NCBI GenBank assembly: GCA_963666365.2
Contig: CAXXNF010000002.1
Coordinates: 1-64,000, forward strand
Reading direction: 5' to 3'
Source of the DNA: Syntrophales bacterium
Lineage (GTDB): Bacteria > Desulfobacterota > Syntrophia > Syntrophales > UBA2210
DNA: 64,000 bases
Below are positions 1-64,000 of this stretch, one piece after another. The notes under the pieces are model-generated. The model was not told where the DNA came from. It made no database searches and saw only the letters and a program-made list of their open reading frames with translations. The first letter of the stretch is position 1, and each line of letters opens with the position of its first letter. Position numbers and translations under genes: made by a program.

Positions 1-3000
1 ACACCAGCACATCATTAAATAATGTCAGCTACCTGGAAGTGGGCGGTCATGTGAATAGTGCCTTCGCCGGCGTGGGGAGCATCGGCTTCGCACTCACCGG
101 CGTGGACTTCGGCATCCTCATGGTGGGGGACACGAAGGGCACCGCAGTGACCACCGACGACGTGAACTACATGGCGTTGAAGGCCGATGTGGCGAGCGCC
201 GGTCTCGTAGGGATCGACGGCCTCACCGCTGAAGTGACCACCCTCTCCGTAGAGGTGAACAAGACGAGCAGCCTCACGGCCCCGAACAGCGTCCTCGACT
301 TCGTGAACAGCGACGAGACGATCAACACCACCGACACCAACGCGGCCAGCGTGACCATCGCCACGGGCCCCGACACGGCCGACGTGGTGCTTGACATCGA
401 CGGCGACGAGGGGGTGCTGCTGGCGGTCATGACGAACCTGACCCTGGACGTCTTCGGCTTTGTCAGCCTCGACGGGAGCCTGGCCTTCAAGAAGGCCACA
501 GGGAGCTTCACCGTCACCGACGCCTCGACGCACACCTCCACCGCCCTGACCAATGTCAGCTACCTGGAAGTGGGCGGTCATGTGAATAGTGCCTTCGCCG
601 GCGTGGGGAGCATCGGCTTCGCACTCACCGGCGTGGACTTCGGCATCCTTATGGTGGGGGACACCAAGGGCACCGCAGTGACCACCGACGACGTGAACTA
701 CATGGCGTTGAAGGCGGACGTGGCGAGCGCCGGTCTCGTAGGGATCGACGGCCTGACCGCATCAGTAAATACTTTATCCGTAGAGGTGAACAAGACGAGC
801 AGCCTCACGGCCCCGAACAGCGTCCTCGACTTCGTGAACAGCGACGAGACGATCAACACCACCGACACCAACGCGGCCAGCGTGACCATCGCCACGGGCC
901 CCGACACGGCCGACGTGGTGCTTGACATCGACGGCGACGAGGGGGTGCTGCTGGCGGTCATGACGAACCTGACCCTGGACGTCTTCGGCTTTGTCAGCCT
1001 CGACGGGAGCCTGGCCTTCAAGAAGGCCACGGGAAGCTTCACCGTCACCGACGCATCGACGCACACCTCCACCGCCCTGACCAACGTCAGCTACCTCGAA
1101 GTGGGCGGTCATGTGAATAGTGCCTTCGCCGGCGTGGGGAGCATCGGCTTCGCACTCACCGGCGTGGACTTCGGCATCCTTATGGTGGGGGACACCAAGG
1201 GCACCGCAGTGACCACCGACGACGTGAACTACATGGCGTTGAAGGCCGATGTGGCGAGCGCCGGTCTCGTAGGGATCGACGGCCTGACCGCATCAGTAAA
1301 TACTTTATCCGTAGAGGTGAACAAGACGAGCAGCCTCACGGCCCCGAACAGCGTCCTCGACTTCGTGAACAGCGACGAGACGATCAACACCACCGACACC
1401 ACCGCGGCCAGCGTGACCATCGCCACGGGTCCCGACACGGCCGACGTGGTGCTTGACATCGACGGCGACGAGGGGGTGCTGCTGGCGGTCATGACGAACC
1501 TGACCCTGGACGTCTTCGGCTTTGTCAGCCTTGACGGGAGCCTCGCCTTCAAGAAGGCCACAGGGAGCTTCACCGTCACCGACGCCTCGACGCACACCAG
1601 CACATCATTAAATAATGTCAGCTACCTGGAAGTGGGCGGTCATGTGAATAGTGCCTTCGCCGGCGTGGGGAGCATCGGCTTCGCACTCACCGGCGTGGAC
1701 TTCGGCATCCTCATGGTGGGGGACACCAAGGGCACCGCAGTGACCACCGACGACGTGAACTACATGGCGTTGAAGGCGGACGTGGCGAGCGCCGGTCTCG
1801 TAGGGATCGACGGCCTCACCGCTGAAGTAAATACTTTATCCGTAGAGGTGAACAAGACGAGCAGCCTCACGGCCCCGAACAGCGTCCTCGACTTCGTGAA
1901 CAGCGACGAGACGATCAACACCACCGACACCACCGCGGCCAGCGTGACCATCGCCACGGGCCCCGACACGGCCGACGTGGTGCTTGACATCGACGGCGAC
2001 GAGGGGGTGCTGCTGGCGGTCATGACGAACCTGACCCTGGACGTCTTCGGCTTTGTCAGCCTCGACGGGAGCCTGGCCTTCAAGAAGGCCACAGGGAGCT
2101 TCACCGTCACCGACGCCTCGACGCACACCTCCACCGCCCTGACCAACGTCAGCTACCTCGAAGTGGGCGGTCATGTGAATAGTGCCTTCGCCGGCGTGGG
2201 GAGCATCGGCTTCGCACTCACCGGCGTGGACTTCGGCATCCTTATGGTGGGGGACACCAAGGGCACCGCAGTGACCACCGACGACGTGAACTACATGGCG
2301 TTGAAGGCCGATGTGGCGAGCGCCGGTCTCGTAGGGATCGACGGCCTGACCGCTGAAGTAAATACTTTATCCGTAGAGGTGAACAAGACGAGCAGCCTCA
2401 CGGCCCCGAACAGCGTCCTCGACTTCGTGAACAGCGACGAGACGATCAACACCACCGACACCAACGCGGCCAGCGTGACCATCGCCACGGGCCCCGACAC
2501 GGCCGATGTGGTGCTTGACATCGACGGCGACGAGGGGGTGCTGCTGGCGGTCATGACGAACCTGACCCTGGACGTCTTCGGCTTTGTCAGCCTCGACGGG
2601 AGCCTGGCCTTCAAGAAGGCCACGGGAAGCTTCACCGTCACCGACGCCTCGACGCACACCTCCACCGCCCTGACCAATGTCAGCTACCTGGAAGTGGGCG
2701 GTCATGTGAATAGTGCCTTCGCCGGCGTGGGGAGCATCGGCTTCGCACTCACCGGCGTGGACTTCGGCATCCTCATGGTGGGGGACACCAAGGGCACCGC
2801 AGTGACCACCGACGACGTGAACTACATGGCGTTGAAGGCGGACGTGGCGAGCGCCGGTCTCGTAGGGATCGACGGCCTCACCGCATGAAGTAAATACTTT
2901 ATCCGTAGAGGTGAACAAGACGAGCAGCCTCACGGCCCCGAACAGCGTCCTCGACTTCGTGAACAGCGACGAGACGATCAACACCACCGACACCACCGCG

Positions 3001-6000
3001 GCCAGCGTGACCATCGCCACGGGCCCCGACACGGCCGACGTGGTGCTTGACATCGACGGCGACGAGGGGGTGCTGCTGGCGGTCATGACGAACCTGACCC
3101 TGGACGTCTTCGGCTTTCGTCAGCCTCGACGGGAGCCTCGCCTTCAAGAAGGCCACAGGGAAGCTTCACCGTCACCGACGCATCGACGCACACCAGCACA
3201 TCATTAAATAATGTCAGCTACCTGGAAGTGGGCGGTCATGTGAATAGTGCCTTCGCCGGCGTGGGGAGCATCGGCTTCGCACTCACCGGCGTGGACTTCG
3301 GCATCCTCATGGTGGGGGACACCAAGGGCACCGCAGTGACCACCGACGACGTGAACTACATGGCGTTGAAGGCCGATGTGGCGAGCGCCGGTCTCGTAGG
3401 GATCGACGGCCTGACCGCTGAAGTAAATACTTTATCCGTAGAGGTGAACAAGACGAGCAGCCTCACGGCCCCGAACAGCGTCCTCGACTTCGTGAACAGC
3501 GACGAGACGATCAACACCACCGACACCACCGCGGCCAGCGTGACCATCGCCACGGGCCCCGACACGGCCGATGTGGTGCTTGACATCGACGGCGACGAGG
3601 GGGTGCTGCTGGCGGTCATGACGAACCTGACCCTGGACGTCTTCGGCTTTGTCAGCCTCGACGGGAGCCTCGCCTTCAAGAAGGCCACAGGGAGCTTCAC
3701 CGTCACCGACGCCTCGACGCACACCTCCACCGCCCTGACCAATGTCAGCTACCTGGAAGTGGGCGGTCATGTGAATAGTGCCTTCGCCGGCGTGGGGAGC
3801 ATCGGCTTCGCACTCACCGGCGTGGACTTCGGCATCCTCATGGTGGGGGACACGAAGGGCACCGCAGTGACCACCGACGACGTGAACTACATGGCGTTGA
3901 AGGCGGACGTGGCGAGCGCCGGTCTCGTAGGGATCGACGGCCTGACCGCTGAAGTAAATACTTTATCCGTAGAGGTGAACAAGACGAGCAGCCTCACGGC
4001 CCCGAACACCGTCCTCGACTTCGTGAACAGCGACGAGACGATCAACACCACCGACACCAACGCGGCCAGCGTGACCATCGCCACGGGTCCCGACACGGCC
4101 GACGTGGTGCTTGACATCGACGGCGACGAGGGGGTGCTGCTGGCGGTCATGACGAACCTGACCCTGGACGTCTTCGGTTTCGTCAGCCTTGACGGGAGCC
4201 TCGCCTTCAAGAAGGCCACGGGAAGCTTCACCGTCACCGACGCATCGACGCACACCAGCACATCATTAAATAATGTCAGCTACCTGGAAGTGGGCGGTCA
4301 TGTGAATAGTGCCTTCGCCGGCGTGGGGAGCATCGGCTTCGCACTCACCGGCGTGGACTTCGGCATCCTCATGGTGGGGGACACGAAGGGCACCGCAGTG
4401 ACCACCGACGACGTGAACTACATGGCGTTGAAGGCCGATGTGGCGAGCGCCGGTCTCGTAGGGATCGACGGCCTCACCGCTGAAGTAAATACTTTATCCG
4501 TAGAGGTGAACAAGACGAGCAGCCTCACGGCCCCGAACACCGTCCTCGACTTCGTGAACAGCGACGAGACGATCAACACCACCGACACCACCGCGGCCAG
4601 CGTGACCATCGCCACGGGCCCCGACACGGCCGACGTGGTGCTTGACATCGACGGCGACGAGGGGGTGCTGCTGGCGGTCATGACGAACCTGACCCTGGAC
4701 GTCTTCGGCTTTGTCAGCCTCGACGGGAGCCTGGCCTTCAAGAAGGCCACAGGGAGCTTCACCGTCACCGACGCCTCGACGCACACCAGCACATCATTAA
4801 ATAATGTCAGCTACCTGGAAGTGGGCGGTCATGTGAATAGTGCCTTCGCCGGCGTGGGGAGCATCGGCTTCGCACTCACCGGCGTGGACTTCGGCATCCT
4901 CATGGTGGGGGACACCAAGGGCACCGCAGTGACCACCGACGACGTGAACTACATGGCGTTGAAGGCCGATGTGGCGAGCGCCGGTCTCGTAGGGATCGAC
5001 GGCCTCACCGCATCAGTAAATACTTTATCCGTAGAGGTGAACAAGACGAGCAGCCTCACGGCCCCGAACACCGTCCTCGACTTCGTGAACAGCGACGAGA
5101 CGATCAACACCACCGACACCAACGCGGCCAGCGTGACCATCGCCACGGGCCCCGACACGGCCGACGTGGTGCTTGACATCGACGGCGACGAGGGGGTGCT
5201 GCTGGCGGTCATGACGAACCTGACCCTGGACGTCTTCGGCTTTGTCAGCCTTGACGGGAGCCTCGCCTTCAAGAAGGCCACAGGGAGCTTCACCGTCACC
5301 GACGCCTCGACGCACACCTCCACCGCCCTGACCAATGTCAGCTACCTGGAAGTGGGCGGTCATGTGAATAGTGCCTTCGCCGGCGTGGGGAGCATCGGCT
5401 TCGCACTCACCGGCGTGGACTTCGGCATCCTCATGGTGGGGGACACCAAGGGCACCGCAGTGACCACCGACGACGTGAACTACATGGCGTTGAAGGCCGA
5501 TGTGGCGAGCGCCGGTCTCGTAGGGATCGACGGCCTGACCGCTGAAGTGACCACCCTCTCCGTAGAGGTGAACAAGACGAGCAGCCTCACGGCCCCGAAC
5601 AGCGTCCTCGACTTCGTGAACAGCGACGAGACGATCAACACCACCGACACCAACGCGGCCAGCGTGACCATCGCCACGGGCCCCGACACGGCCGACGTGG
5701 TGCTTGACATCGACGGCGACGAGGGGGTGCTGCTGGCGGTCATGACGAACCTGACCCTGGACGTCTTCGGTTTCGTCAGCCTCGACGGGAGCCTCGCCTT
5801 CAAGAAGGCCACAGGGAGCTTCACCGTCACCGACGCCTCGACGCACACCTCCACCGCCCTGACCAATGTCAGCTACCTGGAAGTGGGCGGTCATGTGAAT
5901 AGTGCCTTCGCCGGCGTGGGGAGCATCGGCTTCGCACTCACCGGCGTGGACTTCGGCATCCTCATGGTGGGGGACACCAAGGGCACCGCAGTGACCACCG

Positions 6001-9000
6001 ACGACGTGAACTACATGGCGTTGAAGGCCGATGTGGCGAGCGCCGGTCTCGTAGGGATCGACGGCCTGACCGCTGAAGTAAATACTTTATCCGTAGAGGT
6101 GAACAAGACGAGCAGCCTCACGGCCCCGAACACCGTCCTCGACTTCGTGAACAGCGACGAGACGATCAACACCACCGACACCAACGCGGCCAGCGTGACC
6201 ATCGCCACGGGCCCCGACACGGCCGACGTGGTGCTTGACATCGACGGCGACGAGGGGGTGCTGCTGGCGGTCATGACGAACCTGACCCTGGACGTCTTCG
6301 GTTTCGTCAGCCTCGACGGGAGCCTCGCCTTCAAGAAGGCCACGGGAAGCTTCACCGTCACCGACGCCTCGACGCACACCTCCACCGCCCTGACCAATGT
6401 CAGCTACCTGGAAGTGGGCGGTCATGTGAATAGTGCCTTCGCCGGCGTGGGGAGCATCGGCTTCGCACTCACCGGCGTGGACTTCGGCATCCTCATGGTG
6501 GGGGACACCAAGGGCACCGCAGTGACCACCGACGACGTGAACTACATGGCGTTGAAGGCCGATGTGGCGAGCGCCGGTCTCGTAGGGATCGACGGCCTGA
6601 CCGCATCAGTAAATACTTTATCCGTAGAGGTGAACAAGACGAGCAGCCTCACGGCCCCGAACACCGTCCTCGACTTCGTGAACAGCGACGAGACGATCAA
6701 CACCACCGACACCAACGCGGCCAGCGTGACCATCGCCACGGGCCCCGACACGGCCGATGTGGTGCTTGACATCGACGGCGACGAGGGGGTGCTGCTGGCG
6801 GTCATGACGAACCTGACCCTGGACGTCTTCGGCTTTGTCAGCCTCGACGGGAGCCTCGCCTTCAAGAAGGCCACGGGAAGCTTCACCGTCACCGACGCCT
6901 CGACGCACACCTCCACCGCCCTGACCAATGTCAGCTACCTGGAAGTGGGCGGTCATGTGAATAGTGCCTTCGCCGGCGTGGGGAGCATCGGCTTCGCACT
7001 CACCGGCGTGGACTTCGGCATCCTCATGGTGGGGGACACCAAGGGCACCGCAGTGACCACCGACGACGTGAACTACATGGCGTTGAAGGCGGACGTGGCG
7101 AGCGCCGGTCTCGTAGGGATCGACGGCCTCACCGCTGAAGTAAATACTTTATCCGTAGAGGTGAACAAGACGAGCAGCCTCACGGCCCCGAACAGCGTCC
7201 TCGACTTCGTGAACAGCGACGAGACGATCAACACCACCGACACCAACGCGGCCAGCGTGACCATCGCCACGGGCCCCGACACGGCCGACGTGGTGCTTGA
7301 CATCGACGGCGACGAGGGGGTGCTGCTGGCGGTCATGACGAACCTGACCCTGGACGTCTTCGGTTTCGTCAGCCTCGACGGGAGCCTCGCCTTCAAGAAG
7401 GCCACGGGAAGCTTCACCGTCACCGACGCATCGACGCACACCTCCACCGCCCTGACCAACGTCAGCTACCTGGAAGTGGGCGGTCATGTGAATAGTGCCT
7501 TCGCCGGCGTGGGGAGCATCGGCTTCGCACTCACCGGCGTGGACTTCGGCATCCTTATGGTGGGGGACACCAAGGGCACCGCAGTGACCACCGACGACGT
7601 GAACTACATGGCGTTGAAGGCGGACGTGGCGAGCGCCGGTCTCGTAGGGATCGACGGCCTGACCGCTGAAGTAAATACTTTATCCGTAGAGGTGAACAAG
7701 ACGAGCAGCCTCACGGCCCCGAACACCGTCCTCGACTTCGTGAACAGCGACGAGACGATCAACACCACCGACACCAACGCGGCCAGCGTGACCATCGCCA
7801 CGGGTCCCGACACGGCCGACGTGGTGCTTGACATCGACGGCGACGAGGGGGTGCTGCTGGCGGTCATGACGAACCTGACCCTGGACGTCTTCGGTTTCGT
7901 CAGCCTTGACGGGAGCCTCGCCTTCAAGAAGGCCACGGGAAGCTTCACCGTCACCGACGCATCGACGCACACCAGCACATCATTAAATAATGTCAGCTAC
8001 CTGGAAGTGGGCGGTCATGTGAATAGTGCCTTCGCCGGCGTGGGGAGCATCGGCTTCGCACTCACCGGCGTGGACTTCGGCATCCTCATGGTGGGGGACA
8101 CCAAGGGCACCGCAGTGACCACCGACGACGTGAACTACATGGCGTTGAAGGCGGACGTGGCGAGCGCCGGTCTCGTAGGGATCGACGGCCTCACCGCTGA
8201 AGTAAATACTTTATCCGTAGAGGTGAACAAGACGAGCAGCCTCACGGCCCCGAACAGCGTCCTCGACTTCGTGAACAGCGACGAGACGATCAACACCACC
8301 GACACCACCGCGGCCAGCGTGACCATCGCCACGGGCCCCGACACGGCCGACGTGGTGCTTGACATCGACGGCGACGAGGGGGTGCTGCTGGCGGTCATGA
8401 CGAACCTGACCCTGGACGTCTTCGGCTTTGTCAGCCTCGACGGGAGCCTGGCCTTCAAGAAGGCCACAGGGAGCTTCACCGTCACCGACGCCTCGACGCA
8501 CACCTCCACCGCCCTGACCAACGTCAGCTACCTCGAAGTGGGCGGTCATGTGAATAGTGCCTTCGCCGGCGTGGGGAGCATCGGCTTCGCACTCACCGGC
8601 GTGGACTTCGGCATCCTTATGGTGGGGGACACCAAGGGCACCGCAGTGACCACCGACGACGTGAACTACATGGCGTTGAAGGCCGATGTGGCGAGCGCCG
8701 GTCTCGTAGGGATCGACGGCCTGACCGCTGAAGTAAATACTTTATCCGTAGAGGTGAACAAGACGAGCAGCCTCACGGCCCCGAACAGCGTCCTCGACTT
8801 CGTGAACAGCGACGAGACGATCAACACCACCGACACCAACGCGGCCAGCGTGACCATCGCCACGGGCCCCGACACGGCCGATGTGGTGCTTGACATCGAC
8901 GGCGACGAGGGGGTGCTGCTGGCGGTCATGACGAACCTGACCCTGGACGTCTTCGGCTTTGTCAGCCTCGACGGGAGCCTGGCCTTCAAGAAGGCCACGG

Positions 9001-12000
9001 GAAGCTTCACCGTCACCGACGCCTCGACGCACACCTCCACCGCCCTGACCAATGTCAGCTACCTGGAAGTGGGCGGTCATGTGAATAGTGCCTTCGCCGG
9101 CGTGGGGAGCATCGGCTTCGCACTCACCGGCGTGGACTTCGGCATCCTTATGGTGGGGGACACCAAGGGCACCGCAGTGACCACCGACGACGTGAACTAC
9201 ATGGCGTTGAAGGCCGATGTGGCGAGCGCCGGTCTCGTAGGGATCGACGGCCTGACCGCATCAGTAAATACTTTATCCGTAGAGGTGAACAAGACGAGCA
9301 GCCTCACGGCCCCGAACAGCGTCCTCGACTTCGTGAACAGCGACGAGACGATCAACACCACCGACACCACCGCGGCCAGCGTGACCATCGCCACGGGCCC
9401 CGACACGGCCGATGTGGTGCTTGACATCGACGGCGACGAGGGGGTGCTGCTGGCGGTCATGACGAACCTGACCCTGGACGTCTTCGGCTTTGTCAGCCTC
9501 GACGGGAGCCTCGCCTTCAAGAAGGCCACAGGGAGCTTCACCGTCACCGACGCCTCGACGCACACCAGCACATCATTAAATAATGTCAGCTACCTGGAAG
9601 TGGGCGGTCATGTGAATAGTGCCTTCGCCGGCGTGGGGAGCATCGGCTTCGCACTCACCGGCGTGGACTTCGGCATCCTCATGGTGGGGGACACGAAGGG
9701 CACCGCAGTGACCACCGACGACGTGAACTACATGGCGTTGAAGGCGGACGTGGCGAGCGCCGGTCTCGTAGGGATCGACGGCCTCACCGCTGAAGTAAAT
9801 ACTTTATCCGTAGAGGTGAACAAGACGAGCAGCCTCACGGCCCCGAACAGCGTCCTCGACTTCGTGAACAGCGACGAGACGATCAACACCACCGACACCA
9901 CCGCGGCCAGCGTGACCATCGCCACGGGTCCCGACACGGCCGACGTGGTGCTTGACATCGACGGCGACGAGGGGGTGCTGCTGGCGGTCATGACGAACCT
10001 GACCCTGGACGTCTTCGGCTTTGTCAGCCTTGACGGGAGCCTCGCCTTCAAGAAGGCCACAGGGAGCTTCACCGTCACCGACGCCTCGACGCACACCTCC
10101 ACCGCCCTGACCAATGTCAGCTACCTGGAAGTGGGCGGTCATGTGAATAGTGCCTTCGCCGGCGTGGGGAGCATCGGCTTCGCACTCACCGGCGTGGACT
10201 TCGGCATCCTTATGGTGGGGGACACCAAGGGCACCGCAGTGACCACCGACGACGTGAACTACATGGCGTTGAAGGCCGATGTGGCGAGCGCCGGTCTCGT
10301 AGGGATCGACGGCCTCACCGCATCAGTAAATACTTTATCCGTAGAGGTGAACAAGACGAGCAGCCTCACGGCCCCGAACAGCGTCCTCGACTTCGTGAAC
10401 AGCGACGAGACGATCAACACCACCGACACCACCGCGGCCAGCGTGACCATCGCCACGGGCCCCGACACGGCCGACGTGGTGCTTGACATCGACGGCGACG
10501 AGGGGGTGCTGCTGGCGGTCATGACGAACCTGACCCTGGACGTCTTCGGCTTTGTCAGCCTCGACGGGAGCCTCGCCTTCAAGAAGGCCACAGGGAGCTT
10601 CACCGTCACCGACGCCTCGACGCACACCTCCACCGCCCTGACCAACGTCAGCTACCTCGAAGTGGGCGGTCATGTGAATAGTGCCTTCGCCGGCGTGGGG
10701 AGCATCGGCTTCGCACTCACCGGCGTGGACTTCGGCATCCTCATGGTGGGGGACACGAAGGGCACCGCAGTGACCACCGACGACGTGAACTACATGGCGT
10801 TGAAGGCCGATGTGGCGAGCGCCGGTCTCGTAGGGATCGACGGCCTCACCGCTGAAGTGACCACCCTCTCCGTAGAGGTGAACAAGACGAGCAGCCTCAC
10901 GGCCCCGAACAGCGTCCTCGACTTCGTGAACAGCGACGAGACGATCAACACCACCGACACCAACGCGGCCAGCGTGACCATCGCCACGGGCCCCGACACG
11001 GCCGATGTGGTGCTTGACATCGACGGCGACGAGGGGGTGCTGCTGGCGGTCATGACGAACCTGACCCTGGACGTCTTCGGCTTTGTCAGCCTCGACGGGA
11101 GCCTGGCCTTCAAGAAGGCCACAGGGAGCTTCACCGTCACCGACGCCTCGACGCACACCTCCACCGCTGACCAATGTCAGCTACCTGGAAGTGGGCGGTC
11201 ATGTGAATAGTGCCTTCGCCGGCGTGGGGAGCATCGGCTTCGCACTCACCGGCGTGGACTTCGGCATCCTTATGGTGGGGGACACCAAGGGCACCGCAGT
11301 GACCACCGACGACGTGAACTACATGGCGTTGAAGGCGGACGTGGCGAGCGCCGGTCTCGTAGGGATCGACGGCCTGACCGCATCAGTAAATACTTTATCC
11401 GTAGAGGTGAACAAGACGAGCAGCCTCACGGCCCCGAACAGCGTCCTCGACTTCGTGAACAGCGACGAGACGATCAACACCACCGACACCAACGCGGCCA
11501 GCGTGACCATCGCCACGGGCCCCGACACGGCCGACGTGGTGCTTGACATCGACGGCGACGAGGGGGGTGCTGCTGGCGGTCATGACGAACCTGACCCTGG
11601 ACGTCTTCGGCTTTGTCAGCCTCGACGGGAGCCTGGCCTTCAAGAAGGCCACGGGAAGCTTCACCGTCACCGACGCATCGACGCACACCTCCACCGCCCT
11701 GACCAATGTCAGCTACCTGGAAGTGGGCGGTCATGTGAATAGTGCCTTCGCCGGCGTGGGGAGCATCGGCTTCGCACTCACCGGCGTGGACTTCGGCATC
11801 CTCATGGTGGGGGACACCAAGGGCACCGCAGTGACCACCGACGACGTGAACTACATGGCGTTGAAGGCCGATGTGGCGAGCGCCGGTCTCGTAGGGATCG
11901 ACGGCCTCACCGCTGAAGTAAATACTTTATCCGTAGAGGTGAACAAGACGAGCAGCCTCACGGCCCCGAACACCGTCCTCGACTTCGTGAACAGCGACGA

Positions 12001-15000
12001 GACGATCAACACCACCGACACCACCGCGGCCAGCGTGACCATCGCCACGGGCCCCGACACGGCCGACGTGGTGCTTGACATCGACGGCGACGAGGGGGTG
12101 CTGCTGGCGGTCATGACGAACCTGACCCTGGACGTCTTCGGCTTTGTCAGCCTCGACGGGAGCCTGGCCTTCAAGAAGGCCACAGGGAGCTTCACCGTCA
12201 CCGACGCCTCGACGCACACCAGCACATCATTAAATAATGTCAGCTACCTGGAAGTGGGCGGTCATGTGAATAGTGCCTTCGCCGGCGTGGGGAGCATCGG
12301 CTTCGCACTCACCGGCGTGGACTTCGGCATCCTCATGGTGGGGGACACCAAGGGCACCGCAGTGACCACCGACGACGTGAACTACATGGCGTTGAAGGCC
12401 GATGTGGCGAGCGCCGGTCTCGTAGGGATCGACGGCCTCACCGCATCAGTAAATACTTTATCCGTAGAGGTGAACAAGACGAGCAGCCTCACGGCCCCGA
12501 ACACCGTCCTCGACTTCGTGAACAGCGACGAGACGATCAACACCACCGACACCACCGCGGCCAGCGTGACCATCGCCACGGGCCCCGACACGGCCGACGT
12601 GGTGCTTGACATCGACGGCGACGAGGGGGTGCTGCTGGCGGTCATGACGAACCTGACCCTGGACGTCTTCGGCTTTGTCAGCCTTGACGGGAGCCTCGCC
12701 TTCAAGAAGGCCACAGGGAGCTTCACCGTCACCGACGCCTCGACGCACACCTCCACCGCCCTGACCAATGTCAGCTACCTGGAAGTGGGCGGTCATGTGA
12801 ATAGTGCCTTCGCCGGCGTGGGGAGCATCGGCTTCGCACTCACCGGCGTGGACTTCGGCATCCTCATGGTGGGGGACACCAAGGGCACCGCAGTGACCAC
12901 CGACGACGTGAACTACATGGCGTTGAAGGCGGACGTGGCGAGCGCCGGTCTCGTAGGGATCGACGGCCTGACCGCTGAAGTGACCACCCTCTCCGTAGAG
13001 GTGAACAAGACGAGCAGCCTCACGGCCCCGAACACCGTCCTCGACTTCGTGAACAGCGACGAGACGATCAACACCACCGACACCAACGCGGCCAGCGTGA
13101 CCATCGCCACGGGTCCCGACACGGCCGACGTGGTGCTTGACATCGACGGCGACGAGGGGGTGCTGCTGGCGGTCATGACGAACCTGACCCTGGACGTCTT
13201 CGGTTTCGTCAGCCTTGACGGGAGCCTCGCCTTCAAGAAGGCCACGGGAAGCTTCACCGTCACCGACGCATCGACGCACACCAGCACATCATTAAATAAT
13301 GTCAGCTACCTGGAAGTGGGCGGTCATGTGAATAGTGCCTTCGCCGGCGTGGGGAGCATCGGCTTCGCACTCACCGGCGTGGACTTCGGCATCCTCATGG
13401 TGGGGGACACCAAGGGCACCGCAGTGACCACCGACGACGTGAACTACATGGCGTTGAAGGCGGACGTGGCGAGCGCCGGTCTCGTAGGGATCGACGGCCT
13501 CACCGCTGAAGTAAATACTTTATCCGTAGAGGTGAACAAGACGAGCAGCCTCACGGCCCCGAACAGCGTCCTCGACTTCGTGAACAGCGACGAGACGATC
13601 AACACCACCGACACCACCGCGGCCAGCGTGACCATCGCCACGGGCCCCGACACGGCCGACGTGGTGCTTGACATCGACGGCGACGAGGGGGTGCTGCTGG
13701 CGGTCATGACGAACCTGACCCTGGACGTCTTCGGCTTTGTCAGCCTCGACGGGAGCCTGGCCTTCAAGAAGGCCACAGGGAGCTTCACCGTCACCGACGC
13801 CTCGACGCACACCTCCACCGCCCTGACCAACGTCAGCTACCTCGAAGTGGGCGGTCATGTGAATAGTGCCTTCGCCGGCGTGGGGAGCATCGGCTTCGCA
13901 CTCACCGGCGTGGACTTCGGCATCCTCATGGTGGGGGACACCAAGGGCACCGCAGTGACCACCGACGACGTGAACTACATGGCGTTGAAGGCCGATGTGG
14001 CGAGCGCCGGTCTCGTAGGGATCGACGGCCTGACCGCTGAAGTGACCACCCTCTCCGTAGAGGTGAACAAGACGAGCAGCCTCACGGCCCCGAACACCGT
14101 CCTCGACTTCGTGAACAGCGACGAGACGATCAACACCACCGACACCAACGCGGCCAGCGTGACCATCGCCACGGGTCCCGACACGGCCGACGTGGTGCTT
14201 GACATCGACGGCGACGAGGGGGTGCTGCTGGCGGTCATGACGAACCTGACCCTGGACGTCTTCGGTTTCGTCAGCCTTGACGGGAGCCTCGCCTTCAAGA
14301 AGGCCACGGGAAGCTTCACCGTCACCGACGCATCGACGCACACCAGCACATCATTAAATAATGTCAGCTACCTGGAAGTGGGCGGTCATGTGAATAGTGC
14401 CTTCGCCGGCGTGGGGAGCATCGGCTTCGCACTCACCGGCGTGGACTTCGGCATCCTCATGGTGGGGGACACCAAGGGCACCGCAGTGACCACCGACGAC
14501 GTGAACTACATGGCGTTGAAGGCGGACGTGGCGAGCGCCGGTCTCGTAGGGATCGACGGCCTCACCGCTGAAGTAAATACTTTATCCGTAGAGGTGAACA
14601 AGACGAGCAGCCTCACGGCCCCGAACAGCGTCCTCGACTTCGTGAACAGCGACGAGACGATCAACACCACCGACACCACCGCGGCCAGCGTGACCATCGC
14701 CACGGGCCCCGACACGGCCGACGTGGTGCTTGACATCGACGGCGACGAGGGGGTGCTGCTGGCGGTCATGACGAACCTGACCCTGGACGTCTTCGGCTTT
14801 GTCAGCCTCGACGGGAGCCTGGCCTTCAAGAAGGCCACAGGGAGCTTCACCGTCACCGACGCCTCGACGCACACCTCCACCGCCCTGACCAACGTCAGCT
14901 ACCTGGAAGTGGGCGGTCATGTGAATAGTGCCTTCGCCGGCGTGGGGAGCATCGGCTTCGCACTCACCGGCGTGGACTTCGGCATCCTTATGGTGGGGGA

Positions 15001-18000
15001 CACCAAGGGCACCGCAGTGACCACCGACGACGTGAACTACATGGCGTTGAAGGCCGATGTGGCGAGCGCCGGTCTCGTAGGGATCGACGGCCTGACCGCA
15101 TCAGTAAATACTTTATCCGTAGAGGTGAACAAGACGAGCAGCCTCACGGCCCCGAACACCGTCCTCGACTTCGTGAACAGCGACGAGACGATCAACACCA
15201 CCGACACCAACGCGGCCAGCGTGACCATCGCCACGGGCCCCGACACGGCCGATGTGGTGCTTGACATCGACGGCGACGAGGGGGTGCTGCTGGCGGTCAT
15301 GACGAACCTGACCCTGGACGTCTTCGGCTTTGTCAGCCTCGACGGGAGCCTGGCCTTCAAGAAGGCCACGGGAAGCTTCACCGTCACCGACGCCTCGACG
15401 CACACCTCCACCGCCCTGACCAATGTCAGCTACCTGGAAGTGGGCGGTCATGTGAATAGTGCCTTCGCCGGCGTGGGGAGCATCGGCTTCGCACTCACCG
15501 GCGTGGACTTCGGCATCCTTATGGTGGGGGACACCAAGGGCACCGCAGTGACCACCGACGACGTGAACTACATGGCGTTGAAGGCCGATGTGGCGAGCGC
15601 CGGTCTCGTAGGGATCGACGGCCTGACCGCATCAGTAAATACTTTATCCGTAGAGGTGAACAAGACGAGCAGCCTCACGGCCCCGAACAGCGTCCTCGAC
15701 TTCGTGAACAGCGACGAGACGATCAACACCACCGACACCACCGCGGCCAGCGTGACCATCGCCACGGGCCCCGACACGGCCGATGTGGTGCTTGACATCG
15801 ACGGCGACGAGGGGGTGCTGCTGGCGGTCATGACGAACCTGACCCTGGACGTCTTCGGCTTTGTCAGCCTCGACGGGAGCCTCGCCTTCAAGAAGGCCAC
15901 AGGGAGCTTCACCGTCACCGACGCCTCGACGCACACCTCCACCGCCCTGACCAACGTCAGCTACCTCGAAGTGGGCGGTCATGTGAATAGTGCCTTCGCC
16001 GGCGTGGGGAGCATCGGCTTCGCACTCACCGGCGTGGACTTCGGCATCCTCATGGTGGGGGACACGAAGGGCACCGCAGTGACCACCGACGACGTGAACT
16101 ACATGGCGTTGAAGGCCGATGTGGCGAGCGCCGGTCTCGTAGGGATCGACGGCCTCACCGCTGAAGTGACCACCCTCTCCGTAGAGGTGAACAAGACGAG
16201 CAGCCTCACGGCCCCGAACAGCGTCCTCGACTTCGTGAACAGCGACGAGACGATCAACACCACCGACACCAACGCGGCCAGCGTGACCATCGCCACGGGC
16301 CCCGACACGGCCGATGTGGTGCTTGACATCGACGGCGACGAGGGGGTGCTGCTGGCGGTCATGACGAACCTGACCCTGGACGTCTTCGGCTTTGTCAGCC
16401 TCGACGGGAGCCTGGCCTTCAAGAAGGCCACAGGGAGCTTCACCGTCACCGACGCCTCGACGCACACCTCCACCGCCCTGACCAATGTCAGCTACCTGGA
16501 AGTGGGCGGTCATGTGAATAGTGCCTTCGCCGGCGTGGGGAGCATCGGCTTCGCACTCACCGGCGTGGACTTCGGCATCCTCATGGTGGGGGACACCAAG
16601 GGCACCGCAGTGACCACCGACGACGTGAACTACATGGCGTTGAAGGCGGACGTGGCGAGCGCCGGTCTCGTAGGGATCGACGGCCTCACCGCTGAAGTAA
16701 ATACTTTATCCGTAGAGGTGAACAAGACGAGCAGCCTCACGGCCCCGAACAGCGTCCTCGACTTCGTGAACAGCGACGAGACGATCAACACCACCGACAC
16801 CACCGCGGCCAGCGTGACCATCGCCACGGGTCCCGACACGGCCGACGTGGTGCTTGACATCGACGGCGACGAGGGGGTGCTGCTGGCGGTCATGACGAAC
16901 CTGACCCTGGACGTCTTCGGCTTTGTCAGCCTCGACGGGAGCCTCGCCTTCAAGAAGGCCACAGGGAGCTTCACCGTCACCGACGCCTCGACGCACACCT
17001 CCACCGCCCTGACCAACGTCAGCTACCTGGAAGTGGGCGGTCATGTGAATAGTGCCTTCGCCGGCGTGGGGAGCATCGGCTTCGCACTCACCGGCGTGGA
17101 CTTCGGCATCCTTATGGTGGGGGACACCAAGGGCACCGCAGTGACCACCGACGACGTGAACTACATGGCGTTGAAGGCCGATGTGGCGAGCGCCGGTCTC
17201 GTAGGGATCGACGGCCTGACCGCATCAGTAAATACTTTATCCGTAGAGGTGAACAAGACGAGCAGCCTCACGGCCCCGAACAGCGTCCTCGACTTCGTGA
17301 ACAGCGACGAGACGATCAACACCACCGACACCACCGCGGCCAGCGTGACCATCGCCACGGGCCCCGACACGGCCGATGTGGTGCTTGACATCGACGGCGA
17401 CGAGGGGGTGCTGCTGGCGGTCATGACGAACCTGACCCTGGACGTCTTCGGCTTTGTCAGCCTCGACGGGAGCCTCGCCTTCAAGAAGGCCACAGGGAGC
17501 TTCACCGTCACCGACGCCTCGACGCACACCTCCACCGCCCTGACCAATGTCAGCTACCTGGAAGTGGGCGGTCATGTGAATAGTGCCTTCGCCGGCGTGG
17601 GGAGCATCGGCTTCGCACTCACCGGCGTGGACTTCGGCATCCTCATGGTGGGGGACACGAAGGGCACCGCAGTGACCACCGACGACGTGAACTACATGGC
17701 GTTGAAGGCCGATGTGGCGAGCGCCGGTCTCGTAGGGATCGACGGCCTCACCGCTGAAGTGACCACCCTCTCCGTAGAGGTGAACAAGACGAGCAGCCTC
17801 ACGGCCCCGAACAGCGTCCTCGACTTCGTGAACAGCGACGAGACGATCAACACCACCGACACCAACGCGGCCAGCGTGACCATCGCCACGGGCCCCGACA
17901 CGGCCGATGTGGTGCTTGACATCGACGGCGACGAGGGGGTGCTGCTGGCGGTCATGACGAACCTGACCCTGGACGTCTTCGGCTTTGTCAGCCTCGACGG

Positions 18001-21000
18001 GAGCCTGGCCTTCAAGAAGGCCACAGGGAGCTTCACCGTCACCGACGCCTCGACGCACACCTCCACCGCCCTGACCAATGTCAGCTACCTGGAAGTGGGC
18101 GGTCATGTGAATAGTGCCTTCGCCGGCGTGGGGAGCATCGGCTTCGCACTCACCGGCGTGGACTTCGGCATCCTCATGGTGGGGGACACCAAGGGCACCG
18201 CAGTGACCACCGACGACGTGAACTACATGGCGTTGAAGGCCGATGTGGCGAGCGCCGGTCTCGTAGGGATCGACGGCCTGACCGCATCAGTAAATACTTT
18301 ATCCGTAGAGGTGAACAAGACGAGCAGCCTCACGGCCCCGAACACCGTCCTCGACTTCGTGAACAGCGACGAGACGATCAACACCACCGACACCAACGCG
18401 GCCAGCGTGACCATCGCCACGGGCCCCGACACGGCCGATGTGGTGCTTGACATCGACGGCGACGAGGGGGTGCTGCTGGCGGTCATGACGAACCTGACCC
18501 TGGACGTCTTCGGCTTTGTCAGCCTCGACGGGAGCCTCGCCTTCAAGAAGGCCACGGGAAGCTTCACCGTCACCGACGCCTCGACGCACACCTCCACCGC
18601 CCTGACCAATGTCAGCTACCTGGAAGTGGGCGGTCATGTGAATAGTGCCTTCGCCGGCGTGGGGAGCATCGGCTTCGCACTCACCGGCGTGGACTTCGGC
18701 ATCCTCATGGTGGGGGACACGAAGGGCACCGCAGTGACCACCGACGACGTGAACTACATGGCGTTGAAGGCCGATGTGGCGAGCGCCGGTCTCGTAGGGA
18801 TCGACGGCCTCACCGCTGAAGTGACCACCCTCTCCGTAGAGGTGAACAAGACGAGCAGCCTCACGGCCCCGAACAGCGTCCTCGACTTCGTGAACAGCGA
18901 CGAGACGATCAACACCACCGACACCACCGCGGCCAGCGTGACCATCGCCACGGGCCCCGACACGGCCGACGTGGTGCTTGACATCGACGGCGACGAGGGG
19001 GTGCTGCTGGCGGTCATGACGAACCTGACCCTGGACGTCTTCGGCTTTGTCAGCCTCGACGGGAGCCTGGCCTTCAAGAAGGCCACAGGGAGCTTCACCG
19101 TCACCGACGCCTCGACGCACACCAGCACATCATTAAATAATGTCAGCTACCTGGAAGTGGGCGGTCATGTGAATAGTGCCTTCGCCGGCGTGGGGAGCAT
19201 CGGCTTCGCACTCACCGGCGTGGACTTCGGCATCCTCATGGTGGGGGACACCAAGGGCACCGCAGTGACCACCGACGACGTGAACTACATGGCGTTGAAG
19301 GCCGATGTGGCGAGCGCCGGTCTCGTAGGGATCGACGGCCTGACCGCATCAGTAAATACTTTATCCGTAGAGGTGAACAAGACGAGCAGCCTCACGGCCC
19401 CGAACAGCGTCCTCGACTTCGTGAACAGCGACGAGACGATCAACACCACCGACACCACCGCGGCCAGCGTGACCATCGCCACGGGCCCCGACACGGCCGA
19501 TGTGGTGCTTGACATCGACGGCGACGAGGGGGTGCTGCTGGCGGTCATGACGAACCTGACCCTGGACGTGTATGGGTTCTTCTATGTGGACGGCGGTTTT
19601 GCCTTTAAGAAGAGTTCCGGTACCATTTCGGTGGCGGAGGGCACAACAATAGAGTCCGTTCAGGTTGATATGCTCACCCTCGGAGCCTCGGGTGTCGATG
19701 CCTTTGCCGGAGTCAACGGACCATACTATGTGGATAGCAACGGAGACGGCGTTATCGATGATACCGACGCTCCCAATGAAGCGGCCATGGGTCTGAACCT
19801 TTCGGACGTCAATTTTGCAATGGCCATGATGAAGCCAAAGGCGCCGACAGCCTCAAACAGTTCCACGGATCTGAGGACATGGCTCAGCCTGAGGGCCAGT
19901 GTGGGCGAAGCAAGCTTTGTCGGAGTTGAAGGTCTGACCGTCAGTGTGCGTAACTTCTGGGTTAATATCAACAAGGGCGGCGGTACGACCTCGACAGGGG
20001 CCGTGAATACGTCAGTGGCCCACTTTGCGGTAAATACGCTATCCATAGAGACGGGTGGCGATCCGATGTCTCTTAATTTTGATGGAACCACAGGATCCCT
20101 CCTCGAAGCATCGGGTCATGTGACGCTGGATATCTACGGCTTCTTCTATGTGGACGGGGCCTTTGCCTTCAAGAAAAGTTCCGGCGCCATCACAGTGACA
20201 AACGGCACATCTTCGCAAACAGTACAGGTAGACATGCTCACAATCGGGGCATCGGGGGTTGGTGCCTTTGCAGGCGTCAACGGGCCCTATTATGTGGACA
20301 GCAACGAAGACGGTGTAATTGACGAAAATGATACACCAAATGACAATTCAGTGGGACTTTCGCTGTCGGATGTCAACTTTGCACTGGCGCTGATGAAACC
20401 GAAGGTTTCCGCAACGGCCACCCAGAAGGATCTGAGAAGCTGGACAAGTCTCCGCGCAGGAATCGGTGAAGCGAGCTTCGTAGGAGTCGAAGGACTTACA
20501 ATAAGAGTAACAGACTTCTGGGTAAATATAAATCAAGGCGGCGGTACCACCACTACAGGTGCAGCAAACGACACCGTCGCACATTTTAAGAATGTGCCCC
20601 TCACTGTTGCCACAGGCGACGGCAACAGTCTTGCGTTGAATTTCGACGGCATGAAGGGTTCGTTGTTGCAGGCCTCCGGCGCTCTGACCCTCGGGATAGA
20701 GGATTTTGCGGTGGCGGGCGGTTTTGCCATAGAACGCAGCGTACACAATGAAGTCCGCAATGGACGGACCATCAAGGTAAGCAAGCTGCTTATCGGCGCC
20801 GCCGGTGTCGAACTGTTCCTCGGGGCCGGGGAAGAACCTTACGATAACGAAGATACCGGTGTTTTGGTGGAAGATGTTCAATTCGGGCTGGTGCTCTACA
20901 AGGAGATGGATATCACCACTCCGAGCGCGCCGACACCAGTGGGCGCCTCTTCAAAGATGGCACTGGTTGCCTCCGGCGCTGCCCGGCTGCTCGGGATTGA

Positions 21001-24000
21001 CGGACTCGTACTGAGCGGCACCCTTGAGTTGCGCAAGAATAATACGGGATTCACCAAGGATCTGGGCGGTGGGTATGTGGTCAATGAGGTGCTCAACATA
21101 CCCGACCCGGACAATCCCGGAACCACCATAGCGGTGGAAGTGAAATTCAAGGAGAATGTCGATCTTGCCCTCGCCGGCACGGTGATTTTTGCCATTGTCG
21201 ACACCGACAGCGGGAATGAATACCTTTCGCTCAAGGGAGGCTTTGCCTTCTCAAAATCCACTTCCGCTGACGGCACGGTCACAAAAATAAAGGTGGGAGC
21301 TGCCGGCGTGGAGACCTTTATTGGTGCAGGGCCGGCAAAAATACTTGACGAAAACACTGCCGACCCCGACGACATGATTATCAATCCCGATGCCATGGGT
21401 GTGTTCATCGAAGATGTGACAATCGGCGTGGTCTTGATAAAGAAGGCGGCGACCGCAAACACGCCGGCGAGTTCTTCCTATGCCATCGACGGCAGCGGTG
21501 CAGCCTCTCTGCTGGGGATAGAAAACCTTTCTCTGAGCGGTTCACTCTCAGTGCGGGTCAACAAGACGAACGCCCCGGTCGACGAGCACGTGACCGTGCC
21601 GCTGCCTGAAGGCGGAACGGAAGACGTCCATATTCTTTTCAAAACCGCCTCGTCCGATCCCGTGATAGCGGGAACGCTCGATCTCGATGTAGCCGGGGTG
21701 GTCACCCTTTCCGGCGGGTTCTCCTTCACGAAACATGTAGAAGGAACCGCCCCCGATATCACTACGAAAATATCCATAGGAATTGCCAATGTCACGGCAT
21801 TTGTGGGTGTGGATGCGGGGACACCGGATGCACTGGGCGTTCAGGCGACCATCGATAAACTTGGTCTGATATTATACAAAACCCAAGCGGGAACGTCCTA
21901 CGCACTCAACGGATCGGGAGGTGTTGCGCTGCTGGGCCTGGAGGGCCTTGATGTGGAGGGGAATGTCGCTGTCCAGATCAACAATTCCGGGAGGGTGGTC
22001 AACGAGGCCTTTGATGTTCCCAATCCGGACTTTGACCAGGATCAGCCGATAAGCGAGAGCAATCCGGAAACAATTCATGTAACGGTATCCTTTGCCACGC
22101 CGGCGGAACTAACCGCCTTTAAAGGCGAATTGACCTTAAAAGTGTTAGATGTCTTCACTCTTACCGGCACGGTGAGCTTCCGCAAGTCGGCCACGGGCAA
22201 GGTACAGATCGATATTCCTAATGCAAGTCTGATCGTCACGATGGATGGCACCGAGGTAGTGGGGGTGACCGGACATGCAAAATTCAGCATCGGAAACCCG
22301 GACGGCTTCAAGTTACAGGATCTGTCGATAGATGGATTTTCCATCTTCGGCGTCAATGCGGGACTCGATCCGGCAACGCCGGTGGCGAATCTGCCCAGTG
22401 CCGATCTTGTCTACCCGGTTGACGGCGGTGCGGTCAATCAGACCGAGCTGTTTGCGCGAAAATACATCGACGTGACCTTCAATGATCCGAATGGGGTCGG
22501 CCTTAACGAGGCTACCATTATTTCAGATCAATTGCCGGAAATCGCCCTCACCGGACCCAACGGCGCCGCCATTCCGGTCAGTAACGATCCCCAGAAAGTC
22601 GGGTACAACACCTATCGCTACACGCTGACGGTATCGGACATTACGAAACTTACTCTTGGGGACTGGCAAGTTGAAATAAAGGCGTTGAGTTTTGCCGATA
22701 ACAACGGCAATCGCAATATCGCTGAAATCGAGACCTTCACGATCCGCGACGGACCCAAGCCCACGGCAAACCTTGCGAATCCCACTACAGGCGCGCAGGT
22801 CGATCTGATGCTGCTCAACGCCCGTAAATTTATCGATGTCACCTTTGCCACCTATGATGGCGCTACTCTTGATACTTCCTCTATCAATGGGAACGAGTTC
22901 ACCCTGATCGGGACGGGGGTAAAAGATGCGGGTCTCTCGGGAGCGATAAGCGGGACTCCACAGCTGCTCTACGGCACGACGTACCGCTATACGCTGATCG
23001 ACACCTTGCCCAATAACGGCATCGATCTGTTCGGCGCGGGCACCGTTCAGGTGCAGTTCGTCGCCAATTCCTGGCAGGATTCGGCAGGCAATAAGAACAA
23101 TGCCGAGACGGAGACCTTCACCGTAGTGGCTGCCACGGCGGGCACACGTTCAACCACCACCGGTATGTCCATCGGACCCCTGTCGCTGGCGGGGCCGACA
23201 CTGGGCGTGACCTCTATAGGCTTCAAGGATATGAAGCTGGTACTGACCATCGGCATCGGCGTGGAAACGGCCTCGCTGAACTTCGGTTCGTCAAACGGCC
23301 AGCAGTCAAGCCAGCAGCAGTCCAGCGGCATCAGCACCACCCTGACCGGTCTTCTGGGCACCTTCGACCTGACCGTGGACGTCCTCGGATTTCTCCAGGG
23401 GAGTGGGTCTGTCGGCCTGACCGGGAAGTGGGGAGTGAGCATCAGTTCCTTTGTCCTGACCGTGCCGGATGTGGTAGTGGCCACGGCTCAGGGTATCAAG
23501 TTCGGCTACGATCCGTCCTACAAGGCGGAAGATCATCCCGATCCGGACAAACCGGGTAAATTCCTGCCTCAGACAATCTTGAGCATTGACAGGGCGTCGA
23601 TTTCCTTCCCGAAACTGCAGCTCGCCGGATGGATCGAGCCCTTCGATCCCGATGGTTCCGGACCCGAGAAGTCCATCCCCGGCCTCACCGTCTTTGACGA
23701 CGGTTTCCGCTTCGGCACGGCGGTAGTGGCCTACGGTATGAGTTCCGCGCCCGGTACGGGAGTGAGCCAGGGGACCAACACCACTCCCGGCGCTACTGAC
23801 GGCGCGGCCATAAAACTGGGCAGCATCCTGGAGTTCGACGACATCCGTGTGGGGGTAAGCAATTTCGAGGTCCATTTCGGCGAGGCCGTTAATTTCGACG
23901 GAGAGATCTTCATCGCCTCCGGCGGTGCCAAGTTCTTCAAGGATAAGCCGGTCAATGCGGTGATATCGGACCGTGCATCGGGCATGAGTTGTGGTAGAGA

Positions 24001-27000
24001 CGGAATTCTTGGGACGGCTGATGATGTCAACGAAGCAACCGACACCGAGGCCCTGCGCGCCACCCTGGAATTCGCGAATGGCGAGGTCAAGGGGTTCCGC
24101 TTCCTGGTGGATACCTTCCGCATTGAAATGGGCGCCTTCCTGGCCATCAAGGGTGTCGATTTCTATATCAACACCGATCCCGAAGAAGGAAATCCTGTAG
24201 TGAGTTTCACCTCGCTCGGTGCGGAACTTAAGGTTGCCTCGCTCAAGCTGACGGGAGAGGCGCGCAACTTCGCCTTCCTGAAAGACGGCTCCTTCCAGGC
24301 CAACAGCGGGTTCGGCGTATTCTTCGGAGTGGAATCGGCCACCGGCGGCAGCGTGGGCTGGCCGAGTTGGATGCCGATCAAAATAAAGGAAATCGGTATT
24401 CAGTGGCACGATATAAACAACGATCCTCTCCGCTTCGTCTTGACCCTGTCGGCGACGGTGGAGTCCATCGAAGGGATTCCCGGCGCCCAGTTCTCCGGCA
24501 CCATCGATGGGGTGAAGATCGATCTCGGCCTGCTCTTTGAAGGAAAATTCCCGATTACCGACATAGCATCGATCGGAGTGAGCATCGAGGCCGATGCCTT
24601 CGGCGGAAAGATAAGCGCCGCACTGGTAGGAGGTATCCTCAAGATCGACGATAACAACCAGATGATTACGGCCCTGTCCCCGGCCGACACGCATGTGAAG
24701 GACCGAATCTTTTTCATGGGGATTCAGGGTGGCTTCGAGATGATGGGTGCGGGAGGATTCACGATCCGCTTTGCCCTTTCAGAGCTGGGGCCCCTCGGCG
24801 TGCAGATCGAGGCAAGCCTGCCTCCCCCGGGGATCATTCTGGAGCCGAACAGCGGCCTGGCGATCAATGATTTTGTGGGGGGCGTGGAATTTTTCAGTAC
24901 CCTTCCCGATGTGTCAAAACCGAAGGAGTTGAGGGATCCGCGGTTTAATGTGACCGCCGACTCTATCGATGCCGGCATGTGGCTGGATCAGATCAAACTT
25001 CAGGTGGTCAACCAGTACATCGCCATCCAGGCGAACCCCAACAGGTCGGGATTCGCCGCGGCCTTTACCGCCCCTATGGTCATTACGGGAAGTGCGAAAA
25101 TCTATACCGCCTATGCGTCGCAGTATGTCTTCAATGGCCAGGTGGGGATGAAGATCAGCACCGACGGCAAGATCCTCATCATGGGGAAGATCAATTTTGC
25201 CAATGATATGCTCAGCGTCAGCGCCAAACTCTACGCCAATCTTTCGAAAATTGCCGACGGCCAGGCAAAGATTCTGTTCCTCTTCGATGCGCCCGATCAG
25301 ATCGAACTGCTGACCGTGGGTGGGAAGATGGAAATGCTCTTCAGCAGCGGTGACGAGGATGTGGAGTATGACTTCACCGATCCTCTGACCGCACCGATGG
25401 CGGTTCTGTCCTCGCCGGGCAACGGCGAGACCGTCTTCCGGGAGGATCTGAACACCAACGGTTATTTCGATCTGGCCTTCCTGCCCTCCGACGGCGCCGA
25501 CTTCGCCGACGGCACGATCCTCGATCCCCTGTACATCACCCTGGGCGGCGATGGGGCTGCCGGTGTGACGATCGACCGTGTGGAGGAAATCGAAGGCGGG
25601 ATATACCGGTATTATTATAATGATGACGGCGATGAATTGGGGCTCGGCGAGGTATCCCTGGATATCGCGGCCGGCAGTTTCGCCGATACTCTCGGCATTG
25701 TCAATGATGCCGAAACTTTGAGCTTTACCGTCAGGGATCTTACGGGTGCGTTGTCCGGACCGGAGGATGGCGGCAGCATCGATGTCTCGGTGCTCAATGC
25801 CAACAAGTACCTTTCCGTCCGCTACAGTCCCAGCCCCGGATGGGAGCTGGATGAGGCCACCGTCAACGACAGCGATACGGTCTGTATCCTGACCTTCGGG
25901 GACGGAAGCACGCTGAACGTTTCGGGGCCGGGCACACTGGTGGACGGCGCCTATCGATATATGTTGTCCGATGATTTCGAGTTTGAACCCGGCGAAGTGA
26001 CCGTGGCGTTCGCAGCCGGAACCTGGGCGGATACCGGAGGCAGGGCCAATGCCGCCAGCGTCGACACCTTCCTGGTCACCGGACCCACCGCCGGCGTCAT
26101 CGACCCGCTGGCAGGGAGCCGTATCGATGCCGCCGCCATAAACGGTCTGGGCTATATCGAAGTCCGGTTTACGCCGACAACGGGCAGTGCAGTCGTGGAG
26201 ACGTCCATTACCGGATGGAGCGATGTCTTTATGACTATTGAACAGAGCGACGGATCCACGCTCGAGATCCGCGGACCTCCGACGGAGAAGGTGTCCGATA
26301 CCGTCTTCCGCTATGCCCTGCCGGAAGGTTTCCTCTTTGTTACCGGAGAGGTGTCCGTCACGTTCGCTGCCGGTACCTTCTCCGATGACGCCGGATATGC
26401 CAACGTATCTCAGACCCAGACCTTCACCGTCATCGGGCCCATCGCCAATGCGGCCGTGGCCGACAGCGACGGTAATTATTCCACCATCAACGGTACCATA
26501 GTCGGCCTTTCCACACTGAACGGGCGCGGCTATCTGGATGTGCGCTTCCGGAGCACCACCGGCAATACGCTGGTCGCATCCACCATTACCGACGGCACTG
26601 CCGAATTCACGCTGAGCGGTGCCGGTGCGGCCGGAGTGACAATCATCAATGATGAAGGCGAAGTCCAGGATCTCGGCGAAGGCGTCTTCCGCTACTTCTT
26701 CACCGGACAATTCGTTGACGGCGAGGTGACCATTACTTACGGGGCAGGCGCCTGGGAAGATTCTGCCGGGTACACCAACCTCGAATCCACGGAAACCTTT
26801 GTGCTGAAATCGCCCACGGCGACGCTGACCGATCCCGCAGAGAAGGGGACCGCCGACCGGGCCACGATGGACGATCGGGGCTACGTCCTGGTCACCTTCA
26901 ACGATCTGACCGGACTGGGCCTTGATGAGACGACCATCCTGGATGACGATCCCGAATTCGGCTTCAACGGCGCCGCCGCCGCCGGGGTGGTATTGACCGG

Positions 27001-30000
27001 CGTGGTCGAGAAGGCGGAGGGAAACGACAGCACCTACAAATATTTCTTCAGCGGCAGCTTCGCCGAAGGCCTGGTGGATGTGACGTTCATTGCCGGCAGT
27101 TACGCCGATGCGGAAGGCAACACCAACGGCGCCGCAACCGAGCAGTTCCGCATCATCGATCAGGCCATTTCCATCCGGTTCATCATGGAAGGGTTCGAGG
27201 AGCTTAACGCGGGCGGCTTCACTCCCGACTACGACGGCGACGGCGTACCCGATCCGCTGATAGCACTCGAAGGCCGGATCGAACTGAGCATCGATATTAT
27301 CCGTGATCCCGCTACCGATGAAATTCAGAAGGCGCGCTTCCTGCTGGATGTAAGCGCCACGCTGAAGCTCTTTTACCTCGGCAACATCGGTTCCGCCGCG
27401 GGTCGTTTCGTACTTTCCATCGGTGAGACACCCGATGACGAAAACAGCGCCTCTTCCATCTTCGGCACGAACAAGCTCCAATTCTGGGGAGTGCTGAAAC
27501 TTCAGACCAACCTTGAAAAACTGCGCGAAATCGGCATCGAAGCGGATGCGGAAGTTTTGCTGCAGATCAATGCCACCAGTGAAGAAAAGACGGAAGTCAT
27601 CTTCCTTGAGGGGATAAAGGGCGATGTCCTCTTTGAGGTAACGGATTCCGGCACGGTCAATCAAGTTGTTACCGATCTGCAGCCGGTGGGTATTGATCCC
27701 GGCAGCTTCCTGTCCACGCTTCCCGAGTCGGTACGGAGTGCCTTCAGTGCCAACGCCGTCGAATTTTCCGACACCTCGACCTTCAGCGTCCAGGGGGTGG
27801 AAACTGGCACGCGCTGGAAGATCTACGTCAACGACGGTGATGTGCAGCGCCAGTACTTCATCGACAAGAAAAACACCGATACCGGCTCAAAGATGGTCTT
27901 TTACGGCGAGGCCCAGACCTTTGTCCTCGAGCCCTATACCTTCGCGCTTTCCATTGCCGGAGCTTTGAAATTCAAGATTCCGCCCATCCAGGAAGACTCC
28001 GAAGAACTGTTCCGCATGAGCGGCGTCTTTCACATGCAGATCAGCACCTCCCGGGCCGAGATGTTTGCCAAGGCGGACCTGACCCTGGGGCCGGAGAGCG
28101 CGCCGATCCTTGAGTTTGACGCCCTGGGACTGATGATTATCAACTTCGAAGATCCGGGATTTGCCGGACGCATCAACCTCTCCATTAAAACCGGCGGACC
28201 GCTGGAAGGTATCCTGGACTTTGAAGCGGCCTTTGATCTGTACATCAATGCGACGATCAGCGGCAGCGCGCAGGAATTTCGCGTACCCGATATGTTCCTC
28301 AATCCGGAAAAGGGATATCTGGATCAGAAATTCATCGACAGCCTGGAATTCGGAACGGGGGACCAGCTCTTCAGTACAACCGATACGGATGGTTCGATCA
28401 AGACGTCCTTGAATGAAAGCACCAACGATGACGGAGATACGGTCGCCGGCAGCGTGCCTGCGTCGCTGCGGGGGGCCTTTGACGCCAACGGTACACCCCT
28501 CGGGGATACCGTGTCGGTGCGCATGATCTTCAAGGACAGCCGCTGGGAGCTTGACGACGGCACCAACAGATATGTGGTCGAGACAAGCGCCGGCAACGCC
28601 GCCCAGATCATCGTATATGAAGCGGAAACAACCGCTACCGGTGACGGGGCCTATGTGTCGATCCCCCGCGGCCCGCCCCAGCTTGACAAGACGCTTGGTT
28701 CCGCCGGACCCTATGTGGTGATTCAGGGGGCCGGCATTCTGTCCATCGCCGACATGTTCGTAATGAAGGGCGCCTTCCGTTTCGAACTGAGCCTGGACAA
28801 GCTGGAGCTGCAGATCAGCGCCACCATGCGCCTCGGCGACGAGAGTGATCCGCTCTTCTTTTTCCAGGTGATCGGTTATCTGAATATCGATTGGGATGCC
28901 GGGGTGGTAGGGTATCTTTCCCTCGAAGCAAGTACCGGCGGCATACTCAAGGAAGCAGGATTCGATGTAGAGGCTGACTTTAAACTGGAGATCAACTCCA
29001 CCGGGCAGGATCACGAGGCCCTGATTCTGCTGGCGCCCGGAGAGACGACCACCGTCACCATTCCTGCAAACACCTACCGCATCAGCATCAGCGGTCACTT
29101 CATCTTCAGCCCCGGCGATACGGAACTGTTCCGCCTTACCGGTGTGTTCTTCCTGGAGATCAGCGCCGATGAGGGTCTCACCATTTTTGCCGATGTCAGC
29201 CTGCTGATCGGTCCCCCCGATGCACGCATCTTCACCTTCGGGGCCATGGGACTGCTGGTATTCAAGCCTGACGGAAACATGGGTATCCGCCTGCAGCTTT
29301 CCGGCGATGTGTCCCTCGGCGATGTGCTTGAGTTCGATTGCCAGTTCGAGTTCATCATGAACACCTCGGGAGACACCGACTATGTCTTCGAGGTGCCCGA
29401 ACAGTTCAGGGACGAGGTGGATTACGATACCGTAACCATCCCCATGGCTCCGCCCAAGCCAGACGGCAGTGCGGGAGACACGCCGGAACCCTACACGGTG
29501 ATCAAGGGCGATGGCAGTCTGAGCCTCCTGGGCGGCATACTGGAACTGGACGGCTTCTTCTACTTCAAGATCAGTGCTTCCGGCATCCGGATCACCATCG
29601 CCGCCAGTGCCGAACTGCAGCCCCTCGGGGTGGTGGCGGTCAGCGGCGATCTGGACATCAGCGACGAAGGGCTGGTAGGAGGACTTGCCCTGGATGTGGG
29701 GGTAGGGCTCGGGACAGGAGTATTTTCCTTCAGTGGCTATTTCCGTCTCTGCATCAACACCACCAGTTCGGCGGCCACGATCTATCGCCTGGAGATCGAT
29801 CCGAACACCGGAGAGGTATCGGAAAATCTCATAGAAGACACCATAGAGGCCTCAACCCTGATTGTGGAAGGCGGCGGTAAGCTCGACATCAACGGGATGT
29901 TCGTCGTCGAAGGCGCCTTCTACCTGCTCCTCTGTGATGAGGGATTCGAGATTAGCTTCAATGCTTACATGGATCTGGGCGGCATGGCCCGGGCCGGGGT

Positions 30001-33000
30001 AAGGGGCGGTGCCGCGATTTACAAGGACGGCTCTCTGGTAATCGATCTGGCCCTGGAAGTCGATGCGATTTCGATTCCAATGGTAAATATCGAAGGCGAC
30101 TTCTACTTCCAGATCAACACCGGATCGGTTGAGCGACTGGGTGTGGCGCCCAACAGTTTCCTGATCCGCATATACGCCCAGGTCAGCATCCTGCTCTTCA
30201 CCGGCACCGGCGATCTGAGCATGTCCTACAAGGACGGTGTGTTCGAGATTGCCATCAATGAACTGTCGATCAATTTCTTCAATTTCATTCAGATTCATAT
30301 AGACGGGTATTTCCGGTCCAACGGGCAGTTCAGGATCCATGGGCTGGTGAGTTTTGAGATTCCCCTGGGTCCCTTCGTCCTCTACGGTGGTGTAGAAGTG
30401 ACGCTCAGCAACACCATGTTTGAAGGACGCATCTGGGGCGGGGTTGATTTCCGGATCAACTTCGGCCTTTTCAAAATCCGCTTCACCTTGGCGTCCATCG
30501 AGGCCTATCTGCAGATTACTCAGGTAAAGGCGACCGCCTCGCTTACCATTAAAGTGATGGGGATCAAGATTAAAGGTTCACTCACACTGACCTGGGGTGC
30601 CGCGCCGAAGCTGGCCACGCAGGTGGGCGATACTCTCTACCTCAATGTCGGCGATCGGGCTCAGTACAGAGGTCAGTACTATGATGAGGTGGCTGACGAA
30701 AGCTACCGCATCAGCCAGAACGGCGACAAGGTCAAAGTCAGTGCCATGGGCTACGATCAGGAATTTTCCGGCGTCAACAAGATCGTCGGGGATTTCGGAA
30801 GCGGGCCCGATTTCCTCTATGTAGATGAATCGGTGACCAAAACGGTGGAAATCCATGGCGGCGATGGTGACGACGTCCTTATTTACGCCGGCAGCGGTAC
30901 GGCAAAGCTCTATGGTGATGCGGGCATCGATCAGATTTACGGCGGCAGCGGCGTTAATTATCTTTACGGTGGTCTGGGCAACGACCAGATTGATGCCGGC
31001 GAGGGCGCCGCAACCATCTACGGCGACGCCGGCGACGACACCATCACGGGCGGAACCGGTGACGATACCATCTTCGGCGGTTCGGGCAACGATACGATTA
31101 AGGGCGGCGAAGGGGCCGACACGATCCACGGCGATGCCGGAAACGACGTCATCTATGGCGAGGACGGCGACGACATCATCTCCGGTGATGCGGGTGCGGA
31201 TCTGATTTACGGCGATGCCGGCGATGATACGATCCGCGGCGGCGACGACAACGACAGCATCTACGGCCGTGACGGCGATGATGTGCTTTACGGCGATGCG
31301 GGACTCGATACGATCTACGGCGAAGATGGCATCGACACGATTCGTGGCGGGACTGAAGACGACACGATTTACGGCGGCGCCGGCGATGATGAGATCTATG
31401 GCGAAGACGGGAACGACTGGATTCTCGGCGAGGCCGACAACGATACAATTTCCGGCGGCAACGGCGACGATGTCATCTACGGCGATTACGGGAGCGTTTC
31501 CGCCAAACAGGCCCAGACAGGAAGCGCCGAGGGCAGCGATACAATTAACGGCGATGCCGGGAACGATACCCTCTTCGGCGGCGGCGGCGACGACGATCTC
31601 TATGGTGTGAGCGGTCGCAATGTCCTCATCGGCGACTACGGCTCCGTGACCGGATTGATAGTGCTGAGCGGTTTGACTGCAGGGGGCAATGATTATATCA
31701 ATGCCGGTCTGAATGAAAGCGTTCTGATCGGCGGCCCGGGCAACGACGAACTCCAGGGCGGCCCGGTTTCCGATGTAATTGTCGGTGACAACGGAAGAGT
31801 CCAGCTCGGTATGGACCTGCTGACCACGTCGATCAAGAGCCTTACCGGGGTCAGCGGCGACGACAGTCTATACGGTGCGGGGGCGACCGATTATCTGATC
31901 GGCGGCGACGGTAACGATACAATAGAAGGAGGCGCCGCTGCCGATATCATATTAGGTGACAATGGCGAAATCGTTCCCGACTACACAAATATCGTTGTCT
32001 CGGTTACCACCACCGATGCGTCGGTGGGGGGGGGAGATACGCTTACAGGGGATGGAGGCGACGACCTGATCTGGGGACAGGCCGGCGGCGATACCCTGTA
32101 CGGCAATGACGGCAACGACATCCTCTTCGGTGACCGCGGAGTGGTGACCTTCAGTGCCGGCGTGGCGCTCAGGATAGAAACGCTCGATACCGCAAACGGC
32201 GGTAACGATACAATATACGGTGGTAATGGCAATGATGCGGCTTTTGGCGGGGCAGGCGCCGATACCCTCCAGGGAGAGAGCGGCAACGACATTATTCTCG
32301 GCGATCATGGCGTAGTGGTCCGGGCCGACGGATCGGCTGCCGCACAGGATGTCTATACCACCGACCCGACTACGGGCGGTGCCGATACAATCAGCGGAGG
32401 CGAGGGCAACAACATCGTAATCGGCGGTCCCGCCGGCGACACTCTTTCGACCGGTTCCGGCAGCGACATCGTTATCGGTGACAGCGGCTATGTGGTTCGC
32501 AATGCCGGCTCCGTGGCTGAAAGAATCTATGCATCTTATCTGCCCGGTACCGGCGATTACGATGCGGGAGGCAACGACACCATCACCATCGCCGGCGGAG
32601 CCAATAATGTCATCGGCGGTGTGGGTAACGATACCATTACCACCGGCACCGGTCTGGACGTGATCCTGGGCGACAACGGTACCATCGGTTTGGGAGATAC
32701 GGCGCTGGGCGACGAAAAATACAACGTCGTTACCTCCGATTACGCCAACGGCGGGACCGACACCATCAATGCGGGCGACGGAAACAATATCGTCCTCGGC
32801 GGCTCCTATAGTGATTCCATTACGACCGGCAACGGCTGGGATCTGATTCTCGGCGACAACGGAAAGGTGGTGCGCGGTTCCGACTATGTGCCCAGTGTGA
32901 TCGAGAGCCTTACCGGCGACATTTATGGCGGCAACGATGCGCTCATCGATGGCGGTGAAGGCGACGACACGATCATCGGTGGAAACGGTGACGATACCAT

Positions 33001-36000
33001 CCGCGGCGGCAACGGCGACGACCTGCTGATCGGCGACAACGGGAGGGCTGTGCCGGGTGAGGCATCATCCATCGATGTGGCTTCGGGTGGGTCGGATACA
33101 ATAGATGGCGGTGCGGGACGCGACCGGATTATCGGCGGCATGGCCGGTGAGGCATCCCTCAAGGGCGGCAGCGAAGGCGACTACATCCTGGGCGACAACG
33201 GCGCCATTCTTTCCACGGCAACGACCTTCGCCGATGCGGGGACCGTGTACCGGGTCACTTCAGAATCGCCCGCCTCCGGCGGCAGTGAAACACTGATCGA
33301 CGGCGAGGGCGGAAACGACATCATCATCGGAGGTAGTGCCGGCGATGACACTCTGACCGGTGGTGACGGCGACGATCTGATCGTTGGTGACAACGCCACC
33401 GTGTATACCGGCGAAGATACGGGAGCTCTAATTTGGGTGGAGTCGACATATACGAATTACGGCGGCGGTGAAACGATAATCTCCGGCGGTCCGGGGAACG
33501 ATATCGTCATCGGCGGTCTGGGCAATGACACTATCGACGGCGGCGACGGCCACAATGTCGTTCTGGGAGACCACGGATTCGTGATCGCCGGCGGCGAGAT
33601 CGTTTCGACTGCGCCCGAGCATGCCGGTCAGGATGAAATCAGCACCGGTGCCGGTGACGATATCATTATAGGCGGCTCCGACGCCGACACCCCGATTACG
33701 AGCGGTGCCGGCAACGATATCATTCTTGGCGATAACGGCTGGGTGGGCCGTACGGACGGGATCATCTCGGGGATCGTTTCAGGGGTCTATCTGAGCGAAA
33801 ACACACTGGTGCAGACCGGCACGCGAGGCGGGAGCGATGCGAGCATCGATGCAGGAGCCGGTGACGACATAGTTATCGGAGGCAAGGGGAACGAAACCGT
33901 TACGGCCGGTACGGGGGACGATATTGTCATTGGCGACAACGGCGTGGTGGGCCGGGGCTTTAAAGCGGGCGTGGCAACCGCCGACGAATGGGGTATTGAC
34001 CGGATACTCTGGGACGGTATCGGTAATTACGCTCAGACGGCCAGCGTCGATCCGGAGACCGTGGCGCCGACGCACACCTGGTCCGCTGACGAGGCCTTCT
34101 ACGGGATTGCCACCACCTATGACGAATACAACGGTGTCGAAACAATTTACGGCAATGACGGCGAGGATATTCTCTTCGGCGGGTCTCTCGGCGATACGCT
34201 GATTTCAGGCGGTACGGGCCGCGACATCATTGTCGGCGACAACGGCGCGATGGAGCGCCGGCCCTCGGCCGCGGATGTAGGAAGCATTTCCCGAGCCTAT
34301 TTCGATGCCGACGGAGCCTTGCAGACCGGACTGCTCACACCGGTATGGTTCGCCTCAAAGGAAGGCGATCTGTACGGGGGAGGGGAAGCGAAGATCGACG
34401 GCGGGTACGACGGCGACTTCATCATTGGCGGGATAGGGAGCGACAGCCTGATCGAAGGCGGTCTCGCCGATGATGTGATCTTCGGCGACAACGGCGCCGT
34501 GGCCCGGGCAGACGGCTCGGTGCGGGCCAACGATTTCTGGTCTACAGATCCATCTCATGGCGGTGTGGAAACGATCCGCGGTGGCGACGGCGCTGATATC
34601 ATCATCGGTGGCTCAGAGAACGATTATGCCGTGACCGCGCCGGGTACAGTGGGTGACATCCTCTCCGGCGACGGGGGCGACGACATCATTATTGGTGACA
34701 ACGGCTACATCACCCGCAGTGACGCCGATGTGGTGGAGCGTATCCGCACACGGAGCCTTGAGAACAGCGTCAACTACCCACGCTTCGGCGGCAACGACAC
34801 CATCGATGTCGGAGCGGCGGGTATCGGCAATTATACCAGCTTCCCGACGGAGAACCGAGGCAGCGACATCATCATCGGCGGTACCGGCGACGATACCGTC
34901 GACGGCGGCTGGGAAGACATCACCGATACGATCATCGGCGACAACGGTGTGGTAGTGCGTACCGATCCGGCCGCCGGAACGAATCCTGACGGATCGAGCG
35001 TGTCAACCGACATCTGGACCCTTGATCCCGCCTACGGCGGCAAGGACACCCTTTACGGCGGGGCCGGCAATGACATCATCATCGGCGGCACAGGATACGC
35101 CGATGCCTATGGTGTCGGCGGCGACGTGATCTATGGCGGGACAGGGAATGATCATATCGCCGGCGACGGTGCCCGCGTCCAGCGCAACGCTACAGACGGG
35201 ATCGAGATCTTCGAAAGCCGCGATGCGGCCTACGGCGGCGATGACCGGATCGACCGGGAAGGCATGGGCCGCGATGTGCATGCCAAAGGTTCCGATGTAG
35301 TCCTCGGCGGTACCGGCCATGACATCATTCATGGCGGCCGCACCGATGACGGCGCCGAGATCATTTTCGGCGATAACGGCCGCGTTGATTATACCCAGGT
35401 GCGCACGGTATCGGTGGAACAGCACCTGCCGAACGAGCTCTACCTGACAGCGAACCTCGAATCCCTCGAACTTGATTGGGACAACACCGACGTTTCCTTC
35501 ATGGGCGGCGACGACACCATCGACGGCGGCTACGGCAACGATATCGTCTTCGGCGGACCCGAAGAAGACACCATTACCGGCTACTACGGCCTCGATGTCC
35601 TGATCGGCGACCACGGGGCGGCGGAGCACAACTCCCTCAACCAGCTTTCCATGGTCTGGACGACCCTGCCCTGGGGCGGCGGCAACGACACCATCACCGG
35701 CGACACCGGCCACGATGTCCTCTTCGGTGGAGCGGGGAACGATCTGATTTACGGCAACGACGGAGACGAAGTGATCTTCGGCGACAACGGAACGGTGGTT
35801 CGCTTCAGAGAATCCGCCCGTGACAACGATCTCTACTCTACCTTCCCGGCCTTCGGCGGTATCGATACGCTCTTCGGCGGCGAAGGAAATGACACCATTT
35901 TCGGCGGTTCCGGAGGGGACGATCAGGCCACCGACCAGGTGCCCTCAGGTACGGTGACGGTCGACAGCAACGGCTATCTGACCCGCGCCGGCGGCCTGGC

Positions 36001-39000
36001 GGCAAACGGCGATATCATCTATGGCGACGTAGCCGATTCATCGATTCAGGGGTATGACGAATTTCTCTTCGGCGACAGCGGCTATATGGACCGGGATCTT
36101 TCCGGCACGATCCTGGAGGTCTATTCGCGGTCTTGGGCCCTCTCCCTTGACGGGATGGTGACGCTGCGTGCCGACCGTGCCTCGGATGTGACGGCATCGG
36201 GTACTTTCGAAATTACGCTCAACGGCACAACCCATAGCCTGACTTTCGACGGAAGCGGGAACGCGACTCTGGCCGACTTGGTGATCGATCTGAACAACGC
36301 CATCTTGGCCGCCAGCCCCGCTCCGGGTGAAGGTCTGGACGCCGAGCTCGATGCTTCCAGTGAGAGCGGCTATCTGACCTTTGTGGGGGCTTCCGACCTC
36401 GGCGTGTACACCATCGAAGTGGTTGATTCGGCGCTGGTCCAGGCGCTCGGATTCGTCCAGCGGCAACTGGCAAGCGTGGATTACCCGAACCTGGGCGGAA
36501 ACGACGCCATCGATTTCGCCGTGGGCAACAAGGGCGCCGAGGTGATCATCGGCGGCTTCGGCCACGATCTGATGCATGGCGGCCTTTTCGACACCTCTAC
36601 CGATCTGATCATCGGCGACAACGGCGTGGCCACCCGCATCCAGGGACAGTTCATTCTGGCCGGAGCGCGTTCCACCGATGCAGGCTCCGGCGGCAGCGAC
36701 GATATCAACGGCGGCCCCGGCTACGACATCCTCCTCGGCGGCCCCGGCGACGACCTGATCATCGGCCACGACGGCGACGATTACCTCTGGGGAGACGGCG
36801 GGCGCGACCTCATTTGGGGCGGCGTGGCCGGGGCGGACGAGAGCAACTTCCGCCTGGCCGAAGGGGAGTCAGCCGCCGATAAATTCGACTATGCGCCGGG
36901 ATATCTCGATGCCGAACTCGATTATCCCACCGGCTACGAGGCGCCTTTAATCACTCCCAAGATCTTCAACGGTCTATCCTGGGACGGCCATGTGACCGAC
37001 GGCGCCGATACGATCCGCGGCGGCTACGGCGATGACTGGATCTTCGGCGGCGGCGACGCCGACGATCTGGACGGCGGTCCGGGCAGCGACTATGTGGACG
37101 GCGGCGTGGGCAGCGATACGGCCACCGGCGGCGGCGGCGATGACGTGGTGCGCGGTGGCGCGAACGATGATTCACTCCGGGGCGATTTCCCCTTCCTCGG
37201 ACGCTACGATTCGATTTCCACATACCTCAAGGTGGGAGACACGGGGACCCCGGCGCAACCCGATGAGTACTTCGCCTATCGCGGATACGTCACCGGCCGC
37301 GACCAGGTCTACGGCGAGGCGGGAAGCGAGCGTTTATTCGGCGATGGCGGGGCGAGCGATCCGATCGTCTTCACCGGAGACAGCGTAAGTGCCCTTACCG
37401 CAGCCAAGACCGAGAACCCGGACAAGGGCTATCCCGCGTCGGTCTTCTCTTTCGCCGGCGCCAACAACGACCTGGAATTCAGGGCCGTCAGCGCCACCGC
37501 ACAGTACATGGGCTGGACGATTCGAATCGTTTCGGGCGAAATTGGTTGTGATATCGAGGTCTCCTGGTCTATCGGGGCCAAGACCTTCACCGTGGTGGTG
37601 GACAAGGGCGCCCATAACGCCAACGACGTGATCGATGCAGTCGTCGATACACCCAGTTCGCCCTTCCTGGCATACGGGACCTACAATAACGGCGACAGCG
37701 ACTATGCCGACGGCGAGGGCAGTCAGGCCGGCCAGCGGCTCTGGGGCGGCGAGGGGATCGATTACCTCTACGCCTACGCGCCCGATGACGGGGACGAGCA
37801 GTACACCTACAGGGGCGATGAGCTGCACGGCGGTCCGGGCAACGACTTCCTCTACGGGAATGTGCGCAAAGACACCCTGCTCGGCGAAGGCGGCAGCGAC
37901 TTCCTCGCCGGTGATTGGCTGGTGGGCCGCAAATATGCACAGAACCAGCGTGAAGCCCCCTACGGTCCGGCCGAGATCGGCGGCGATGACCTGCTCCAGG
38001 GAGGTCCCGGCGAAGACCAGCTCTACGGCGGCGGCGGGAACGATACGCTGTGGGGCGGGGCGGATTCCGACTGGCTGGAAGGCCAGAACGGGATCGACAC
38101 GTTATATGGCGGCGGGTGGATCGACACCATGGTCATGGATGTCCGTGACACCTATAATGTCTTCGGCGACAATATAAACGGACACTACGGTAACCAGCGG
38201 AAGGGCGACGTCTACGACGACAACGCGACGGATATTCTGCTGATCGAGGCTTCCGACTTCGACGACGAGATCTGGATTTCCGAGGAGACGGTTCTCCTGA
38301 GCGACAATCCCTACGCCGTGAAGGAAGCGAATTTCGGTTTCGAACAGACCTTCGATCTGACACTCAAGGCGAGCGCCACGGCCGCTCTGGTGACGGTGAA
38401 CCTGACCATTTCCAGCAACGGCAACCTTGACACCCTTGTGAGCAGATTCAACGACGCCTTCGAGAGCTCACCTCAGTTGACCGGCAAGGTCGAGGCGGTC
38501 AAACGCGGTTATACCATCGCCATACTGACACGAGGAATGGGCCGGGCGGCAACGCTTACCATCGCCCACTTTACCGCAAAGGGCGATAACGGTCTTGCCG
38601 ACCTCGGGTTCAGCGACGGTCAGGAGAGCGTTGGTCAGATGGTGGTGGACTACACAGGCTATTCCGGATACGAAGAGAAGGTGGTTCACCGGGTGCTCCT
38701 AGGCGGATGGCGCGGTGACGACGGGAAGCCCATGGTGGAGCAGTTCAGAATATCCGGTCTGGGAGGCGATGACAGGATCGGCTTTGTCGAAGGGACCAAC
38801 GCCCTTGATGCCTCCGCCCTGAGTGCGCGCAGTCGAGACTGGGTCGGCGTGATCGACGGTGGTCCCGGCAATGATATCCTGAGCGGCAGCAGCGCCCGCG
38901 ACCGTATCGACGGCGGCTTCGGCTCCGACACCATCTACGGGTACGGTGGCGACGACCAGCTCTGGGGTGACGGCGGTCCCGGAATGGGTCTGCCCGACGA

Positions 39001-42000
39001 CGTGGACCGCATCTACGCCGGCCAGGGAAACGACGACGTGCTGGGCGGCCAGGGGCGCAATTACCTCTATGCATGGTCCAAAGATCCCAATATCGGCGGC
39101 ATCAATGACACCGCCGTGACGGAACTGCACTTCCGGGACGGCAGCCGAAGCGAAGGTGACCGTCTTTACGGCAGGTGAGGACAGGGTCCGGATTGAGGCA
39201 ACCGCCGACGCCCCGGTGACAGGACAGCTTTCCGCCGACGCCCACTTCAGTCTGCTCATCGGCGAAGGGACGCTGCCGATCAATGTGACCGTGACGAAGT
39301 ACGCCACCAGCGACAATCTGACCATATCCCATCTGCTGGACGACATCGAAGCGGCCATCGCGGAGGCGACCTTCGACGACGGTTCCGACGCGCACCTGGA
39401 CGAGAAGGTCACGGTGAGCCGTTCCGGCAACGTGATCACCCTGACGACGAAGGGGACGCTGCTGACGGTGATTCCCGGATCGGGCGATCCGGCGCGCACC
39501 GAACTCGATTTCGAAATTCGGAACCGATTTGCGGTGACGAGTCTGATCGACTCTCAAGACGCCGTTTGAGATTCTCTATGCCCTGGATGCACCGGCCGAG
39601 CTTCAAGCTGATCTACGAGCCGGATGATGCCAATCTCTTGACCGACCTGCACTGGATCAACGCCGCGCTGCCGGTCATGCTCAATAACGGCGCGGTCACC
39701 ATACGTGGTCTATGTATCCGCCGAGGCCACCCAGGACAACACCGAGCATCGCGGACCTGGTGGCCGACATCAACGCCGCCCTGGCAGCATACGGCCTCGC
39801 CGACCGGGTGATCGCCGGGCTCCGCCGCGGTGGACGATCGACATGGTGTGCAGAAGACCGTTCTCCACCCTGGCCTCCCGGATCGTCTCGATCAAGGTGG
39901 TCAGCCACTTCGGGGTGTACGTGGATCCTGCGATACCGGCGCCCTGCGCGACAACGACGGCGGCGGGATTTACTCAGGAAGAGGACACCGGGTCTCAACC
40001 GCATTCTCGGCGGTCCCATGGGGATGACGATCTTTACGGCGGCACCGGGCTCGACTTCCTTTACGGCCGGGACGGGAACAACACCCTCTGGCGGGCGGAC
40101 GGCACCTCCTTCGATACCCTCGACGGCGGGCTCGCCGGTGATGCCTGGAAAGAATATGCCAAAGCGAATCCGACAAGGTCTGGTACTACCGGGGGACCAA
40201 CGCAGACGATGTGATCTCGGTCGATTTCGTCACCGAGCCGGGCGTGCTTTGGCCGGACAGCATCTGATCACGCGCCTGACCAACAACAACGGCAACTACA
40301 CCTTCGATGCCGCGGTGAAGCTGAGTTTAAACGCCACCAACGCTGCGGGCGAGTTGATCTGGAACACCAACGACAGCCTGCCGGCCGATGACGATTACCT
40401 GGTCATCATCATCGATTGTCATGAACGGCGACGACAGTGGTGACCATCGGTCCCACGGTGCAAAAGACCGTCTGGACCGACGGCGGATACGGCGACGACC
40501 GTGGTGGAGACCATGTCCGGAATCGCCATTCTTCCGGACAAAACCGAAGGCACCACGCGCAACGATACCATTGAGACGGCTTACAATCTGGGTCGGGCCT
40601 GGCTGATGGCCTCCGATTATCCGGCGGACGATGAGCGCTTCTCCCTGAGCACCACTTGCCGACGGCGCCGATCCGGCCTTCAGCAATCTTTGTCAACGGG
40701 AATGTGGACCCGGTGCCAGTCATGGTCGACCGGCACCGCATGACAACCAGACCGTCTGCCGATTTGATCGCGGATCTCAACCGGGCGACTGAAAACCGCG
40801 GGCCTGGACAGCGATCTGGTGGCGGTGAGCCTGGGCGGCCGGGTCGCCATCGGGCCCACCGCTGTCGAGTTCAGCGTGACGGGCGCTCCAGATCGGCGCC
40901 TACGAAGACCAGCGTCACCACGGTCGAGGAGCTTGGTTTTACGGCCGACGCGGTGATCGGCCTGGCCGTACTCAAGGCCGGCGGCCGACCCGCGGTGAGT
41001 CTGGCGGCCGAATCGGCCGCTGCACGGCCACGGCGATTGCCGATGCCGACGGTACCTTCATTCTCACCATCGACGGCACGGCCTACCCGGTCACAGTGGT
41101 AACCGGAACCGCCGGCAACACCACCCGGCAGAACCTGGTGGACGACCTCAACGCCGCCGTTTACGGCTGCCCTTCCTGGACGGACTGGTGGTGGCGCAGT
41201 CGAAACACGCCCAGGGAAAAATCGAATTCAAACCGGCCAGATGGCGTGGACGATCGACAGCATCGCGGTGGACGGTTCGCACGAAGTCGTAACCAAGGTC
41301 GGGTTTGCGGCTCAGCAGTCGGCCCATTACACGCGTTTGACCGACGGATTCGGTCTTCCGGGTGAGCGTCAACGGCGACGGACCTATGTCCAGGTGACGG
41401 TCGCGGCGGACAGTACTGCGGACAACCAGAGCCTTGCCGATCTGGCGGCCGACTATCAATACGCTGCCTTCGCGGCGGCGGATCGGTCGATCACCTGATC
41501 CGCGCCATGGTGAGCGGCGGGGTCAATTTGGTTTATCACGGTGGAAGGCGGCTCGCGGGCTTCCATCGCCCTGGATGCGGGAGAAGGCGACCCGTTGGTG
41601 CAAAAGATCGGGTTTGTCCGTTGACGGGATCCGCCGGATCGGCCCTGCTCCTCAACCAGAACCTGACCCTAGAAAACCTCACCATCGACAATGCCGACGA
41701 TGTCGATTGGTACAGTTTCATCCTGTCGCCCGATCCCCGGGGCCGAACGCTGAAATAAAACTCAGCAGCGCCTCCGATCTTGACGGACTCGGCCTGGCCC
41801 TGTTCCCGGCCGACGGCGGCGGACAGCTGATAGAGGAAGACAAGATCGACATCGGCGGCGGAAACGAGACGGCCGAAACGGCCTATCTGATCGAGAACAT
41901 CGCCGATGTGGCGGCCGTCACCGGCCTGAGCATCTATACGGCTGAGGATATAGACTGGTTCAAATTCACCATGAAGGACAACGGAACGGCTTCCGATACC

Positions 42001-45000
42001 TTTGAGCTGGAAAAGACCCGCGGCGACGGGATCATTACCATTCAGCTCTTTGCGGCTGACGGACCACCCCGCTATATAAAATAGACGGCACAACGCTACT
42101 TGTGGGCACAACCTCCACGGACGATCATGTGGTGCTCGATCTCGATTCATTGACCGCCGGTGCGGAGGGGACGGATTACCTGGTGAAGATCACCGCCGAC
42201 GCACAGGCCGCCTACAGTCTCTATCCCCACATCGGCGACGCCGGCGAAACCGTGATCGATCTGAGCCGATCCGCCGTGCTGTCCATCAATCCGGACCGCG
42301 TGGACATGGAAGGGGGCAACGAGACCGCCGCCGATGCCTACCGGATCGCCGATATCGAGGGCATCAGCAAGATCTACGGTCTGACCATCGATACCACCGC
42401 CGATGTGGACTGGTTCGTTTTCACGATGGGTGAGGACGGCACCAAGGCCGATACATTCAGCCTGCTGCGCACCAACAGCGAAAGCGCAATAATTACCTTC
42501 AGCCTCTACGATGCCGACGGCAACAGGCTGCTGACCTCCGGTGGCGACGTGGTGACCATCGACGGTGGGGCCTATCCGGCTTCAGCTTATAAGTATACAG
42601 GAAAGACCAGCGCCACCGAAGCCTACGTAAAACTGAGTCTGGAAGGGCTTGCCAAGGGCGACTATACGATAGAAGTGACCGCCGACGAGCCGACCTATTA
42701 TGAACTGTACCCGAATATCGGGGCAAAGGGTTACACGCTGAAAGACCTTGCCGGCAAGTCGTCCAGCGGCATCAGCCTGTCCACCCTTGAGGCGGGCACG
42801 GCCTATATGCTGCGGGTGACCTCGCCCAACCTGGTGCCCACCATCTATGATCTGGAGTTTGTACTGACCGCCGGCGAGGATGCCAATGTACAGGATATGG
42901 CGCAGCGCACCGATGCGGTCCGCAAGGACGTGATCATGGGCGGCCCGGGCAATGACGTGCTCATGGGCGGCATGGGTGAAGACTGGATCTTCGGCGGTCC
43001 GGGCAATGACGTGCTCTGCGGCGGTTTCGACCGCCAGGCGCCTGATCTGCTCTTCGGCGAGGACGGCAACGACACCTTCCAGCTCATTCCCGATGCGCTG
43101 CCGCTTATGGAAGGGTCCGATCAGACCTACGTGCCCACCTTCGTGGATACCATGTACGGCGGCGACGGCGTGGACAGGGTGCTCTTCCTGGGCGGCGACA
43201 CCGACAATCTGGGACTGGACGTGCCCGACTATGTGTCCCTGCGCTACAACAGGATACTGCACCGCTACGAGCTGACCGCCCTTGTCTGGGATAAGGCCAA
43301 TCAGGAATTCATGACCGAGGTGGTGCCCGGTGCCGTGATCGTGGCCAAGGATGCGCCCAAGGAATCGGCCGGCGGATCGTCGGCCTATGACGGGCGGCTC
43401 GCCGAGGATATCATCTTCGATATAATTCTCGATAACGTGACCTATACCGTAACCGTGCCGCACGCCCTGGGCGACGGCATCGTGACGGCGGCAAACGCAC
43501 CGCAGATAGCGGCAAATAATATTACGGCGGTCAATTTGCCGACCTTTGCAAGCGAGGACTACACCGAGACCTTCACGGTCCAGGTAAACGACACCAGTCC
43601 CGTCGGCATAGGGGTCTATACGAGCCAGATCAGCACAATTGCCCAGATGGTAACCGCTCTGAACGATGCCATCGCATCGACGAGCCTTAATGGGAAGATT
43701 TCCGCCGCCGCCGTATCAACCACCGATGGAAGGCTGAAGATAACGGTAATAGATTCAAATGACATCGTGGTCATCTCCGACGGCAATTCGGACGGCGACT
43801 TGAGCTATTTCGGTTTCGAGTTCAACGGTCTGCAGGTGGCGATTGGCGATCACTCACCGGTCCAGGTGAACGTCAACGGTCTTACCAACGACATTGAAGC
43901 GCTGGCGGGGCTGGTCAACGAGGCGATCCGTTCGACGACGCTGACCGGCAAGGTGACGATGACCAAGGATGCCGGGGGCACGAAACTGGTGCTTCAGCCC
44001 GTCGGCATCCTTGACGGCACTGCGATCGAGATGGTCGAGGCGTCCGGCGAGACCAATCTTGCCTTCTTCGGCTTTACTGACGGCCAGAGCGCCCAAGTGA
44101 ACAATTCCGTGGCCGATCTGGCTAAGGACATTGTCGAGGCACTGCGCACGGCCGACAAGAGTGGTACGACCGAAGACATCAGCGACCGGATCAACGTGGG
44201 CGCCTCCGGCGGGCGGCTCATTATACAGACCTCAGAGATTGCGAAAGATTCAACGCTCAAGGTGTCCGGTGCCGGCGAAACCACACTCGGCTTTACTGCT
44301 GACCAGCTTCCCGAACCCCAGAAGGTGATCTACACCCAGACCTACATCTTCTATCAAACCCACCAGGTGGAGCAGACGGTAATCGACGTACAGGGCGGCG
44401 ATGATGTGGTGCGGGGCGATGCGGGCTTTACCTTCCCCAACGTGGAAAGTGAGTGGGGAATCGATCCGGGCGACGTGGAACAGAACGGTGAAATTTCCCG
44501 CCTGATTATCTACGGCGGCGACGGCAACGATCATCTCTATGGCGGTGCATACGACGACGAAATTTACGGCGGCGACGGCATCGACTTTATCGCCGGCGGC
44601 GGCGGTTCGGACTATCTGGACGGCGGCCCCGGACAAGATCTGCTTGCAGGCGATACCACCACGGCGCCCGACGACTATGAACTGGTGGAGAGGATCGGCG
44701 AAGTGGCGACCAACGACCAACCGGCCTACGCCGCCGTGCTGCCTGCCATCACCCGGGGCCTCGAAATCGACGGATTGACTCTCCATGAGGGGGATGCGGC
44801 CGACTGGTATCTGATCGAGACGCCCGATGCCCTCAGGAGCTTCGGTTCCGCCCACGCGGCCCAGCTCATAATGGACATGATCTCCGTGGTCTTTGACGAG
44901 CCGAATATGCAGGCGCTCTATGACAGCTTCCCGCTGACGGGGAGCTACCTCTTTGCGGCAGGCAATGTGGGCTCCAGTGGAGAGCTGGAAATCGTGCCGG

Positions 45001-48000
45001 TTGAAAAATATTCCGGCGTGCCTGACTACTATGTGCTCAAGATCGAAAACGTGCGCTCCTTCAGCGTGACGGCGATCAATGCGGTGGTGACCCTGGGACG
45101 TCTCAGCGCCGATGCGACATTCAACATCAGTATCGACGGCGGCGATCCGGTGGCAGTGACCGTATCGAAGGCATCTACCGATGCCAATGTGGATATCGAC
45201 AATCTTATCGCGGATGTAAATACCGCTCTGACCGGTGCAGGATTAAGTGCAACCGTAAAGGCGGAAAAAGTGTCCATTGCCACGGGCTTCCGCATCAGCC
45301 TGACCGGCGCCTACGGCATGACCATTGAAATAAGTTACGCCGATGACAACGCCGCCTCCGAACTGGGTTTTGTCAGCGGACAGAGCAACTCCGGCCGTGC
45401 ACCGGCCATGGGCCGCTACAAGCTGGTGTTCTCAAAAGAACTGCTCGGGACAGCCATCGATGTGGCAGGTGCCGACGCCGACGTGCAGATTTCCATCGGA
45501 GACCCCTCGTACCGTCCGGCGGCGATACCACTTGGCGACATCAATGGTGACGGTTACGACGATTACATTGCCGCCGTGAAAGACAACCTCACTGGCAGCG
45601 GTTTCAGCTATGCCCGCGTGGTCTTCGGTTCGGCGGCCGGCACCGACTTTGCCCTTGAAGCGGCCGGGGGATTTATCCTCAAACTGACGGCGCCGGTACT
45701 CTATCCGACCTCCACCACCCAGGCGCAGTCTTTCTTTGCAAAACCGGGCGATTATAACGGCGACGGAAAAGATGACATCATTGTCAGTGTCACCACCCCC
45801 ACCGGCGCCACAGTGACCGGGCTCGAACAGGCCGTCTATCTCATCTTCGGGGCCGTTACCTGGGCTGATGAGTTCGATGTGTACGGTCAGGCGGACGTGC
45901 GGATCGTCGGCACCGCCGGTGCAGGCGCCCTGCGCGGATCGAGCGCCGGCAACGTAAACGGCGATGCCTATGGTGATTTCCTCGTGACCCAGGGGAGCAG
46001 CGCCTATCTGTTCTATGGAAAGGCAAAGGCCATTTGGGAAACGGAAACAGGCGAACTTCTGAACGAAGACTTCACCAGTGGTTTAGGTGGATTTTCACGA
46101 GATACCATCGATGCTGCAAACCTGTGGCACCTCACCGTTCTGCGGTCCGGCGATCCCAACCACTCTGCGGGGCAGAGCCTCTACTACGGACTTGACAGCA
46201 CCCAGACCTACAACTACATCGACAGCGTCAGCGGACTGCCCGAACAGACCCTCGGGACCGTTACGTCAGCGGAGACAAGTCTTTCCGGGTACACCACGGC
46301 CACGCTGTCATTTAAATACTACCTGGAAACAGAAGGGCGGCCGGAGAGTTATGACCAGGTCAAGGTTGTTGTGCTGAGTACCTCTGACAACTGGGATACC
46401 CAAACCGTGACCATCGTCGCCTCCAACGACTCCGCCCTGGCCGACACGGTGCTCTCCGATCCCAGTTCCGCCTGGAAGTCGGCCAGTGTCGACCTCACCG
46501 ACTTCGCCGGAAAGAAGATCAAAATCCGTTTTGCCTTCGACTCCATTGATGAGGTGGAAAACCAGTACGAAGGCTGGTATGTGGATGATGTGCGGATCGT
46601 GGCGCCCACGTCCGTCTCCGGTGCAAACGCCACGTTCACTGTTGCTGCAGGGTTTGTGTCCGCCGCCGGCATCGGCGACTACAACGGCGACGGCTTTGAT
46701 GATCTCGCCTTCCTGAATGCGGCAGGTAATGTGTATCTATACTATGGTGCAACAGGCGCCACTCCCTTCGCGGGTCCCATCGCCGTGCCGGCCTCCGACC
46801 CCGACCTGACCCTCGCCACCGGCATTGTGGGGACACTGACCCCGCTGGGTAATGTGAACGGTGATGTCAGCGGCGATTATGCGATTGATGACTTCGTGGT
46901 AAACGGTGCGGGTATGTCCTGGATCGTCCTGGGCGGCATGGGCCTCGATGCTGATCTGAAAATAATTTCCACCCGCTACTTTATCAATGTCGGCGACATC
47001 GACGGAGACGGTAAGGATGACCTGGGCGCCCTGGCTCTTGAATCGAGCCCGGGACTGCTCCAGAACGGATCGGTGGTGACTCATGCCGTGGGCCAGGTCT
47101 TCCTCGGCAGGGATTCGGATTCCTGGGCAGCCGCCTGCTTCACCTGCCCCGATCTGGTCTTCGAGCTTGACCAGCCGTCCTATCAGGATGCGGGCGGCGC
47201 CACCATTCCGCAGCATTACTTCGCCGGTGTAGGTGATATCAATAATGATGGCAAGAACGACCTGGCCGCGGCAGAAACGCTGAGTACCCAGGTCCACCTG
47301 AGTTACGGCACGGCCCTTACACGTTACAGTGCGCCTGCACAGCCCGAGACGGACAAGCCGCTGCCGAAAGTATATGTGTACGAACTGGCGAAGCCGAACA
47401 TGGGCGGGACCGGTTCCACGGCCCATACCGGTATCGATGTATCAAACGATACGATCACCGATTTCACAATGCATGATGCCTTTGCTATTGAAGGAAGCGC
47501 CATTGGACAGCAACTCTCCTCGGCCCAGGCCATCGGTGATTTCGACGGAGACGGCAGCGACGACTTCATGGTGAGCGGTACGTTGGCAAGCTATATCTTC
47601 CTCGGTCCCATGGACCTCACCGGGCTTTCGAATGTAAACATCGCCGCCGATTTCATAATCGATGCCGCCTCACTGGGCACACCGGCCGACGCCATGGGCG
47701 ATGTCAACGCCGACGGAAAGACCGATCTGGCCTTTGTGCGCCATGACGATGCAGGCAACAGGACCGTCGTAACCGTGATTTTCGGCGGGCGCGTCATGCC
47801 CAGGACCATCGACGCGTCCTCCCTGGAGGCGCTCTACGCCCGGACCATCGAATTGGAGGATACGCTGCTCGAGGAGACGGGCGAAATTACCGTCATGATC
47901 GGGAACTGGAGCGGCCATGTGGATGTCCAGACCGGGCGCTTCTTCAACGATCTGCTGGTGGTCTCCTCGCTGCCGGGCGCCACCAACAGCTACGGCTATG

Positions 48001-51000
48001 TCTTCGCCGGCGATACGATCAAGGCCCGGACCACTACCATGGGCACCGGCGATGCCCTGGTGGACCTGAAACTCTTCACCACTACGGTGAATGTGGCCGA
48101 CGACCGTGTACCGGTGCGGACGCCCGACCTGGATACCCTGGAATCGACCACGAAGGTTACGATTGCGCCGGTGCATACGGTCATCGGTACAGCAGGCGCC
48201 ATTACCGACGCTGGGCAGAACACCTACGAGATCAATCAATCTGTGTCACATGCAGTAGGTAACGGTCTTACGGGACAATACTACGACGGCATCAATCTTG
48301 ACCAGACGATAAGTTATACCTGGTCGAATTACAGCGATTACGGGATTTACGACTATCAGACGACGTACTCTCATATTTATGTCGGGAACAGCGGCCTTAC
48401 AAATCTCAGTGTAAGCTGGCAGATTTACCACACCTATATCGGAGACCTGCGAATTACCGTGATCGCACCGAACGGTACAGAATATGTGGTGCATAATCGC
48501 AGCGGCGGGAATACCCGTGCTAATCCATGGTATCTGGTGAGCAACGTGGGGATCGGTACGCCAGGTACTACGGCCGGATGGTGGACCTTCAAGGTGGAAG
48601 ACCTTGCCGGAAGTGATCAGGGGTGGATTGACGGATGGCAGATTCACGGAACCGTGGGAGGAAGTTCGGCTCTAACCGGGACCGCGAGCACCGTCAATTT
48701 CGGCGACACACAGCCCGTGACGGGGCAAATGGAAACATACTCCAGCCGCTGGACGGGCTATGTGTCGGCGCTGGCTTCAGGCTACTATCAGTTCCGCACC
48801 TATAGCGATGACGGGGTGAGATTATATTTGAACGACGGCCTGGTCATCAATAACTGGACCGATCACGGCGGCACGTACGATTATTCCGGCAGTTATTACC
48901 TGACTACCGGAACCTATTATTCAATAAAGATGGAGCACTATCAAAATTACGGCGGCGCGGTGGCACGTCTGGAATGGAACGGTCCGGGCACCAACGGGTG
49001 GCAGGTGGTGCCCGAGCAGGCGCTGTTCACGGCAAATACGGGAGGAACACCCAAGTACATTACCGACTCCAACATCACCGTCTCCACCATCAATGTGAAC
49101 GCGGCCACTGCGGGCGCCGCCTACCCGATAGCGAGTGTAGAAGCGACTGTTAACCTGAAACATACCTACATCGGCGACCTGGTCATCTCGCTGGTATCGC
49201 CTGAGGGGAACACCGTCATTCTGCACAACCGCAGTGGTGGAAGTACGGATGATATTAATGGAACCTATACCGTCGGCACTGTTCCCGGTCTTGGGATTCT
49301 TCAGGGTGCGCGCGCCGATGGAAACTGGCAGCTGAAGATTGAGGACAAGGCCGGTGGCGATCAGGGTTGGCTGGCGCAATGGTCCCTGAAGATTGCTACG
49401 TACCAGGATATCGCAGAGAGCACTCCCTACAGCGCAAGCGCAACCGGAATTTCAGGAAATATTACCGACGTCAACGTGCGCATTACTCTGGATCACCCCA
49501 ATCTGTCGGAGCTGAAAATAGAATTGAAGCATGTGGTGTCGAATAGAACAATCACCCTTTTCGACCGGAACGATCTTTCAGGGGCCGATTTGCTGGGTAC
49601 GGTCTTCGATGCGGGGGCTTCAAGTGACATTTGGAACGGAACGGCCTCTTACACGGGAACATTTCTCCCACGGGGCAGCCTTGATTTCTTTGACGGACAA
49701 AGTCCCAACAGCGAGTGGCAGCTTATCATTACAGATTACGTACACAGTACCGCATCAGGGGCTCTCGTCAGCTGGTACCTGGATGTGCGCACTGATGAAA
49801 TAATTGCCTCGACGATTACGGTCTCCGGACTTTCGAAGGACAACGATGATGTGACGCTCACCGACGTGAACCTGTGGCTCAATATTTCCCATGCTTCGTC
49901 CGACAATGCTTTAAATATCTGGCTGGTGAGTCCCGGCGGGACGGAAGTGCAGCTTTGCGACAGTACAGAGGTGACGGGAAGAAGTCTCTCCGGTGAAGTC
50001 TTTGACGATGAGGCGGGCGATTCCGTCCTGAACGGGTTCTTTACGGCAGCGCACTCTGATTCGGAGGGCAACCTCAACGGGACCTGGACGCTCAAGATCC
50101 AGGATACCACCGGCAATGTCTCCGGCACCCTGAACGGTTGGACCCTCTATTTGGGGACCTCGCCGACGGTGTCGCAGATCGAAGTCGCCGGTCTTCCCGA
50201 CGGGCTGCGCGATCTTGACGTCACGGTGACCCTGGGCGACGATCCCGCTAATGGCTATGATTTCAATCTGGACGACTACTCGCTGGTGGTGCGCAAACTC
50301 AATACCGACGGCACGGTGCTGATCAGTAAAGCGCTCTTTAACCAGGGTACGCTGACAGGCAGCGCCCTGGGCAATGTGGTGCTGGGGACCACCTTCGACG
50401 ACGAGGCGGCCATCGATATCGGCGCAGGCGACGCGCCCTACACCTCTTCTTACAAGCCGGTTTCGTACACTGAGGATGGGAGCGGGGAACAGGTGGACGG
50501 TTTGATCGCCTTCGACGGCATCGATCCCAACGGTATCTGGGAACTCGTGCTCACCGACCACGAGGGAAAGACGGTAGGAAGGATCGAGGACTGGTCGCTC
50601 ACCTTCTCCTTCGAGCCGGAAGATGCCGATGCCCTGTCGGTTGTAGTGGGCGGCGACATCAGCGGGAACGGTCTCGACGATCTCGTCATCGGCGTGACTT
50701 CATTCAATACGGCGCCGAACGACGAACCCGATCCACGCATCGGCTGGGCCTATGTGCTGGGCGGCAGGCTCAGCGCCGCCAATACCGGCAAGGGAACCGT
50801 GACGAACGGCAACGACCTTGCCGACGAGACGGTGATCGCCTCCGCCTGGACGGCCCTGGGTTCCGATTTCATGAATGCCCGCGCGGTCTTCAATCTTGCC
50901 GGCGGCAACAACAATCTCTGGTTCGAGGCCCTCGATGCGGATGCCACTGCCAACGACATCCTGATCAAACTGGTCATGGATACGGATCTGACCACCGACC

Positions 51001-54000
51001 CGGCCAAGGCCTCGTACCATATCGGAACGAGGGTACTCACCATCACGGTTCGAAATCGCTTCACCACGGCAAACGACGTGATCAACGCGGTGCAGAATGA
51101 TACCGAGGCGGCTGGTTTCCGTGAGATCTTCCGCATCGCCCTCACCGCCGAGAGCGTGGTCAATGTGACGGACCACGCCGGATTCCGGGTGTCCGACACG
51201 AGCCTTGGCGCCGGGGTATACGCCCTTGGCGACCTGAACCGCGACGGATACGACGATTTCGCCGTAAGCCGCACCCGGGAAGACGGAGGATCGGCACTGG
51301 GGGGCCTGCTTGTGTTCTATGGCGAGGCGAGCTATGGCGAAGGGCCGGTCTCCGCCCTCGATGCCTCCACCATGACCGATATCATCATTCAGCAGGCCAC
51401 TGCCGACGAGTTGGGTGCCACCAGCCTGGTCGGTTCGCTCCAGGCCACTGCGGGTGACATCAACGGTGACGGCGTACAGGATTTGATTGTCGGCCAGCCG
51501 CAGGTCATCCGGATAAGCTCCGTCTCCGATGAATACAGTGTAAACGAAATCCTTAACCGCAACGAACGGGGCAGCGTCTATGTCTTCAAGTCGATTTCCA
51601 CGCGAAGCATTCAGCTCACCCTTGCCGAAGCCGATCTCATCATGGACGGCGAGGGCGAGTACGATCATTTCGGCTATCTGGCGCTTACGCCGAATATCGA
51701 TCTGGACGGCGACCGCATCGACGATCTTCTGATCGGCGCGCCCACCCTGGACGGCATTCTTGGCGGCGTAAAACAGGATGCAGGCCAGATCTACCTCATC
51801 TACGGCAACTACCGCACCGCCGTGATGCCCGTGACCGGTTACGGTATTCTCACCAACCGGACCATCACCGGCAGCGGCAGCTTCCTGGTCGATACGGGCA
51901 TCGGCCGCCCCGACCGGTTCTACGATCCCGATCTGGACGGCGATGGAGTCCTGGATGCCACCCGCTATACCATCGTGACCGGCGAAGGGCAGAAGTGGTA
52001 CCGCTTCACCACCCTCGGCGATGGATATCTCGGCACCATGATCCGCCTTACCCCTGCGGCCTCTGCGGGCATGACCGTACGGCTTTCAGGATATGACGGC
52101 GTGATTGCCGGCGGCCTCGTCGATCCCGACGGAACCGTGGAGAACGACGAATTCCTGGTAGGACCGGCGGTGGACACGGAGGAGACTTCCTTTACGGTTA
52201 AATTCGTCGGTGGTGCTGCCCAGGGCAGCGAGAGTGCCTCCTATGACACAGACACCGATACGCTGACCGTCACAATCGAAAGCGGCGTGTCAACCGCAAA
52301 CGACATTATTAAGGCCATCAACGCCACAACCATGGCCGGCGCTTCCTTCCGTGCAGTCCTGGCGGGTACGGACAACAGTGGAGAAGGAACGGTCTCCGAC
52401 GGGAACCACAGCGTGAAACTGAACGTGGTGCTTGCCGGCGACGGGCTGGAAATGGCCTCGGGAACGGCCGCGATTCTCGAATTCGACCTGAGCGCCTACC
52501 TGGCCTATATGGACGATCCGGAAGTGCTGGCACAGGTGGCTCTGCTTCTTTCGGGGCTTTCAGGTACTGCGGTGACCCTCCCCTCGCCGGTGTCGAATCT
52601 GACCGTGGTGGACGAGGACTCTCTCTTCTTTACCACCGTTGACACGAACGGGATCTACCAGCTCTGGGAGAGCGACGGAACGGCCGGCGGCACGCGGCAG
52701 GTTGCCGAGCTTACCGGTACGCCGGGCAGCCTGATGGATGTGGCCGGAACGCTCTATTTTACCCTGGAAGAGGGGCTGGTAAGCACCAACCTGGGTACCG
52801 ACAATCCCGATCAGCTTTGGAAGGTGCAGGCGGGCGAACCGCGCATCGTCTTCGTGGATGATTTCGATGCCACGCCCGATGCTGTAATTGCGGCGGGAAC
52901 CAAGATATTCCTGAATGTAAACGACAAAATCCGTGTCGTCGATACCGACGGTAACGGTGCCTGGGTCACCTTCGGAGGATCGGCAATTGAAGGTGTCACC
53001 GAGATGGCTGAAGTTGGCGGAACCCTCTATTTCATCGGCGATTATCTCGATCAAAAGACACTCTTCTCCACTACTGGCGGAACGGCGAGCCTGGTGGCCG
53101 AGACGGAATCGCTCTACGGGACGAGCGGTGCCTTTGTGGCGACCGTGGACGGCGCCGAGCGCATCTATTTCACCGCGCCCTATGAGGGGTACAACGTCCT
53201 CTGGTACACCGCGGGCGGCGCTGCCCAGGTGATCAGAGATTCCGGCGACGCCACCCTGAGAGCCCCCGCCAATTTCACGATCTTCAAGGGGATACTGCTG
53301 CTTTCCGCAGACAATGGTGTGTCGGGGAACGATCTCTGGAGAAGCGCCGATGGCGTGAACTTTACGCTGGTCAACAGCGGAGCCGGCATCAACTCCGGCG
53401 GGGCCGCAAATCCGCGGAACCTGTTCGTCTACCGGAACGGGACGGACACGACCGACGATGATCTGCTCTATCTGAGTGCCAAGGGAAGTGATGCCGCGGG
53501 GTCCGAGCTGTGGAAGAGTGCGAACGGCGCGACCTTTGCGCAGGTTAAGAACATCAATGCGACCAGCAAGGGATCATCCAGCCCGAACAACTTTGCAGAG
53601 TTCGGCGGAAAGGTCTATTTCGCGGCCGACGATGGATCAAGCGGCTTCGAACTATGGGTGACGGACGGTTCGGCGGCGAACACGAGCCGCATTCGTGATA
53701 TTAATCCCGGGTCAGCGTCCTCATCGCCGAGAGGCCTTATCGTATACGACGGTGTGCTCTATTTCTCTGCCGATGATGGCACCCACGGGAGAGAGTTGTG
53801 GACAAGCGACGGGACGGAAGGCGGCACCGTCATTTACAAGGACATTCGTGACGGCGAAAAGAGCTCCGATGTGGGGAACTTCATACTCTTCAACAATGGG
53901 ACCACTGACACCGAGGATGATGTGCTGTACTTTACCGCCGACGACGGTGTCCACGGGAATGAACTCTGGTTCATGACTTCCGGTACGGCCGGCGCCGACA

Positions 54001-57000
54001 TAACCCCGCCGGGGAGCAACAACGATATGACCCTTACCAGCTCCGATAAGGAAGGCGGCGTGAGCGTGGTGTTTGCCCATGGTGATGTGACCATGGGTGC
54101 CTGGACCATTGCCGCCTCCACCGTGACCACTGTCGATCCTGACGGCGATGACAACGGGATCAGACTGACCGAGAGCGGCGGTGATGCAAAGAGTCTCGTG
54201 TTGATTCATGCAGACGGGCAGGACGGTGATTCGGCGACAGCCTTCTGGCTTGCGACAGATAAGATTATCAAAGTGGAGATCAACAGCGGTGTGACTAGGG
54301 CCGGGACCATTATCACTGCAATTAACACCGTTTCAGGGGACAGTGATGTGACGGCGGCAAATGCCACTGGCAGCGACGGCTCGGGTATCGTGGGAACCGG
54401 CAGGGAAGCGTCTGCATCATGGTCTTCAACCAGCCGAACCATCACGGTGACCATCAAGGCGGGCGTTACCACCGCTGACGATGTGATTGCCGCCGTCAAT
54501 GCGCGTACCGGAGAGACCTCCATCACGGCAAGCCTCAACAGTTCTGTGGAAACAGGTAACGACGGCTCGGGAACCATCAATACCGAACCGGTTACCACCG
54601 CGGGCGGCGTGGACGGCGCCGGCCCCACCTGGACGCTGAGTCTGCCCGGCGCCGACAATGATATTCTCATTACCGGAGATACCACCACCGACTACAGCGG
54701 GTTTGCGGTGAATGTGGTCGAGGATAGCGATCCAGGTACGAATTTCACCGAGTTCTTCGCAAAGGCCTCATGGAACAGCGATACCAGTCTGCTTACCATC
54801 TCCATCGCCACAGGCCAGACTACGCGGAACGACATTATGGGGGCGGTGGGCACCTCCCTGCGTCCCAATGCGGCCATTCCCCTGACGGCCTCGGCCGCGG
54901 CGGGAGAGCCCGACAATAACGGCATAGTGGGGATCACGGCTATCACCAGCGGCAGCAGCGACGGCGCTTTGTCCGCCGTGGTGATCAATCCGGAAGGGGA
55001 TCTCAATGCGGTAAGCGTGACCGCAGTCAACCCGGGCAGCGGCTACGACGACCTGCGGGTCCTATACGTGGACGATGGTTCCGTCAGCGACGGCACGCCC
55101 GTTGCGGTCTATGACAGCGTCAATAACGTATTGACTGTCACGATTCAGAGCGGCGTGACTACGGCACAGCAGGTCATTAACGCGATCAACGCCGTGACGA
55201 CTGATTACACAGGAACGACTGCCGACTTCAATACGCTTTTCCAGGCCGCCGTGAACGGAGCCGGGACAGTGACCTTTACCACACCCACCCATGTGACCAC
55301 GGGGGGGAGCAGTGGGAAGTCCTCTGTCACGATCAGTTCCACTGGCGGCAATAATGATGTGACCATCGAGGCGGATTCTGCAGGGGTGGCTTACGACGGA
55401 CTAAGGGTGTTGTTCTACGATGACGGCACCTACGCCGGCAACGAGGCCTCGGCGATCTATGATGCGGGTGCGAAGATTCTGATGGTCCTTATAAACAATG
55501 GTTCTACCACGGCGATCAAAGTTGTAGAGGCAATCAACGAAATTGCGGGACTCAATTATACCGCTACATACGGGGGAAACGGTGGTGGGTATGTGCAGGT
55601 GACGACCCCGGCCGACCGTACCGCCGGAGGCGTCGACGGGTCCGCGAAGGCCTTTGTGGAGGTCGATGTCGCCGGTGATGACAATGTGGTGAGAATCGAG
55701 GCCCTGGCGAACGGCAGCGCCGCCAATAACGCGGGGATCATTTTCATAGACGATGTTTCGGTTACGGGCAACGATGCCACGGTCCGCTGGAACGCAGACG
55801 ATCATATATTAATCGTGAAGATTGAAAAGGACGTCACCACGGCCCAGACGGTCATCGACACCGTCAACAACTACGTGAGTGAAGATATGGATGCCTTCCG
55901 GACGGTGTATGCCGCCTCCGGGCCTGTGACTGCCGGCGGTACGGTCGCGGCGCCCATAGCGGTGACCGGCGGCGGCAACGACGGCACGGCGGCGAGCGGA
56001 TCCTTCACTGTGCGGGATGATGCCATCACGGTCACGGCGGCCAACCTGGGGACGGCCTACAATAATGTGCAGGTGCTGCTTGTCGCCGGTGACACGGAAG
56101 GGGCTGTTTACAACAGCGACAACAAGCGCATCACGGTCACGATCGATAAAAACGGAACCACCACCACTGCAGATATTGCAACGCTCATTCATGGTTTGGC
56201 CGATTTTAACGCCTCAGGTGGCGATACGACGAAAGTATTTACGCCGACCTTTACCGATGTGACCGGAGAAACCGGTGTGGACGGCGTGACCGGAGTGGCT
56301 GCAAGCGCGACCTTTACCGTGGCCGGAAATACTATTGACGTCACCGCCGATGCAACCGGGGCAGAGTGGAGTGTCAGCAAATTGGTGCTAACCTCCGGCG
56401 GATCGCTGGGGGCGCCGAGTTTTGACGACGCCACCGACACGATCACCCTGCAGATCGTTGCGGCAACTACGACGACCCTGCAGGTGGCCAGCGCCATCCA
56501 TGACATGGGCGATTTCAACGTTGACACGCTTCCGGAGGACGGCACCCTCGCTGTTGCAGGTACTTTCAACGGCACGGGCGTGGTCACCGGTGTCACGGCG
56601 GTTACGGCCGTTGCGGCAAGCGGTACCTTCACGATTCAGGGCGGAACGACGGCGATTACCGTGACAGCGGCCACAGCCGGCACCGCATACAATGACGTGG
56701 ATGTGCTACTCGTGGCGGATGTGAACGCCGGCAGTGAAAGCGCAGGGTATGTCCACGCCGCCGGCGCCGGTGTAATCACCGTCCATGTAGCAAAGGACGG
56801 TTCGACGACGGCAACGATCATAAAGAATAAAATTAATGGCTTGACTGATTTCAACGCTACCGGCGGAGATACAAAGAATATCTTTACCGACACCTATGCC
56901 GACGCCACCGGGTCGAACGGCGTCGATACGGCGCCCTCCGCGGCCGATCTGGATTTGAATCCCGATCCCGCTGTTGATGCGGTCATTACGGTCACCGCCA

Positions 57001-60000
57001 AGGCGGACGGCACGGCCAATGACGGCGTCCTTATTTACGTCATCGATAACGGGAGCATCGCAGACGGGACCGCTGCGACACAGTGGGACAGCGTAAACGA
57101 AAAATTGAAGATTACCGTTCAATCCGGGGCGACCACAATTGGTACGGTACTAACCGTCATCAATAACACGACCGGCTTCAAAGATCTCTTTGAAGCGTCC
57201 TCAACGGACAGTGGGACAATCATTGTTCCCAGCGGTCTTACCGACGGCGGTGAAACGGCGACAGCTTCAAAGGTCACGCTCACTCTGGACGGAAGCAATA
57301 ACGATCTGCTCGTCACTGCCGCGCAGGGTGGTACGGACTACGACAATGTCACGGTGAAGCTGATAGACGATGGCACTATCACAGGCACCAGCACCACGGC
57401 AGCGGCGAGCTACAACAGCGCGGACAAGGTATTGACCATCAACATCAACAGCGGCTACACCACCGCCGGGGCCATTGTAACTGCTTTGGGAGACGGGAGC
57501 AGCACCAAATTCACCGCCGCGCCTACGGGCAGTGACGGCGATACAACCGGCGCCGTGTCGTTGTCGCGCGTGACCAATCCTACCGGCGCCTCCGGTGGAG
57601 GAAAGGCCTCCGCCACCGTTGCTCTGGCGGGGACGACCACGTCAATCAGCGTTACGGCGGAAAATAACGGTGCCGCCTACTCCGGTGTGCGCATACGATT
57701 CGTTGACAGTGTGCTCGAAATCGGTCAGGAAACAGCCGTCTACAATGACATCGCCAGTGAAATTGTAGTCAGCATCAAGGCCGGCGCCACTACTGCAGCT
57801 CGGGTCATTGAGGTTATCGATGCGCTTGCCGACTGGAACGCGGTACTGGCTTCGGGCAGTTCCGGGGCGAAAATCGACACCGCGGCAGTGAAAACCGTCG
57901 GGACCTATGGCATGGCGGCGGACATCAACAGTTCGGGGAGCGCCAGTCCGTCGCATCTGACCATGTATGAAGGAAAAGTGTATTTCACCGCCAGCGACGG
58001 AACCAACGGCATCGAGTTGTGGGCGGTCAATCCCGTCGGCAATGGGGTTGCCATGGTGGCCGATATCAATGTCTCCGGCAGTGCTGTCCCCCAATACCTG
58101 ACGGTATTTGCCGATGATTCAGATAAGGAATGGCTCTATTTTGCCGCCGGCAACGGCACCGTGAAAGGGCTGTGGCGGACCGACGGAACCGATACTGCCC
58201 AGGTCGGCGCATTTGTCACACCATCCACCCTTGCGGCAGGCAGCGACAGACTTGCCGTAATTTCCCGGGATGGTTCCAACAATGTGCTGACCCTCATTGC
58301 AACGGATGGGAGTACCCAGGGCGTGGGCAAGCAGGCGCCCGTAACGGATGCTTCCAATCTAACCGGCTGGGAGTACGCCGTCGATCAGCACGCACTGGTC
58401 TATGTGGTCGACAATGGTGCAACCTATTCGCTGCAGACGACGGCCTCGACCAGCGCGATCGTGACCGGCAGCGCGTCGATTATCGACAACCTGACCGGCG
58501 TGGGCGGCAACCTCTTCTTTACCGTAGGCGGGAAATCCCTCTATGTGTCCGTCGAAGGCGCCGCGGCGGTCAAAGTGGAGGAATATCCCTATCTGCTTGA
58601 GAATCTGACTGCAGTAGGCGATACCCTATTCTTCGTGTACGATTCCGGAACGACCGATGTGCTCCACGCATTCACCTACGCGTCCGATGCCACACCCGTG
58701 TCGGTCAAGCGCCTCTCCGGTGATGCCTCTTTGATGATCAATGTGAACGGCACGCTCTTCTTTAAACTGGGAAGTGACCGCGGCACAAGCCTGTGGCAGA
58801 GCGACGGCACACAGTCGGGTACGGTGCAGGTGAGCTCTGTCTCGGACGGTTTCACATCAACCGTGCCGAATCCCGCCAATATGGTGGTTCTTTCCGGCTC
58901 GCTTTACTTTACGTCGACCGACTGGAACGGAGAGGCAGTACTGTGGAAGAGCGAGTACGACGGAGAGACGTCAATCTGGACCACGGGCCGCCTGGAAACA
59001 TTCGGCGGCGTGCCGCTGCCCAGCATCACAGTGGAAGTGCTGGCAGCGGAAGGCGACGGGATGATCACCGCCTCCGATTTCGCGGCGCCGGCCCTTGCTG
59101 CCTATACCACTAAATCGAACCAGAATTTCCTGGATCTTACCATGGTGGTGCGCGAATTCCTGGCCTCCGGAAAGACCTGGCTTACGCTGCGCCTCCAGAG
59201 CGAATCGGCGATTACCCTGCGAAGGGCGTGGCTGGCCGACGACAGTGCCACCGGCCTGATCGTCGAGACGGTGGAGCGGACCGGGGTGGTGGCCGATCTC
59301 TACACCTATGAGGGGCGTCTGCTTGTCCAGGGACAGTCGATCGTCGACCTGAGCCGGTTCCCCGCAGGCACCTATTTCCTCAAGGTCTACGATCCGAACA
59401 ACGCGATCGGCACGGAAAAGGTGCTCGACGACCAGGGCCACCAGATCGGCAGTCCCACACTACTGACCGCCGTGGGCGACATGGCCTACTTTGTCCACGA
59501 GACCAAATTGTGGCGCACCAATGGTGTGTCGGTTGCCGAAGTGAAGATCGCCGGAATACCGAATGGCAGCGTGTTCAGTCCTGCCAATCTGATTGGTGTG
59601 GGCGAGACGCTTTTCTTCACGGTTGGCAGCGGTGCAGATACGGAACTGTGGAAAACCGCAGGCGTCTTCGCCGAGAAGGTGGGCGACCTGAGCAATGGCC
59701 CGGCCCATATGACCGCCGTGGGCGACAGTCTGTTCTTCTTTATCGATACGTCCCTCTATGCCAGTGACGATTCGAGCGTCGAATTCGTGAAGACTCTTGC
59801 TGATATTGCCGCCTCTGATATCACCGACCCGGTTGCTTCCGGAGAGGTATTCTTCTTCCAGGTACAGGGCGCCCTCTGGAAGAGCGACGGCACCGCGGAC
59901 GGTACCGCTGCGGTATCCATCGTCGATCCGGGTGTGATCGATTCCCAGGATCTGGTGGCCATGAACGGCTTCCTCTACTATCTGGTCCGCGAGGGATCGG

Positions 60001-63000
60001 TGGTGACACTGTGGAAGGCCAGCCCCCTTGAGGGCGAACTGACCGGAGCGGAGCCCCTGAGCATAGCCGCCCTGGCGGCGATCGATGCCACGGCGACCGA
60101 TCTCCTGGGCGTCCTCGACGGTCGTCTGCTCTTCACGGTAACCGATGGTAAGGGTACAGGAACTACTGACGACGATGAAGTCCAGCTCTGGATCACCAAC
60201 GGGAACGGCGACAAGTTCTTCGGCGATGACGTGGACGGCACGTATATGATCAACGCCGACATCGGCGGCAGCGCCGATTACCTGAAGATCGCCGACGGTC
60301 TGCTCCACTTCGCCACGAAGGTGGCCGACAACGTCTTCCAGGTCTGGACCACCGACGGTGCCGAGGCCGGTACCGTCCAGAAGATCGGCGATGCTCCGGG
60401 CGTCATTACCGCGGCGGCTGATCTGCTCCCCGGCAGGATTATGGAAACGGTCGACCTTGGCGGGACCCTGTATCTTCTGACCGAAACCGATACCTATCCG
60501 ATGCTCTGGAAGAGCGACGGCACGAAACTGGAGCTTGTGACCACCCTGTCCGGTGAGGCCTACGGGCTTACCGTGGTGCGTGATACGCTGTATTTCGCAG
60601 TACGGATGGCGGATGCCGTCACTGAAGACAACGATACGCCCGATGACGATTCCGACGACTGGACCCGCGACGGCTACACGCTCTGGAAGAGCGACGGTTC
60701 CGCCGCCGGTACGATCATGGTGAAGAACCTGGGGAATATCAATCCGGGCATCATTGACAATCTCTCGGCAGTGGGGACGCGGCTGATATTCACATGTCTT
60801 AACGTGGATGACGGCACCTATGACTACAGCCTCTGGGTCACCGATGGGACCGGTGTGGGCACGGTGCCCATCGCGAGCGGCTCGGCCGGTACGCTGCCCT
60901 ATGGAACCGCCGCGATCACACCGAAGAATTTTATCACTGTGGGTGAAACCCTGTTCTTTACCTTCCAGGGGGCGCTGTACAAGACCAACGGGACGGAAGA
61001 GAGCACGGAGAAAGTGAAGGAAGGAACCTTTACGCTCCTGACCGATGTCAACGGCACACTCTTCTTCGAGACCGGCGGGGCCCTCTGGCGGTCAACCGGC
61101 ACCCTGGTGGACGTGCCCTTCACCGTAGCGGCCAAGGCGCCCATCGCCGGCGCGAGCCATGCCGCCGCCGACCGTGACGTGATCCACGGCGGCGACGGGG
61201 ACGACATCCTCATCGGCAACGCCGATCACGACCAGCTCTTCGGCGAGAGCGGCGAGGACTTCTTCGTGGCCGAATCGAAGGAGATCAGGGATCTGGCTTC
61301 CTATGAGACCTTCGATCTGCCGCCGGCCGCCGAATTCAGCGTGAATCAGCCGCGATCCAGCGACACGGAAGTGTATATTCCCGACAATGCGCTGCGGGCC
61401 GGCATTGCCCGGGCGCTGGATATCCCCGTGACGACGGACTACCTGGGCCGGCCGCTGGCGCACGAACCGATTTACGCCAGCGCCATGTCCACGCTGACGG
61501 AACTGCAGCTTTTCGGTCTGGGGATCGAAAATCTGACGGGCATCCAGTTTGCGAACAACGTGACCGTGCTGAACCTGAACGACAATCGAATTATGGATCT
61601 CGGCCTGCTCGTGCCGGCCACCGATCCGATCACCGGCGCGCCCACGGGCATGGCCAACCTGGGGATCTTCACCATCGATCACAACGGCGGTGGCGCTCTC
61701 TCCTTCGACGGCGTGGACGACTATGTGGATATCGAGGCCGATGTGTCCGAAATCGAGCTGACGGTCACCTTCTGGTTCAGGTCCGATAGGGGCAACGTCG
61801 GCCTGTTCAGTGCCGATGCGGGCATCCGCGGGTCCGAAGGCCACGATAGGGATATCTATCTCGATGCAGCGGGGCACATGGTCGCGCTGCTCTGGGACGG
61901 CGACTCATCACAGTACGAAGCGCTGATAACCGACGCAGCTTTCGCCGATGGTCAGTGGCACCATGTGGCCTATCTGTACAGCGACAACGGTGCCGGCACA
62001 AAGCAGCAGCTCTATGTGGACGGTGATCAACAGACCGTCACGAGAGAGTACATCAACAAGAGCGGTGTGATCGACAGCGACCCGGCGCCGCAGGCCGGGC
62101 AGACCGAAGGACGTGAGCAATCCTCCAGTTTCTCCTGGCAGACCGGAATCAACCTGGGCTATGCGCAGACAGCCGACGGCACGGCCCTCTATCTTGAAGG
62201 CGAAATGGACGAGGTCCGCATATGGCACAAGGCCCTGAGCGAGGAGTTGATTGTTGCCGACATGACCAACGACTACCCGGGTGAGCGCGTCTACCTGGTA
62301 GGTTACTGGAACTTCGATGAACCGTCAGCGACCAGCGTGCTCGACAGTTCTCTCTATGAGCGGAGCGGTGTCCTTGGCGGCGGCGTCGATACGCGCAGAC
62401 CGGTGCGGGTACGCGTGAATCCCGCGGAGAAGCCGACGGTTGCCACTGCCTATGACACGGCCTTCAAGACCGACATCCACCACCTGGCGGATCTGAACAG
62501 ACCCGGTCAGTTGACGCACCTGAGTCTGGATTACACCCGGACCTTTGATCTGACGCCGCTCGCTGAGCTGACGGAACTGGTGTTCCTGAGTCTGGACGGC
62601 GTGGTTCCCGCGGGAACGCCGATGCTTGCGGAAGTCGTGGATCACAGCGTTGATCATCTGGTGGAGACCAAGGACGGCACGGTGATCAACCTTGAGAAGG
62701 GGCACACGCTGGTCCTCAGCAGCGGCATCTTCGCCTGGAAACGGCTGCAGGTGGGCGGCGGCGTGGATACCGACGAGGCGTTCACCATCAGTCGCGGTAA
62801 TTGGGACGGCAGCGTCTTTGCCGGGTCGAGCACGGGAACCCATCTGCGTGTCGAGGCCTTTGGTGTGACTGAGTATCACAGTATCGCCGGCGGAAGCATC
62901 ATCCAGATCCTCTTCGACGGCGGGAACGGCGATGACGTACTTATAGTGGATGCCAGCGTGACACTGCCGGTGTACGCGGTGGCCGGCGACGGCAACGATA

Positions 63001-64000: not shown

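Follow-up and report, generated by a model that had tools for sequence, protein, structure and literature searches.

The window analysed here (64,000 nt; positions 1-64000, plus strand, of contig C2) belongs to a metagenome-assembled genome (MAG; G000) from a long-read metagenome assembly, with 3.15% contamination. Its plus strand is coding throughout, and only small indels interrupt the frame (Table 1), the longest open frames comprising 9223 and 7438 codons. The gene that fills it, here gene A, has its other end on contig C1 of the same genome. The start is an ATG at C1:10792 (minus strand), which sits on C1 because the contig break falls within an array of 531-bp repeats; the true stop, C2:64371-64373, lies 371 nt beyond the end of the window. 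Along this path the reading leaves C1 at its position 1, within the array, and enters C2 at position 1. Upstream of gene A there are five co-oriented, tightly spaced genes (TolC, adaptor, GAF-adaptor, M50-adaptor and shortened SecA), and directly downstream a second LEPR-XLL giant of about 11,000 codons (gene B). Genes A and B amount to about 36,000 codons, 2.7% of this 4.0-Mb genome.

Table 1. Features of gene A and of the genes upstream of it (window coordinates unless a contig is given)
Feature	Position or length	Strand	Details	Source
Stop-to-stop frames	3-2888; 3051-11210; 11507-39178 (9223 aa); 42060-window end	+		ORF reading
Stalk array	1..19569	+	531-bp (177-aa) unit repeated 37 times in tandem, 96-99% mutual identity	k-mer script
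Stalk array, continuation	C1:15-3738	minus	7 more copies	k-mer script
Out-of-frame stretch in one repeat copy	2885..3161	+	1-nt insertions at 2885, 3118 and ~3161 (net +3)	
Out-of-frame stretch in one repeat copy	11167..11562	+	2-nt deletion in CCC run (11167), 1-nt insertion in G run (11562)	
Diverged stalk-like units, then Ig-like modules	19570..31100	+	No Pfam match	Profile search, G041 alignment
RTX nonapeptide (calcium-binding beta-roll) region	31100..39143	+	21 HemolysinCabind stretches (6+7+5+3)	
Low-quality patch	39144..42060 (2.9 kb)	+	Coding, with 27-29 frame changes (~1 per 100 nt)	Codon-bias Viterbi
Distal region	42061..64000	+	PPC-like, RTX, FG-GAP, MAM-like, PA14, P_proprotein x3, Laminin_G_3; frame open to C2:64371-64373	
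OEP/TolC protein	522 aa		OEP 134 bits	
HlyD adaptor	291 aa		HlyD_D23	
GAF-HlyD adaptor	624 aa		GAF 33 bits + HlyD_D23/HlyD_3	
PqqD-like/M50-protease-adaptor fusion	718 aa		Peptidase_M50 27.3 bits (cut-off 27.2); daptide-type HExxH intramembrane protease model 171 bits; RND_mfp residues 449-604	
Shortened SecA paralogue	678 aa		SecA_DEAD, SecA_PP_bind, P-loop_SecA; no SecA_SW at E<=0.01	

Extent and composition of gene A

A sequence-only reading of the window had taken it as the inside of one gene, for a protein of more than 21,000 aa and more than 2 MDa, with neither a start nor a genuine stop and with breaks that were small indels, and had suggested extending into the flanks. All of this has held up. 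The open pieces by themselves already amount to 22,945 aa and 2.36 MDa, the extension has yielded both ends of the gene, and a six-frame scan of the whole genome for the LEPR motif gave three matches (35.9 and 36.5 bits for genes A and B), none of them in C2:1-64000. The product is acidic (pI 4.05) and contains only 19 Cys per 22,945 residues; no transmembrane-like segments were seen in it except one hydrophobic strand per repeat.

On C1, the LEPR frame remains open for 2605 aa after the motif and is then continued as the array on C2. Orientation, uniqueness and the gene order of a relative (G041, see below) all point to a junction of C1 and C2 within the array. Comparison of the two contig ends revealed no overlap (best identity 97.8%), and the copy number is therefore at least 44. 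If, as we infer, the frame is continuous across all the breaks, gene A is quite probably a single gene that comprises 25,054 codons or more (about 2.5 MDa).

Frame breaks in the array and in the patch

The repeat copies are exactly 531 nt long in 35 of the 37 cases within the window, and the five indel events of the C2 array are confined to two of the 37. The in-frame stop at 11208-11210 falls inside one of the two out-of-frame stretches. The C1 array has seven single-base insertions in three of its seven copies, the contig-end copy alone accounting for four; of the 12 array events on the two contigs together, 10 are single-base insertions. Both 39176-39178, a false stop, and 42060, a false ORF start, belong to the low-quality patch. 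Among the breaks, the earlier reading had listed 11167, 39134 and 42061 (the latter two being the ends of the patch) and had missed those at 2885-3161 and most of the frame changes within the patch. We propose that all these breaks are consensus errors of the long-read metagenome assembly, mostly single-base insertions, which accumulated where repeats are nearly identical, where the contig ends and where one patch was poorly polished.

Automatic stop-to-stop reading delivers several pieces (e.g., 3051-11210, 11507-39178 and 42060 onward) that might be taken for separate co-oriented genes with their own starts and products. This appears highly improbable to us, given that the pieces start partway through a repeat unit or domain, that the breaks come without any spacer, leader or LEPR motif and that the homologue in G041 is one frame. 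The sole genuine boundary, between genes A and B (64371-64777), looks quite different: a true stop is followed there by 403 nt of spacer (GC 0.476) and then by a fresh LEPR-XLL start, a combination found at no other site.

The patch behaves as coding sequence. Its Viterbi path scored 427, compared with 459-511 for held-out intact coding sequence carrying 29 random indels (10 trials), -245 to -173 for shuffles (n=10) and 137 for its own reverse complement, and its GC is 0.62 vs the 0.476 of the true spacer after gene A. RTX blocks are found ahead of, within and past the patch, and the PPC-like domain cut by the break at 42060 has a paralogous copy at 42285-42518 (47% identity). Contigs of other, independent sequencing runs (about 2x depth, so that differences in a single contig below depth 5 may be errors) carry an indel of the right sign at all six of the Viterbi breaks that they cover. 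Bases are omitted in them at 39145 (one), at 40163 and 40165 (two) and at 40416, 40436 and 40502 (one each), and a G is added after 42060.

Were the breaks real, they would mark gene A as a pseudogene of recent inactivation, or as a gene subject to phase variation through indels in repeats and homopolymers. Giant repeat genes are costly and apt to decay, and of the five array events on C2, two do lie in short homopolymers (CCC at 11167 and the G run at 11562). However, at least 27 indels are packed in 2.9 kb beside 27.6 kb of unbroken frame on one side and 22.3 kb on the other, which does not fit neutral decay. The downstream frames remain open in the right register, the extra base at 39145 is missing from a near-identical independent contig, and the predominance of single-base insertions in the array, with four in the contig-end copy, also speaks against real breaks. 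Gene B has frame changes of the same kind, across which the uninterrupted protein of G041 can be aligned collinearly. We give inactivation or phase variation very little credence.

Less remote, if still unlikely, is an assembly that is chimeric at the patch or at the contig junction, joining two giant genes or strains, in which case the real gene would be shorter or differently composed. Sequence from one independent run (X1) matches the window letter for letter over 36532-39059 and differs by three letters plus the gap at 39145 over 39060-39513. Beyond 41210 its similarity drops to about 90-93% (some 65-75 differences in every 700-1100 nt), so that a strain switch falls at the patch. The patch has about 1% indels vs none in 50 kb of flanks, as expected of a thinly covered bridge, and both the contamination of the MAG and the module exchange among these genes revealed by the comparison with G041 would be in keeping with a chimera. 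On the other hand, coding with the same codon bias and GC runs through the patch, RTX blocks lie on both sides of it and within it, the PPC-like domain straddles 42060, neither a LEPR start nor an AT-rich spacer is found within it, and X1 includes both flanks at similar depth. Raw long reads have error rates well above 1%, so several reads must probably span the patch. Among the independent runs no contig reaches from one end of any break to the other or spans the whole patch (X1; X7 and X2 cover it little or not at all). Among proteins of 239-2000 aa, nothing matched the opening segment of the patch (39144-39551) at E<=0.001, and a DNA search with window 37000-44000 in 41 related genomes (G000 included) gave short RTX-type matches only, with no orthologous stretch. 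A single gene A, broken by consensus errors, is the reading followed below.

Stalk, distal modules and relatives

The 531-bp array went undetected by Tandem Repeats Finder because the longest period of this program is 500. The model predicted for the stalk unit (pLDDT 88.5, pTM 0.84) has long antiparallel strands, suggesting a 177-aa antiparallel beta-meander. The repeat family has 416 representative relatives and no Pfam model, and Foldseek retrieved no match to the unit in the PDB at E<=0.001. With VIA-align, outer-membrane barrels gave only generic matches of the long beta-meander type (Z up to 10.6, rmsd 5-16 A); we read these as a common arrangement and not as a sign of kinship.

RTX nonapeptide repeats, a classical trait of type I substrates, had been recognised in the window from sequence alone, and HemolysinCabind matches at 31-39, ~43 and ~63 kb confirm them. 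Besides the main region (Table 1) there are two stretches at ~43 kb and two or three at ~63 kb, and the last RTX block (~62.9-63.4 kb) lies about 330-470 residues ahead of the C-terminus, with about 330 residues after it. The long repetitive stalk and the ligand-binding region of the sequence-only reading are recovered as the array and the distal lectin-/integrin-like modules. The product would thus be a very acidic (pI ~4), almost cysteine-free extracellular fibre, composed of an N-terminal LEPR-XLL leader, 44 or more near-identical stalk units, calcium-binding RTX beta-rolls and distal adhesion/lectin-type modules.

The closest point of comparison is G041, which has the same gene neighbourhood in the same order, followed by an uninterrupted LEPR frame of 23,093 aa. 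The collinearity of this homologue with gene A extends from the leader over the array as far as window position 31135, at 47-65% identity (65% from 19570 to 31135). The homologue shows only one match to window 31-64 kb, its C-terminal half being unrelated, and therefore no relative tests the continuity of the patch; the only Pfam domain in that half is one weak DUF6897 match. LEPR matches were found in 16 of 151 genomes of the same order (G000 included), the longest open frame having 12,549 aa. No LEPR frame among these 151 genomes exceeds about half the length of gene A, only the 23,093 aa of G041 being comparable. The records of the relatives are labelled Desulfobacterales/Syntrophus.

Export module and comparison with known giants

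Gene A, gene B and a third gene of the genome carry the N-terminal motif of about 24 residues, FELEALEQRVMLSADP, above the curated cut-off of the LEPR-8K model (NF012209; 17 bits). The match reaches 32.5 bits in gene A (residues 12-33) and 31 bits in gene B (residues 2-24), and no LEPR match was found in 14 control genomes. Within the leader, E15, E18, R20, L23 and S24 are conserved. In gene A, a very large repetitive protein follows the motif in one frame. The C-termini of genes A and B have no significant similarity, and so we propose no common C-terminal signal. Both genes resemble the LEPR-XLL giants of NF012209 in being huge, acidic, rich in repeats and provided with the N-terminal motif, while gene A differs from them in joining the leader with long RTX regions. 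Only passing mentions of LEPR-XLL were found in the literature, judging from the search listing.

Secretion by a type I system (HlyB/HlyD/TolC) had been proposed from the window, with a search for these genes nearby. HlyD-type adaptors and TolC are indeed adjacent, but the ABC component is missing. There are no ABC genes between C1:10792 and 19806, and the best match in the whole genome to the HlyB-type transporter model (TIGR01846) reaches 359 bits (C2:1953540), vs a cut-off of 725.55, with none of the 84 genome matches near the locus. The protein carries an N-terminal leader, and the neighbouring ATPase is the shortened SecA paralogue, which matches TIGR00963 at positions 5-618 of 787, below cut-off. 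The canonical SecA is a separate gene (C2:250454-252679, 1124.8 bits). A LEPR-8K open frame follows the SecA-like gene in all five related loci in which the contig continues past that gene; in one of the five (L022) it comes after a TolC and one more gene.

Domains and synteny suggest a route of export, leader cleavage and surface location. The leader would target the unfolded chain to the upstream module, where the SecA-like motor, replacing an ABC transporter, would drive it through the adaptor/TolC duct. The M50 protease would remove the leader, and extracellular calcium would fold the RTX blocks, preventing back-sliding. When residues 1-60 of the leader were modelled with residues 1-130 of the M50-adaptor, the predicted complex scored 0.53 and the highest-scoring of three controls 0.00 (partner pLDDT at least 43, at least 55% of contacts common between runs, tool grade weak), which hints weakly at a contact between the two. 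Gene B is probably served by the same machine.

Gene A shares with the giant type I-secreted RTX adhesins (LapA, SiiE, MpIBP type) an acidic, Cys-poor repetitive stalk, RTX near the C-terminus, PA14/LamG modules and HlyD-type and TolC proteins nearby. In contrast to them, its locus has no adjacent HlyB/LapB-type ABC exporter (and none reaches the cut-off in the genome), its putative targeting signal is N-terminal and not (only) C-terminal, and its product is about 3-10 times as long. The protein of Chlorobium chlorochromatii has about 36,800 aa.

An ABC-less "secondary SecA_DEAD" module has been described, in which the SecA_DEAD protein was proposed as the ATPase and the M50 protein as the membrane component (Kamneva et al., 2015; PMC4452313); Methylobacterium extorquens AM1 is a cultivable carrier named in that work. 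All five components of the locus as given there (SecA_DEAD, Peptidase_M50-HlyD, GAF-HlyD, HlyD, +/- OEP) are present upstream of gene A, likewise with no ABC transporter and with a SecA paralogue devoid of the C-terminal scaffold/wing part. By its predicted domains, the putative exporter of gene A is this module. The word "giant" is absent from the main text of Kamneva, Poudel and Ward, and the putative link to LEPR-XLL cargo comes from the loci examined here. Our literature search for SecA, TolC and M50 with a giant protein found nothing on the module, judging from the listing.

The giants described in Omnitrophota and other phyla, of tens of thousands of residues and with a SecA DEAD/preprotein-binding unit lacking the scaffold/wing, are like gene A in their large predicted antiparallel beta structures and adhesion-type domains (West-Roberts et al., 2023; 10.1101/2023.11.21.568195). 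According to the parts of that work consulted, they carry SecA-like domains and many transmembrane helices internally, whereas at our locus the SecA-like protein is a separate gene. They also differ in lineage, to go by the taxonomic labels of the relatives of gene A. If the frame is continuous, the product of gene A ranks with the largest bacterial proteins recorded, and lies outside the phyla with proteins of more than 30,000 aa in the consulted parts of West-Roberts et al.

Gene A is unusually large, and the arrangement of exporter plus giant is of a kind already known. It would be an extreme case of an N-terminal-leader, SecA-like, TolC-linked machine moving a 2.5-MDa chain over two membranes. 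Taking all the elements together, the balance tips towards a real single polypeptide with 25,000 residues or more, which would be the largest cargo so far linked with the ABC-less SecA-like/M50-adaptor/TolC module, encoded by one of two tandem LEPR-XLL giants with one common exporter and with a stalk from a repeat family that has no Pfam model or solved structure. Long-read MAGs break or frameshift such genes at repeats or strain variation, and therefore annotation gives 4-30 fragments and misses the true gene.

Extent and reading frames of gene A

The window is the extreme start of C2, the larger of the two contigs of a 4.0-Mb genome that, with a rating of 94.24% complete and 3.15% contaminated, is a metagenome-assembled genome. 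The sequence-only reading placed the whole window inside one giant gene of the + strand (here gene A). Its main reading was right, as indicated by the open frames, by the coding character of a low-quality patch (window 39144-42060) and by the overall length, and we consider it quite probable that gene A is one single continuous gene.

Over positions 1-19569 a 531-bp unit is repeated in tandem 37 times, with 96-99% identity among the copies, 35 of which are exactly 531 nt long with respect to the consensus of the clean copies. One copy carries three 1-nt insertions (2885, 3118 and about 3161); in another, 2 nt are deleted at 11167 and 1 nt is inserted at 11562. Between these two sites this second copy is out of frame, and the stop at 11208-11210 that falls there is, as had been supposed, probably not genuine. 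The minus strand opposite gene A also contains long open frames, among them one at window 24914-27886, with lengths of up to 990 aa. At 57-63% GC the codon bias of gene A itself most likely gives rise to them; the codon score of the reverse complement is well below the sense score (same measure as for the patch).

Genome-wide, the unit gave 44 matches (37 on C2 and 7 on C1, the other contig). Its sole other site is C1:15-3738 (minus strand, 7 copies), and therefore gene A continues upstream on C1. Extension into the flanks, as the sequence-only reading had advised, found both ends. An open frame of 2605 aa starts from an ATG at C1:10792, and the N-terminus of gene A (MPMSRIDPDRLFELEALEQRVMLSADP) matches the LEPR-XLL leader model LEPR-8K (NF012209) with 32.5 bits against a cut-off of 17. 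The stop, after ...ELIFLGP, is at C2:64371-64373, 371 nt past the window, and is followed by a 403-nt spacer with a GC of 0.476. The extent is 10,792 + 64,370 nt, or 25,054 codons, and the open pieces alone encode 22,945 aa (2.36 MDa, pI 4.05, 19 Cys). No overlap was found between the two contig ends (best 97.8% identity); the array has at least 44 copies and more may be missing. In the C1 copies there are 7 single-base insertions, and the copy at the contig end alone accounts for 4, a pattern that suggests thin coverage.

The opposite end of C1 (1527245-1536439, L005) carries two Wza-like polysaccharide-export paralogues (SLBB/Poly_export) with common segments of 85-93% identity, and a YjbH gene cut off by the contig edge. 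This locus is unrelated to gene A.

Features of gene A, its upstream genes and gene B (window positions unless a contig is named)
Feature	Position	Remark
Stop-to-stop frame	3-2888	+ strand; frame scan of window
Stop-to-stop frame	3051-11210	+ strand; frame scan of window
Stop-to-stop frame, 9223 aa	11507-39178	+ strand; frame scan of window
Stop-to-stop frame, 7438 aa	42060-64373	+ strand; frame scan, beyond window end
TolC/OEP protein	C1:19806-18238	
HlyD adaptor	C1:18241-17366	
GAF-HlyD adaptor	C1:17274-15400	
PqqD-like + M50/HExxH intramembrane protease + adaptor fusion	C1:15398-13242	
SecA paralogue, 678 aa	C1:13290-11254	without scaffold/wing part
Gene A, 1: leader		
Gene A, 2: diverged units		about 2,350 aa
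Gene A, 3: near-identical 177-aa units		at least 44
Gene A, 4: diverged units + Ig-like modules	to about 31 kb	no Pfam match
Gene A, 5: 21 HemolysinCabind stretches	31-39 kb	
Gene A, 6: the patch	39144-42060	
Gene A, 7: PPC-like domains, RTX, FG-GAP, MAM-like domain, PA14, three P_proprotein, FG-GAP again, Laminin_G_3		
Gene A, 8: final RTX block	about 62.9-63.4 kb	
Gene A, 9: up to C-terminus		about 330 more residues
Gene B, second LEPR-XLL giant	C2:64777-97829 (L001, L002)	about 11,017 codons; directly after gene A

The 39-42 kb patch

To stay in coding sequence from 39144 to 42060, a codon-bias Viterbi path has to change frame 27-29 times; in the preceding 1.1 kb and the following 0.9 kb it never does. 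The earlier claim that the breaks are small indels stood, but its list of them was too short, lacking these and the 2885-3161 copy. The path score of the patch (427) is close to that of held-out intact coding sequence with 29 random indels (459-511, 10 trials); it greatly exceeds the scores of 10 shuffles (-245 to -173) and also exceeds that of the reverse complement (137). Since, moreover, its GC is 0.62 (at least 0.51 in every 120-nt window), the patch is coding sequence with about 1% indels and no spacer. RTX motifs flank it on both sides and also appear within it (about 40.0-40.1 kb). The final segment of the patch (41746-42060) and the start of the downstream frame together make up one PPC-like domain, with a paralogue at 42285-42518 (47% identity). 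That the pieces are separate genes is hardly credible.

Contigs of other sequencing runs (X1, X4), all of low depth (about 2x), were compared with this region. Three X1 contigs show 0 differences over 36532-39059, and over 39060-39513 X1 differs by 3 letters and one gap, the absent base at 39145, which is the exact site of a +1 frame change. Two bases at 40163/40165 are absent in X1, X4 is without 40161/40165 and without one base each at 40416, 40436 and 40502, and X1 has a G added after 42060. Among the contig matches and indels listed, a frame-restoring indel was present at 6 of the 6 Viterbi breaks covered, a figure that includes only breaks reached by these contigs. We regard real inactivation of the gene as very unlikely. 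From 41210 onward X1 is only about 90-93% alike, so that a switch of strain falls in the same place as the patch. This, and the absence of a patch-bridging contig among the aligned run contigs, speak for a chimeric join, which we consider unlikely; one continuous gene is the reading we retain.

High-depth contigs (94-322 in X1 and a further run, X7) join distant RTX blocks of window 36000-45000, e.g. 36766 to 43051, and comparable joins occur in X4 at depth 9-28. They probably reflect RTX motifs of other organisms, abundant in those samples, and not rearrangements of gene A.

Stalk unit and proposed export module

Domains were called with Pfam and NCBIfam. The predicted two-unit model of the stalk (32-row alignment; pLDDT 88.5, pTM 0.84) is made of antiparallel strands, many of 12-24 residues. 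The unit had no match in PDB (Foldseek, E<=0.001), and VIA-align gave only generic beta-meander matches to membrane barrels (rmsd 5-16 A). Its relatives (416 representatives at E<=0.001) are mostly parts of large proteins.

The type I route (HlyB/HlyD/TolC) that had been expected was not supported as stated: no HlyB-type ABC exporter was found at its cut-off anywhere in the genome, and export is probably not HlyB-type. The five genes upstream are on the same strand as gene A; the PqqD-like domain of the fusion is weak (18.8 bits, cut-off 23.4), and the canonical SecA is located elsewhere in the genome. Kamneva et al. 2015 (PMC4452313) described this locus; in that article the role of ATPase is proposed for the SecA_DEAD protein and that of membrane component for the M50 protein, and the term 'giant' is absent from its main text. 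A SecA-type, ABC-less module beside giants is not wholly new to the literature; particular to this locus are the size, the pairing of two giants in tandem and the artefacts of the assembly. The SecA-like protein has relatives at 63-80% identity in MAGs recorded as uncultured Desulfobacterales or Syntrophus, and one at 48% under the label Verrucomicrobiales; the phylum of the present genome is inferred from these labels.

A LEPR-8K frame lies downstream of the SecA-like gene in 5 of the 5 related loci that extend beyond it, with TolC and one more gene in between at locus L022. The leaders (7 sequences aligned) have invariant E15, E18, R20, L23 and S24. When the leader was modelled together with the first 130 residues of the M50-adaptor protein, the predicted complex scored 0.53 and the best of 3 controls 0.00 (partner pLDDT at least 43, at least 55% of contacts common between runs), a result graded as weak support. 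In the mechanism we propose, the leader would be recognised, the SecA-like protein would thread the chain, the M50 protease would remove the leader, the chain would pass the adaptor/TolC duct and calcium would drive folding outside.

Relatives and gene B

LEPR-8K matches were found in 16 of the 151 genomes of the same order (this one included), with longest open frames of 9,572-12,549 aa. The relative G041 has, at locus L017 (1.62-Mb contig), the same order TolC, adaptor, adaptor, M50-adaptor, SecA-like, followed by an unbroken LEPR-8K frame of 23,093 aa (G041:C21:1307439-1376717, L023-L026); another, of 15,496 aa, is at G041:C3:281964 (minus strand). Starting at the leader, across a 178-aa repeat array and as far as window 31135, the larger frame aligns collinearly with gene A (47-65% identity); past that point it is unrelated to the window. 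Its C-terminal stretch of roughly 4000 residues instead matches the end of gene B, collinear in frames 3, 1, 2, 3 over C2:93.9-97.8 kb, which puts that end at about C2:97829 and, independently of reads, reveals frame-breaking indels of the assembly in conserved coding sequence. Several frame changes occur in the 3' part of gene B (about 93.4-96.7 kb), and the unbroken G041 protein is collinear across them. Judged by these alignments, the larger G041 frame couples an N-terminal half like that of gene A to a C-terminal end like that of gene B, which suggests module shuffling between giant genes.

Gene B starts at 64777 on C2 (MFQLEGLEQRIMLSADP; LEPR-8K, 31 bits) and contains 684-bp and 645-bp tandem arrays and seven Cadherin_3 stretches. 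A third LEPR-8K N-terminus (C2:2378825-2378884, minus strand) opens a 3849-aa frame. An interspersed element of about 110 nt, with 34 BLAST matches in the genome, is found in the spacers upstream of both giants in opposite orientations (C2:64469-64588 and C1 about 10900-11080, L004); candidate identities are a MITE/REP-like repeat and a regulatory site.
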